In this document: one piece after another, positions 1 through 64,000 of the stretch
Layout of the letters: each line of letters begins with the position of its first letter
Numbering within the stretch: the stretch's first letter is position 1
Origin: Antedon mediterranea
Lineage: Eukaryota > Animalia > Echinodermata
Assembly (NCBI RefSeq): GCF_964355755.1
Contig: NC_092674.1
Location: 1,364,001-1,428,000 of the forward strand
Length of the DNA stretch: 64,000 nucleotides
Direction: 5' to 3'
Translations under genes and position numbers: made by a program
The notes under the pieces: model-generated
Databases searched by the model: none
Told to the model about the DNA's origin: nothing
What the model saw: only the letters and a program-made list of their open reading frames with translations

Positions 1-185
1 TAGGCGTAGTCATAAGGGCGACCTAAGGGCATATGATGAATTTGTCGATTTTATTAAGTTAACGAAACCGTATAAAATAATTAGTAACATTTTATTTGTA
101 TTAACAGTGACAAAATATATTGAATTGAACATGATTTTCACCCAAAATGAGTTAAATAGATGGATTCCACATTTATATTAGCATA

Positions 186-325
186 TCTTAGGTCGTCTTA
201 GGTTTCGTGATCTTAGGTCTTAGGGGGTCTTAGCTTTCGTGATCTTAGGTCTCAGGGGGTCTTAGCCTTCGTGATCTTAGGTCTTAGGGGGTCTTAGCTT
301 TCGCGATCTTAGGTTTCGTGACACC
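186..325. repeat. ~32-bp tandem repeat (tcgtgatcttaggtcttagggggtcttagctt), ~4 copies
   Basis: Directly visible periodicity; may be the subterminal repeat of an element running off the window start. Confidence 0.75.
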
Positions 326-344
326 CCTCCCTACAAAATGTAAT

Positions 345-608
345 ATATGCCTAATGAATAATTATCATATGTCTGATACTTACTACTCTTCCTTATAATA
401 TTTCTTACAGTAAATAAAATATCTGGAACCAGAGATACAATCCAGTCTCGACCGGACTGGCAGGTCAACAAAAGTTGACTAGTATTATATTAATAGTTAT
501 ATTATTAATATTAATATTTTTTTTTAAATATGCCATATGCCAGTCCGGAAGAATTCATCTACAGTTCTGTTTTATTCAGCTCCTTTCTCAGCAAATAATT
601 CGATCGAG
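345..608 (+). repeat. Diverged duplicate of the aGPCR 5' non-coding region (27062-27566)
   Basis: atatgcctaatgaa...cagtaaataaaatatctggaaccagagata...ggactggcaggt matches 27062-27190; ttctcagcaaataattcgatcga matches 27543-27565. Confidence 0.8.
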
Positions 609-799
609 GCGAAGCCGAGTTGATAGATAACCTTTCCACATTCACCAAATGCAATTATTTGTACCATTACACGAATATAAAACGTTTATTATTATTATGT
701 TTTATATAACATCTAAACAGATTCCTGTCATTTGTCATCCTGCCTAAATGTGTGACATTAAAATGGCAAACTCAAAAATGCTTATTTTTCTGGGGAACA

Positions 800-830
<31 letters not shown>

Positions 831-2189
831 CTAAATCAATTTAAAGTGCATTGCATCCATGTATCAAACATCCTAATAAAGTCGGTTTAAATTAATGAAA
901 TAAACATGTTGTAGTAATAAGGAGGATAACATTTTAATATGTAAGGGAATGTAGGCCTAATAGTTTGAGCTGGTTCAAGGTATTTCGAATTGAAAAGTTT
1001 TATCTGTTATCATGAGAATAATCGCATTGTCTTTGTAGGCTACATGACAAAAATAATGCATGGCCTACCTCCTGGGAGTAAATAATTAGATTTAGAAAGT
1101 TTAAAATTTATGAAAAATGTTTATGGGATAACGTTTGTGCTGAGACACAGATTCCATAATTAAATAATCTGGATATGTCATGGTCGATTGCTTTACAGTG
1201 TCGTAAAAACGCCATGGCAAGTTCTTTATTTTCAGATAATTTACTGATGCAATACTCTGGTAAATACAATAAAGGAAAAATATTCGAAGATAATTGATTA
1301 TTATAACCATGGACCTTGTTATAACAAACACATGCTCCATTAATTTGAAATAGAGCTCCACTCAGACTTTCTCTTATTATGTTTAAGTACAGATAAAATA
1401 TGGCAATATTTTACAAAAACTACATTTTTTAAGTAAATAAATTAATTGTTTAGACTTATTCGAATATACCCCTTTTTTTAATGTAAAAGAATTGGAAATT
1501 ATAAGGTATCATCCTCACAAATCGCGAAATTGCCGTGATTTTCAAGAAAATCGTACACATTGAAAACAATTTCAAGCAAAGATGAAGTATTAGGAATGAT
1601 ATTTTTAAATAACAGTTTTTACGAAAGTTATGAAAAAATAGTAATTGTCTTTGTGGAGCTGCTCCAGTTTAATACAGACATGATCTTAAAGTATAAAGTA
1701 GATAGAATAGTAGCCTAAACCACAAATTAAATTGTTAAAATACATAATAATGTATTCTTTATACAATATTTGTTTTATACGAATTATAATTATTTATAAA
1801 TGAGGAGTTAGCCAATAAATCACATTATTTATTTGAAGCCATACTCTTTTACTCCAGTTACTGTACTACTGTTACACTGTACCAATACTCAACATTGTAT
1901 TGAAGCATGTAGTAGTTGCATTGATTGGTATGGTTGCTATCTTTATAATTTATTTCTAGAAAGTAGGCCTATCTGCAGATGCCTACGCCGCATCCACATG
2001 CATCTTATTAATATACATACAGTATGCAATTCAGGCAATAAAGGCTGCTAAGTTGATATATTGATTAGGAATCTAAGCATTATAAAAAAAAATCAGTAAA
2101 AATCAGTAGTTTGTTAAGAACATTTGTATAGCTCAGTTACTGAAGAAATAGAAATAAACACTTGTTTGATAATTAATTGCATACTTACC

Positions 2190-2340
2190 ATTCGTGTTCG
2201 GATGATCCGTGTTCCGATGATCCGTGTTCGGATGTTCGGATGATCCGTGTTCGAATGTTCGAATGATCCGTGTTCGGATGTTCGGATGATCCATTTTCGG
2301 ATGTCCGTGTTCGGACGTTCGGAAGATCCGTGTTCGGAAG
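2190..2340. repeat. Imperfect minisatellite built from gatccgtgttcggat / gttcggat
   Basis: Visible repeated units; explains ORF 2185-2406. Confidence 0.8.
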
Positions 2341-3668
2341 TTGTTTAGTCATACCATGGAGGTTCACAGCAAGTAGATTTCGTTTCCATGGAAATCCCAC
2401 ATCCATTCAGCTTCAGGAGACGCAGATGATGTAAAGTTTTAACGATAATAGCTCTACGTCAGTTTTCATATTTTAATGCGTCCGTTTTAATTTTCTATTC
2501 GAGAAAACTCTAGCTTATTGCTTTAGATATACTGTAGTACGGTTTTATATGTTTTATATTAAGGCAAATTAAGGCAAATTGTTGACACGGGGTCACGGAC
2601 ATAGATTTCACATGAGGCTTTAATTATATCAATATAAGCACAATAATTCAATAGTTAACATTTTTATTATGTATTTAATACCAGTACCGTGGTAACCTTA
2701 CCTCAAAAATTAAATTCCTTAATTATTATTTTTATATATTAGAGATTTACGGAGCAGCCCAAGCGGAAATGTCGGCAGACTTTTCAGCGGAGAGGCAGTA
2801 ATCATCATCATCATCATATTTGAACCACTGGTGGACAAGAACACCAACAGAGGAAAGAATGTGTACAGTTTGTAACAATAATTTAGTTGAAAACGGATTT
2901 TATTTTTTACAATTTCCTTAATATAATTTAAGAAACTAATTACTTCCATCTTTTTACTTCAAATTTCCTTCTGTTAAAAAAATTATTTTATTAATGTCAA
3001 GTAAAAAAGAAAATATATATTCTAACCTTGCAAAGTTCATTTTCTTTGCTTATAAAAAGATAAAGCATTATTTAACGCACACATAAGTTTATTTTACTGT
3101 TTAAATTTATATTGATGTATTCGGGTCAATGGCCTGTATAATAAATGACCTGCAATGCTCCTAGGAAAGAAATAAAGAAAGAAAGAACCACTACCCTGTG
3201 GTCCATCTTAAATAATGAAATTCTTTAATTATTATTTGGCTTTTTTCGGGGCTACTCTTGTTATAGTTCGCTGTGTTGAGGATGATATTTCATAAAAGTA
3301 GGACCAATGGAAATTCCCATGAGTGTCTATAAGGTATTTAATACGTGTACATGAATACAGCTATTTTATTAGGGGCGAGATAATTTGCCAGGAATTATAC
3401 CAGCCCAGGCAAATACTGTACATAATAGTAGGGATGGTTGGGTGGGAAAATAAAATCTGACTGATGCTAGCGAGTTGCTGTAAAATCAATGATACATGTC
3501 CAGTTTGTTATACTATGTATAGTGAATCTGATCTATTTGATAGGGACACCTGTTTTTATAAATAAGTCGCCTAGTCTTTAAAGTTTAATTTTAATATTAG
3601 CACGGTAAACTTTTCATTATTTATTATTCGAACAAACAAGTGTACAATATTAATGATACCAATTCTCC

Positions 3669-3868
3669 TTAAAGGTCAGGTGCAGGCAAATGTCTATTGA
3701 TCATACATTCCAATAATTATCGATCTATAGTTTCCCATATGTTTCATAAATTTGGGGAGTTTATTTGTGTTACACGAGCTTGTTGAAAATAAGCACTTTC
3801 TTATCAGTTCAAATTACACATTAAAATCTCTATTCTTTTGTACACCAATGTTGTAAATAGAGGCATTA
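3669..3868 (+). mobile_element. Left-end fragment of a TTAA-flanked non-autonomous DNA element (same family as 58781-59373)
   Basis: Begins ttaa|aggtcaggtgcaggcaaa; ~200 bp closely similar to 58777-58990. Confidence 0.75.
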
Positions 3869-3916
3869 TGAAACATAATTATTTTCTACTGTGTAGCGTC
3901 TTTAATTGAATAATTA

Positions 3917-6442
3917 TTATTTAATTAAAGAGTCATCGGTTACCTTAGTCAAGTCTTTACGTTTTTCTTTCAACGATAACATATTTGCTTCCATTACTGA
4001 CTTGTACCTTAGATCATCATTTTTTTTACTCTGTGTACACATTGCTCTAGCAGCAGACAGCAGTTGCTCTCGTTGGAAATAACTTTTCTGAGAGAGCCAT
4101 TGAAATGTTTTGTTCGCCTTAAATAAGATTTTACTTTCTATATAGCTTATTCTGGAATTGGGTGCACGCTTAATATAGTGATCAAGAAGACCAAAAATTC
4201 TTTCCCCACTGATGTTGTTGCTGACACATGATCTCCCTTGTTTCACCACTTCGTCATCACATTCAAAATGGTGGCCTCCCGGCAGTTGATCTTGCAGCTG
4301 GCGCCTACATACTCGAATGACAACATCTAACAGAACAGTTAACAATCCCTTTACATCACTGTCATACTCTGTAGATGTTGTCAGGCTGTTAAACACGTCA
4401 TCTTCATTGACATGTATGTCTTTGAATATGGTTGTCTTCTCACGTCCAACAACTAATGACGAAGGGTCAACTTTCCACTCTTCTAACTTCTCCACTGCGT
4501 GCATGAATGGCTCGTTTGTTTCAAGAATGCTTTGGTCTCTCTCAACAAAAGTCATCCATGGTCCTGAAATGTATTTTCCTACTATTCCTAGCGCTCGGCA
4601 ACCTATTTGAATTTCACTGATTTTGCTATCAGCCAAGACTGCTTGATGCAGGTCATTTGTTGGCAGCCATACTTTGGTGAAGAATTCTTGCAAATATGGT
4701 GTTAAATAATAAACAGCGCCGGCATTTCTATAAAGAATATGAAATCGATTGCCCATCACCTTTGACAGTATCTGGCCTAGTTTTATATCATTTTCTTTGA
4801 GAAAACAATGCATCTCACTAGGTAAACCACTTCCATTAATGAAACAAAGCTGGCACACCGCAGCTATAAAACTCTGTGCCCCACTAAGACTTCGTCGTCT
4901 ATTTGACATCGACAACATCGACTTGTGAATTTCAGGAAAATTCTCCGCTTCCCAAGTGGAAATTTCTTTGTCACAGGACTTAGCGAATGTGTCTAAAGGG
5001 TGCATAGCACAGAAAAATTCGTTGAGGTTTTTATTACCTTCAGACTTTGCTTCTTTGATTTCACGATTTACAGCTTTATTTACAATACAACGGTCAGTCA
5101 TGGTATTTGAAATGTTATCAATTATCATCTGCGATGAATTGAATCCACTGGTGGCCTTGCTAGCTGCACCTAAATCATTGATTGTGTTGAAAATACCTTG
5201 GGCATTAGAAGTTGATGTGCCCGATGACAAAAGCGATATGCCGGTTGTATAAGTATCATTATCATCTGCAATCTGTACTTCTAAATAATGATTTCGTTTT
5301 TTTGTGGTACCATCATATTTGAGCGTCGTATTGTTTGCATATTGCAAAACCTCGCTCACATGTATTCTTGCTAGTTCTCTCATCTCTCGTAGCATTCGTA
5401 AGCAGGTGACAGCTTCTGGTAGTATACCAATATTAATGCCAGCTAGTTCTGTTACAGCATGGTGTAAAACAGACGAAATATTTGATGCAGGAACTTCTTT
5501 TTCCAAACAATGGTACACCGCACGACGAACACACCAATTAAAAGTCTTTCCATTTTTTTTTGTTTTTATGAAATTAGGAGATGATAACTCTGCAACTTCT
5601 TCATTTAGTTTGAGGACTTCTTCATTCATTTTTTTGCATTTATCACGTTCCTTTTTCAAATATGTTCTAACTAATTCCTCTTGTGATTCCAATTGGTCAA
5701 TTTTCTTCTTTAAATTTTTGACTATGGTTCGTTTTTCTCTCTTGATTTTTGACAGTGAAAGCTTAGCTTTCTTTAACTGCTCGTCTAAAACATCAGGTTT
5801 CAATTTTTTTATTTCTCTCTTCATCCCACGTATCTTGCATTTCAAAGATTCAATTGTCTTGGTTTTTCTTTTGATAGTTTGATTTAGTCTTTTTCGTTGG
5901 ATTTTTTTCGGCTTCTTTTCCAGTTTGGTTGTTAGCTTCTTTTCCAGTTTGGTTGTTAGCTCTCTTACAGAATCTTCAAGTAGTTTAATTTCTTCTGCTA
6001 ACTTCTGATTGACAGATTGTTGTGTTATGCAGTCTGCACAAGAAGTGAAAGGAAATTTCCGTTTGATGCCTTTTTTATTCACTTTTTCTGCTACAGGTAC
6101 TGGAAGGACAAATTCTTCTGCCAAAAAAACTTCCAATTTACTTCTTTCACTATCAGTCTTTCTTTTTGAGATATCTTGTCTATTTTTATTGATTTTATTT
6201 ATTTTTGAATACAAAGAACTTCCAATGTTTACATTCACATCGTTGCTTTTAAAAATCTTTGCAATCCATCGAACAAGTAACGATATTGGTTTTTTTAATG
6301 TACGTACCAGCTGTCTCATTTCGAGTACCGCACCATTTGTTAGTTTAACCCCACAAAAGTCATGCTCTTCAGCCTCTAATTTGGCTAATGATAGGCCAAG
6401 AGAGGCCGAATATTTACCGATAAAATCAACAGAGTCCTCCAT
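3917..6442 (-). CDS. 841-aa DDE/RNase H-fold transposase-like protein with N-terminal basic coiled coil
   Basis: Uninterrupted ORF; motifs LKYDGTTK (D), TMTDR (D), FFCAMH (CxxH), NNISGERIFG (E) in the order typical of hAT/P/MULE/Kolobok-group transposases; acceptor tttcacag at 6484 just upstream of the ATG. Superfamily not determined. Confidence 0.7.
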   Translation of the reverse strand: MEDSVDFIGKYSASLGLSLAKLEAEEHDFCGVKLTNGAVLEMRQLVRTLKKPISLLVRWIAKIFKSNDVNVNIGSSLYSKINKINKNRQDISKRKTDSERSKLEVFLAEEFVLPVPVAEKVNKKGIKRKFPFTSCADCITQQSVNQKLAEEIKLLEDSVRELTTKLEKKLTTKLEKKPKKIQRKRLNQTIKRKTKTIESLKCKIRGMKREIKKLKPDVLDEQLKKAKLSLSKIKREKRTIVKNLKKKIDQLESQEELVRTYLKKERDKCKKMNEEVLKLNEEVAELSSPNFIKTKKNGKTFNWCVRRAVYHCLEKEVPASNISSVLHHAVTELAGINIGILPEAVTCLRMLREMRELARIHVSEVLQYANNTTLKYDGTTKKRNHYLEVQIADDNDTYTTGISLLSSGTSTSNAQGIFNTINDLGAASKATSGFNSSQMIIDNISNTMTDRCIVNKAVNREIKEAKSEGNKNLNEFFCAMHPLDTFAKSCDKEISTWEAENFPEIHKSMLSMSNRRRSLSGAQSFIAAVCQLCFINGSGLPSEMHCFLKENDIKLGQILSKVMGNRFHILYRNAGAVYYLTPYLQEFFTKVWLPTNDLHQAVLADSKISEIQIGCRALGIVGKYISGPWMTFVERDQSILETNEPFMHAVEKLEEWKVDPSSLVVGREKTTIFKDIHVNEDDVFNSLTTSTEYDSDVKGLLTVLLDVVIRVCRRQLQDQLPGGHHFECDDEVVKQGRSCVSNNISGERIFGLLDHYIKRAPNSRISYIESKILFKANKTFQWLSQKSYFQREQLLSAARAMCTQSKKNDDLRYKSVMEANMLSLKEKRKDLTKVTDDSLIK

Positions 6443-7079
6443 GATTCATCTAGTAGGATCTATTATGTGCTGATTTGAACAATCTGTGAAAAAGAAGTTT
6501 GATTTCATATAGTATTATGATGATGCTCAATGATCATCTTTCAAATTACTAAAACCCGTTGTGAAGATTTCAATAGAAAAATTCCATAATAATATTAAAC
6601 AGCATAATTTCATTAAATAAAAAAGTGTGTTTGTTTGATGTACGGTTTTCCCTAGTTATCCGGCCATGATGCCACAATTAACATTTTTTTGGGAGGTAAA
6701 GAAAACTATTTTTTGACCTGGCCTATCTCATTTTCCCTTCTCATTCAATATCAAATTCAGTCAATGATTGAATTAAGATGATACTTACATTAATCTCCGA
6801 GGTATCGTAGTATGCTACACATTACCTAAGTAAGAAACGTAATAATTTAATTATTATTTATCCATATTATATATTTTCAACATGACTATGAATTATTATT
6901 ATTATTATTATTGATTCTTTGTATCATTTTTACACAGAGCCTTTCTACTTGACAACAGAACATTTGTTAACTTTTATTTAGACCCTTATTTGGACTTTCT
7001 CTAATAACTTTCTGGGTAACATCGGTATTATGCGGCGTAACATACGCGCAATTCTATGAAATTATTAACCAAACTATTA

Positions 7080-9106
7080 TTTCAAAATCAACTTTTTTTT
7101 TTTTTTTTTTTTTTTATTTTATCATATAATACATTACAAAGGAAAAACATAATCAAATAAAAAATTAAAATAAAAAGCAACAAACAAAAACAACAAAGAT
7201 ATCCATCTAACAAATTAAATAAAGGTTCATAAAAATTATTCTACTCTATAAACCATTTTATATTTGATTTATAAATTCTTCTAATTTTATCCATTTTCTA
7301 TTAAAAATACTGTCCTCAAAATTCTGATGATAAATAAATTTTTCTGTTTCATAAAACCTTTTTAACTCGTTCATAACCATTTTGATAGTTGGCTTACATT
7401 TAACTAGTTTACATTTATAAATAAATGATTTTACAATTAGAATAATTGCATTAATGGCTTTTAAATTAAAAAACTGATGCGCATCTTGGTATCCGAAAAT
7501 TATGCTCTCTTTACTAAAAATAAATTGCACTCCAGTTTTTTCTGAAATTTTTTCCTGGAGGAGGTTCCATATCCTTTTTACTATTGGACAATTACAGAAC
7601 AAATGCTGAATGGTTTCAATTTTACCATCTCCAAATGAGCACATTGAAGTTTCTTTTATATTCATTTTAAATAATTGTTCATTTGTTGCAATTATTCTAT
7701 TTACAATTTTATATTGAAAATATATTAAAGCAATATTCATTGTACACGTATGTGGAGCTAGGTAGATTGTTTTCCATTGTTCGTTATTGAATACAAATTT
7801 ATTTTCTGCCCATTTCTTTTGTGCTTTCCATGATTTAAACATTGAGTTATTTAAAACATCAGAAAAAATACGACATCCCTTTCTTTGTTGAAAGAGTACT
7901 TTTATGTGAAATGGAATATCTGGCAAAACTGTTTTTTTAATTTCACATATCATTAAATTGTTAAATTTTTCCCTAAGAAGCCTTTTTAATCCTATTAATT
8001 TTATATAATTTATCTTAATACCATAGGTATCTTCGACTTCTTTTTTATTCATAAATTGCCCATTGCTGTTAAACAAATCATTAACAAACAAAATACCTGC
8101 TTTTTCCCAATTTCCATATCTTATACATTCGTTGCCTATTCTTATTACTTCATTATTCCAAATTTGCATTCGTAATAGCTCGTCAACAGACTTTGGATAA
8201 TGAATAGAAATAAAATTACTCCATGCATCTATTACCTCTTTCCAGAAGAGAATTTTAACATTATCTCTAATGCTGGACAGACGTTTACAATTCGTTTCAA
8301 GTTGCATAGAGTTAGACAAATTTGTTATGTACTTAAATAGCTTAAATATTGGGTTGTCTTCGGATTTATTGTTGAAAATTCTACGCAACCAAGTTATTTT
8401 TAATGACATAAAAAAAAAGTTCAAATCTACCATTCTTAATCCACCATGTAAGTAATCACTTTTCATCTGATGCCGGTTTATTTTATCAGGTTTGTTTTGC
8501 CAAATAAAACGAAAAAATAAATTATTAAGACGTACTACGTATTCATTTGATGGGTTCGGTAAGGACATGATCATATGAATGAGTTTTGGTAACAAGAGTG
8601 ATTTAATAATAGTTATTTTACCAATTACTGTCAAGTTTCTTTTAGACCATTGGTTTATCATACGCTCTATCGTTAAAAACACTCTTTCATAGTTTACATT
8701 AATCATTTGAACTGCATCTAATGAAAAGTCAATACCTAAAATTGAAAATATGGCATTGCCTATCCAGTTTATCTTTTTTCTTGTTTTTAACCTTACATTG
8801 CTACCTCTCTTACTACCTATCCATACAACTTTTGTTTTTTCTTCATTTATTCTTAAACCGGAAATACTCTCGTATGTATCCAGTGTATCGAGTGTTGCAT
8901 GCAGTGATGCTTCAGACCCATCAAGTATAATGGTAGTGTCGTCTGCATATTGAGATATTGTATATTCCTCATCTCTAATTTTAACTCCCTTAATTAGTTT
9001 GTTTTGCTTTATTAAATTATTCAATATTTCTGCACAAATTATAAAAATATATGGAGAAAGAGGGTCTCCTTGTCTACAGCCTCTTTCAATTTTTCAAAAT
9101 CAACTT
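7080..9106 (-). mobile_element. 5'-truncated L1/Tx1-type LINE with poly(A) tail and target-site duplication
   Basis: T-run at 7093-7115; TSD tttcaaaatcaact at 7080-7093 and 9092-9105; reading frame starts mid-RT (ERGCRQGDPLSPY). Confidence 0.93.
7258..9024 (-). CDS. C-terminal part of LINE ORF2 (RT YADD, thumb, zf-RVT)
   Basis: QYADDTT, GGLRMVDL, CSFG..ETIQHLFCNC; no internal stops but N-terminally truncated. Confidence 0.8.
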   Translation of the reverse strand: MNNLIKQNKLIKGVKIRDEEYTISQYADDTTIILDGSEASLHATLDTLDTYESISGLRINEEKTKVVWIGSKRGSNVRLKTRKKINWIGNAIFSILGIDFSLDAVQMINVNYERVFLTIERMINQWSKRNLTVIGKITIIKSLLLPKLIHMIMSLPNPSNEYVVRLNNLFFRFIWQNKPDKINRHQMKSDYLHGGLRMVDLNFFFMSLKITWLRRIFNNKSEDNPIFKLFKYITNLSNSMQLETNCKRLSSIRDNVKILFWKEVIDAWSNFISIHYPKSVDELLRMQIWNNEVIRIGNECIRYGNWEKAGILFVNDLFNSNGQFMNKKEVEDTYGIKINYIKLIGLKRLLREKFNNLMICEIKKTVLPDIPFHIKVLFQQRKGCRIFSDVLNNSMFKSWKAQKKWAENKFVFNNEQWKTIYLAPHTCTMNIALIYFQYKIVNRIIATNEQLFKMNIKETSMCSFGDGKIETIQHLFCNCPIVKRIWNLLQEKISEKTGVQFIFSKESIIFGYQDAHQFFNLKAINAIILIVKSFIYKCKLVKCKPTIKMVMNELKRFYETEKFIYHQNFEDSIFNRKWIKLEEFINQI

Positions 9107-9849
9107 GTTTTTATTTTTGTGAAATAAAAATGGCGTGCAACGATATAAATTACAAGTGCATATTTAATATTTTAAAATTTGCAAAATTAATGTCTAATTT
9201 AGTGCATGTTTCGGGCCAATTTGAGTAGGTATGTTCCATTTTCCAGAATGCTTAGCGCCGAGTTTGTACGCGCAGCAAATAACGTTAAAAAACAGATTTT
9301 TTTGTTCATACCTTTTGTGATCAATTCCATTAAAAACTCTAAATGGGAAATAAGGACTTTCACTTCAATATAAAAATTATATACAACTGAGTTCCTTTTG
9401 AATTTTTTGAATTTCTTTATTTGGTAATCAAGGTTTAAAAAAAACCACTAAAATATAGTACATAGAAAATAGAAAAACAATTGCACGGAAAAACAAGCCT
9501 TGATTACAGGAAGAATGCCAAGAAAAGTTAAAAACTTATTTCCACTTGGGTCCTAAAAACAAGGAACTGATAAAGAGAACATACAAATTACAACATAAGA
9601 ATCCTTAAAAAAACGTATAGATGTTAAAAATTACAATTTATCTTACAATTATCTAAATTTAATCCTAATTTACAGTTTTCAAAAAAGATTTATTATAAGA
9701 GCTATATATAAATATATATTTAATGCACTAAAAGTAAAAAAAAATTAATCTTACATTTATTTCATATTTATTCTTCATTTACAGATTACAGAAAATTATT
9801 GATTTATTGCATTATCCTAAAAACTTTTTATTATTTATTGCACATGAGA

Positions 9850-10330
9850 ATTAAATGTTGAGGAGATGCTTTTTTGGCGCCAATTTAAAATTTTCTAATG
9901 AAATATTACTTTTAACATTATAATGGTATAGCATTCCAGGCTTTTATTGAGTTGTAATAGAAAGTTGTTTGTTCGCAGCCCTTAATTATTGGAATTCTAT
10001 AATTTAAATTTGTGGCACTCGTGTCCTTCTAGAGTGATAATCAACAATGTTACTATTTAGATACATTAGGGCAGAATTATTAACAATTTTATATACAAAA
10101 TACAAATAGCAAACTCATTAATGAATTAATTTCTGTTTTTTGTTTTTTAATATATAAATCATGTATAACATATAAAATAATGTTGAAAAACGAGAATGTG
10201 TAAAAAATGATATGGAACCTATACAGAATAGAACTTTTTAATTTAATTAAGAATGAATACTCATGTAACATTATCAATGCTAGAAAAAAATGGGCTAACG
10301 TCAAAGAAAAACTGTCAGAATTTTTTCAGT
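9850..10330 (-). mobile_element. Decayed 3' part of a CR1/L2-type LINE ORF2
   Basis: Minus strand reads SIKAWNAIP..ISLENFK, typical of CR1/L2 ORF2 C-termini; many stops. Confidence 0.5.
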
Positions 10331-10534
10331 AATTTAATGGAAATAAAGTATATTGTCTGTATGTATATGTATATTATACTTGTAATCTGTGTATATACAT
10401 TTCCATTTTATTACTTGACAGTTTTTATAGGTTTTTTAAGCCCATGTATATAGGTCTAATGTATTATATTTGTGTACATTTTTTATCGTTTTTGGTTTTA
10501 CTGTTAATTTTATGCATATGTGTATATATTGTAT

Positions 10535-10640
10535 GGGTTTATATGTATATATATGTATATGTATATATATATGTATATATATATGTATATTTGTATGTAT
10601 ATATATGTTTGATATATGTTATGTACTTCTATATATATAC
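10535..10640. repeat. (TA)n/(TATATG)n microsatellite
   Basis: Directly visible. Confidence 0.9.
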
Positions 10641-10939
10641 GTGTGAATATACAAATATATAAACTGAAAGACGCACAAATTATGATAAATAAGTTAAGAA
10701 ACGTTTCATAACTAAACAACTTTTTTATTAAATATGCAATATATTTTGTAATAGAAAACATAAAAAAAAAATATGCAGAAAATAATGTAAATATATATGA
10801 GATTCTGTAATTGTTGTTTATGTAACATATTGAATGAATAAAGGTGGTAGTTAACCACAAAAGATAAAAAAAAAAACAATTTTATATACATTGCATAAAC
10901 TTTTGAACTTAACTCTTTCTGGGAAATTCAGATATCCGA

Positions 10940-11660
10940 TTGATTTCAGCTCAGATTGGCCAACATGAGATCTTGAATCTGATTGAGTAATAAATCTGAA
11001 TATTTTGTTTTGAATATTTTGTTTTGAGTAGTCTGAAGCCAGTGTTTGTGTACCTGAGAAAAGTCATTATACCATGCTGGGAAAGCATAGTCAAAAATAG
11101 GCTGATTTAGAGCTGAAGAGAGAAGTTTCCTACTACCAAAATCAAGATATTTGGACAGCCGAAATAGTATTAGGGTTTCGGTCTGAATACAAGGGACAGT
11201 CTTCTGCATATAGCAGCATTTTACATTTTGATTCAACTGATGAAACAACATCATTTATGTAGACGAGAAACAGCAAAGGTCCCAATATGCTCCCTTGGGT
11301 GACGTCATGTGCAATATCCATATTTTTTTATTTACCTCCCTTTATTTCAACAATTTTTTCCTATTAGATAAATAAGAACGGAACCATTTAGTTTAATCGC
11401 ATCCGATTCTTTATGAAGAGTTTATCACAAATAATGAAGTGATCGACCGAATCGAAGGCCTTTCGAATGTCCAGCAAAACCATACCTGTAAGAAACTCAT
11501 TGGCCATTTTTTATTTCACATGATCATGATAAATGAGTAAGAACAGGTTTCAGTAGAAAACCCTTCTCTGAAACCAGACTGAGATTCTGTTTTCACATCA
11601 TTTCTTCCAGGTGTCTGGCTAGCTGGACATACACAGCCTTTTCTAGTATCTTAGAGGTAC
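10940..11660 (-). mobile_element. Decayed CR1/L2-type reverse transcriptase fragment
   Basis: Minus-strand remnants LDIRKAFDSVDH (~11440-11475) and VTQGSILGP (~11278-11305); frameshifted. Confidence 0.75.
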
Positions 11661-13263
11661 AACTTCAAACCCCTCATCAGCATACCTAAACATAAAATAG
11701 TTTTTTTAAATTTTAAAATCCTGTCAGGATCACCTCGACCACCTCTTGTAAGTGACAACCTCTATTGAACGACCACCTCCTTTAAATGGTTCTGCTAAAT
11801 GGTTCTCTGATCTTAAATTATATCCTTTCAACTTCAATAGAGTACACAATAATAATGTAATGCTTACCTAAAAATGAGGTATTTCCAAGTTTTAGCTAAT
11901 TCAGTGCAGTAATCATGATATATAAGTCTGTAATCTTTGGAAGTTGAAGCCTGACTGACTACTAACTACCATGTGCATGGTGGCCACCAGCAATGCAAAC
12001 AAAATTATGCTAGGTGGCAGCACAAAAATATGACAATTCGATTGGGACTTTTACCGTTGAGTACAGTTTTTCCGTTGGGTACTTATTTAACAGAGTATTT
12101 TAAGCGTTGACATTGTTCTTTAAAAAAAAGTTTGCGTCAATGTTTTTTATTCAAATAACTGTTTGTTCAGCACAATCTGATACCATTCGAATATAAAAAC
12201 TTTAAATTACTCAATGAATCTTATTCCGGCGCCGGAACCGGAACCTTGCCTGAGTAGGACGTGTGAAAGACGCTTTACAGAAGGACCCTAATTAATTAGT
12301 ATAAACATTATATTTATGGTGTAAAATTATTGTAAAAAGTCGCAACTCTTTATATATATGAGTCTGAGCATTTATTAATGAGTTGTCTAAAGATACTCAT
12401 TGGCATAAAACGTATAATTCATTTTACAAAATGTTAAGAAATTCATGACGTCATGTGAGTGTTTTTAAAATAATTGGTTATTCACAGTGCCCTCTCTTCC
12501 AAAATTACCGCTTCCTCCACACGTACCACCCCTATATTCGGAACACATTTGTCATGTGTTCCCTGAATAAGGGGGGTGGGGGAGTGTTTTAAAGGAGATG
12601 TGTTCTAATGTAGACGTGAATTTCTACAAACAAACACTAGAAGAGGTCTAACAACTGAAATATATTGTTATCACACTAGAAATAAATTGAAAACATCTAT
12701 AGAGAGCATCAGGGACTTTTTCATGTCTATTTTATTTATTTTATTTCAACAATATTTTACGATGATGGTCCATCCAGCCGAAGCTGATCCTTAGGGACCC
12801 TCACAGAAATACATCATTACAAGACATAAACATGTAACAATAAAAATTAAATTAAAATAAATATAATTTATAAAGATAAAATAATGTACAAACGATTTAG
12901 AATAAAAAATTAAATAGATTAAATCAATTGGCCCTCTCAGAAGAAGAGATAGGAAAAAGGAAGCAACTAAACAAGAAGATGGTTCTTGGGCAGAAATTTG
13001 AAGGAATAGTAAGATGAAGCAAGTTGGATACACCTTTAGTCTAAATATATCATATATCAACAACATTTATTTAGAAACAGTTCATGAAATAAAAACAGCA
13101 TACATTAATTATAATAACTTAAAATGGTAACATTAAATAGGATCTGTTTCAGGAATCAGAAAAAGAAGTAATTTAAAGAACTTTTCAAACACCAACCCCT
13201 AAACAAAAACAACAACAAAACTTATTTTTGTTATATAATAATACTGTGTTCTATCACAAGGGC

Positions 13264-16200
13264 CTATAGCTTTCTCTTTATGGCCTTTTGTTTCTCCTCG
13301 TCTATGATGTCTTGAACAAGTTTAGCAGCATCTTCGGCACAGCCCCATGACATGCTAACACCTCGTCCACCATGTCCATAATTATGAACAATCTACAAAA
13401 TACAAACATTATAATTCATTTACAACAAAACGTGAGGTGGCTTTCCAAAAAGCAAATTCGTTTGGTTTTATTAATTATTTCACAAAGTTAAGTAAAATAA
13501 AAAGGACCTATACTAGCAAACCTTGGTAAATTATTGTATTATGGAGACAATGATCTAAACGGGGCTTTACGGCTGAGTTTCCAAATGTGGTAAATAAATT
13601 TATAATATAAAGTATTTTTCAAGAAAACATTTCTAAACTAAAACCAATAACATATCAAAACTGGCAGTTTAAAAAAAGTACTGTTATATAAAAACTGACA
13701 TTACAGTGTTTCTATTTACTATGGGCCGGCTATAGTGAATAAAACCATAGAGGTAAAACAATCCATGATGAAACTTTGTACGTACCGGTACAATGTTACC
13801 ATCTATGTTGATGGTTTCTCGTTCAAGACGAACAGTTGGCCTGCCTGGTCGCAGTCCTACCCATTCATGATCTAATTCAGCGTGCTACGAAAAAATCATA
13901 TTTCTATTGTAAATGGGCGAATAAACTGCAACTTGCAGCCAACTGGGCTGAATTGTGCACTCCCCAGGGTCCCTTTGTGTCGAGAACTGCCACCAAATTT
14001 CACTAAAATGGTGACTCATTTGGTTACAAAATATTTTCATTGTCCTTTAATTGATTATGGGTGTGCCTTGAAGAAAGATATTCCTTGACTATGGGTCTTA
14101 ATTTCCAAGAAAAATAACTAAACAGAGATTACTAACAGATACACTTGGGAACATGTTTACAGCTCTTCTCCAAATTTCTTCCCTGTCCTCTTTATCGACT
14201 TTTAAATTCCAATTGTTCTTTTGATATTTTCCGCCAACTACAACTGTGTCTCTACTAGAAAGTGAATCAAACAAAAGTTAGAAAAACAAATTGTGTATAT
14301 TTATATATGAGAGGGAAGTCATGATTCGATCTTCATTTGATCATAAGCATGTTATTACTTATTTTAACGCCTTCCGCAGAATAGTCATCTGACTTTTCCA
14401 CCTCATCCGCTCTGCTTTTTCTCATGCTGTGAAGTTCTCCAGAGTTTCTGTCAGGTGCTATGTTCTTTATTTTCTGTAAGTTTTTATAAATGTTGTATGC
14501 ATAGTAGAAATTCTTCAATTATATCAATATTAGAATGTTGGGGATAACAGTGGCTTGTAGCCTGAATTGCACACAAGTGTTGATCAGCCTATCTAAGGAC
14601 GTCCATGCACACAAGTGTTGATCAGCCTATATAAAGACGTCCATGCACACAAGTGTTGATCAGCCTATCTAAGGACGTCCATGCACACAAGTGTTGATCA
14701 GCCTATCTAAAGACGTCCATGCACACAAGTGTTGATCAGCCTATCTAAGGACGTCCATGCACACAAGTGTTGATCAGCCTATCTAAGGACGTCCATGCAC
14801 ACAAGTGTTGATCAGCCTATCTAAAGACGTCCATGCACACAAGTGTTGATCAGCCTATCTAAGGACGTCCATGCACACAAGTGTTGATCAGCCTATCTAA
14901 GGACGTCCATGCACACAAGTGTTGATCAGCCTATCTAAGGACGTCCATGCACACAAGTGTTGATCAGCCTATCTAAAGACGTCCATGCACACAAGTGTTG
15001 ATCAGCCTATCTAAGGACGTCCATGCACACAAGTGTTGATCAGCCTATCTAAGGACGTCCATGCACACAAGTGTTGATCAGCCTATCTGAAGACGTCCAT
15101 GCACACAAGTGTTGATCAGCCTATCTAAAGACGTCCATGCACACAAGTGTTGATCAGCCTATCTAAGGACGTCCATGCACACAAGTGTTGATCAGCCTAT
15201 CTAAGGACGTCCATGCACATAAGTGTTGATCAGCCTATCTAAGGAAGTCCATGCACACAAGTGTTGATCAGCCTATCTAAGGACGTCCATGCACACAAGT
15301 GTTGATCACCCTATCTAAGGACGTCCATGTCAAAATTATTCTAATTCAGTTATTTTACTGATAGATTTAACCTGTTTATGCAATTATTTATCATATTTAT
15401 AAAATTTTTTTTATATATAATGTATTATTAATACTGTACACACCGTATTTATTTATAAACTCCGACATCAAAACAAACTAAAATAATGTAAAATCTAATA
15501 ATTTGTGTTGAGCAGCCAGTTAGCGGCGCTAATTCGTCTGTCCAATCAAAGAAATTGAAAACAAGGAACATTTAAGAATAACAACAATGTTTACCATGGT
15601 ATAATATGGAGAGATGAGCCATCATACTTAGGATCGATGTCAATTACAAAATGTTTCACCCACGGTGCCTTGACCTGAAAAAAAAAAAATTGATTGTCAT
15701 AAATTGAATAAAATAAAGTGTAGGCCTATGATTAGCAAATAGCAGTATTATAAATCTCAAACCCGTATAACCTGATCTCTGATTGGATAAACTGAATCTT
15801 AATGTGTAACTAACCCGTATAACCTGATCTCTGATTGGATAAACAGAATCTTAATTTGTAACTAACCCGTATAACCTGATCTCTGATTGGATAAACTGAA
15901 TCTTAATGTGTAACTAACCCGTATAACCTGATCTCTGATTGGATAAACAGAATCTTAATTTGTAACTAACCCGTAACCTGATCTCTGATTGGATAAATAG
16001 AATCTTAACTTGTAACTAACCCGTATAACCTGACCTCTGATTGGATAAACAGAATCTTAATTTGTAACTAACCCGTATAACCTGACCTCTGATTGGATAA
16101 ACAGAATCATCGTTCACTAGTTTGCCCGCTCCTAATCCAGAGCAATTCACTATGATATCATATTCACCAAATATCTAAAAAAAACATTTAAATAAATTAA

Positions 16201-19200
16201 TCTCTAAATTGTTATTCTCCATCTCCATAAAAGGGTCCTGTAAAAACAGAATTGTAAACTTCTTTATGCAGGATCCTTGCCATCAATTATATACTGTAAT
16301 TGTAAAGTTATAAACAATGACTAAATAAATGTGAATGAATGAATGAATTAGTCTATAGACACTATTTTCATTGACCACTCAAGCCCGTAGCCAGGATTTT
16401 ACAGGGGGTTCTTTTTTCCCAAAAAGGCCCCTCTTATGGGAATTACCTCCGGTGTAACCAGCTTATATGATTTAATATCAAACGATCAAAACACCAATGA
16501 TATTGGTCACCAGCCACAAGAGCACCCCTCTCCTAAGAGTTTCCTGCCCCAGGACCTTGGCCAAAAAAATTGGAAAAGATAGAGCACTACAGGGGCAGTC
16601 GCAGACTCGCAGGACTATTTTAAGAGAATTGCCCAAAGACTCCAGTGCTGTAGACAATGAGTATTTGAGTAAGAAAATTGTTAAATGATACCCCTACATG
16701 GTACTCTCGCACGTAAAATTCATAATAAACTGCACCTCTAGTTCAACGGAAATGTCACTCACTCTATAGTGCGCTAGCAAACAGAGGATCGTAGTATAAT
16801 GTTATTCGACCGTTAATAAAACATACGCGACTAACAATAGGCCTATAAGATAACATTTTTGTTTTCGTTCAATGCGAACGTCATATCACGGGGAAGTTCC
16901 CGATGAAGGTAGGCCTACTTCTGGTACGGTATTACATTCTAATAACTGTACTCAATTATAGTAAATTTATTAGCAATTAATAATTTTAAAAAGTTATGAA
17001 TGATGGGAAAATAACGCTATTGGTGTTGTTGGATTTGTCAGCAGCGTTTGATACTGTTGATCACCAAAGACTGATAACCCGTCTGAGAAATCGCATTGGC
17101 ATTAATGGTGTTGCTCTTAACTGGTTCCAGTCATATCTTACAGGAAGACGTCAGCTAGTCTGTATCAATGATGTATTCTCAGATGAAGCTTGCCTGGAAT
17201 ATGGTGTACCACAGGGGTCAGTAATTGGGCCTGGCCAGTTTTCCATTTATACGCTTCCCCTTGGTGACATTATTCGCAAACACAGTCTACATTTCCATTT
17301 CTATGCAGATGATACACAGATTTATGTGTCAGTAAATCCAGTGCAAAGGGATGTTGCTGCAGCAATCAGTAAGATGGAAGCCTGTATAGAAGATGTTCGC
17401 AATTGGATGACAACAAATTACCTAAAGTTGAATGATGGAAAGACAGAGTTTATTTTCGTCGGGTCTAAATGTAACATCTCCAAAATCAACATCACACATA
17501 TCAGAATCGGAAACTCTAACATCGCTCCCTCATCGGTGGTCCGGAATCTGGGAATCATGCTGGATAGTAATCTCACTATGGAAGCACAAATAACAACGGT
17601 ATCCAAAGCAGCATGCATATCGATTAGGAACCTTGGTCGTATTCGCGGTAATCTTAACAAGAAAACAGCTGAATTGATTGTACACTCATTTGTCACTTCT
17701 AAAATTGACATTGGTAATGCCTTGTTGCAAAATCTCAAATACAACGTTTGCAGCGCTTGCAAAATATGGCAGCTAGAATTGTAACTTATACAAAATCAAA
17801 CGCTCACATAACTCCTGTTCTGATGGATTTGCATTGGTTGCCTGTTCAACAACGTATTAAGTACAAACTTGCGTTGTTTGTATTTAAGATCCTAAATGAC
17901 AGTGCTCCTGCTTATTTATCTGACCTTGTGGATCGTTACGAATCATCCCGCAGAGACCTACGATCATTGTCACAAAACCTTCTTCAAGAGCGTAGAGCGA
18001 AAAATCAATGGGGTCTTTTTACGTTGCGGCCGCAAGTGTATGGAACAGCTTACCAGCAACAGTTAAATGCTCAACTAGTCTAAACAGTTTCAAGACCAAC
18101 CTAAAGACGTCGCTATTCGCTGATGTTCTCGCACGTTGTTAATGCACAAAGCGCCATGAACGCCACATGGGTGGAGGATACCGGCGCTATATAAGTTTTC
18201 ATTTATTATTATTATTATACAAAAAATATGAAGCTGCTGCTATAAATATATTGCGCAAAACGTTAAATTGTGTTATTTTCAATTAAATGCTAAATAAAGT
18301 CAGATTTTAAAACCACAATTTCAAAAATTCATTGTTTATGTATCCACTATAAACTTTAAAAAAGGGTTGTTTAAACCACACTCCAAAATAAAACAAAGAA
18401 AATTATGATATGACATTTGCAGAAGGAAGCAAACTTTGCTCTGCTACCGGTATAAGTACACGGTTCAAATTTCGGAACTTCCATAAATTAATACGGAAAT
18501 TCGGCCTAATATTTACGGACGTATGGAAGTGAAGATAAATAGGGTACTACACGCATCGGAAAAAAAACTATACGCACAATTATGATTTCGCCTAAAAATT
18601 GGCCTTAGATTATGGAAAATCTCCGGCAAAACGCAACAATTATGGACAAATCGATTATCAGCATTGGTAATATGCCGCCTAATATTTAAAAGGAATGAAT
18701 ATAAGCTATATTTTTGTTTTGTCCCAAAGTTCATATGTGAATGCTTGATCCATTAGAAGTAATCTGTGATAGTTTTTATTGCAATATAGGGTTGGTGAAA
18801 TCTGTCCACAATAGGTTACTTTTCTGTCCATAATAGCTTACTTTCTGTCCATAATAGGTTACTTTCTGTCCATAATAGGGACTAGAGGGCGCTGTTGTTT
18901 GTCCAAAATAGGTAACTTTCATAATTGGCTGTCCAAAATAGGTGACTTTTTTGTCCACAATAGGGGATTTTATTGCCAGTCCCTATTATGGACAGAAAGT
19001 AACCTATTATGGAGAGAAAGGTAACCTATTATGGACAGATTTCACCAACCCCGCTCTTTTATTGCTTGTATTATAACACAAGTTCATTTTCGATTTTCAG
19101 TAAATTACCAATGGTTTGTTTAAGGTCCACTGTAACCCTCACTATTCAATCAAAAATTATTATACTACCATTGTTGAAAAACGGATTGCGTGATGTCAAA

Positions 19201-22200
19201 ATGGATTGCGTGATGTCAAAATGGATTGCGTGATGTCAAAATGGATTGCGTGATGTCAAAATGGATTGCGTGATGTCAAAATGGATTGCGTGATGTCAAA
19301 ATGGATTGATTTAACAAAGATACGACCTTGTCTGGTATTTGTGCAGTGATGAAGCGGAGGATTGTTTTTGTAGCGTTCCATTTAAAATAAATTTTCTTGT
19401 GAAATATTTTGGTTGTGAAGGTCGCTAAATTTGTTGGCGCCAGACTTCTTTTACCAATTTTAACAATAAGCTAATAACAAAACATGGAACAATGATAAAA
19501 TGCCGTAAAACTCTGTAACTACTTTATGACTAAGTCTATCAAGGTCCGAGTTTGCTCAGCTACCGACGCGGTATAATAATTACCTGTTAATTCTGAAATT
19601 CGCCCTAATATGACGGACGTGTACGGAAATGAAGATAAAGTGGGTAAACTACACGGAAAAATAAAACTATACGCAAAACTATAATTTGGCCTTAAATTAT
19701 GGAAAAACGCAATAATGAACAAATTGACGACCCATAGGACGGGTTATTCCCGAACACAGTGTGTGTTGGCCTCCTTTCGTATACCTCTCATCAAGAGAGA
19801 GATACATCTCCCTGCTCTCGGTAAGAAAATGTGGAGTTATTTACATGTATTTGACTAATACAGTACAAATATAACAAAATATAGCAAAATAGTCAACAAA
19901 ATATTGATAATAAAATACAATCATTTTAAAGTTAATATTGTGCCTTAAAGGGGGTTATTTGATTGTCAATTGGCTGTGTTTACAAAGGGCTGCCACACAC
20001 GCTATGGCTATACCATATTATTTGGCTATACTAGAAGAGCAGCAACTGGAAAGATGACAGCACATGTTTTTCCACTGTATTTTAGTAACCAAAATGGTTG
20101 ACACTTTTCGGGGAAAAGAATCATCAAAGACAGAAGTGAAGAATCTCTTATTACATATTATTTAGGCCTACTATTAAATTTTTTTTTTTATTAACTATAT
20201 TTTTTTACATAAAAATTGATTTGTTTAATAAAAGAAACCATTTGGTTTAGCGACGTTAATTGCTGGTTTGAGGAACAGGATCGTGCAGGCGATCCGTAAA
20301 AATGATGGACTGATCGCTTTCGGAAATTCGCTTTTATTGTGTAAAAAGAGTGATGGTCACAGAGAGGAGACCTACGCAAGAAACATCAATATTAAGCAAG
20401 GAGTTCTTAATTAGAACTCCCTATGCAGTTAGGGTTAAAAACGTCATTTTTTAACCAAACCTGGAAAAAATTATTTACAAAGGATTTTTATCATCAAACT
20501 TAACATATAAGTCCCAGGGGTCACCAAAAAAAGTTCTAGTGATTTTCTCTATGGGGGAAGGAGTTATGACCTTTTATATAAAGGTCAAATCTATTTTTAG
20601 TAACGAGTTAGTACTTCATTAACCACACAGTGTAGATGCTTAATTTTAGTCTCAAATTGTTCGCAATGTACAATTTCCTATTTGCAATAATGGAATATTT
20701 TTCTAAAAAATTACCAGCAATGCTATTTCTGACCTTTGACCTTTCTTGACCGGAAGTTTCATAGCTACATAACTATTTGACCTAGAGAGTGGGTTTTGGT
20801 CTTAATTTGTTTATAATGTACAACTTTATATTTGCAGTAATGACACATTTTTCTATAAAGCAAGTAGAAATACCATTTATTGACCGTTGAACCCAATTAA
20901 CCAATATTATTCAATTATTATTAATAATATAGTTCAAGTATTAACACCGCCACCACATGGCTGTACATAGGCTAAACTTTTTGACCAATCAGGAAGCGCC
21001 ATCTAGCAGGATACATTTCAAATGTTTGTTAGAAAGAGTGCAGCAACAGCATATCAAATCGAAAAACAGTGGGCAGGTGTATGGAGTGACATAGCAATTG
21101 AACAGACCCTTATGAGACATTCAAAATCACAGGGCGGTTTGTCTATGGGCCGGATGAGGGGTACTTCAACTACAAGCGGAGCAACATACCTGCCTTGGGT
21201 ACTGACTTTGAATCATGTTTCTGAGATCCATCACCTACTAGAAGACAAAGGAAATACTCCAAACCTGCCAAACAAAGAATGCTCACAAAGTGCAATGAAA
21301 ATTGACACATCTACCTTTGGTCAAGTACTCAATTGGTTCAATGAACGTTCTCCATTTGAAGATCCACAGAATAGTAAAATCATCGTTTCACTGTCGACAG
21401 GTTTATCCACTGAACGAAGTAAATTGTGACAATTGCTACAATATAGGTCTCACCATACAGAAACAAGTAGATGCTAAACCTCTGAATCACAGAATGTCTA
21501 CACGAAACATTAAACCATTATCATGTCTACAAAAATGTGTGAAAGTTGAAGAAAAGAATGCATATGTCAACAATACAACCCTATTTACAAGACTTGTCCT
21601 TCTCAGTGAACGTGATAACTTTTCACTACGTGAAACATTAAAATATGAACTGACACCTCTACCAACATCCCTGTATGATACCTCTGAATTTTTACAGAAG
21701 CCTGACAAGGCGTCACTTGGGAACTATCTCAAAACCATATCTGAGTCAGCCAGTGTTCAAACATCAACAATCCAACCCAGTGTGTACGTTATAGATGGAG
21801 GATGGTTGATACATCAGATTCCATGGACTCCAAATTAAAAATTCCTAGATATAATTAAATCCTACAGTAATTATATCAAAAAGAATTTCCAGGCAGGAAC
21901 ACTGTAGAAGTCATTTTTTACACTTACACACATGCATCAATAAAAGACCATGAACACAAACGCAGAACAAAGATTAAATGTGCAAATTATAAGGTGTCAA
22001 CAAACCAAAGATGTATTGTCCAAAAGACACAGTTTCTTTCAAATTTGAAAAATAAGCAAGAACTAATTAACTTATTAGGATCGACTTTAGCCGAGGATGG
22101 AGTTAATGTTTACCATGCTTATTCAGCAGATGCTGACATGCTCATAGTTGAACGTGCAATACAATCAACCGAACTAAGTTCCAATATAGTGGTTGTAGCA

Positions 22201-25200
22201 GAGGACGCGGACATTTTGGTTATGCTGGTTCACTGGAATAAGGGAAATAACATCTATCTTAAAACAAAATTAACTATGTATAATGTGTTAGAAATACAAG
22301 AGAAACTACCTAAGACTGTTCTTAAGTATATAATATTAATTCATGCATTCAGTGGATGTGATAGTACATCTTCTGTGTTTGGCAAGGGAAAAGTTAAACT
22401 AGCATCAAAGCTTGAAAAAATCAGTAATCTAGAGAAAATTGATGTATTTTATTCAGACACCCCCACAAATGAGGGGATACACAAAGCAGGCATCTCATTG
22501 ATGCAACTAATGTATGGTGCTGATGAAGACATGACAACATTAAGAGTACGTATGTACTCCAAAATGGTAGCGAGGGGTAGCTTAACAATTGAGCGTCACT
22601 CTCCAACTGAAGGTGCCATCCTACAGCACTCATTGAGGGTATGGTTTCAAGTACTGGACTGGAGGAAATTAGCACATCATGAAATTGATTCCACCAAATA
22701 CGGTTCAATGGTGAACTAACACCAGTCCCAACATTAGACGAATATGCTCCTATGTCACTCTTAAAGTTTATCTGTTGTAACTGTAAATCTGGAAATGGTA
22801 ATGAGATGTGTACAACGAATAGATGTAATTGTAGAAAGAGTAAGCTTAAATGCTTAAGTGCATGTGGGTCATGTATGGGCAAATGTGAAAATGGCTCATG
22901 TAACTTTTCATTCATTTTTCTGATGAAGACACCTAGGCTTTACTGACACAGTAATAATCTGGCTAGTCTCAACAACAAAAAAATCATCAGCTTTCGTCTA
23001 AGTGACGGTGTATGTTTTAAAGAAAGTTGATTATTTGGTAAAAATAATATCATTGTACGTCTATAATTACATGTAGATTTTAAACTATTACCAATAATAA
23101 GGAATCTTTAGTAAGTAAACGACTGGGAGCAATATCCAAGTTTCGGTGTTATTACATGATGAATAATCCCCTCGCCCACCCTCAAAAACATTTAAAATGT
23201 GATTTTTTTCTCAAGTTTGGTGCTCTTTTCACATATAAGGTTAAAAGTTAATAAAACCATACTTCTTGTCACAATTGTACATAATGCTCCATTATACCAA
23301 ATAGGAACATACATGTTCTTAACAATTTGAGACCAATATGAAGATTATGCGACCAGTAGTTATTGAGATATAATAAGCTGAGGTCAAAGGTCAAAACGTC
23401 AGAAATATCATTTCTGGTCACTTTTGGACAAAATGTTTCATTATGAAGAACAGGAATATGTATCTTCTAAACAATTTAAGACCAAAACCAAGTCTCCATG
23501 ATTAATGGTTACCAAGATACAAGCATGTCAAGTTGTAAGCGGCCATTTTGAAAATGGCGCCAAAAAAAAGTTTCCCATGGGCCAAATCCTTAGAACTTTT
23601 TTTTGGTGGTATTTTAGATTCATATAAAGGTTTTCCCATAAAAATCGCTTTGTAAATAATGTTTTCTAGGTTTGGTGCTGATTTTCCCTAACTTAAAGTG
23701 GCGAACGTCCCCTACGAAAAGCAACACGTGCGCAGTGTAACTAAAATGAACTACCTTTTTTTGCGGGGCTAATACTAAAGTCAGAGACGCCAAATGATGT
23801 AAAATCACGAATTTTCTTTGCCTGGCTGACCAATGCAGGGAATGGTCCGGCATTAACCACCATGTGCCTGGCTGACCAATGCAGGGAATGGTTCAGCATT
23901 GACCACCATGTGCCTGGCTGACCAATGCAGGCAATGGTCCAGCATTGACATTGAGACTATTCAGAAATATAGTATAGGAATATCCCTGGTATAACGTCAT
24001 TTCATACTAACCTCTGACATGGAATTGAGTCTTCTTTTCACAAGATTGCCACCATTTTCTTTAAATCTAAAAGATGTTGATCAATTTTTCAATTCAACCA
24101 GAAACGATTAAATCAGATTTTTTTTAATGCATAGAATTTTCTTAAAGTCGCAAAATGTCAACATTCATTTTGGAAACAGTTGTTTGGGCTGGTACAAGAT
24201 TTGGGAGAGTTTTGGGTCTGCAGCAATAATGTGCAACTTTGTTCATTCTCGTGCTCCCTGACACATACTATGAACAAGTTATTTTGTAAAATGTAGGCAT
24301 AACTCACTTATTCAACAACCATGGTAAGTATGTTCTACCATGCACTTGAAATGATGTCAAAAGCCATCCATTGCTAAAAAGAAAAAATTAAAAAATTATT
24401 GAAACACTCACACTCACAGTGCAGTTGATTTTACTAAGTACGAAACTTTAATAAATGGTACAATAGTATAGGCCTACAGGCCAATTTAAACAGACGAGCG
24501 ATAAACATACAATGTTATTCCTTATGATGACCATTTACACACAACATTAACGCGTAGCGGACGGGTGGTACAGATTTACTTGGACAAGCTACGCGGTTTT
24601 CCGATTACGTTACCGCTCACCTGTATAAATTGGCCTGGCATTTACACAATAGTTTATTTTGTTAGATATTTTTTTCACCTGTAGTTTGGAAAAAATGCAG
24701 TCATCTCTTTCGCATCAAGCTTTCTGCAGCCATAAAACTTTTCAGAACAGTCGTCCAACTACAAAGAGAGCACACTGTAAAATAATTCCACTTTTTAGAA
24801 TTAAATTCAAATTATTGTGTTGTGGAGAAATTGCATATTCTCACCTGTTCTTGCTTATTGCTGAGATAATAACCCGATAATATTGTCACACTGGCCGCTA
24901 CTGACTCTTTACTCCGTGTAATTGATTCCAGATATTTTCCAGTCCGTAAAATCCAGTCACTTAAAGAAAAGAGTTCTTCGGTTATTCGTGGAAAATAAAA
25001 ACTTGTTGTGATCAAAAGAAGTCAATTATGTTTATGTACATTTTAACTGTACAGAGAGATTTAGATAAAAGTAAAAATAAGAAAAAGTATTTTTTTTTTC
25101 TTTAAATGATTATACTCTTTAAGTGATAGCCCTGCCTATGTACGTTTATATAATTTCAGGCTCGAAAATGTCTTGTTTATTTAAAGATGTATTGTCCACC

Positions 25201-25996
25201 AAAAATCATGAAAAATAAAGATTTATAAATCAGATTTTTTAATAGCCTAATTTGCAGTTTTAATGAAGCTTTCACTTCGATAGAAATGCAATTTTTTTCA
25301 TTAAGGAAAAAAAAGTTTTAAAAAAAATTTATTTAACCAAAAACCCATAGTCAATTTGACTATTGTATGCGTTAGACAGTTTTTTTCAGGTAAATTCAAG
25401 ATTCAAGATTCAAGAAATTTTATTTGTCCATAAAAATGGAAATTCACTTTGCTTGGTAGATTAAAACAACAATATTGCAACAATTTAAAAACGTGCAGTA
25501 TAATAACAGATTAAAAATACAAGATAAAAAGTTAAAAATACTGTTAAAAATGTAAAACTATTAGAAATTGCATTAACGTCTTACATTAGAATTAAAAATA
25601 TGAATGCTATTTACAACGAAGGATTTTTTAGTTCTACAAAGATTTGCTCTTGGAAGTTGTAGCCTAATGCCTGATCTATTAATAAATAATTTCCAATTTC
25701 TGGTCAAAGTGAACAATTATGAACAAATTAAAATATTATTTTTTTCAGGGGGACAATTATATCTTGAATCAGCATGAATACCTCATCATTTGATTATCTT
25801 GGTGAGATCCACCACCTTCCAGCGTAGGTTCCCACAATCCTGCAGCACCATCACTTGTAGTATCTGGTGACAACTTGTCAGCAATGATAGTGACATGTGT
25901 ATTGGGGTTCTGTTGTTGGATGACAATGGCGGTAGATAGCCCTATAATACCGCAGCCAACCACACATACTTTGCCATACTCTTTGTTTATACTCAT
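13264..25996 (-). CDS. D-amino-acid oxidase / D-aspartate oxidase family flavoenzyme, 10 coding exons
   Basis: Exons ~25996-25782 ([14 protein letters not shown] motif, [10 protein letters not shown]), 24959-24845, 24758-24679, 24373-24308, 24066-24012, 16174-16073 ([17 protein letters not shown]), 15674-15595 (VKAPWVKHF), 14254-14137, 13884-13786 (WVGLRP), 13392-13264 (HNYGHGG..WGCA, ends KRKL*); GT-AG throughout. DAO versus DDO not resolved. Confidence 0.93.
14569..15329. repeat. 38-bp minisatellite, 20 copies (gcacacaagtgttgatcagcctatctaaggacgtccat)
   Basis: Near-identical head-to-tail units in an oxidase intron. Confidence 0.97.
15760..16108 (-). repeat. 52-bp minisatellite spanning an oxidase exon/intron junction, 7 donor copies
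   Basis: Unit = 36 nt exon tail gattctgtttatccaatcagaggtcaggttatacgg + 16 nt intron head gttagttacaaattaa. Confidence 0.95.
16996..18218 (+). mobile_element. 5'-truncated L2-type LINE, frameshifted
   Basis: [44 protein letters not shown]; 3' end gcgctatataag followed by an (att)n tail. Confidence 0.93.
18788..19051. mobile_element. MITE with ~30-bp terminal inverted repeats and internal subrepeats
   Basis: gggttggtgaaatctgtccacaataggttac ... gtaacctattatggacagatttcaccaaccc. Confidence 0.85.
19181..19308. repeat. 20-bp tandem repeat (atggattgcgtgatgtcaaa), ~6 copies
   Basis: Directly visible. Confidence 0.95.
20430..23690 (+). mobile_element. Academ-type DNA transposon, internally deleted and pseudogenised
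   Basis: TAG...CTA termini with long imperfect TIRs (accaaacctggaaaaaattatttacaaag / ctttgtaaataatgttttctaggtttggt); broken ORF 21022-22946 with [42 protein letters not shown] (XPG-like) and a C-terminal Cys cluster. Confidence 0.85.
23819..23950. repeat. 46-bp tandem repeat, ~3 copies
   Basis: tgcctggctgaccaatgcagggaatggtcc(g/a)gcatt repeated. Confidence 0.9.
25185..25764. mobile_element. TTAA-flanked non-autonomous DNA element (Kolobok-like termini)
   Basis: ttaa|agatgtattgtcc ... ggacaattatatct|tgaa; related left end at ~49745. Confidence 0.6.
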
Positions 25997-26325
25997 ATTT
26001 AAATTCTAGTGAAACTGAAAATGCATTTTTTGTTTGTTGACATAAAAATCAGAAAAAAACCTCAAATATATATAATAATTTAACATGATATTCCGTCCCA
26101 ATGAAATAAATAAACATCGAAATATTGACTCCTGATATATAACATTGTACATATTTTGTTAAAATATTTTGAATTTTGTTTTTTGTAAATAAATAAATGA
26201 ATGAATTAAACGCTGTTATTTCAACACTGTCAATTTCTCACTGTTATATTCTACATAAGATGAAGATAAATAGGGTACTACGAAAATACTTAAATGATGG
26301 GGCATCTCCGGTAAATGCAATAATA

Positions 26326-26507
26326 AAGCTTGGTTCCCACTAGAACGTAACGCAAGGACGTAAACGCAACGCAAGCGTTTTAACCAATGACAAGCAAAGT
26401 TATAGACAGTTAGCAATCACAAGCGAATAAGCCATCGCTTGTGATTGGTCAATTCACTTGCGTTGCGTTACGTCCTTGCGTTGCGTCGCTAGTGGGAACC
26501 ACGCTTT
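26326..26507. mobile_element. MITE family B (TIR aagcttggttcccactag), palindromic
   Basis: Inverted ends visible; other copies at ~30566-30718, 31845-31970, 32390-32420, 37390-37530, 37655-37730, 39909-40067. Confidence 0.88.
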
Positions 26508-27850
26508 ATGGACAAATCAACGACCCATATGACGGGGTTTACCACGAACACAGTGTGTAGTGGCATTTCGTACCTTCTCGTGACGCACACAAGCAATCCA
26601 AACAGTCAGAAATTCATTCTGAGCATGTTCAGAAATATATCCACTCACACAAATACGCTGACAGCCGGCGGTAAATTGTGCGCGGTATTGTAATGCTGGT
26701 TAATTTTGGGCTGCTATTTGTCAATTTACATATAGGCTCTTCCAAAACTGGACTTTTATAACGTTAATGGTTATTAGATATGATTAAATGGGATCTAAAT
26801 TTTAATTTAGTGACAGAAAAAAACATTTAGCATAAGATTAAGGGTGTTGCCCGGGCAATCGGGGCAACCCCCTGCGTTCGCCCCCTGCCATGATATGCAA
26901 TTGAATCTGAGTTCTATTCATATCATATTTATAGCCAGATGTCAGTGTTAGCTGGGCACTCATGAGTTCAGTAGCAAAAGGAGGCCATCGGCATGAAAAT
27001 GGGATCGGGGGATAGAGGGAGCGAGAAAAGGCCAACCTAAAGACCTCCCTAAACAATGTACATATGCCTAATGAAATAACTATCATATGTCTAATACTTA
27101 CTACTCTTCTTTATAGTATTTGTTACAGTAAATAAAATATCTGGAACCAGAGATATATCCAGTCTCGACGGGACTGGCAGGTAAACAAAATGAAACTACT
27201 AAAAGTTAAGTAGTATAATAGGATTAATAGTTATTATTTCTCTCAATGACGTTGACCTTTGTGAATTATCTACAGGAATCCTTCTCTATATAGATAGGCC
27301 TATTATATGCCATAGTGTGATACGTGCAGACCCCTATACTATACTAGGATGGATGTGCATTTTGACAAATATTAATTTAAGTTTCTAAACGTTACAAACG
27401 TAAAGATATAACGTGTCCCCTTAAATTTATTTATTTTTTGTTAAATATGCCATTTTGAGAAATGGTATTTAGAGAAGAGTCCGGAAGAACTTTCCAACCG
27501 TAATACTACGTTTATTAATTCGGTTTTAATAATTTAGCTCATTTCTCAGCAAATAATTCGATCGACGTAAGTGTAGCGTTGTTTGGTTTAGCTCTCCAAT
27601 CTCTAAGACCTTGGGGTGTGTTTCACCATCGTCGCTAGTGCTAAAATAACGATCTTGTCGTTTATAGGCCTATATCTTATCTTCGCTGCCAATCATCTCT
27701 CTTACTTTTTTCCATTCGCTACAACGCGTTGATTGGTTAAAAACGTTGTAAGTATTCAGCCAATAGGAAATCGTTAAATAATGCCATAGATATAATTATT
27801 TTCTTGATTTCAGTAAATCGAGTTTATACACAGGAAGGTAGCAGAACAGA

Positions 27851-30800
27851 ATGCGCAACATAGTGTTTAGTCTTTTTCTCACTTTCAAGGCAAGTACTAT
27901 TATTGTTCAAAGCTCAAATAGACAAGATCATTATTTTAGCGATTGTAAATGGTAACATTCTAAAACATCTATAGATTTTATGAAATGATTCTATTTTGAA
28001 AACCCATTGTTGTTGGCACCAATTCCTATAACGTACCGATGTAAACCTTCAATAAAGTAAGCCCTATTATTTCATTTAATTGTTTTGCTTTCTTGCAGGT
28101 TGTTGTCATTGTTGAATCTTCTTCCTATGGAAATTGTCCGGCTGATCCGACTGAAATAGGGTGTTCTAATGGTATATTATTTTATTATAATGATTAAAGG
28201 GTCTTTCATATCTGTTGAGGCAGGGTTTCGGTCCGGCGCCGGAAAATCTAATAGCACGTCAATGTTTCGTTTTCACGACGCTCCACGCGGCTATGCGTCA
28301 ATTGATATGCGCGTAGCCGCGTAAAAACAACACATTGGCGTCCGAATAGATTTTCCGGCGCCGGACCGAATCCGTGCTCAAGCAGGACGTGAAAGGCGCT
28401 TTACAGAAGGGTCCAATTAATGAATATAAACATTATATTTATGGTGCAAAATTATTTTTAAAAGAAACCAAAACCAAAACCTAAACTAATAATCAGTGTT
28501 ACTTTTAGAAACATTTTTAATTATCAATTTTGTTTATTTATCAGAAAACTGGATTCTGACTGATCGGTACATTGTACCTGGAACCGTTGACGTTTTTACC
28601 CACAAAAACTACCCTGATAAATACCGGAACTGCGAATTTCAAGGATGGAATATAACCACTGCGCCAGGCTATGTAATGACCGTTGTTTTCGAGATAGTTA
28701 ACTACGAATTGGGTAGCGATTTCTTGTATTTTGTTTACGAAGATTCTGGTGGTACCAATATAATTATAAAGGATGTATCCAGTCAAAATGATGAATTACT
28801 GCTTGATCTACAGTATAAGTATTTTGAGTCCTGGCAACTGTACATGTGTACCGATTTATCTATTAGGAAATATGGATTTCTCATCTATGTAACGCCTCAG
28901 CTTTGTAAGTTACCAGTATCTGTTACATTATTGCAACAAAATTAAACAGATAGATATGAATCATACCACACGTCCAATTAAAACGTGTCTAAAGCTCTGT
29001 CTACACTATCAAACTTTATGTGACAAAAAATGTGATGTTTGGGCACATTTTTTTGTCAAACTAGTTTAATAGTGTAGACAACGGAGTTTAAGAAAATGGT
29101 ATATATCTTACACAACAAGACAGTACCGTTTTGAAAAATCGTTAGCAGTACTATTTCGGGTCTTTTCTGCAGCTCAATATGCCTATTATAGTTCCGCATC
29201 TCCATACTATATTTTCGCAGCTCTATATTATAGTTCTACAGCTCTATGTTATAGTTCTACAGCTCTATATTATAGTTCTACAGCTCTATATTATAGTTCT
29301 ACACCGCTATATTATAGTTCTACAGCTCTATATTATAGTTCTACAGCTCTATATTATAGTTCTACACCTCTATATTATAGTTCTACAGCTCTATATTATA
29401 GTTCTACAGCTCTATATATTAATACAAGTATTGAAAAATATAGGCAATAAGCAGAATGTATTTTATTTCCACCAAACCCGTTTTTAGCACTCAGAATCGT
29501 ATTATGACTAAATACTATTTAATCATTGTAGCTTCAACAAGCGATATTAACCTAACCACAGAAGAAGAAGAAAGTACCACCACTAGTACAGGTTGGTGAA
29601 TTTTCATGGTGAATAACTATAATGATTTATGGTGACATTTTGAGGAAATAGATATTGAAATGAATTTGTCCTGTTACTGAAAATTCAATAATTTTGTTTT
29701 AGAAAATAATATACCTACATCAATTACTGGCTTTTTTGGAACATTCGACACCGGAACTTTACATCCAATCACCAACCCTAATACAATTGCAACATTTACT
29801 GAAACTTCGTCGACGGATACAACGTCATTATCGGTTTCAACGTCATCGTTTAATGCAACGTCATCGTCGGATTCAAGGTCATATGTAACGTCATCGTCTG
29901 ATTCCACGTCATCGTTGGATGCAACGTCATCGTCGGATTCAACGTCATCGTTTGATGCAACGTCAACGTCGGATTCAACGACATCGTTTGATGCCACGTG
30001 GTTCAGTTCCACGTCCGCTTCTGTTAGCATTTCTTATCAGGTATCGAATTAATATTTTACTCCTGATTAAATTGTGCATGTCTGGTTCAAGATGCAAGAG
30101 ATGATTAGCCTCTACGTTGATTTTTATTTTATTTCATTTCAACAATATTTTACGAGGGTGATCCATCATTAGGGATCCTCACAAAAATACAATATGACAA
30201 GACATAAACGATTTATTTAATCAGTCAATTTGTATTTTGTTTCTAATATTCTTCTCATTACCATGGACCTATAATTAGATATGGGCCTAGGTCCATGGTA
30301 TATTTCTTTATGTAAGAAAATATCTTAATCTTAATTAAGTGTAGTAAATGGTTTCCACAGATCGAGCATCTTTTGAATTACGCGGAATCACGTGACTCTT
30401 TGAGTGAATCGGAGGTTTTGCGTATCCTACAGTCCACTAAGGATATTACGTCAGACGATAGCAACTATTTGGACGTAAATGACATATTGAATGTAATCAG
30501 ACTGTTAGAAGTTATTGCAGATTCAGCGACATCATCAGAATCCTGTGTTGAGGTATAAAACGTCATGGTTCCCACAAGAAACTCAAGGACGTACGCGCAA
30601 CGCAAGCGAGTTGACCAATGAAAAGCCACTGTTTGAATAATCCATCGCTTGTGATTGTTCAAACCACTTTCGTTGCATTACGTCCTTGTGTTGCGTCGCT
30701 AGTGGGAATCAAGCTTAAGAGGGAACTTTTTTTATGATTGATTGTAAAATTGATTTTATGTTTACACGTTATGTAATGATGATGTGCCATGAGGCCACAG

Positions 30801-33800
30801 AGGGGTGACAGTAACGGATTTATTTGAGTCTTTATGTCGACCAAATGATACCTTGTTGTTTCTTGTTGATTTTCATGAACAATTATTTTACTGACAGTTG
30901 TACCTGTCGGTGTATGATGACATATTACGAGAATGTAACATGGATACACTCGCTTTATCAAATGAAAGTGAGGTAAGTATTCATATTCAGATAATATTCA
31001 GATAATATTTATTTAGATAATAATGAATGAATATATACAAAATAGAAAAAGATATTAAAGTGAACATAGATAAAGCAGTAATTGGTAGTCATTATTATCA
31101 TGGATCCCTTCTAGAAGTTAAAAACTTGTCTCGTAGGGACCCATAACAAAACACATTACTAAAAAAATAAAAATAACCTAGAATATATAATTATATAATT
31201 TAGGATAAAAAATTACAGTATAATAACATAACTAACATATACATGTATCTAGTGAATCTTTAAGCCGCAGCAGCAGTAGTAACGGATTGCGCATGATGCC
31301 GTCATTTGTTTTGTCTGTTTGTAAGTTCTCCATACTGGCCCGTTGAATATGCAAGGTTTAGAGCACGAACTATCAGCATCATCCCTTAAAGTTGTGTCTA
31401 AACTATCAAACTAGTTTGAAAAAACGTGTGTTATGACCAAATATGGTTTGATAATGTAGACAGAGCTTTACTGTGCAATGAATAAACTTTAGATCCTAAT
31501 TTGTCTATTTTCCATTATTTTATAGGGTGTTGCTAGTGACATCATGTCAATGATATTTACATACACGGCCGCCGTTTCTACTAACTTGGTCCAGGCAAAC
31601 GAATCGTCGGTCCTCAGTTTTGCGAATGAGAACATTGGTGAGGAAAAAAACATTGGTATTAAACAGAACGATATAATTATCGACAAAACATCATTTATTC
31701 ATATCTAATTTCGCAGTTGTAGAGACGGAATCTGTTGGAAGTAGTGACGTCACACTGTCAGTTGATAGAATGGAGATCTATGCCAGTGAGGATTCTTTTC
31801 ACGTTAGCTTACCCATGGTCAACTTGAAGAGCAAGTCAGGTAATTGGTTTACAGGACGTACCCGCAACGCCAGTAATTTGACCAATCACAAGTGATGGTT
31901 TGAATCATCTGTCGCTTATGATTGGTTGACATACTTGCATTGTGCACACCGTTCTTGCGTTGCGTCAAAACGACGGCAACGAAAAAAACGAGAATATTGA
32001 TAAGTGATAAAATAAGAGCAATTCAAAACTGAAAATGTGGATACAATGATGACAAAATTGGCTATGATGATGTTGTTGGAATACGGTAATAATAATCTAA
32101 AAAAGATGATGGAGATAAAGGTGAGAATATACGGTTTAATAGGCCTACTAACAATACTATTTCTCTAAATGTTTCAGTGAAAGTGATCACAATCTTGTAT
32201 AAGACATTGCATGTGATTTTACCAACCGTACTTGAGGGAGACCAAAGTGGACACGCCACAAGGATAGGATCATTTACAGTATCAATAACTGTAACGGCAA
32301 ATGACGTAGTGTTCAATCATTTTGATGGCAATGATCCACTTTACATAACTATTGATCACGTGGTTGTAAGTACCAATTAAAAGTATGTAAAGCTTGATTC
32401 CCACTAGGTCGCAACGCCAGACGGTATGAGCCTATCTGTACCATACGGATTGCATCCTTTCCTTTACTTTCATTGCCTCGTTCTTTAGATGGGACGTAAA
32501 GCCGTTGGTCCCATGTACAAAATGCACGTCAAAGAACTTGGTACAATATTCTTAAAGAGTAGGGGATCGTGTCCCGATGTGCTGATATGTGGTAGGCGCT
32601 GCACTGCTGGATGATGTTGGGCCTAAATCAAGTTTCCTCAGTTTCCATCCAATCTTAAAGACCAAGAATAATACATATCGACGCCAAATGCCGTAAGATC
32701 ATAACCTTTCGTAGGAACCGTCGACGTAACCACGAACGTGCCGTAGATGTATTTTTTTAGCATAGGATCCATGCTTTTTGCACAGAGAACCAATTAAATA
32801 CTAAAGGCATAGATAACATTGTTTGTAATATTTTAAAAGTGTGTTTATATTTCAGCAATTAAGAGAAAATGAAAAGTCTGTGTGTTCATTTTGGAAGTTT
32901 ACTGACAATAAGTAAGTAGACTCTATCGGTTGGTAGTTGGCTACTTTTGCTAGTTTACTAAATGTTGGACCTAAATCTATTACTCAACACTAGAAACTGC
33001 GCGCATACGCATGCGTATTGATAAAGCATGCCTAATCGTCACACATAATAAATAGGTCCTTTAAATACATTAAATGATTTTCTATTTAGTTAATTTACTA
33101 TTAATTTACATAATTTATACTGTCCTTTTTTTCTTTTTTTTATTTTCTGTATTTCATAAAACAGCATACATTACTTAACTTGGTTACATTACAAAGTAAT
33201 ACAAAATAAAAAAAATTATACTGTCCTAAATGACTGGAGTGAATGTGTACGCGAACATTAATTTTACAAACATTAATGTGAAATTAAAACTACAGTAAGC
33301 ATAACAATTATTTGTTGTCTTGTTGTAATTTGTGTAGTTTTGATGGGGGTGTATGGTCAGAGGACGGGTGCTTGGTTTCTTCATCAAATTCAAACCAATC
33401 CGTCTTTAGCTGTGATCATTTGACAAATTTTGCAATACTTATGAGAGTTCCAGGCCCGTCTCAGGTTAGAGTAGTGCGTTGACCTTTGTAAAGGCTCTGT
33501 ATAAATGACAATGTTAATGTTAAAATATAATAATATAATATGCTAAAACATCATTATACTATATTTAACATGTAAACTTCGTTTGGGTAACCAAATAATT
33601 TAGTTAAATTCAATAAGATTTGCTGTTCGTTTAAAAAATTTGCTTTTCTTTCGCCAGCATTTCATAATCTTTAAATTAGTTGACAATAAGGCATGTATTT
33701 ATACGGAAATTAATTTGGTTATTTATATCATTCACTAATGGTGAGCTGATTTTGTTGTGGTCTTTAACAAAACAAGAAAACAAACAATGATAAAGAAGCA

Positions 33801-36800
33801 TAAATGAATTATTATAATAATATAAATATATAGATGAGCGTACAATAAAACGTTATAAAAGTAATTCCTCTTCCACTTTATCCTCTAGGTTATTTCCGAA
33901 GGAGATACGTTTGCATTAGATGTTCTAACATACTTCTTAACGGTTCTCTCTATCATCTGTCTTGTTCTGACTGTTTGCACGTACATTTGGCTTCGGTAAG
34001 TTTTTATATTTCATTTTACCCTTACACTTGATTTGCTTTTCGTGGTGGTCTATACCTAAGCCTTGTCTACACTATCACACTTTATGTGACAAAAAAATTT
34101 GATGTGCTCATATATGGACACGATGATGTCAGATCACTACCATAATTAAGGATATCACTACAAATTGGGTACATTACACTTTTTTGTCAAACTAGTTTAA
34201 TAGTGTAGACAGAGCTTTAAGCCTGTTTTCCATCAGGCGAATTTGTTCGCGCGCGCGAATCCAACGTTTCTTCGCAGAGAAAAACAAATTGCGCTACTCT
34301 ATCCACTACAAGAGCAAATAGCTGCTAATTTAGCTGAAGAAGCGAAAAACTCAAGGAACTAGAATTCGTCGCAGAGGCATTTTGAAGATGAAAACAGCTT
34401 TCTCACCGCACCCGCCCCATTATTGCCTTAAAATATAGAAACTAAATGGTTTATTTTCTTCCTTTTACGTTTTACTTTTTTTATTTTAAAGAGCTTGGCA
34501 CCTAAGAAGAAACATCATCCATATAAACTTAGCCATATCACTTGCACTGGCTCAATTACTGTACATTGGCTTTGTCAATGCCACTGCAAATAAGGTAACA
34601 GTATGATACTCATAATAACATCGTTCCAATGTCATGAAGAAATTATCAAAAGTACTGTATTGTTAACTCTAAGCGTGTTGCATTATCAGATTATAATCCG
34701 AATAGACTATACATGTATTTTATAACCGTAGATAAATCACTTTGTATAATGCCTTACAATTAATATCGTACAATACACTGATATTTTCACGTTATTTAAT
34801 CAATATCTGTCCTTGTAGGATATTACTTAAAAGCTTCAACACTTTAAAAATCACATTTTTCATTATATGACCTTCATTGTAATAGACCTATTGTTAAAAT
34901 AAAATGCAGTGTGTTCGAAAAGCACAGTTAAAACTTTCTGTGCTTTTTAGAGTTTTAATTAATTGATTGTGTCGTGACGTAATTAGCTACACGATCACAC
35001 GTAAACGGAAGTACAGTACTTACAATATTAAATGGGAAAGTGTGTGATCTTCAGCTAAAATTTCTTGAATAAAAATAAAAACATCAAAAAATACCCAAAA
35101 TATAACGTCTAGTCCTTCTGAGTTACAAAAATAATTCAATGTTGGACTTATTTGTAGCATGGGTGCACGTTGGTAGCCGTTCTTTTACAATACATGTTTA
35201 CCGTCAGTTTTAACTGGATGTTATTAGAGGGCGTTCATCTTTTGATGATGTCCAACATCAACCTTCATCAAAGGAACCCGAAAAGTTATGTTTACGTCAT
35301 ATCCGGTTGGGGTAAGTTTCATCAACTTTCTCTGGGGATGTTTAGATGTACCAGATGGGTTAATTAAATCTACTTCACTTTTGTTCTAACATGTTTCTAA
35401 TTGTAGTGCCACCTCTTGGAATTGTGTTGATCTCATTTTCATCTAAACCATCTGGTTATGGAACTCAACAATTGTAAGTCTTACAGTATTTGTTAACAGT
35501 TAAGCCTTGTCTACACTATCAAACTTTATGTGACAAAAAATGTGATGTTCCTATTGACATGATGATGTCATATCACTGTTTGGGCACAATTTGTCAAACT
35601 AGTTTGATAGACAGAACTACGTCATGAAATGTTAAATCATAATTGTCTTGTTTTTCTCCGTAGTTGTTGGCTTGACACTTCAACGCCCATTATTTGGGCA
35701 TTTGTTGTACCGATCCTCATGGTGATTGCTGTAAGTACAATTTATTGAATGACGTGGTAGTTAGTGCGTAGTAACATTAACACCAAATGACGTGGTAGTT
35801 GACGCTTAGTAACAGAAATGACGTTGTAGTTGGTGCTTAGTAACACCAAATGATGTGGTAGTTGGCGCGTAATAACACAATTAACGTGGTAGTTGGCGCG
35901 TAGTAACAAAAATGACGTGGTAGTTGGCGCATAGTAACACCAAATGATGTGGTAGTTGGCGCGTAGTAACACAAATGACGTGGTAATTGGCGCGTAGTAA
36001 CACCAAATGACGTGGTAGTTGGCGCGTAGTAACACAAATGACGTGGTAGTTGGCGCGTAGTAACACAAATGACGTGGTAGTTGGCGCGTAGTAACACAAA
36101 TAACGTGGTAGTTGGCGCGTAGTAACACAAATGACGTTTTTTTTGGCGCGTAGTAGGCCTAACACAAATGACGTGGTAGTTGGCGCCTTGTAACACAAAG
36201 GACGTGGTAGTTAGAGCGTAGTAACACAAATGACGTGGTGTAGTAACACAAATGACGTAATAAAGACGTAGTGAAAATACCCATGCAATAATTGTCCTTG
36301 CAGGGGAACACGATTATTCTGCTCGCAGTTATCAGACGATTTATAAATTTAAAAGTAAATGCAACTAAAAGGAAGAAAGAACGAATGAGGTAAGACATGG
36401 AAATTGTTATTTTAGTTGTTGTAGTAGGGGTAGGGCTATGACGTACAAACAAATATGTAGGTACACGTTTACTGCGGTTTCTATGTGGAGATGTTCATGA
36501 TGTAATGAATGTGAAAACTACAAGCTGGCTATTTTCCTTTTTATTCATATTTTTACAGAACCAGTATTCGTGCAGTGTTGTTGATGCTACCCTTGATGGG
36601 ACTGACCTGGATATTTGGCTTGGTGGCGTCTTTTGATGATACACATTTCTTTGCATACGTATTCGTCATCTTTAACTCGTCACAAGTAAGCCTTACCCTG
36701 ACCACCAAATAAAATATTAACAACTGAGCCCGCAACTGAGTATGACGTTTTTACTTGCAGTTTGACTTTTTTGCGTTTTTAGCACTTAAACACAATAAAA

Positions 36801-37365
36801 AAATTTAATCACAATTTTGTCTTTATAGGGAGTATTCATTTTTTGCCAACTTATTCTGCTGAATGATGAGGTTTGTAGTTTTTATACGATTAATAATAAT
36901 AAATATTATTTACGACGGCAATAATTGAGAAAATTAAACTTAATAAATGTATGTATTATTTTATCATTTTGTTTTCACAATTTCAGATCCGGAGAATGTT
37001 TAATCAGAGATACACGAGGCGAAACGTAACAAGCACGTCACAATTGAGTAAAAGTGAACGAAAACACGTTAATCATGTGCGGCTACACAATTATTTCAAA
37101 CCATTACGACTATTGCTGAGTATAAAGCTCTGTCTACACTATCAAACTTTATGTGACAAAAATATTTGTGCCCATATATGGACATGATGATGTCATCACT
37201 ACCATATTTAAGCGTATCACTACGATATTTGGGCACGTCACACTTTTTTTTGTCACATAAATTAGTTTGATAGTGTAGACAGAGCTAGCATTATATACTG
37301 ACTTGCCATCAAATAACATTTACTAATTTCTTCTTTCAGATTTGTTTGAAGAAACAGTTAAATGA
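27851..37365 (+). CDS. Adhesion GPCR: signal peptide, CUB domain, Ser/Thr stalk, GAIN/GPS, 7TM
   Basis: Exons ~27851-27889, 28099-28171, 28545-28904 (CUB), 29532-29591, 29703-30040 (mucin-like), 30361-30552, 31526-31637, 31717-31839, 32179-32365, 32856-32911 (CSFW), 33338-33464 (WSEDGC..CDHLTNFAILM), 33889-33995, 34492-34594, 35158-35311 (FNWMLLEG), 35407-35473, 35664-35730 (CWL), 36304-36389, 36559-36685 (LPLMGLTWIFG), 36829-36870, 36987 onward; terminal exon 37340-37365 is uncertain. Confidence 0.9.
28196..28460. mobile_element. Palindromic MITE-like element; partial second copy at ~12226-12335
   Basis: ttcggtccggcgccggaaaatcta ... tagattttccggcgccggaccgaa; right arm and flank match 12226-12335. 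Confidence 0.75.
28992..29090. mobile_element. MITE family A (TIR aagctctgtctacactatcaaac), PIF/Harbinger-like
   Basis: First of ~16 copies: also ~31388, 34058, 35501, 37124, 40368, 40640, 41680, 42435, 43513, 43939, 45925, 52850, 54416, 58145, 63882. Harbinger assignment inferred from TWA-like flanks and TIR. Confidence 0.85.
29178..29417. repeat. 21-bp minisatellite (cagctctatattatagttcta), ~10 copies
   Basis: Directly visible; explains ORF 29179-29487. Confidence 0.95.
32480..32590 (+). mobile_element. SINE remnant with Deu/Nin-type conserved core
   Basis: gatgggacgtaaagccgttggtccc...gcacgtcaaagaac...aagagtagggga...cccgatgtg resembles the DeuSINE core as recalled from memory. Confidence 0.6.
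34058..34220. mobile_element. MITE family A, full-length copy
   Basis: aagccttgtctacactatca ... tagtgtagacagagcttt. Confidence 0.88.
35748..36260. repeat. 32/34-bp minisatellite (aatgacgtggtagttggcgcgtagtaacac), ~15 copies
   Basis: Fills most of aGPCR intron 35731-36303; explains the overlapping repetitive ORFs. Confidence 0.95.
37124..37287. mobile_element. MITE family A, full-length copy
   Basis: Both TIRs visible. Confidence 0.88.
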
Positions 37366-37389
37366 AGGTAGGCTTGCGCATTTTTTCCT

Positions 37390-37530
37390 TAAGCTTGGTT
37401 CCAACTAGGACGTAACGCAAGGACGTACGCGCAGCGCAAGCAATTTGACCAATCACAAGCAATGGATTCGAAAAGTCGCTTGTAATTGGTCAACTAGCCT
37501 GCGTTGCGTCCTAGTGGGAACCAAGCTTTA
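37390..37530. mobile_element. MITE family B, full-length copy
   Basis: taagcttggttccaactaggacg ... cgtcctagtgggaaccaagcttta. Confidence 0.88.
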
Positions 37531-37856
37531 GTGATCAATGAAACAACGTCACATAGTACGAGTAATCAATGCTAACTAATTTAAAAACTACTTAGTTTGC
37601 ATGGAAGAGCAGAAGACAGGGTCCGTTCGTGTAAATAAAGCCTTACTCTCACATTAAGCTTGATTCCCACTAGGAGGCATGGATGCAACGCAAGGACGTA
37701 AACGGGCAGTAATTTGACCAATCATGTCGCAATAGATTTCTTTTTTTTTTATAAACATATTTCTACTGGATGACAATATCAACGTTGTCCCACAAAGGGG
37801 ACATTGTTGTTTTTCAAAAAGTCCAGCATAAAACCTAACAACATACATGATTATAT

Positions 37857-39826
37857 TCATTCATTCATTCATTCATTCATTTTATTTATACAAAGCAAAT
37901 TTCAAAATATGTTGACAAAGTATGAATCAAGTTAATATAAATGCATTGTATCTGGAGAAAACACAAATAAGCTCAAAGAGCTTTACGACAGGTTCCACCA
38001 AGAAAAAAGTTGTATAAAAAAAAAATTGGATCAACTGTTCATAGACAGAGACAAACAGGGGTTACAGACGGTACATACACTACGCAAGAGACCAAGTATA
38101 GACAAAGACAAGACAAACAAACAAATAAATAAATAAGGGTAAAAGAGGTGTTTGAAATAGGTCAAAATTTGGGTGAAATATTAAGTTTGTTTGTATTTTG
38201 ATATTAGGTATTTTTTGTATTTTGATTTAAATATGATGAAACTATAATCAAATAAAGACTTGTTAAGGGAGTTCCATAGTAAGGGGCCTGTGTGGATAAT
38301 TGAATTTCGGGAAGAGTTTCGATTTAGGTTAGATTGGACGTATTTGTTTGAATTTCGGGTATTATATTTGTGAAGCTCGTTATTTTTTTGAAAAAAATCT
38401 TTTTAAGGTATTAGGAAGTGTGTTATTGGAAAGTCGATACATGAAAAGGGCTGTCTGTAATTTGTTTATGTCAAAGATATTTAGGGTGTTTAGATCATGG
38501 AAAAGCGGTTTAGTATGTGAGAGATAATTTGATTGGGTACATATACGGACTGCCTTCTTTTGGAGTTTGAATAGTCTGTCAAGTTTAGTTGTTTCAGTAC
38601 TAAGCCATGGACAAAGAGTTTGATGCGTTGAATCTGTTGCTGCCCAGACAGTGTTACAATAGAAGAGGTGAGGCAAGATGAGTGTATTGTACAAAGAAGT
38701 GATGATTTTAGGAGGTAATGTAGATTTCAGTTTATTTAGTACACCAATGGTTTTGGAGATATTATTGGAGATTTGAGCTATATGAAGCTTCCAGTTTAAT
38801 TTGTTGTCTATTTGAACACCAAGAAATGATGTGCTTTCAACTTGTTTGATAGGGGTGTGATCGATGTATATATTTGCATTCGGATTGTTATTAGTTTTTT
38901 TGTTAGTGGAGAAGTGAATGTAGTTTGTTTTACTGATGTTAAGGGATAACTTATTTAGTTTGAACCAGTTTGAAACATTGCTGATTTCATTGTTGAAGGT
39001 TCTTGTTAGAGTGTTGAAATCAGGATGGGAAAGGAAGATATTGGTATCATCAGCAAATTGAACATATTAAAAAGAGTTTGAAGCATGGATTAAGTCATTA
39101 ACATAGATTAAGAAGAGAAGGGGGCCCAGAATGGATCCTTGAGGAACGCCGCATGTAACAGGAAGGAGTTCAGAAAAGTGGGAGTTATAGGAAGTAAATT
39201 GCGTTCTATTATTCAGGTAGTTCGTAAGAAGAGAAAGTGGTATGCCTCGGATGCCATAATATTTAAGTTTAGATAGGAGGATTGTATGGTCAATTGTATC
39301 GAATGCCTTAGACAGATCAAGAAATAAGCCAATGGTGTGGTAGTTTTTAGACAAAGCGGAAGAAATTGTGTTTTGGGTATCTAAAAGTGCAAGTTCAGTA
39401 GAATGATTAGGCCTGAAGCCGTATTGATTGCTTTGAAGAATGTTGTGAGAAGAGAGGAAGTTGTAGAGTCTGTTATAAATTAGCCGTTCAAGAATTTTAG
39501 AAAAACAAGATAATAAAGATATTGGACGGTAGTTGGCAAAATAATGGGGATCGTCCTTTTTGAAGATTGGAATGACTTTGGCAGTTTTAAGAGATGACGG
39601 AAATGTACCAGAAGACAAAGAAAGATTGAAAATATGAGAGAGGGGTTTGATAATGAAAGGAGCAATATCTTTGATAACTTTGGGATCGATGTCATCAGGA
39701 CCGGGGCTTTTTCCGTTTTTAAATTTGGAAGTGATTTCAACAATTTCTTTACAAGATGTAGGTGAGAAAAAGATTGAGTTCTTAATTGGGTTCTTAAGAT
39801 AGTTTGAAAAGTTACCAGAGTGAGCA
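37857..39826 (-). mobile_element. 5'-truncated CR1/L2-group LINE, pseudogenised
   Basis: NYRPISLL, QYGFR, LDLSKAFDTIDH, GVPQGSILGPLLF, FADD after an in-frame stop; (gaat)n tail at 37857-37880. Confidence 0.92.
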
Positions 39827-39908
39827 TGAATATTATATGAAATATATTATATAATACATCGTTTTTTAAAAATAGTAAAAAATGTTAAAATAGATCAAAA
39901 GAACAGTC

Positions 39909-40045
39909 GCTTGCGTTGCGTCTACGTGTAGTTGCGTTGCGTCTACGTGTAGTTGCGTTGCGTCTACGTGTAGTTGCGTTGCGTCTACGTGTAGTTGTGT
40001 TGCGTCTACGTGTAGTTGCGTTGCGTCTACGTGTAGTTGCGTTGT
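39909..40045. repeat. 21-bp tandem repeat (gttgcgttgcgtctacgtgta) expanded inside a MITE-B arm
   Basis: ~6 copies followed by the TIR agtgggaaccaagcttta. Confidence 0.9.
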
Positions 40046-41214
40046 GTCAAAGTGGGAACCAAGCTTTATGACACATGCTGTCTGAATACCGTAACATATT
40101 CGCAATTTCTTCCTCATTATAGGTAATCTACAAGAGGCATGGTGAAAGTTTCAGATATGGACATTGGATAATCTTTTGCTGTGACTTTCGCCGTTTTTCT
40201 GACCGATCATTTGTCCACAACGTGACATGAATGAAAGTGGATGCTTTAAATCTATATAGTTTGTTGTATTGTATATTAGAATCCTGTAATGTAACACATG
40301 TATGTGGAGATGATTTTAACAGAAGTTTATTATTAAAACATTGCAAATATGTTATCTATACTGTATTAAGCTCTGTCTACACTCAAACTAGTTTGACAAC
40401 AAAAAAAGTGCCCAAATATGGTAGTAATATGACATCATCAGACAAAGCTTTAAACCAAAGGCTATATAGCTGATATATCGTTGATTTGTAATCTTATTAA
40501 ATGTTAGTATTATCGTATTATAGTAATTATGTGTGTGATATATAGAATAAATACAATTCCATTGTATTCACTGCATACTGTTGATTTGTTTATTTTATCA
40601 TAAGATTTCCAAAACAAAATTATCGTTGTGTATTAGGCCTCAAACTTTATGTGACAAAAAAAATGTGATGTGCCCATATTTGGACATGATGATGGCATAT
40701 CACTACCATATTTGGGCATATCACTACCATATTTGGGCACTTCACACTTTTTTTTGTCAAACTAGTTTGATAGTGTGAACAGAGCTTTAGATTGCCAATA
40801 TTTCAAAATATTAAAACCATTGTGGTGTATTCACATTTACAAGTAGCCAGTATGGGCTGTCCTGTGTTTGTATCTGTGCAACACTGTACAAATTTATTAT
40901 TAAAGAGACAATTATATGATATAATTCTTTTTTATTATCACTGTGTAATTATATTGATGAAAATACAAACATGTTACATTCTCATTAAATTAATTTAACA
41001 TTAGGTAATGTACACATAAATATACCAAACTATGTCTACATTAACACCAACAAATATCTATTTGTTTATACTGTTAAGAACTAGGTTTGTACAAATGCAT
41101 GGATAAAAGAAAATTGTCTTTTTTAATTACCTATATACACATTCCAAACTAAAACAACTTTCCGTCTCTTTTGCGATAATTTGTGCATTTATAATTTCAT
41201 ATAATTATGTTGAA

Positions 41215-44200
41215 TTACAATGGTAATTCAAACTGAACGTCTACTGCCGCTTCTTTTGCTAACTCAACAATTGCAGACAACTTGACCACCTACAAAACAA
41301 GATCGAGATACTGAGCAAAACCAGAGGAAAATGTTTTCACTAAAATAACAAGATAAATGTATTCACAAACAGAAATTATTATATACATGACATACACTAT
41401 GTTTAGCCGTCTGGAGAGTCCAAATAAGCCTCAAAGAGATTTGAGACTGGTTCCACCAGGGAGAAAAAGAAAGTTTAGATTGAGCTTTATAGACAGAAAC
41501 AGATTGGAGTTACAGATGATACATATAATACAGAGATAAAGTATGGACAGATGATACATACAACATCACAATTTGTATAGAGTATTATTCTAAAACACAC
41601 ATAACCAAGTTTCTCTTCAATTAAATTTATCCTCATGATGGATCTTCTCTGGGCCTTTTGACAACCATGAGTTTTACTCAAGATCTCTCTACACTATCAA
41701 ACTTCATGTGACAAAAAAATGAGATGCGACCATAATGATATTATATCACTTCCAAATTTGGGCACATCACATTTTTTTGTCAAACTAGTTTTGATAGTGT
41801 AAACAGAGCTTGATTCAAGAGCAAGATGTTTAGGGCTTTGTAACTCACCATTTTAGCTGCCTCATCAAGGTCATTACAGGCAATAATTCTCATATCACTA
41901 GCTGCTATTAGTGCTTTAGCATCTTCAACCTGTGTTCCTATATAAATACAATAAACACATTCAACAGTAGAAGCAAACAAAAGTAAGCTAGCACCAGACA
42001 GAATGGCTTTAAAGAAGATACGAAGACTCCAATGACAGTTGGAATTCACCAATCACACTTCAGGCAAAAGGAAATTTATCCCATCTATGTAATTACAGTA
42101 CCACAAGAGAAATTCATAACTATTATATTAATTTAGTATATCATCTTCTAAATGATATCTTTGATTGTATTCAAATGGTATTTTTGTTAATGTTCTATTG
42201 GTTTAATAAATGTTAACAACTCAAATCAAGATACAGTGTGATACAGTGTGATATTAATGAATACTTAAGTAAATGACTTACTTACCTTGTAACCTACATA
42301 CAATTGGTATTTTAAGACTAAGATCACTGGCAGCTGCTATGATACCTTGAGCAATCACATCACACCGCATAATGCCACCAAATATGTTAACCAATATTGC
42401 ATTCACCTTCAAAACAAACAAACTCATTTAGTAAGTATGGTAGTGATGTGCCCAAATATGGTAGTGATATGCCCAAATATGGTAGTGTTATGACATCATC
42501 ATGTCCCATATACGGGCACATCACATGCAAACATGGCAAGCTGTACATTTGACTTATATATATGAAACAATTAAATAAGCTTGGGAATGAGATCAGATGT
42601 TACGGTAGATTTTTTACTTTCAGTCATTAGTACTTGCATGCCATTTCGCTTGCCCAATTACTTTACGCTTTGTGATGGAATAGATGCTAGCTTAAATGTT
42701 TCTTTTTTGGCAGGGCATATTGGCTAACAATAAATTTAGTCATGGTGATAGATCATTTCTTACATTTGGATCTGATGTAATGAGTTTAAAAGCTTCTTTT
42801 ACTTGGTCTTTAGTTGCACCTCCTCCAACATCTAAGAAGTTAGCTGGTGAACCTTTGTTAAGTTTGATAATATCCATAGTAGACATAGCCAAACCAGCAC
42901 CATTCACTGCAAATAGTAAGTCCATACTTAGTAGAGGTTTTGACAATGTTGAGGAATTATGACCATTAAATTCATTCATTCATGTTTATATGACGGCCCC
43001 AGGATTATCAGCATATGCTATTTAGTGTTACCTTCTTTAAATAAGGTTTAATAAAAATTAAAATAAATTCATCTAATTATTTTTTCTTTTTAGCATGATA
43101 ACATATACATCTACAGCAAATGAAAAAGATTAATCTAAAAAATCGTTGTACAGATAAAAAACAAAAAAAGTTAAAAAAAATATATAGTTAAAACAAGAAG
43201 GCATTCCACTGTACTGTGCATTTTTGACACAATATAAATGACAGATGTTTTATGTGACACTTACCTAGACAACCTATTGTTCCATCAAGTTGAATGTAGT
43301 TCAGATTTGATTTTGATGCTTCTACTTCTCGTGGATCTTCTTGAGTATTGTCTCTCAATTTATGAATATCTTTTTGTCTGTATGACGCATTGTCATCAAA
43401 GTTGATTTTACAGTCCATGCATATAACTGAAGAAAGAACCATTTTAATTGATAATCAAGTTAAAACAGATAAGAAAAGAGAACATACATTCATACTACAC
43501 AGAAACAGTGCTTAAACTCTGTCTACACTATCAAACTAGTTTGACAAAAAAAGTGCGATGTGCCCAAATATGGTAGTGATATGATATCATCATGTCCATA
43601 TTATGGGCACATCACATTTTTGTCACATAAAGTTTGATAGTGTAGACAGCATTATATCAGATAAAAAGAGATCATACATTCATAATACACCGCAACAGTT
43701 TAGTAAAACAAATATTGGAATCTTGTGGCCAGTGGGACCAGTATTAGTTATAGTATGTACAGTAGTAATTCAATTGAAACCTACCTTTGCCTGTATTATC
43801 CTCAGCAAGTGGGTTAATCTCCAACATTGTTGCATCGTATTTTATGAGAAGATTATACAGTTTAATAAAGGTATCAGCAGCCTACAAACAAATTAAGTAT
43901 TTTTGTCATAATCCCAAAATACTATTTCATAGCAGGGTATAGCTTTGTCTACACCATCAAAGTAGTTTGACAAAAAAAGTGTGATGTGCCCAAATATGGT
44001 AGTAATAATATGTTTAAATATATAAGTGATATTTTTCAATTCAATTCAAGTTAACATTTATTTCTTTCAAAACAAAATAATATGACATCATCGTGTCCAT
44101 ATTATCTGCACATCACATTTTGTTGTCCCATCAAGTTTGATAGTGTAGACAAAGCTTTAGAACAACTACTGTATTTCAGTCAAATAATAACAATTATACA

Positions 44201-47063
44201 TTACAACATACTTACATCTTCAATACATGCTCCTGAAAAACCTATTCTTTTTGCTACATCTATTGCTACTTCTTTTGATAATCCTAGGAATAATACAAGT
44301 GTGCAAAGTGTTAAATTCTACCCTACATTTCCATTGGACTCTAATTTCAAATTATTTACTAATCAGCAGAATGCAGAGAGGGATGAAAACATAGCTTAAT
44401 ATCTGATTGAATGTCAGAATGAATATTAGTAAATACTGTAGATGCAACAGCCTACCTTCATTGATATCAATTCCTTGTTTAACAATAGAATCTGGACTTT
44501 CTTGAGCTATTTCTTCAATATTAACTCCTCCTTCTGAACTTGCAATAATTACGGGACCCTACAATAGCAAATAGATATACTGTAATGTTAACTTTTATTA
44601 CAGCTAGAAGATGAAATGTAGATTTACACCAACTATATTATAAAATAGAAGATCTTGAAAAACATTTAAAAGTAGATGAGAATAATGTTCTGAAAGATTA
44701 TGAATGTAGTCTATAAACAATCAAACATAGGAACTCAACATTTACAACTCAAACCTACCATATATGATCTATTTAATGTTAGGTGTGAATGCATACTTAC
44801 CATATATGATCTATCTAATGTTAGGTGTGAATGCATACTTACCATATATGATCTATCTAATGTTAGGTGTGAATGCATACTTACCATATATGATCTATTT
44901 AATGTTAGGTGTGAATGCATACTTACCATATATGATCTATTTAATGTTAGGTGTGAATGCATACTTACCATATATGATCTATTTAATGTTAGGTGTGAAT
45001 GCATACTTACCATATATGATCTATCTAATGTTAGGTGTGAATGCATACTTACCATATATGATCTATTTAATGTTAGGTGTGAATGCATACTTACCATATA
45101 TGACCTATCTAATGTTAGGTGTGAATGCATACTTACCATATATGACCTATTTAATGTTAGGTGTGAATGCATACTTACCATATATGATCTATCTAATGTT
45201 AGGTGTGAATGCATACTTACCATATATGATCTATCTAATGTTAGGTGTGAATGCATACTTACCATATATGATCTATCTAATGTTAGGTGTGAATGCATAC
45301 TTACCATATATGATCTATCTAATGTTATTGCAAAGTAATATTCACGTCTTGAATACATTCGTTCACACACTAAAACCTGAAATAACAAATAAACTATTAT
45401 ATATTAGCTATCACTGTAGATGAATTATTTACAGAAATTATACAGAGATTTACTACTTACTACTACTTTTAATAACTTACAGAATTGCATGGCCTGCCAA
45501 TAGCTCCGGTTTGCTTCGTTATTAACTTGTTTCCAATCATCTGAGATGCTAATTCACGTACTTCTGTTGGGCTACACAAAGATTATTTAATAATAACATC
45601 TTCAAAATATTTTTTAGAGTTGGAAAATATAAATCACTATTGGATTTAATTTTGTAATTCCAGAAATACCAATTAACTCATTGTTGTAGTATTGATTAAA
45701 AAAATGTTGTATAGGTATTATGAACAAAAATACATACGAGAAAGCTAATTTAACACCTCCTTTAAGACCACTCTCAAAGTAACCTTTGCCCCTTCCACCA
45801 GCCAGTACTTGTGCTTTGACCACTACATCATTCCCTCCTGTACAAAATAAAAAAATACACATAAAGTTGCAGATCTTAAATACTGTAGATATATTTATTT
45901 ATTTTCATAACTACGCCGCTTCTAGAGCTCTGTCTACTACACTATCAAACTTTATGTGATAAAAAATGTCATGTCATATCACTACCATGTAAACATACCA
46001 CTATCATGTAAACATATCACTATCATACTTGGGCACATCATTTTTTTTTGTAACACTAGTTTGATAGTGTAAACAGAGCTTTACAATATAATTTTGACAC
46101 CAAACATCGTAAACCTTCTTACCAAGATCTGTTGCTGCTTGAAATGCCTCATCTGGTGTCATAGCAACCTTTGACCCAGGGATTGAGACACCTGCTTCTT
46201 GCAGTAGGTTGAAACTTAGGTACTCATGAAGCGATAAATGTCTACGCTGCTGTTGTCCACACAGAAACCCATTACCAATGGCTGCAGCGACCTAGGAAAG
46301 ACAAAGTAAAATGTACAAACGATATAAATTCAATGTCAACTGAATGATTACTCAACAAGAATATGTTTGGTCTATCATCCCTGGTCTATTGCTAATTTTT
46401 TTTTCTAATATTAACATTAATTTTAAAGAAATTTATTTAATTAATAATAATATTAATAAATCCAAAGGCAAATTACTGACAAAATTCAGTGGCTGGATCT
46501 CAATGGAGATACAAAAAAAAGCTAGGCCTAAATCAAAACGATAAAGTAAACAGCCAGAAAAGTTAGCAGAGCTTTCGGGCAACACTGGCCTACTAGTACT
46601 ATAGACTAGGCCTAGCCCTTTATCAGAAATTAATAAAAATAAATAATAAATTAATGTGATAAAAATATAAAATAGATAGTAGGCCTATATTGTTTGTCAT
46701 CACTATTTCAATAAATAGAACTTGAGCCTACCTAATACTGGCTGGTTGTTGCGTGTCCAAATGTGCACTTTCTTAACTTATGTCATAATGACAGGCTAGG
46801 CCTAGGCCTCCCTACGCACTTTCTACTTCTCGCGACCGGAGCGAATCCCGTTGTCAGCCAGCTACGATTTGCGGTCATATTAATTTAGGTTAGTATGCCT
46901 AGGCCTAGACACTATTTTCACTAAATTTTGTAAAAATAAAATGCAAGAATATTTCCAAAATAATCCTATAATCAGTAAATCATAATCTTACCTTTGTATG
47001 ATGCTGTAATCCCTGTTTTGCAGCAATCAATCTGCTCCCGAGTCGACATATTGAAGAAGCCAT
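41215..47063 (-). CDS. SUCLA2: Succinate-CoA ligase [ADP-forming] beta subunit, mitochondrial, 13 coding exons
   Basis: Exons ~47063-46992 (transit peptide), 46291-46123 (LSLHEY), 45837-45738 ([12 protein letters not shown]), 45571-45481, 45376-45305 ([13 protein letters not shown]), 44558-44456 (GGVNIEE), 44282-44215, 43881-43785 (EINPL), 43426-43265 ([10 protein letters not shown]), 42906-42764 ([19 protein letters not shown]), 42406-42286 ([10 protein letters not shown]), 41937-41849, 41289-41215 ([17 protein letters not shown]). The C-terminal extension resembles SUCLA2 rather than SUCLG2. Confidence 0.95.
43513..43650. mobile_element. MITE family A copy
   Basis: Both TIRs visible, opposite orientation to the 37124 copy. 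Confidence 0.85.
44756..45327 (-). repeat. 42-bp minisatellite spanning the SUCLA2 exon 5/intron junction, 14 donor copies
   Basis: Unit = 23 nt exon tail taacattagatagatcatatatg + 19 nt intron head gtaagtatgcattcacacc. Confidence 0.97.
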
Positions 47064-47390
47064 TTTGAATGTTAAGAATGTTTTATCCTCATTCTATAAC
47101 TTTTAAATGTTAACTGTTTATTTCAGCTAATAAAAAAATATAATACTTTACTTATATATAAAAAAAAACCTAATAACATTTTTCAAGTTTAATTAGTTGT
47201 GTATTCAATATTAGAAAAATACAATTTAGAGCAATAAATGATTCATAATTTCAAAGCTAGTTTAAACTTTCAACTCTATGTTTATTTCCGGTCGCCAATT
47301 ACAAATTCCAGGTACCGAAATTAATTGTCTTCGACTTCTTTTTGTCATGTAAATAAGCACATTTCGTCAGTATTCTGAGTTGTATGAGGT
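47064..47390. promoter_or_regulatory. Probable bidirectional promoter between SUCLA2 and the PP2A B'' gene
   Basis: Head-to-head geometry; candidate plus-strand non-coding exon ending gag|gtagat at 47388; YY1-like gccatttt over the SUCLA2 ATG. Inferred. Confidence 0.5.
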
Positions 47391-48292
47391 AGATAAGTAT
47401 TCTATTAAAAACCACGCATTATAAGATTTTAAAAATAATGTGTCTGTAAAATTTATGCCTATTTTTATATCGAGGCCCACGTCGTTGACAATTTTGTTGT
47501 TGACTGTCTGTCTCATCATAAGCTCAACTCCATCAGACGTTCTCTCTGTTGACTGTCAAAAATGAGGAATTGATGTAGGCCTAGAGGCTAAACCATGAGT
47601 AATAATACGTCGGGGGAGGGCTAATACATTTAGGCCTACTTGTAGCCATGAAGACAGTAGCTCGACCTATAGTATTTGGTTATCATTATGAATACTGATG
47701 AGTGATGTTGAGATGATGTGAAAATTAAATAAAAATAAATTTCATTTTATTTTAATGATTTACACTACAGTATTAATAAATATTATATTTTAGGCTATAT
47801 TAGGCCTATTGCTATATATTTATAAATTTTCTTGCAGGTTTACAAAAATGGCTCATTATTATTGTTAATGAATAATTAATTTCATTTTTAATATTGATAG
47901 TATATATAATAAATAATATATTAATTTAATACGTATCATGCCATGGCAATACTCATTCATTTGGTTAATTTTGTTTTTATTTTAATTTTTAATATTTCCA
48001 ATGCCTTGCCATGTTCTTTATAAAGTATGCTCAGTTACTGATAAGTGTTATATTGGCAATGTGTATAAAATTATACTTCTAATTCTAAATACTAATGATT
48101 CTTTTATTTAACTTGAACTTTTCTATTAATATTATTGTTTCTTTTTAAGGAAGTGCACTTGTTGTTTACCATTGTAAACTTATATTGAATCAATGTTATA
48201 GTACAAACAAAATTAAATTTTATTTTTTCAGATGATTGCCAAAAATTGGTTTTAATGTTGTGTTTTTCAATCATGAGGTAGAAACAAAAATC

Positions 48293-51200
48293 ATGGGAAA
48301 ATTAAAGCCACTTCTACGTCTAAAAATCGATGAACTATTTCTACGGTGGTTGAGTGAAGCGGACACGCAAGAAACCTTGCGTGAAAACCTATCACTCATC
48401 AAAAAGGGAGAAAACATAGACTACATTCCGTCGTCAGCATTTCAGTATAAGAGCCATGGTAGCCCTGCATCACCCTTACTCAGGGTCTCATCACCAACAA
48501 CTCCTCCTTGTTCACCAATTCCAAACAGTACTCCAAGTCCTCGGAGACGAAGCACTAACAAACTGTCAACATCATTATCCAAGTCACTCACTGCTAAGGT
48601 AAGTAACAAACCACACATTGTATTAATTCTAGTATAGTAATAACCTAACATGATGGTATGAAATTAATACTTATTTTATTAATGCTGCAACAAATCTATG
48701 TATTGAAAATGAAAGATGATTGTTGTGCTGTTTACATCCAATCTTGTGTTCATAGAAAATTATTAAAACAGTATTTTGTTTAAATATTAGACTGACTAAT
48801 TTGAAGGAAATAATTGTAACCCCTAACATAATAATAGAACATTCCAAAATATTTGACCAATCATTAGACAGTATTTAGTGACTTAATTCAATATAACTAA
48901 TGTAATTTACTAATAGCTCATTTTCTTGAATCGTATTAAATACATAGGAATTTATATAATTATTACTTTGTTCAACCCTAGATAGTTTATTTGGCACTAG
49001 ATGTTGCATACTCTGGTATACAGTACAATAGTGCCACACATTTGTGAAATTCAAGCTTATTAATTAAAGTTAGTAAGCATTTAATGATTGTTGAGTTATT
49101 TGCATTCGTTGATATAAATAAGATATTAAGTTTTCGTGCTAAGTGCTAAGATTAAACTTGCTTCGTCTTTTCAGGCTTGACCCTAAAGAGTTTGATATTG
49201 CTCTTTAATTGGCATGATAGGAATTTTACTAGCTTGCAGGCATGTTCTAATCTAGCTCAAATTCCTCAGGCGGCGGTCTTACTTTAAAACAGTTTATATT
49301 TATCACCTGCCACAATATTAAACACATAAACGACCAAGTAAATCATTTATTGTAAAAGATGTTCTGTTTATGCTTGTATAAATAAAAGATATTTGACATT
49401 TTTAGGATTTCAAGAGAAATGATATTTGATAATGTAATCCATGCTCCATTCCCTACAAATTAAATTCAAGCTAAATTATGACACAAAATCACCAATATTA
49501 AATTATTATTATGCTATCTGAGTATAATCCCACCACTAATTTTTTTTCTCTAAATTTCATACTCAGGTCCCCCTGTGGTCTCCCTACTTGACCATACGGA
49601 CATTTTTTTTTCTTTTTGTAAGATTATTTTGGTAAACTAAATATCGAAAAATGGTTTTTCCTTTTTTCTTGGAAAAACCAGTCACTGCAACATTTTGTTT
49701 GTTCTCTCATAGATACTGTACTTAAATAAACGTTATGTTGCTAGTTAAAGATGTATTGTTTCCTGTTTCCACGGAGACAACTTTCAATTACAGTATTTGT
49801 CACATGACCCAAAAAGTTGATTGAGGTCAAAGTGATTAACATTCTTACTCACTAACATTACCACATACTGTACTGATCCTACACTCAAATAGCCTCCAAT
49901 AGTATTAATAATAATAATAATCACTGAACATTATGCACCATTTTTATTACAATTTTTTTTTTTAATATAACACATTAGAGACACTGTTTAATTTTCTATT
50001 TATTCAATACTATACTTTGATTAAAATATTGTTAGCAGAATTTCTGGGGATAATTTTATGACACAATAAAGATAATAACAATAATTTGATATCGTGCAAT
50101 ATTAGATAATTGACTGTCTGTCACTGTTATTATTTGATAAATTAGGCTACCACATGCGGAGACAACTGTTAGTTAAAATCTATTAATGACCCGATTTTAA
50201 ATAGACTATGAAATGAAAGATGATGATGTTACAAATGGTAACCAGATCTAATCACCGACTTCTGTCATAGGCCTCTCATCATGCTTGCTTCCTTATAAGG
50301 GCATGCCATCTAGGCCTATACTGTAGCTTTAGCAAGCAGAGTGGATCAGTCCAAATGGTAAATTTTAAGGCCATTGAGATCTTATGAATCAAGTGAAACA
50401 GCTGGTACATGAGGCCTACAAAGAGGCATACTGTTAGTATCAGAAGGGAGGACATACTTCAATCATTGATATTTTGTTTTTTTATTGTTGTTGAATCAAA
50501 AGTGAATTTGTATTATATTGATGGTGACTACATGGGTACTGCATCAATTAACGTTAACTGTTAGCAACAATGTTTATAATTTTCCAGAGAAGCAAAGACG
50601 ATTTTGTTGATTTTTTTCTGCAATAGAAAGCTTTTCAATTGATTTGATGTCATCAGCGATGATTGATGTTTTTATTTGTGGTTTTGTACAATGTTGGACT
50701 CCAATCCAGGATGTAATTTGTCATGTATGTAAGGTGATGAAATGATTGACACATGGTGTGACTGTTTAGATTCTAAGGAATCACCAATCAATGATTGCAT
50801 ACGCTGTTTATTAGTTGTATGAACTCTTACAATACAAACACTAAATGTAGCTGTTACTCAAAGAACTTGAAATATTTTTTGCAGGCATTTTGTGTCAAAG
50901 ACTAAAGCCCACTTTGTGTTTCATGTTTCAATTTTGTCCTACACATCGTTATTGCATAAACTAATTGTATCAACGTCATTATGCATTTTAATACCCTACA
51001 AACATGTCAACTGTATTGCTGTTATTCTTATAGAATTTTAAAGTTTTTTAATTTGTTTTGTCATTAACATTGTTTTTCTTGATTGTTAATTGTGGTTTTT
51101 GCTGCAACCGGACTATTAGTTATTGAACAATAAATAGTCGTTTTCAACGTGTAATTGTGGTGTTTTGTAAATGCCAGCCATTCTTAATATGCAGACATGT

Positions 51201-54200
51201 CCTCAGCCAGCACCATATCACCTTGTATTTTCATCTCGCAACATTAATGAGAGTTTTTTCATCGATCAACGACCGGTTCGTATTGTTCACCATTTTCATA
51301 AGACTTGTCCGTTTCAGAAGCAAGACTCGTCTGGCAAGCCGTGTGACGCCGTTCATTTCGGATTCTGTTCTGATGTTTTTACTTCCAAAGATTTAATTCT
51401 GGATGTTAATCAAAATTGTATCATTAGTAAATCTAATAACAATATCAAGGTAGGCATTCATCAAATTTATGATCATGACACAGATGTAGCTCGAGAAATT
51501 TAGGGGTGGGTGGCACAATTCAAAACATAAAAAGATAACCTTTCAGCAAGAATTTGAATAGGTCCCCAGCCACACAGTAGTTACATCATTGCATGAGTTT
51601 AAATTAGCTTAGTTTTTTCTAACTTATTTAAATGCAATTGATTTTGTAACTGTAGACATCCATTTCTGAAATAAAAGTAAAATGAATGAATGAATTAACT
51701 AATTATTAAAGCCCAGTGTACTTTTTGCTTAGCAAAATTTATATAAGATAAGATAAGATAAATCTTTATTGTCATGAACACAACCAGGCGAACATGAAAT
51801 TGGTTTTCCTTGATGCTTAAAAACACATACAATATATAAAACATTAAAAATATCAATACAATACATTAAAACTATATACAGTAGTAAACAAACTATCTTT
51901 GAAATGTTGAGTTGGAAACATGAATAGAGTTGTGGACAAAGAACAGCCTATAGAAAAACAAGAAAAATAGTTCAATAATAACGTCATAAATAACAGTTAA
52001 CACAAAGAAAATTTTGTATTATTTATAGTAACATGGTCCGAAATATCAACATGTAAATGGCAATATATTTACTTAAGTTATATACAAGTGCTTTTATTAT
52101 AAAAGTTTTTCAAAGCCAACTACTTCATTAATAATATCATCACATGTAGTGATGTGATGAGTAATGTAATTGTCATGTATGTAGTAAGCCTTTACAAAAG
52201 ACAAGTTGTAACTCATTAAATATTTATCAAAGAATTTCTCGTGTGAATAGGAATGTTGCTCTCAACATCACAAAGTATGATAGTTAAGTTGTGATACTAC
52301 ATTTTAGAAATTTTTTGTTTTTCTTATTTATTTTTAAACATTTTGATTATTATATTAATAAAAAAAATTATCTTTTGTGTATGGTATTTGTAGTAAATAC
52401 TATTATTCGGGAAAATCCTGCAATTGTAAGTAATTCTTAATAATAAACAGAATGGTTATAATAATAATGTCCTTGTATGGAGGATAAAAACATGGTACTG
52501 TAATATTAGTGACCAGGCACATGGACTAATGTTTTCTAAGTTGAAACTTAAAAAAGATGGTATAATTAGTTCCATGTAATGACTTATTAAGTGATTACAA
52601 CAAGGTAAGCCACCAGTAGTGACTTATGTGTACATGTGGGATATGAAGGTCAACAAACTTTACAAGGGTTTTATTCCCAGTGTGATCTTATCTGGTGCAA
52701 TAAGTACCATCCTACCAAACTTAAGAAAGTTAGTGGACAATTAAATGTTCTATCCAAATTCATTAATCTGTAATTGTATTTTTTGCTAGTAGTAAAACCT
52801 TAAATTGATAGTAGGAACCAACCGACCAAATTTGAATATGGATATATCTATAAAAAATGTGATGTGCCCAAATATGGTAGTGATATACCCAAATATGGTA
52901 GTGATATGACATCATGTTCATATATGGGCACATCACATTTTTTTGTTATAATAAAGTTTGATAGTATAGACAGAGCTTAAGATTTAAGTTTCTAGACACC
53001 CTTTAGGAACAATGGGAAGAGATTTGGTTGATACTGTATGTACAAATAAGGAGTGAAATTGCCTGTGCTCCGTCTACAGATCCATACAGCTTAAATCATT
53101 TCCTGACAGACACTGTGTGTAACTCTGAGACACACATGGCACCTATTCACTAAATCTCAATGTTGTGATTTTAAACATTTTAAAAAACCTCAAATATATT
53201 TTTTTTCTGGGGTTTGAATGGGCCAAGAATTAATTTGTTTACCTATCTCTCATACTGTATGTGTACTGAGTAAATTGTATTGTATTGAAACAGTAATGTT
53301 TATTACATGAAAAAAAAGGGTAGCAATCAGATTAAATGCATTTCTAATTAATAATTCTAAAATATAATTGAAAACTTCTTATACAACATATCCTGCAAAT
53401 AAACTATAATTAGTCCGTGCGAGTTTAAAGTTTAAAGCCAAAAATTCTGTAATATTTATAATTATTAGATATGAATATTCTCATTCATCCAGTTAGTACT
53501 AAGTCCAGTGGATTACATTAATATCAAAACAAAAATAAATGTTATGTCATCTATTTTTTTTTTAGCTTTTTGAAGATCGTAAAGCAGCTGAGAGTAACCG
53601 GCAACCAGTAAACGTTCCACAGTTTTACTTTCCGTACGGCCGACCGGTTGACGCGGGGGTAAATGAAAAGGTGTTGGAAAAAGTGTCAGAGGTTTTTAGA
53701 TCATTACAAGTTATTAGAAAACATGAAATGGATGAGTTAACATTGGTATGTTGGTAGGCCTACATTTTCACTTTTATTATAGTTATGCAATTATGGAATT
53801 GTGGCTTGGTGGTTATGATGTTTGGCTACCAATCCAATGGTCCTGGGGTCAAGTCCTGTCATGTGTCAGGATTTTTTTCTTTCTAATGACAAGAAACTCC
53901 ACACCCAAAGACTTGTAATAAGACTTTGTTTATGTAGAGCATCTTGTGTATATGTTTGTATATGACCCAAGATTACCACCGTTAAGAAGGATAGTGAATA
54001 AATTTGCTTATGGTTATCCTTGCCTAAATATATTTTTTTAAAGTCAAATTCTAAAGTTTGAGACAGATTTTTTGAATGCTACGACAAAACTGATTTATTT
54101 GTAAGGATACATGCATTCAGTTTGCTTTATTGATTTAAAATATTTTTTGTTTTATCGTGTGAATAAAAAATACAAATACAGAAATCATCAGAAGTCATTG

Positions 54201-56220
54201 ACCTCATATTTATTACTACAGTATCATTCATTACAGGCATGTGGCTGCCCTAAATACTGGAGGATGGCCCTCTATCACGCAGCTGGAGGAAAGGATGATG
54301 TACCCCTTACACAAGAAATGTTTGTAACAATGTGGCAGAGGTTTGTAATACATTCTTTAATGTACAGTATATTCATTTTTTCAACCAATTGCAGCACCTT
54401 TCGATTGCATAAAGTTAAGCTCTGTCTATATTATCAAACTAGTTTGACAAAATAGTGTGATGTGCCCAAATATAGTAGTGATATGACATCACCACATCCA
54501 TATATGGGCACATCACATTTTTTGTTACATAAAGTTTGATAGTATAGACAGAGCTTTAGAAACTATTTTATTATTTATTTATTAATTATCAATCAACATC
54601 ATCTTTCTGAATCATCTTTTATTGAGTCTGAACTTAACATTGAAATTTGTTTTTATATTTCTTTTTCCCATTTGTGCATTTAAAAGTTGACCTCTAATTG
54701 ACCTTATCAGTTTCTGAGCCATCTTTTATATTTATTGCATCTGAACTTAACATTATTTTTTGTAATTTCTCTTACAGAGTGATTTCTGAATGCCATGACG
54801 ATAGTTCAAGATTATTTCGTCTTTTAGTCAAACCCAAGTGCAATTACATATCAGCTGAAGACTGGTACCCAATGATTCAGGTAAATATTTAAGAATACCC
54901 CTTGATACCGGTCTCAATTACATATCAGCTGAGGACTGGTACCCAATGATTCAGGTAAATATTTAAGAATACCCCTTGATACCGGTCTCAATTACATATC
55001 AGCTGAGGACTGGTACCCAATGATTCAGGTAAATATTTAAGAATACCCCTTGATACCGGTCTCAATTACATATCAGCTGAGGACTGGTACCCAATGATTC
55101 AGGTAAAGAACACCCCTTGATACCGGTCTCAATTACATATCAGCTGATGACTGGTACCCAATGATTCAGGTAAAGAATACCCCTTGATACCGGTCTCAAT
55201 TACATATCAGCTGAGGACTGGTACCCAATGATTCAGGTAAATATTTAAGAATACCCCTTGATACCGGTCTCAATTACATATCAGCTGAGGACTGGTACCC
55301 AATGATTCAGGTAAATATTTAAGAAAACCCCTTGATACCGGTCTCAATTACATATCAGCTGAGGACTGGTACCCAATGATTCAGGTAAAGAACACCCCTT
55401 GATACTGGTCTCAATTCAATCACCCCATCGGTAAACAACTCCTTCCAGTTTGTTTGAACCGACCTTTGACCAAAGTTGTTTTAGTGGTCTGTAAAGGAGA
55501 CTTCATCATTTTTGTCACAGAAGTCTGAATGTGGTTTTAGTTTAAAAGTCATTTAACGTCACTTAAGTGACCAATGTAATGTCATTACCATTGTCATCAT
55601 CATTTATAATCATCATAATATTTATCATCTTTTATTCTGTTCGTTATCATCAATTACCATTCCATTTTTTGTGAATTTTAAAGAATCAAAAGTACATAAG
55701 TGTAGAGTAATAAGTTACTACCGTATATCCTCTGGTATAATCCCACGCCTCTAGAACATGAATTAAATTACTACCGTATATCCTCTGGTATAATCCCACG
55801 CCTCTAGAACATGAATTAAATTACTACCGTATATCCTCTGGTATAATCCCACGCCTCTAGAACATGAATTAAATTACTACCGTATATCCTCTGGTATAAT
55901 CCCACGCCTCTAGAACATGAAGTATACCAGGGAAAGCCTGGTTCAATAAAAAAATTATTGGTAAAGCATTTCTTGTAAAAACTCATATGAACTATCTAGA
56001 GAGTGGCCTACATCCAGACCAAAAGTGAATACTGGGACTATACCCACCCAGGGATATGCCTGTTTTTGAAATCAGACATAAAGTAGGGGGTGGGATTATA
56101 CCTGAGGATATACGGTATTAGCCAATCATTTGCTTTGTTTTGCAGGATGTGGTAAATTCTCATCCTGGATTGTCATTCCTGCAGGATGCTCCTGAATTCC
56201 ATTCTCGTTATATCCACACG
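48293..56220 (+). CDS. PPP2R3: PP2A regulatory subunit B'' (PR72/PR130/PR70 family), 5' part; continues past the window
   Basis: Exons 48293-48598 (LKIDELFLRWLSE), 53566-53745 (VPQFYFPYGRP), 54237-54340 (ACGCPKYWR), 54778-54880 (CHDDSSRLF..WYPMIQ), 56146-56220 (DVVNSHPGLSFLQDAPEFHSRYIHT); phases consistent. Confidence 0.92.
51171..51449 (+). CDS. Candidate alternative first coding exon of the PP2A B'' gene (93 codons)
   Basis: ATG, 93 open codons, phase-0 donor aag|gtaggc compatible with the acceptor at 53566. Confidence 0.45.
53800..53990 (+). mobile_element. tRNA-derived SINE remnant
   Basis: A-box-like gtggcttggtggtta and B-box-like gggtcaagtcc; no intact cloverleaf. Confidence 0.5.
54416..54558. 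mobile_element. MITE family A copy
   Basis: Both TIRs visible. Confidence 0.85.
54841..55416 (+). repeat. 74/67-bp minisatellite spanning a PP2A B'' exon/intron junction, 8 donor copies
   Basis: Unit = 40 nt exon tail caattacatatcagctgaRgactggtacccaatgattcag + intron head gtaaa(tatttaa)gaataccccttgataccggtct. Confidence 0.97.
55715..56117. mobile_element. MITE (TIR taccgtatatcctc..gtataatcccac) with its left end tandemly repeated 4 x 53 bp
   Basis: Right TIR gtgggattatacctgaggatatacggta at 56090-56117; left TIR units at 55715, 55768, 55821, 55874. Confidence 0.85.
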
Positions 56221-56979
56221 GTAAGTCGAACATTTCTTCCCGTCCTTCCAGATTTTCTAGGATTTGTTTTTGTGTGTCTCACTCTCAATCCTTTATTCAA
56301 TTTTTATTTTAATCTCAATGCGATTACGATACAAATTAAAATATAAAAAACAACAAAATAAGCAATTATAATGTTCACAAATGTTTATTCAGTTTTGAAA
56401 GAATATAAAACATAATTCTTTGGAAGATAAACATTTTTACAGGTAAAAAATGTGATAAAATACTAAAATGCTTGCTGCCCTCTATCGCAACTAATAAATC
56501 ATTTGGAGGAAATAAATCAGAACATCTACTTGGCAGACATTGTCAAGTTTCGTTTATTTACTTGAAAAACGTAAGAAAATTAGATTATATAAATAAATTG
56601 TTAAATACAAAAACTCATCCAGCCAATGGATTGTTTAATAATTTATAGTTTAGAGTTATTTTAAAAGTTTTTTTATAGAGATATCTTGGTCTTTTAGAGT
56701 AAAGGTACAAAATAATTCATAATTAAGTGTTATCAAGCAACAAGACCGTTTTTGATATTTAAAAAAACATTATTAGTGCTTGGTGTTAAAATATGTAGGT
56801 ACCAGGTGTACATTACTATTATAAAATCATTTTTTATAAATTTACTTTTTTTTGATTAATTAAAATAAATATTAAGAAGAATTAAGTGGCAAATTGATTG
56901 GTTAGTACGTAGTAATACATATGATTTACATATTGCATTTTATCAATGTTACTTGGAAAAAATTCATCATTTAAAGTGT

Positions 56980-58038
56980 TTAAACTTTGACCTTTCCACC
57001 ATTGTTACCGCCCTCATGGACATCCGTATCCTCTGCTTGTTTGTCATCTTCAGGATGAATGGTCTCTGTTGGCAAATCTGTTGAAAGCTCAATGATCACT
57101 TCAACCACATCTTCTTCAGCTATCTCTTCCTCTGCTATCTCTTCCTCTGTTTCTTCCACTACCTCCTCGATGACCTCTTCAACGACTTCTTCAACAATTT
57201 CTTCAACCATTCCTTCCAGAGCTTCCTCCACTGCCGCTTCAACAGCTTCTTTTACTTGGTCAACGACCTCATCAACGATTCTTTCCTCGATCTCTTCTAC
57301 CATTGTCGTGGCATCAGTGCTTGAGATTTCAATTTCTTCAGTTTCTTCTGTAGTGGATACCTGATCAATCTCTTCCTCTTCTAATTGTGTAGCTGTTTCT
57401 GGTTTTGTTTCTTCACTGTCTGATGTACTTAACAGCAAAGATGTGCGAGGGCGAATCATTTTGTCTTGTGTGGCATCTTCCTGCTCTTCTTCAGATGATG
57501 ACTCTGAGCTAGATTCTGGTGATGCAATTGTAGCTGTCACATCTTCTGTGTCAACTTCTTCCGACGACTCTTCCGATGATGATGATTCTGAGCTAGATTC
57601 TGTTGCTGCAATTGTAGCTGCTGTAGCATCCTTTGTTTCAATCTCCTCTGACTCTTCTGAGCTAGACTCTGTTGATGTGATTGCTGCTGTACCTTCCTTT
57701 GTTTCAATCTCCTCTGACTCTTCTGAGCTAGATTCTGTTGATGTGATTGCTGCTGTACCTTCCTTTGTGTCAATCTCCTCTACCTCTTCCTCTGAGCTTG
57801 ATTCCATTGGTGCATTTGTTGAGTCTTCTACCTCTAGGACCACGGTGACCATTTCTTCCACTTCAGTCATTGTCACTACTTGTTCATTGTGTTCGATTTC
57901 AAGCTCGTCGCCTTGTCCTTCCACTATTGCTAGCGTTTCATATTCGTCTGCAGCTAATGTTTCACCAGTTGGTACAGGTAAGCCTCTTGCCACAAACAAC
58001 AGGCAATTGCTGACGACTATTAACCAAAATGTATTCAT
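56980..58038 (-). CDS. Nested antisense gene: secreted, highly acidic Glu/Ser/Thr-rich protein (352 aa)
   Basis: Acceptor ttttgtgcag at 58049, ATG at 58038, signal peptide MNTFWLIVVSNCLLFVARG, 22-aa internal repeats with SSSEE, single coding exon; AATAAA at ~56555 and ~56385. Confidence 0.8.
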   Translation of the reverse strand: MNTFWLIVVSNCLLFVARGLPVPTGETLAADEYETLAIVEGQGDELEIEHNEQVVTMTEVEEMVTVVLEVEDSTNAPMESSSEEEVEEIDTKEGTAAITSTESSSEESEEIETKEGTAAITSTESSSEESEEIETKDATAATIAATESSSESSSSEESSEEVDTEDVTATIASPESSSESSSEEEQEDATQDKMIRPRTSLLLSTSDSEETKPETATQLEEEEIDQVSTTEETEEIEISSTDATTMVEEIEERIVDEVVDQVKEAVEAAVEEALEGMVEEIVEEVVEEVIEEVVEETEEEIAEEEIAEEDVVEVIIELSTDLPTETIHPEDDKQAEDTDVHEGGNNGGKVKV

Positions 58039-58780
58039 GTTTAGAAATCTGCACAAAATTTAAAAAAATAAAAAGTTAATTTATGCTGCAATTCCTTTTG
58101 TAAGTAATATTTTAAAGAAATAATAATCTATGATTCATGAATCTAAAACCCTGCCTACACTATCATACTTTATGTGATAAAAAATGGACATAATGTTATA
58201 TTTGGGCATATTATAATACCATATTTTGGCACATCATACTTGTTTTGTCAAACTAGTTTTATAGTGTGGACAGAGATTTAAGTGTATTTTAATACTGCCC
58301 TCTATAGTTTGTCTTATGGAAACTTAACTTAATAAATATAATTCTGATTGGGAACTTGTTTGTGTTCAAAAGAAAATCTATTGAAACTTTTAATTTAAAC
58401 ATGGTCAGGTGATTAGGTCAAATATAAGTCAACAAAGGTCAGGAAATTGACCTGCCTGCCAAACCAATAAACTGAGTTGTTAATTACATGGCTGCACCTT
58501 TCATTTTATTGACCTAATTACAAGTTGACTTCTTTGGAAAAACAATTAAAAGGCAGGTGTTAATACAGTAGATGTAAATAATGTCAACAGGTGTTAATAG
58601 ATGTAAATTAAGCTGTCTGTCTGTCAGGATATTGAAATAATGAGTAGGAGGTTTGCTTTGAACAGAAAACAAAGTTCTGAATTATGAATTCTCTTAATTT
58701 GTAAAATTTGTTATTTCACAGCGAAATAACTTGCCAATTACAGGATATATAAACTATTTTATGATTTATCATGCTTTTAA

Positions 58781-59373
58781 AGGCCAGGTGCGGGCAAAAC
58801 ATTTCTAGTGATCATACATTCCAATAATTATCGATCTATAGTTTCCCCTATGTTTCATAATTTTTGGGATTTTATTTGTGTTACACGAGCTTGTTGAAAA
58901 TAAGCACTTTCTTATCAGTGGGGGGATAGTTCAAATTACACAGTAAAATCTCTATTCTTTTGTACACAAATTTTGTAAATAGAGAGGCATTAATAAAGCT
59001 ATGAAAAATAAACGGTGTGGTAAAAAATGTTATCAGATGACTAAATATAGGTAATATAACTTGAATATTACATTTCTGATATTTTTATTCAACTTCAGCT
59101 TTTTATTTTCATGCTATAGCAAAAATTATCCACCGTATATCCATCATCTTTTTTCACCGTCTAGGGAGTCAACAGACATGTTATTACATTAGGTTAACTA
59201 CCTAACTACTGAAAAAAAGTCTTTCTGGTTTTTATGGAAGAATTTTGCCAAATTTTGTATTTGACCATATTAAGGGAAATTCATGTTTTTTCGTCTCGAT
59301 TTCTGTTACAAATATTTGATTTATGTACAATAAACCAAATATTATATTTAAAATTCATGCCTGTAGCTTAGCT
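58781..59373 (+). mobile_element. TTAA-flanked non-autonomous DNA element (Kolobok-like termini)
   Basis: ttaa|aggccaggtgcgggca ... tgcctgtagcttagct|ttaa with imperfect TIRs; second partial copy at 3669. Confidence 0.65.
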
Positions 59374-60027
59374 TTAAAGTCTTATTTGATACCAAAAGAT
59401 TTACTATTTAGATTTTGTTGTTTTTATATTATTCTACCTTCTGTTGCTATTAGCTCATATTTGTTATTGTGCCTTTGTGAGTAGCCTCTCATTGAAATAT
59501 TGAATACAAAATTTAAGGCTTAGGGAGTGGAGTTGAAAGAGCTGTGAGTTGGTACTACGGTCAGGACCTGAGATTGGAAGGCAAGCACATTAACCACCAA
59601 ACTATATTGTAAATGTTATATACAGTATGATACCAGAGGTCAAACATGATACCTAAAGGTTAACATTAATGTGTCAAATGAACTGATGAAAGGATTTAAT
59701 CAATTATAGAAAGTGTTGATGCATCATGTTTTAAATTAGCATAATCAGCTGGTAGCTCCATGTACTATGGTGATAATTAGACCACCTAAGGTCCAAGCTA
59801 AACCTATCTAAATAAACACATGTAGTTAATACTCAAGAATTGACATACCATGTCTATTCCTACATACATGATCATGTATGATTAACAATAGAATCAAAAC
59901 AATGCTCGCATTGTCATATTATTTATTAAGAATTTTAAGGGGTCATGTCAAAATTAAAAGTTACTACTATATTTTGTTTAATTCTTTAACCTGTTTATGA
60001 AGTTATTTAGCAAGTGTTTTTTGGATA

Positions 60028-60725
60028 TACACTGTGTACATACAGTGGCGTAACGGCTATGAGCACTTACTGGCTACACCCAGGGACACTGTGTACATAC
60101 AGTGGCGTAACTGCTATGAGCACTTACTGGCTACACCCATGTACACTGTGTACATACAGTGGCGTAACTGCTATGAGCACTTACTGGCTACACCCAGGTA
60201 CACTGTGTACATATACAGTGGCGTAACTGCTATGAGCACTTACTGGCTACACCCAGGTACACTGTGTACATACAGTGGCGTAACTGCTATGAGCACTTAC
60301 TGGCTACACCCAGGTACACTGTGTACATATACAGTGGCGTAACTGCTGTGAGCACTTACTGGCTACACCCAGGTACACTGTGTACATATACAGTGGCGTA
60401 ACTGCTATGAGCACTTACTGGCTACACCCAGGTACACTGTGTACATATACAGTGGCGTAACTGCTATGAGCACTTACTGGCTACACCCAGGTACACTGTG
60501 TACATATACAGTGGCGTAACTGCTATGAGCACTTACTGGCTACACCCAGGTACACTGTGTACATATACAGTGGCGTAACTGCTATGAGCACTTACTGGCT
60601 ACACCCAGGTACACTGTGTACATATACAGTGGCGTAACTGCTATGAGCACTTACTGGCTACACCCAGGTACACTGTGTACATACAGTGGCGTAACTGCTA
60701 TGAGCACTTACTGGCTACACCCAGG
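60028..60725. repeat. 57/59-bp minisatellite, 12 copies, covering flank plus a CAGTGGCGTA element terminus
   Basis: Unit tacactgtgtacat(at)acagtggcgtaactgctatgagcacttactggctacacccagg. Confidence 0.95.
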
Positions 60726-61584
60726 GGCCCTGGAGCTTATGGGAGCCCCTGAGCAGTGCCCAGAGAAAAAAAAAAGCATTAACTTATGACGAAAAAATTT
60801 CATTATGGGGAAATCATAATAAAATCATGTGTTAAAGCTTCAAATTATTAACTTGTGTCGATTGTGTGTTGATAAATAGGTAAATGTTAAATCAATTTAG
60901 GAGAACGTTTTTAGTCATCCTCCAAAAAAAATGGGTGTAGACCTGCCTGCAGGCTTCTGTATTAAGTTACCTTTAAACAGTGGCTACTGTATACCTACAC
61001 TTTACAGTATTTATTTACAGTAATTCAAATACTAGGATATCCCTTGAATGATATCAGATAAAAGTAAAACAAGGGTAACTCCAAATTAAGAGTTGGAAGA
61101 AAGTTTGACTAATTGAAGAAAAATTTGATAAATTTTCAAACTCATCAGATTCTTGAACAATGAAAATAAAACTTTAAATTCTCGATTGTGTTCTGTCTAA
61201 TAGTTGTACTTGTATACCCTTTTATTTTTTTTAATTGCTGCGAAAAGATTTTTTTAGATGCTACACTTTTCCTTGACAACTAAATAATTTAATACTAAAG
61301 AAACTAACACTGTAGTGGTAATGTTATATACATGTTGTAGCAGGGAATTGGTTGCAGTTCAACTATTACACAAAAAATATTGAAAAGAAAACAGCCTTAT
61401 TTTTTAGTCAAAAGTTTAGTAGTATATTTATCTAATTTTTTTTTCAAGCAAAGTCATTAAAAAAATATATTAATACAAACAAAAATAAATACAAAATACA
61501 GCATTTAAATAAATATCTTATTATTTACTACTACTATTACTAAGCATTCAAATATAAATATCTTATAATAATATAGTAATATAA

Positions 61585-61715
61585 TTTGTATAGCGCCTTT
61601 CCAAATTGATCAAGGCGCTTCACATTCTAATGCCTAGGGAAGTAAGTTTTAAGACCTTTCTTAAATAGATTTATCGACTTTAGTTCCCTTAAGTCTATTG
61701 GCAGAGGGTTCCAGA
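61585..61715 (-). mobile_element. 3' end fragment of an L2-type LINE
   Basis: Minus strand reads WNPLPIDLRELKSINLFKKGLKTYF, then an aagcgcc..ggcgctata stem-loop. Confidence 0.7.
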
Positions 61716-61839
61716 TACAGAATTTAAAAACATAATAAAATTATTAAAACATGAATATAAATACTGTACACAATTTTAATACATGTCTTATCTACTATAC
61801 AATATTATTACATGGCATAAATAATAGTGTATTTCTTAC

Positions 61840-62180
61840 CTGTGATAAATGTGAGATCCAACAGTTGGAAGAAGTGGACCAGTTAACAACTAACAGATGA
61901 ATGAATTGAGAATGAGTGACAAACAGAGAACAAACAGCCTTATAGCTTACCCTAGACCGTCCCAAGGCCAATGAAAACCAATCAGATTGCATTTTTAGCT
62001 TTCTCTTCCAAATCTACTAATTGGAAACTTTCTTTGAGTTTACCAAAAAGTTAATGTTAACCTAATCCCACCCATTTAGTTCATCAACCAATCAGATGAT
62101 GTGCTTAGTACATTTTAAGTGACTTTTAACCAATCAGATGCTGTGCTTAGTAAATTTTAAGTGACGTTTAACCAATCAGA
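61840..62180 (-). promoter_or_regulatory. Putative non-coding exon 1 and TATA/CCAAT promoter of the nested acidic-protein gene
   Basis: Donor cag|gtaaga at 61839, TATAAG at ~61938-61943, about six CCAAT/ATTGG boxes at 61968-62178. Confidence 0.55.
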
Positions 62181-63420
62181 TTCATTTAGTTGGATTGTGT
62201 TACCTGATTTGAATTATGATACCATACTGATAATTATTTATTATTTAAGATAAGATATATTTTACAACAATGTTTTTTGCTAAAATTTAATCTTTGTTTT
62301 GCCTCAAAAGTTGAATATCTTTATGTGAATTTGCATTGTATATTGTTTCATAATTTTATTATGTGATAGAATTTCAGGGTGGACTTTATCAATAGACATA
62401 ATACTAGTACTGACTGATATGGTTTAATATTTTGTATATTTTACAATTTTTTTCATGACAAAATGCACGTACTGTAGTTGTTACACTTTCTTATTTCTAT
62501 CTTGTGATAAATGATGTGTGTCCTTCAGAAAAGAAACTATACTGTAATATCAGACGGCCTAAATTATGTTCGATTCATTATCAATATCAGGGACCTAAAA
62601 ATTGTGAAATTAAGTGCTGCTCAATTTTTTTCAAATTTAGGGTGTCCGTTCGATCTTTTTTAAAGCTAAGAGAGTAGTTTCTGAACACTCTGGTCTTTAT
62701 TTGAAGTCCTTTTTACTTTTTTAAAAATTTATTTATTTTTTTATTTATTCAATTTCTGCCATATACAATACATAGAAAAAACAAAACAAATATAAAAGGC
62801 AAGGAAAGACCAAACAGATGCTAAACACCTATGAACTTAAAAGCAAGTGCTTATGCCCCTCTGGATGTTTCTTCTCATGTTTTTAAGGCAACGAAATTGG
62901 TTTCTGGACATATGGTCTTCAATTGGAGTCGTTTTGAAAAGTGTGTCTTTTACAAGAATACAGTGGTATCTGTATGTGATTGGTTGCTGATATTGATCTG
63001 TCTAAAGCCTTTTAGGAAGATAACAAACAAGTTAAACCATTGTATATCCTTGTCTTCAGAGGCACGGTTTGTTTCTTCCTCTCACTAGAACCATTCTGTA
63101 ACTAATTCTACAACGTTTAAATGGTTTACTTCTTGACTGCCTCAGGTGTCTCTTAGGGATTTTAACAAACGAAACAGAATGCTTAATAAAGTTAGCAGCG
63201 AGTTCAGATGGTATTATGATGAGAAGGGCGCTTAGAATTGAATTTTAAATAATGATACAATCTGGGTTGTTGTCATTTCTGTTGTTTAAATGTTCTAAGG
63301 CGTTTGATCCGTTGATATAGTTCTTTCCGACCGATTCATGTTCACATTAAATCAGATTAATACGCTAATATCCAAAGCTATCTTTGATTATCTTGGTAGA
63401 TTAACAAGTTGAGTGCGTCA

Positions 63421-63482
63421 CAGAATACAGGACCTGTCCCAGAATACAGGACCTGTCCCAGAATACAGGACCTGTCCCAGAA
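63421..63482. repeat. 19-bp tandem repeat (cagaatacaggacctgtcc) x3
   Basis: Directly visible. Confidence 0.9.
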
Positions 63483-64000
63483 ACTGAATCATGTCAAAAG
63501 TAACATTTAGTTCTCTTCTAACTTCATAAATTATGCAAGAAAATGTTTTTTATTTTTAAATGATTTGGGAAAAAATCTTGTCAAAATCCCACTTACTATT
63601 ATCGCCTACTCAACTCATTTCTAAGTACTTAATAGTACAATGACTAACACTGTATTCTAATAGGGTCTGTCAGTCACACATTTGGAGTGATGTCTTTCTG
63701 TAACTTATTTACTAAGCAATAGCAATTGTTGTAGTTAATAGAGAAAGCACCCAACACTCACTCAATCATGTGGGAAAATGACGTCGTCAACCATAAGGAG
63801 AATTGATGATCGTTTCCGACCTACGTATGTCAAGTTGTTGCCCTAGCTATTAAAACAAATTTAATCCCAAAACAAATTTCTTAAGCTCTGTCTACACTGT
63901 CAAACTAGACAAAAAAGTGTGATGTGCCCAAATATGGTAGTGATACTGTATGACATCATCATTTCAATATATTTTTTTGTCACAGCTTTAATTAACTTGT

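Follow-up and report, generated by a model that had tools for sequence, protein, structure and literature searches.

This locus raises the question why three minisatellites, located in three unrelated genes of the feather star (crinoid) Antedon mediterranea, each repeat the end of a coding exon together with the 5' splice site and the head of the following intron, and whether such repeats contribute anything to the function of their host genes. We analyzed the whole 64-kb stretch of DNA that contains them (hereinafter, the window), in which four genes were modelled by hand.

Genes of the window and structure of the donor-spanning arrays

The gene models, from which untranslated exons were left out, yield a set of 47 donors and 46 acceptors. 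The genes and the arrays embedded in them are as follows.

13264..25996, minus strand: D-amino-acid/D-aspartate oxidase-like gene, 10 coding exons, 352 aa (hand model; open frame, Pfam DAO)
16073-16174, minus strand: oxidase exon 6
15595-15674, minus strand: oxidase exon 7
27851-37366, plus strand: adhesion-GPCR-like gene, named by eye, 22 exons (the last two tentative), 860 aa
41215..47063, minus strand: SUCLA2 (ADP-forming succinyl-CoA ligase beta), 13 exons, 453 aa
48293..56220, plus strand: PP2A regulatory subunit B'' gene, coding exons 1-5, residues 1-256 of 568, with the remainder past the window
15760..16108, minus strand: oxidase exon-6 donor array, TRF 52 bp x6.8, 36 exon and 16 intron bases per unit, 7 donor copies
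44756..45327, minus strand: SUCLA2 exon-5 donor array, TRF 42 bp x13.6, 23 exon and 19 intron bases per unit, 14 donor copies
54841..55416, plus strand: PP2A B'' exon-4 donor array, 74/67-bp units with 40 exon and 34/27 intron bases, 8 donor copies

The SUCLA2 model is 100% identical to the NCBI protein XP_071949423.1, which carries the Antedon mediterranea label, and the PP2A B'' part shows 0 mismatches over 256 aa to XP_071949420.1; a protein search with PP2A exon 1 returned a 100% identical NCBI protein followed by sea-star and sea-urchin proteins. These two genes are arranged head to head (47063-48293), with starts within 1.2 kb of each other, which suggests a shared promoter. In the adhesion-GPCR-like gene, a CUB-like region, a Ser/Thr repeat, a GPS-like exon and seven hydrophobic segments are recognizable by eye, and the first intron is of the GC-AG type. 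Elsewhere in the window, an 842-codon open frame on the minus strand (3920-6445) appears transposase-like by eye, with weak coiled-coil matches below the cut-off in Pfam, and fragments of LINE-like reverse transcriptases, together with a disrupted transposon-like stretch, were noted by eye at 7261-9093, 11100-11650, 16990-18140, 38400-39800 and 20990-22900; two of these stretches lie within the 7.8-kb intron 5 of the oxidase gene. An Rfam search of the whole 64 kb gave 0 matches.

The three arrays reported in the first-pass annotation were all recovered by TRF, and each is built of an exon tail, the GT donor and an intron head. The units within an array are 94-98% similar by TRF, and the GT splice signal is kept in the 7, 14 and 8 donor copies of the oxidase, SUCLA2 and PP2A arrays, respectively. 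The first donors, at 16072 (oxidase), 45304 (SUCLA2) and 54881 (PP2A), rank between the 51st and 87th percentile of the 47 donors of the window. All three are phase 0, as had been pointed out, though this is uninformative: 25 of the 47 donors are phase 0, the probability of drawing three such donors is 0.15, and a phase bias was accordingly discarded.

In the PP2A array, the start of the unit and the intron sequence after the last head share the 5-base microhomology CAATT, which fits what slippage or microhomology repair would leave behind. A 4-base microhomology is possible in the oxidase array, provided that a 10-base indel distinguishes the last copy. Both the oxidase and the SUCLA2 arrays finish with a copy that ends in a different GT-starting intron head, shorter and weaker in the oxidase; in SUCLA2 the head that follows the last copy is unrelated, and the origin of this array is unreadable for that reason. 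Derivation of this SUCLA2 head as an inverted copy of the exon was considered and dropped, the match being weak (shuffle P=0.037 before allowing for several tries), and an 8-base stretch common to the oxidase and SUCLA2 sequences after the last copies, spotted by eye, was taken as chance. Divergence from the working exon tail affects 5 of the 6 later copies in the oxidase, including one non-synonymous difference, 7 of 13 in SUCLA2 and 7 of 7 in PP2A, where all later copies differ from the first at one position.

The pattern, which the first-pass annotation did not know to have been described as a general one, is already documented in the literature. Tandem-duplicated exon-intron boundaries were named 'mirages' in amphioxus globin genes and Adh3 (Ebner et al., PMC3087553); according to that study, they occur at donors as well as at acceptors, splicing is normal, and the copies evolve in concert except for those at the boundaries, which are excluded; the mechanism was considered unclear. 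The globin cases are BflGb6, which is on the acceptor side, and BflGb9; troponin C and PGBD5 were added later (PMC3902484), and mirages were called possibly a general phenomenon (PMC3087553, PMC3902484). The feather star arrays share with mirages a unit that crosses an exon-intron boundary of the host gene, copies that keep the splice signal, and units that are alike internally with altered end copies. They differ in coming from a crinoid echinoderm, in being exclusively donor-side in the window, and in affecting three unrelated genes.

Donor-spanning repeats are also documented in five human genes: in addition to the 37-bp VNTR in intron 7 of F7, for which upstream-first donor choice has been demonstrated (Borensztajn et al., PMC1557585), that paper lists CBS intron 13, 6-16 intron 2, lamin B2 and PDGF. 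Only the most upstream donor is used in F7, lamin B2 and PDGF, and two more are used in CBS and 6-16 (PMC1557585). As in the F7-type repeats, the first unit of each feather star array spans the exon-intron boundary and the donor is repeated into the intron. The F7 copies, however, include only 4 exon bases, compared to 23-40 in the feather star, and polymorphism and donor use were measured in the human case, whereas for the feather star there is one indirect RNA contig for one gene. A survey of internal tandem repeats that alter human gene structure states that introns or cryptic sites can arise from boundary minisatellites (De Grassi and Ciccarelli, PMC2812944); the feather star units are similarly placed at exon-intron boundaries but have produced no new intron, the arrays being intronic and the proteins unchanged. 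Donor-spanning arrays are not mentioned in the accessible portion of PMC10078293. Our literature search, which covered few subscription papers, found no echinoderm mirage, no genome-wide comparison of donors with acceptors, and no paper on the human UPF3A VNTR, a candidate parallel that was therefore not used.

Placement of the arrays relative to splice junctions

Filtering of the 76 TRF rows for the window by period (18-100), score (100 or more) and copy number (~3.5 or more), with redundant calls removed, left 15 arrays; 21 are retained if copy number is not restricted. Under a null model in which the founder unit of each array is placed at random, the overlap of 3 of the 15 arrays with donors compares with 0.32 expected (P=0.0034). 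The probability is 0.0098 for 3 of 21 arrays, 0.0068 with placement in gene bodies only, and 0.0084 under a GC-weighted null without exonic or acceptor placements, for which the expectation is 0.44. Of the non-randomness originally proposed for donor-centred arrays, a modest excess within the window holds (P 0.003-0.01), but it is post hoc and shrinks to P=0.022-0.058 when either junction is counted; given that a reader picked this window post hoc from ~250,000, the P values establish no rule. A base-coverage null shows no excess (3 of 47 donors vs 9.6% of random gene-body positions, P=0.84) and is itself biased by array length because a working donor can sit only in the end copy. The extension of the arrays into introns is inherent in any duplication that crosses a donor and adds no evidence.

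One possible source of the excess is a mutational process focused on the 3' ends of exons, such as polymerase pausing, R-loops or nucleosome edges, under which the arrays would still be functionless. The count itself, 3 of 15 arrays against 0.32-0.46 expected, points in this direction, and the donor arrays have 30-40% GC compared to a mean of 43%, unlike the mostly GC-rich other arrays, so that base composition does not account for them; the idea that the excess stems from GC-biased birth was rejected given that it lifts the expectation only to 0.44. Conversely, the signal comes from a single window chosen post hoc, with P between 0.02 and 0.06 for either junction and no excess under the length-biased base-coverage null, and we regard such a mutational focus as an unlikely, albeit reasonable, explanation.

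None of the 46 acceptors is crossed by an array, in agreement with the first-pass annotation, though this is expected by chance (P of zero 0.64-0.73). A second copy of the 24 junction bases within 400 bases was found for three of the 47 donors and for none of the 46 acceptors (Fisher P=0.24), and no decayed or older junction copies (at least 19 of 24 bases) were detected at the 44 other donors or the 46 acceptors. This contrast is the basis for the proposal that arrays form anywhere and selection removes those spanning acceptors, leaving the donor-side ones, which upstream-first choice makes harmless. The asymmetry is not significant (P 0.13-0.24) and was rejected as a signal, and an acceptor-side mirage with normal splicing, BflGb6, is in print (PMC3087553). 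Furthermore, the donor expectation is hardly raised, to 0.44, when acceptor and exonic placements are disallowed, and such a filter therefore cannot generate an excess over intron interiors. We consider selective purging of this kind, which had been offered as a possible cause, to be very improbable.

The remaining 12 of the 15 arrays lie away from donors, indicating that minisatellite birth is common here and is not confined to donors. At least two of them (39911 and 55711) are built from the ends of dispersed or inverted-repeat elements: the 21-bp array at 39911-40048 runs into the end of a dispersed element, and the 53-bp unit of the array at 55711-55921 matches an inverted repeat at 56087-56120. 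A 31-bp x15 array (35778-36239) fills most of an intron of the adhesion-GPCR-like gene: 48 bases separate it from the donor and 64 from the next acceptor, and neither splice site is copied. A 38-bp x20 array with 97% alike units (14568-15329) is wholly contained in intron 7 of the oxidase, 265 bases from the donor. In addition, a family of inverted-repeat elements of ~150 bases is represented at 45925-46083 and in more than 10 other places in the window, and is very abundant in all four sequencing runs compared below.

A fourth putative donor array noted in the first-pass annotation falls within intron 5 of the PP2A gene, an intron that also contains a nested open frame.

60028..60748, minus strand: fourth array, TRF 60028-60725, 59 bp x12 (59/57 bp units), in PP2A intron 5
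56983-58038, minus strand: nested single-ORF gene, 352 aa, within PP2A intron 5

This case is not confirmed. No coding exon is overlapped by the array, which lies 3.8 kb from the closest modelled splice junction of either kind, and the PP2A exon that follows intron 5 is absent from the window. PP2A is encoded on the plus strand, whereas the GTAAGT of the array units is on the minus strand, and in shuffled sequence at least one of 13 non-donor units acquires a GTRAGT motif by chance in 35% of trials. The first GTAAGT comes after a T-run, an AG and 37 further bases (60712-60748), and an acceptor-like site is present just upstream of the start of the nested ORF, which makes an untranslated exon at the fourth array possible; the array might then be a donor array of such an exon, a reading that we hold to be rather unlikely. 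A possible resemblance of the array to a transposon end was set aside; no second copy exists within the window. The nested ORF has a signal-peptide-like start, is very rich in Glu, Ser and Thr, and includes a 66-bp coding repeat (57586-57789). It matched no Pfam family, and an exact look-up in the protein collection came back empty; our guess is that it encodes a secreted acidic matrix protein.

Donor choice and read coverage at the arrays

Homologous proteins show no gap at the first donor in any of the three genes. In particular, the end of oxidase exon 6 and the start of exon 7 fall on the adjacent residues 204 and 205 of mammalian DAO chains (the second of these matches being weak, E 0.35), Pfam EF-hand_13 positions 1-28 and then 29-53 are aligned across the PP2A array, and the Pfam positions across the SUCLA2 array are likewise continuous. 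The NCBI models use the first donor as well, in the single SUCLA2 cluster member and in both same-species PP2A isoforms. Use of later donors is predicted to introduce stops for all 6 later copies in the oxidase and all 7 in PP2A, and in-frame 14-residue inserts without stops for all 13 in SUCLA2. The in-frame SUCLA2 array is a natural test of upstream-first donor choice that is free of the decay of alternative products. No SUCLA2 protein with an insert is present among the 4 matches from 5802 database candidates, the best of which covers the exon only, and this is weak evidence.

Nine sequencing runs cover part of the SUCLA2 region, all as contigs, and four were compared over 45250-47890. No run is recorded as RNA; run X5, from the same species and from another sample and study, was guessed to be RNA, a guess backed by its own spliced contig. 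This 1057-base contig maps in exon-sized pieces, three of which are listed and correspond to exons 2-4; the exon-5 piece, which is not listed, is deduced from a bin depth of 49.7, equivalent to 36 bases at the contig depth of 122.9. The contig continues for 575 letters past the end of exon 5, which equals exons 6-10 (573) plus GT, and this GT is common to exon 11 and intron 10, a natural branch or break point. With one to three additional array units, the contig would stop in the middle of an exon. The contig therefore fits a main SUCLA2 transcript that uses the first donor, with the caveat that this is one run guessed to be RNA, in contigs of which rare forms are invisible. The surplus over the SUCLA2 array edge in X5 is ~0.2 of the exon depth and may represent unspliced RNA, DNA or a later-donor isoform.

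In run X1, which may derive from the source sample, the break in the unique contig is at 45298. This position is 30 bases into the SUCLA2 repeat, as expected for 31-letter words, and a surplus of ~18-fold relative to the unique depth is seen over the array edge. Runs X6 and X8, two samples from one study, represent another organism that is ~8% diverged, with 89 and 87 substitutions, respectively, over 1091 neighbouring bases. The break in X6 coincides with that in X1 to the base and the surplus is ~7-fold in both X6 and X8, although the X8 piece there is unlisted. Since summed depth is no copy number, we read the surplus only as presence of the array in the reads; a repeat with the same outer edge as the SUCLA2 array is likely to exist in this relative. 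These observations also bear on the possibility that the arrays are assembly artefacts. The reads cover the edge of the SUCLA2 array only and X1 might be the source sample itself, but the depth at the array edge is elevated in X1 and in two samples of another species, the break recurs in X1 and X6, and the units carry patterned variants, making an artefact hardly credible.

The first-pass annotation also listed a copy-number-tunable splicing or U1-loading device as a possible cause; such a device might load U1, or it might route transcripts into decay or towards longer proteins. The internal donors match the working one exactly or almost exactly, the SUCLA2 unit keeps the reading frame and has no stop, the SUCLA2 array is seemingly common to a relative, and extra donors are used in human 6-16 and CBS (PMC1557585). 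Nevertheless, the outputs predicted for the three genes have nothing in common, being stops in two of them and an in-frame insert in the third. The copies diverge, the RNA contig fits the first donor and no insert-containing protein appears among the database matches noted above. A splicing device of this kind thus seems to us most improbable.

Possible origin and persistence of the donor arrays

The feather star arrays are real, are further examples of a known repeat type, and are most likely neutral. We think it probable that all three are mirage-type minisatellites that persist as neutral passengers and are ignored by splicing through use of the first donor; given that this donor is likely the one used, the arrays are probably harmless. 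Under this neutral reading, an array would start as a local duplication of 42-74 bases, produced through either slippage or the repair of a break where a few bases match (5 in PP2A, 4 in the oxidase if the 10-base indel is allowed, none in SUCLA2). As the geometry of the arrays indicates, a duplication across a donor keeps the first copy intact and lets the extra copies fall in the intron. Unequal exchange, to which the variant patterns point, would then expand and homogenize the units while the end copies diverge. The most upstream donor would continue to be used, as the contig indicates indirectly for SUCLA2, as is presumed for the oxidase and PP2A, and in line with the human F7 experiments; leakage to later donors would result in early stops in the oxidase and PP2A. 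Finally, an array-spanning deletion presumably could not remove an array that is anchored on a needed exon end, and donor arrays would therefore outlast free intronic arrays.

Neutrality alone does not explain the donor excess, which survives every founder-unit null, and function would also account for the apparent retention of the SUCLA2 array in the ~8% diverged relative. Longer retention, together with the picking of a striking window, is the likely explanation of the modest excess. A bolder extension is that exon ends are hot spots of minisatellite birth or retention, roughly ten-fold over intron interiors, in this crinoid and in other marine invertebrates, with donor arrays that outlast speciation and are homogenized with the working exon; this remains a tentative proposal that we deem less than likely.

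The value of these observations lies in the question whether exon ends are over-represented among minisatellites genome-wide, and if so, whether by birth or by retention, at which a single window can only hint. If the donor excess held genome-wide, repeat birth or survival would be tied to exon ends, and the tandem-duplication route to intron gain could be tested in a chromosome-scale genome. Should exon ends indeed prove to be hot spots, mirages would represent a general way in which genomes change in connection with splicing, and a lasting supply of in-frame insertions and new introns.

Follow-up and report, generated by a model that had tools for sequence, protein, structure and literature searches.

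Which of 14 nearly identical splice donors ends exon 5 of the SUCLA2 gene of Antedon mediterranea, a crinoid echinoderm, and what does the choice mean for the enzyme that the gene encodes? The window, i.e., the whole 64-kb stretch of DNA analysed in this study, carries a tandem repeat that spans the boundary of this exon and reiterates the donor at a spacing of 42 nt. An earlier note on this DNA had framed the matter as an either/or, in which a core enzyme of the TCA cycle selects the first donor or is produced as a ladder of isoforms, and this framing is right. Judged from the sequence, the first donor is probably the one mainly used, the 13 later donors being near-silent passengers in intron 5 and the enzyme having its normal length of 453 aa.

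The SUCLA2 gene and its donor array

The gene is encoded on the minus strand from 47063 to 41215, where the coding span (41215..47063) is divided into 13 exons by GT-AG introns of 104-746 nt. The product of the first-donor gene model is identical at 453 of 453 residues to XP_071949423.1 (P0001), the annotated succinate-CoA ligase ADP-forming beta of A. mediterranea. Human ADP-forming (SUCLA2) chains score about 620-625 bits and thus outscore the GDP-forming chains (about 408 bits), so that by sequence comparison the gene is SUCLA2, which encodes the ADP-forming beta subunit; the identification given in the earlier note agrees with both results. The product contains the ATP-grasp_2 and Ligase_CoA domains, and the exon junction, M168|G169, lies within ATP-grasp_2 (residues 45-251), where the note had placed any insert. 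Human SUCLA2 (PDB accession numbers 6g4q_B and 9swj_D; Pfam PF08442 and PF00549) aligns over its full length without a gap across the junction, and under first-donor splicing the human and Antedon enzymes do not differ at the protein level. SUCLA2 (start codon at 47063, -) and a PP2A B'' gene (start codon at 48293, +) face each other head to head, with 1.2 kb between the two start codons. Many introns contain a short palindromic element that is MITE-like (41700-41810, 42440-42510, 43510-43650, 43950-44150, 45930-46080, and elsewhere); its contig depth exceeds that of single-copy sequence by a factor of thousands.

The SUCLA2 minisatellite (44756..45327, -) was defined with Tandem Repeats Finder and by comparison of its units. 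It has a period of 42 nt, 13.6 copies, 98% matches, 0% indels, and a score of 1088, which is far beyond chance for a repeat. On the minus strand, each 42-nt unit is composed of 23 nt of the end of exon 5 and 19 nt of the start of intron 5, and the boundary itself is inside the first unit. Exon 5 (45305..45376, -; 72 nt, phase 0-0) ends at the first donor, and the junction at 45305 agrees with both P0001, which reads DRSYM-GPVII at this point, and human SUCLA2. It is followed by intron 5 (44559..45304, -), which is 746 nt long, or 200 nt when the 13 extra units are subtracted, and by exon 6 (44456..44558, -; 103 nt); the downstream exon that the earlier note had given as 44456 is therefore present at 44558-44456, with 44456 as its far end. 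The first intron bases of the 14 donors are at 45304 minus 42k (k = 0-13). The donor sequence is ATG|GTAAGT in 13 of them and ATG|GTAGGT in the last, and the splice site is intact in the later units, which comprise 12 identical donors and 1 variant donor. These 13 downstream pseudo-donors occupy 44753..45265 (-), with first intron bases from 45262 to 44758. Array coordinates and the 42-bp spacing of 14 donors, as first noticed, were reproduced exactly.

The units vary at only two sites: a G/A difference that gives Asp in 8 copies and Asn in 6, and a synonymous change that is found in 2. The SUCLA2 reading frame is open across every copy, and each later donor adds 14 residues, VSMHSHLTL(D/N)RSYM. 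The 14 splice models range from 453 to 635 aa and contain no internal stop in any case (14/14), as expected from the claim of a stop-free frame adding up to 182 aa, whereas full retention of intron 5 leads to a stop codon shortly past the array. The escape from nonsense-mediated decay (NMD) that had been claimed fits the lack of a premature stop in all models, from which NMD immunity would follow. Two plus-strand frames that are also open across the array were considered as an opposite-strand gene and rejected as the same chance effect of the 42-nt unit. Matches of the read-through repeat frame to NCBIfam (porin, YidC, and others) are far below the cut-off, with 0 stretches, and were set aside as repeat noise.

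The contigs of all three readable sequencing runs (X2, X3, and X4) end at 44785, 30 nt inside the SUCLA2 array, and the contig depth is raised in the bin where they end. Because of this raised depth and the ends inside the array, we infer that the unit is truly repeated in the reads and that the ends at 44785 represent a graph branch. It is very unlikely that the array is an assembly artefact or that its copy number is strongly inflated. The near identity of the units (98%) and the lack of a spanning contig among the contigs listed are compatible with such an artefact, as is the origin of X2-X4, which are from one sample that is possibly the source of the assembly itself; the two variant sites, however, occur in a patterned mix across the units, all three sets of contigs break at the same point with raised depth, and a rough conversion of depth, which is no true copy number, gives 12, 16, and 7 copies for X2, X3, and X4, respectively.

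Choice among the 14 donors

A donor matrix trained on the 27 mapped donors of the window, which range from 4.0 to 12.4 bits, gives 11.1 bits for each of the first 13 SUCLA2 donors and 9.6 bits for the last; the first 13 cannot be separated by donor sequence. The predicted unpaired probability at 37 C is 0.35 for the first donor, 0.35-0.47 for those with k = 1-12, and 0.16 for the last. Structural masking of the later donors was not seen for k = 1-12, as folding gives them no lower accessibility than the first and buries the last alone. Since the first 13 donors are equal in strength and the first has no folding advantage, the first donor, if it is the winner, wins by position.

Several observations bear on whether it is the winner. 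The annotated SUCLA2 protein is built on the first donor, although such a prediction is guided in part by homology and could overlook minor isoforms. P0001 is the one member of its 90% cluster and has no isoform tag in its name; for the adjacent PP2A B'' gene, by contrast, one cluster contains two annotated isoforms. When exon 5 plus two repeat units was used as a query, 3 proteins were obtained from 165 candidates and the repeat part was unmatched in all of them, a blank that is weak evidence. At the protein level, Asp164 is changed to Asn in 6 of the 13 later copies, at a column that is Asp or Glu in 78 of 78 homologues, and in a second array of the window, which is located in a D-aspartate oxidase-like gene, Gly is changed to Asp in 4 of 5 scored later copies. 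Such drift of coding positions in the later copies of both arrays is as expected for intronic sequence.

The surroundings of the junction were examined in an alignment-based fold prediction (49 sequences, mean pLDDT 83), while a single-sequence fold (pLDDT 39) was set aside. Strands 153-164 and 169-175 are connected by a predicted turn of four residues, and the junction falls where this turn ends. Of the 83 rows of the homologue alignment (80 bacterial and 2 starfish homologues), 5 were dropped as wrong-frame picks, leaving 78 in-frame rows (75 bacterial and 3 echinoderm). Residues 156-177 are exactly 22 residues with no indel in 78/78 rows, and position 164 is Asp or Glu and position 165 is Arg in all of them; the homologues were picked for closeness to the query, which biases the set against indels.

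A reading in which several donors are substantially used would yield SUCLA2 isoforms that are longer by 14 x n residues and immune to NMD, and would let the length of the allele tune the amount of normal enzyme. We consider this reading unlikely. It would draw on the absence of a stop from 14/14 models, on 13 identical donors that are among the stronger ones of the window, on the location of the insert at the end of the predicted turn, and on the extra sites that are used in human CBS and 6-16, as described in PMC1557585. These leaky human genes, however, are described there as using just the next two sites, and the length of the turn is invariant among the homologues, as noted above; in addition, an insert isoform was not found in the protein collection (weak evidence), an open frame is within chance (0.19; see below), and both other donor-spanning arrays of the window are out of frame. 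The expectation in the earlier note that an isoform ladder is likely is not supported, because the sole protein annotated for SUCLA2 is spliced at the first donor and out-of-frame arrays occur in two genes nearby.

Dominance of the last, intron-proximal donor, in which case the array would be a coding repeat and the real protein would have 635 aa, is very unlikely. This donor is plausible at 9.6 bits, GTAGGT is in use at another SUCLA2 intron, and the 200-nt intron that would be left is typical of the gene. On the other hand, the exon would have to be 618 nt long and 182 residues would have to be inserted into an ATP-grasp hairpin whose length is invariant, the annotated product is 453 aa, and the last donor is the weakest of the 14 and the least accessible in the fold; in both of the other genes with such arrays, the frame would be shifted or stopped if the last donor were used.

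We propose that sequence at the junction of exon 5 and intron 5 was first duplicated locally and that the array then grew through slippage or unequal crossing-over. The first donor would be chosen by position, either through definition of the 72-nt exon or because donors are selected first come, first served in the 5'-to-3' direction, as in the case of human F7. Donor strength and RNA structure would not be deciding factors, the later units would be spliced out within the 746-nt intron 5, and the in-frame length of the unit would be due to chance. By analogy with CBS and 6-16, a leak of a few percent to donors 2-3 may occur, which would give NMD-immune proteins with 14-28 extra residues in the beta-hairpin turn. 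Among the points that run counter to first-donor use are the extra sites used in CBS and 6-16 and the discordant results with duplicated globin donors (see below); in addition, judged from the fold model, a short insert at the predicted turn might be tolerated, and the F7 rule is from mammalian cells and not from an echinoderm with introns of 100-700 nt.

Sister arrays and the open frame

Two further donor-spanning arrays, which the earlier note had missed, are present in the same window. The D-aspartate oxidase-like gene (P0021) contains a 52-nt minisatellite of 6.8 copies (15760..16108, -) with 7 donors, the first of which is at the exon end 16073, and the PP2A B'' (PPP2R3-like) gene (P0007 and P0013) contains an array of 74/67-nt units (54841..55416, +) with 8 donors, the first at the exon end 54880. 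Both annotated proteins use the first donor. In the oxidase array, the later donors lead to a frameshift or stop in 6 of 6 cases, and in the PP2A B'' array, the extension from each of the 7 later donors includes a stop at codon 4. The frameshifts and stops in both genes point to tolerated repeats with the first donor winning, and conserved genes of A. mediterranea thus tolerate donor-spanning arrays; NMD could hide a leak, however, as these out-of-frame arrays could leak heavily while NMD clears the products, and they are therefore no proof of first-donor fidelity.

The in-frame, stop-free condition of the SUCLA2 array is unremarkable. Hypothetical duplications of 15-45 exon bases plus 10-40 intron bases at the other 11 SUCLA2 donors were in frame and stop-free in 1995 of 10571 cases (0.19), i.e., about one in five by chance; the stop-free fraction of the in-frame duplications was 0.57, and a 23+19 unit stays open at 8 of 12 SUCLA2 donors. 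That two of the three donor-spanning arrays are out of frame is in line with chance. With a null of 0.19, one nonsynonymous and one synonymous variable site, and both sister arrays out of frame, the frame was not found to be open beyond chance or under selection.

The array set of the window (n = 14; periods from 19 nt upwards, with a minimum of about 3.5 copies) was delimited by thresholds chosen after seeing the data. Three of the 14 arrays span a donor, and 3 of the 27 protein-mapped donors carry one. With 27-60 donors assumed, 0.2-0.5 donor-spanning arrays are expected, and the probability of at least two besides SUCLA2 is 0.01-0.08, which in this one 64-kb window is a hint of enrichment. 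Mapped acceptors are spanned by 0 of the 14 arrays (coordinates compared by eye), and 3 donors versus 0 acceptors are too few cases for any claim of a donor bias. Arrays with units of 20-75 nt abound in the region, and other long, young minisatellites at 14568-15329 (38 x 20), 35778-36239 (31 x 14.6), 55711-55921 (53 x 4), and 60028-60725 (59 x 12) are intronic and touch no mapped boundary.

The SUCLA2 (44758-44748, -) and oxidase (15762-15755, -) arrays both end three bases past a donor-like GT. GGTTTGAG is found at or just past the end of both, and in both the intron part of the unit continues with AGT. These common end features may be due to chance. Because both arrays end past a donor-like GT, the ancestral donor could be the first or the last. 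A template for the intron part of the units was sought outside the arrays; the best match had 4 mismatches in 16 nt for SUCLA2 and 2 mismatches in 13 nt for the oxidase, and both were judged to be chance. A 5-nt direct repeat, noted by eye, bounds the PP2A B'' array, as would be expected after slippage.

Other features were observed in these genes and around them. The annotated form of the oxidase P0021, 287 aa long, lacks two exon-like stretches at 24679-24961 (-) that match its 349-aa paralogue P0022; the annotation of P0021 may be incomplete, or the two stretches may be skipped in splicing. At 16990-18083, a 7.8-kb oxidase intron (16175-24012) contains part of a reverse transcriptase, and at 21007-22946 it contains broken frames that resemble transposons (both by eye). 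An alternative first coding exon of the PP2A B'' gene is located at 51171-51449, and one intron of this gene contains, on the opposite strand (56980-58059, -), a frame of 350 residues that is rich in Glu, Ser, and Thr, begins like a signal peptide, and matched no Pfam family. The many-exon gene at 27850-37370 (+), which we take by eye to be adhesion GPCR-like, has a CUB-like exon, a Ser/Thr stalk, a GPS-like motif, and membrane helices; its 20 donors were placed by eye, with 2-3 uncertain, Pfam gave no match for the one exon tested, and a protein search gave only distant unnamed matches. An 842-residue open frame, possibly of a transposon, and two LINE-like reverse-transcriptase frames are located at 3917-6445, 7258-9093, and 38380-39846 (all on the minus strand; by eye).

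Known donor-spanning repeats and meaning of the array

The SUCLA2 array belongs to a known class, which includes the human F7, CBS, 6-16, LMNB2, and PDGF minisatellites and the "mirages" of lancelets. According to PMC1557585, the first monomer of the 37-bp VNTR in intron 7 of human F7 spans the exon-intron boundary, the most upstream site alone is used, and inactivation of the sites one at a time activates the next one. In-frame pseudo-sites are not favoured there, and a premature stop is avoided by the fifth and sixth pseudo-sites only. The same paper describes LMNB2 (100 bp) and PDGF intron 4 (81 bp) as using the authentic site alone, and 6-16 intron 2 and CBS intron 13 as using two pseudo-sites besides the authentic site; it also relates that experiments with duplicated globin donors disagreed over which copy wins. 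SUCLA2 resembles the F7-type arrays in that the intron contains further identical copies of the donor, all in competition for a single acceptor, with similar unit size and copy number. The exon bases per unit are different, i.e., 23 in SUCLA2 and 4 in F7, and, unlike those of F7, the SUCLA2 pseudo-sites are all in frame and stop-free, in an invertebrate host with short introns. The earlier note had presented the array as a surprising dilemma for a core enzyme; first-donor choice in the same anatomy had already been described and tested (PMC1557585), and an open frame arises by chance at 0.19.

Lancelet mirages, as described in PMC3087553 and PMC3902484, are tandem duplications of exon-intron boundaries in Adh3, the globins BflGb6/BflGb9, troponin C, and PGBD5 that are variable in length and apparently leave splicing undisturbed; in PMC3087553, their origin is called unclear and acceptor-side cases are included. 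Mirages and Antedon arrays have in common invertebrate deuterostome hosts, units with a substantial amount of exon sequence, several affected genes in each genome, and terminal units that escape homogenisation. Lancelet splicing is reported to be normal, and the Antedon annotation uses the first donor. The Antedon arrays differ in their crinoid echinoderm host, in the presence of three cases within 40 kb that are all donor-side, and in a SUCLA2 unit that is a multiple of three. Reports of donor-spanning arrays in crinoids were not found in our literature search, which covered few subscription journals, and the passages of PMC10078293 that were consulted contain nothing about reiterated donors. 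The window gives a hint that crinoids, like lancelets, often make donor-spanning repeats.

As biology, the SUCLA2 array is probably a tolerated repeat, and its value is that of a natural test of 5' splice-site choice. We regard it as improbable that the array is a mirage that NMD cannot hide, with later donors really used, a SUCLA2 ladder bearing 14-residue repeats in the ATP-grasp hairpin, and a heritable control of TCA-cycle flux through the length of the array; were a ladder true, a splice-donor minisatellite would have been caught becoming a coding repeat of a core enzyme. As the donors are in frame, all products should survive NMD, and RNA-seq junction counts would therefore be free of the usual NMD bias. 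Such counts could tell first-come selection or exon definition from intron-proximal choice in an invertebrate, with the two out-of-frame arrays 10 and 29 kb away serving as controls.

Follow-up and report, generated by a model that had tools for sequence, protein, structure and literature searches.

Several described minisatellites repeat an exon-intron boundary together with its donor site. In the 37-bp VNTR of human F7 intron 7 (Borensztajn et al. 2006, PMC1557585), unit 1 spans the exon-intron boundary and the donor is repeated in the intron. According to the available portion of that report, the first donor alone is used at F7 IVS7, LMNB2 and PDGF, and two extra donors are used at 6-16 and CBS; the extra F7 sites work once the first donor is lost, without competing with it, and the title of a work cited there ties the CBS VNTR to lower activity (PMC1557585). 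Repeat length can also affect splicing by other routes (PMC6660495, PMC10078293, PMC2812944, each in its accessible part). At ABCA7, VNTR length in intron 18 tracks both expression and splicing (PMC6660495), and the mechanisms described in the available text for ABCA7 and for human splicing-associated tandem repeats are exon skipping, factor binding or branch-point distance, with no donor ladder (PMC6660495, PMC10078293).

Here we describe an array at a donor of the feather-star gene for PP2A regulatory subunit B'', located in a 64-kb window (the whole 64,000-nucleotide stretch of Antedon mediterranea DNA that we analyzed). Judged by its sequence structure, the array belongs with the exon-intron-boundary minisatellites known from human F7, CBS and LMNB2. 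As in F7, unit 1 crosses the boundary, the donor recurs in the intron and the first donor is used, and the eight copies compare with five to nine in F7 (PMC1557585, as far as its available text goes). The two differ in that each PP2A B'' unit carries 40 exon bases rather than four, and in that the PP2A B'' array has two unit length classes and an echinoderm host; moreover, the silence of the extra donors was tested experimentally in F7, whereas in PP2A B'' it is a prediction from annotation and contigs (PMC1557585, same portion). Closest in unit size are the 100-bp LMNB2 and 81-bp PDGF(A) intronic repeats, long units that repeat the exon-intron junction and use the authentic donor only, although these are mammalian and have more copies (10-18) than the eight found here (PMC1557585, in the part available). 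The CBS intron 13 VNTR and the interferon-inducible 6-16 minisatellite span a donor as PP2A B'' does and provide a model for leaky next donors; there the use of two extra donors is demonstrated, whereas those of PP2A B'' are candidates (PMC1557585, likewise). Taken as a single locus, PP2A B'' is one more example, from an echinoderm, of a described class, and alters the picture little. In the open-access literature listings that we searched, no paper dealt with an array at the PP2A B'' locus or with a donor bias across an invertebrate genome.

The identity of the host gene, proposed originally from the sequence, was borne out by three lines of evidence. The array exon matches PP2A B'' chains in the PDB (4mew, 4i5l and 4i5j), the gene carries the B''-type Pfam domains EF-hand_13 and P2R3B_EF-hand, and comparison with annotated feather-star proteins gave 100% identity. 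The products of neighboring genes were likewise identical at 100% to proteins of Antedon mediterranea. Residues 1-257 of the annotated protein P0001 are encoded exactly by five exons in the window, with the remainder lying beyond it. A second isoform, P0003, begins with an alternative first coding exon that is 72% conserved in P0002, a protein of a relative. The succinyl-CoA ligase beta gene lies head to head with PP2A B'', their start codons (47063 and 48293) being about 1.2 kb apart, and the two genes likely have a common promoter. The features of the PP2A B'' locus, and of two further donor-spanning arrays in the window, are listed in Table 1.

Table 1 Coordinates of the PP2A B'' exons, of the donor-spanning arrays and of their donors, numbered within the window
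Feature	Position	Strand	Remark
Upstream exon, PP2A B''	48293-48598	+	
Alternative first coding exon, PP2A B''	51168-51449	+	isoform P0003
Upstream exon, PP2A B''	53566-53745	+	
Upstream exon, PP2A B''	54237-54340	+	
Coding exon, PP2A regulatory subunit B'' (PR72/PR70)	54778-54880	+	P0001 residues ~197-231, start of EF-hand_13 domain; last 40 nt open unit 1
Minisatellite, 8 units of exon tail + donor + intron start	54841-55416	+	74/67 bp, LLLSSLLS
Donor 1	54881-54886	+	used by annotated proteins
In-frame TAA met reading past donor 1	54890-54892	+	
Seven extra donors	54955-55390	+	donor G at 54955, 55029, 55103, 55170, 55237, 55311, 55385
Next coding exon, PP2A B''	56146-56220	+	acceptor partner of donor 1
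Succinyl-CoA ligase (ADP-forming) beta array	44756-45327	-	42 bp, 14 donors (45304 to 44758)
D-aspartate oxidase-like gene array	15760-16108	-	52 bp, 7 donors (16072 to 15762)

The PP2A B'' array reached TRF scores of 972-1072. Counted from CAATT, its units measure 74, 74, 74, 67, 67, 74, 74 and 67 bp, giving the order LLLSSLLS of long (L) and short (S) units, and CAATT stands at both array ends, with the closing copy at 55412. Each unit consists of the last 40 exon bases followed by 34 (L) or 27 (S) intron bases, the 7-bp difference falling immediately 3' of the donor. Unit 1 (54841-54914) spans the used junction, and the donor motif CAG/GTAAA is intact in all seven intronic copies. Against a matrix built from 45 other window donors, donor 1 scored 8.7, at least as high as 58% of those donors; the four L-type extra donors (2, 3, 6 and 7), whose nine-nucleotide sequence is identical to that of donor 1, also scored 8.7, and the three S-type donors scored 6.0. 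Only the fourth and eighth donors lie in frame with the first, leaving five of the seven distal donors out of frame. The donor coordinates, unit sizes, unit order and caatt ends of the original prediction were thus all reproduced from the sequence.

The units are 95% alike, which might suggest that the array is an assembly artefact. We regard this as exceedingly improbable, as the units carry distinct variants in a nested pattern: one identical sequence is found in units 2, 3 and 6, a private base is common to units 4 and 8, and unit 5, of the S class, has a variant of its own. In addition, DNA-like run X1 showed a depth of 350-817 on the unit against about 40 on single-copy flanks, with the caveat that depth is no copy number and that X1 may come from the sample used for the assembly; the X1 contig through the exon ends at 54870, inside unit 1.

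The position of this contig end also bears on allelic variation. At unit position 19 the exon copy has A and, in the assembled haplotype, six of the seven intronic copies have G and one has T, from which descent of all intronic copies from one early duplicate had been proposed. We simulated contig end positions on a k=31 graph with five read sets. The contig ended at 54889 with the assembly alone and at 54858 with an exon variant, and the contig path ended at the donor with spliced plus unspliced RNA or with distal mRNAs; an end at 54870 appeared only when an allele had the exon-type base in a tandem copy. Other alleles therefore probably differ from the assembled array. The proposed difference between exon and intronic copies holds in the assembled haplotype, but its generality is weakened by the contig break, which suggests alleles in which an intronic copy has the exon-type base.

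We consider it likely that the array is a tolerated product of slippage and unequal exchange, with splicing from the first donor and removal of rare errors by NMD. Replication slippage at CAATT repeats would first have produced two copies, and the microhomology-bounded duplication proposed earlier was judged right. Unequal exchange may then have expanded the copies; units 2-4 and units 6-8 have the appearance of a single L-L-S block copied once. As in human F7, the upstream donor would win, by an oriented scanning tested in mammalian cells only, and rare distal splicing would be removed by NMD as noise rather than used as control. Continued choice of the first donor by splicing is the likely reason why the array is tolerated. 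We rejected a hairpin-driven origin and hairpin masking of donors: each L unit has a 9-bp stem around its donor, but single units folded no better than shuffles (z of -0.95 and 0.50 for RNA, -0.82 to 1.01 for DNA). A two-unit stretch gave a folding z of -2.5, a value that any repeat with a short palindrome could give.

Donor use was assessed from annotation and read contigs. Both annotated isoforms, P0001 and P0003, join the array exon directly to the exon at 56146, that is, from donor 1. Nine runs from three studies contained part of the region, and four were compared with the stretch ending at unit 1, all as contigs only; two of these four yielded spliced contigs, which show presence, not absence. 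In X9, from a close relative (organism B) that shows 18 differences across 390 exon bases, three exons are joined in a single spliced RNA contig of 2142 nt, which keeps the exon tail unbroken and exits at 54881; there is no cover on the intron start. In a further run, X6, depth was 1679 on the exon tail and 55-60 on the rest of the exon, a pattern that hints at the presence of the array in organism B. In the same-species, RNA-like run X5, a 380-nt contig joins two exons, and its last 95 bases were inferred from depth and length to lie on 54776-54870. The annotated isoforms and the X9 contig show that the most upstream donor is the main form used; minor forms may exist. Low distal-donor use would be possible because rare variants are lost from contigs and NMD targets are not visible in annotated proteins. 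X5 had an intron-start depth of 25 against 8.8 on exons, with four of the six unique intron bins empty, and its depth ratio to X1 at the intron start (0.07) was no higher than at a nearby intronic repeat (0.10-0.17), which leaves unspliced RNA or DNA indistinguishable from distal splicing as its source.

The same data bear on a leaky, non-adaptive quantitative allele of the CBS type, in which donors 2 and 3 would be measurably used, NMD would degrade their products, and PP2A B'' output would be slightly lower from alleles that are longer or more uniform. This possibility draws on the identity of donors 2, 3, 6 and 7 to donor 1, on a stop at least 62 nt before every distal junction, on the presence of array sequence in X5 and on the polymorphic appearance of the array, together with the two extra donors used at 6-16 and CBS and the cited title on the CBS VNTR (PMC1557585, available portion). 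However, annotation and the X9 contig show donor 1 only, and the extra F7 donors do not compete (PMC1557585, same portion), so we hold a leaky allele to be unlikely, if the most serious of the alternatives.

Reading through donor 1 adds V-N-I and then meets the TAA, which lies 62-492 nt upstream of the seven distal junctions. The claim that any distal donor leads to a premature stop was thereby confirmed. Stops located more than 50-55 nt before a junction trigger NMD, a rule that may not hold in crinoids; products of the distal donors would fit it and are predicted NMD targets. The stop had also been taken as a special feature, and this view found no support in a comparison with ordinary donors. 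At 22 other protein-anchored window donors, an in-frame stop occurs within 12 nt in six and within 74 nt in 15. When we simulated 30-80 bp duplications over these 22 donors, 64.5% introduced a stop, 18.1% a frameshift only, and 17.3% stayed open and in frame, so that 83% gave a premature stop or a frameshift. An S unit read in that frame likewise meets a stop, within six codons, and the TAA matters for only two of the seven distal donors, the other five being out of frame anyway. Because early stops are ordinary both at window donors and in simulated duplications, a poison stop needs no design.

These results leave little room for a rheostat set by copy number and maintained by selection, with the poison stop and donor ladder tuning PP2A B'' through NMD. 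The geometry permits such a device, with the 9-bp stem around the donor in each L unit, and the length dependence of expression and splicing at human ABCA7 (PMC6660495, in its accessible part) offers a parallel. Nevertheless, the stop is expected by chance, a single unit folds no better than shuffles, the sister arrays described below have no such stop, one of them being in frame throughout, and annotation and the spliced contig use donor 1. The rheostat advanced in the original prediction is unsupported, and we consider it very improbable.

Where a single donor-spanning array had been named, two further ones in the window had been missed, and all three lie within 40 kb. The succinyl-CoA ligase array is fully in frame and stop-free, with 14 amino acids per unit, so that every further donor would insert another 14 residues into the ATP-grasp domain. 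The D-aspartate oxidase array is frameshifting; one of its units is 2 bp short, and its last copy has a different, weak donor. In both sister arrays, a different intron start follows the last exon-tail copy, diverging at +4. Left-end microhomology was absent in both, and a search for a local template of their repeated intron starts found best matches within 0.5 and 5 kb that were no better than those of shuffles (fractions 0.17-0.99). The first and last donors scored 8.7 and 6.0 in PP2A B'', 11.0 and 9.4 in succinyl-CoA ligase, and 7.1 and 3.6 in D-aspartate oxidase. The first donor outscored the last in all three cases, as would be expected if arrays persisted only where the first donor wins.

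The coding outcomes of the three arrays are an early stop, an open frame and a frameshift. That three like-built arrays have three coding outcomes argues against a shared poison design and is as expected of random duplications. The three together are more informative than one locus: with one architecture and differing coding outcomes, a comparison of their distal-donor use would separate donors that are not used from donors that are used but degraded, without NMD inhibitors, because distal products of succinyl-CoA ligase would be in frame. Such products would escape NMD, yet P0005, the only feather-star succinyl-CoA ligase beta protein listed (a one-member cluster), is without an insert, which speaks against a leaky allele.

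The window is rich in minisatellites. From 59 TRF rows we retained 14 non-redundant arrays (period of 19 or more, 3.5 copies or more), leaving out overlapping rows, shorter arrays, microsatellites and one coding repeat, with cut-offs set after seeing the data. Three of the 14 arrays span a donor and 11 cover no annotated donor; within the 64-kb window, none of the 14 spans an annotated acceptor. Under uniform placement of the 13 arrays other than the ascertained one, with 48-80 donors, of which 23 of 48 were placed by eye, 0.26-0.44 donor-spanning arrays were expected. The post hoc probability of two or more was 0.027-0.068, or 0.04 when restricted to gene spans, a hint of an excess over uniform placement. 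A broader reading is that this genome makes and keeps donor-spanning minisatellites unusually often (three among about 48 donors, none at acceptors), favoring those in which the first donor is at least as strong as the last. If these arrays vary between animals and leak, copy number would be a common quantitative allele, acting through transcripts lost to NMD at PP2A B'' and D-aspartate oxidase, and through 14-residue in-frame inserts at succinyl-CoA ligase beta. We rate this whole proposal as quite unlikely, a step below a leaky allele at PP2A B'' itself. If frequent leaky arrays were real, a single invertebrate would offer many natural tests of how 5' splice sites are scanned, and a donor bias that held genome-wide would point to a mutational or selective rule for minisatellite survival in genes.

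Two of the arrays that cover no donor seem, by eye, to straddle the ends of MITE-like elements. A 53-bp array of four copies (55711-56118), in the same intron as the PP2A B'' array, is built from the left terminal repeat of a MITE-like element together with flanking sequence. Elsewhere, a 59-bp array of 12 copies (60028-60760) appears to repeat the end of another element, and both readings were made by eye. An element of about 130 bp with terminal inverted repeats, found at 54415-54560 and in many other places, is very abundant and lies in many introns; its summed contig depth is in the millions.

Antisense inside a PP2A B'' intron is a 358-codon open frame (56980-58056, minus strand), whose product is very acidic, has a signal-peptide-like start and contains 22-residue repeats; we would guess a secreted or skeletal-matrix protein. 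On the minus strand at 24679-24960, two apparent D-aspartate oxidase exons are skipped by the annotated 287-aa protein P0125 and match its 349-aa paralog P0126, and this gene copy may be mis-annotated or decaying. On the plus strand, 27850-37370 holds what appears by eye to be an adhesion-GPCR-like gene with a CUB-like exon, a Ser/Thr-rich repeat and a 7TM region; its first coding exon is followed by a GC donor, and one of its introns consists mostly of a 31-bp array (35778-36239).
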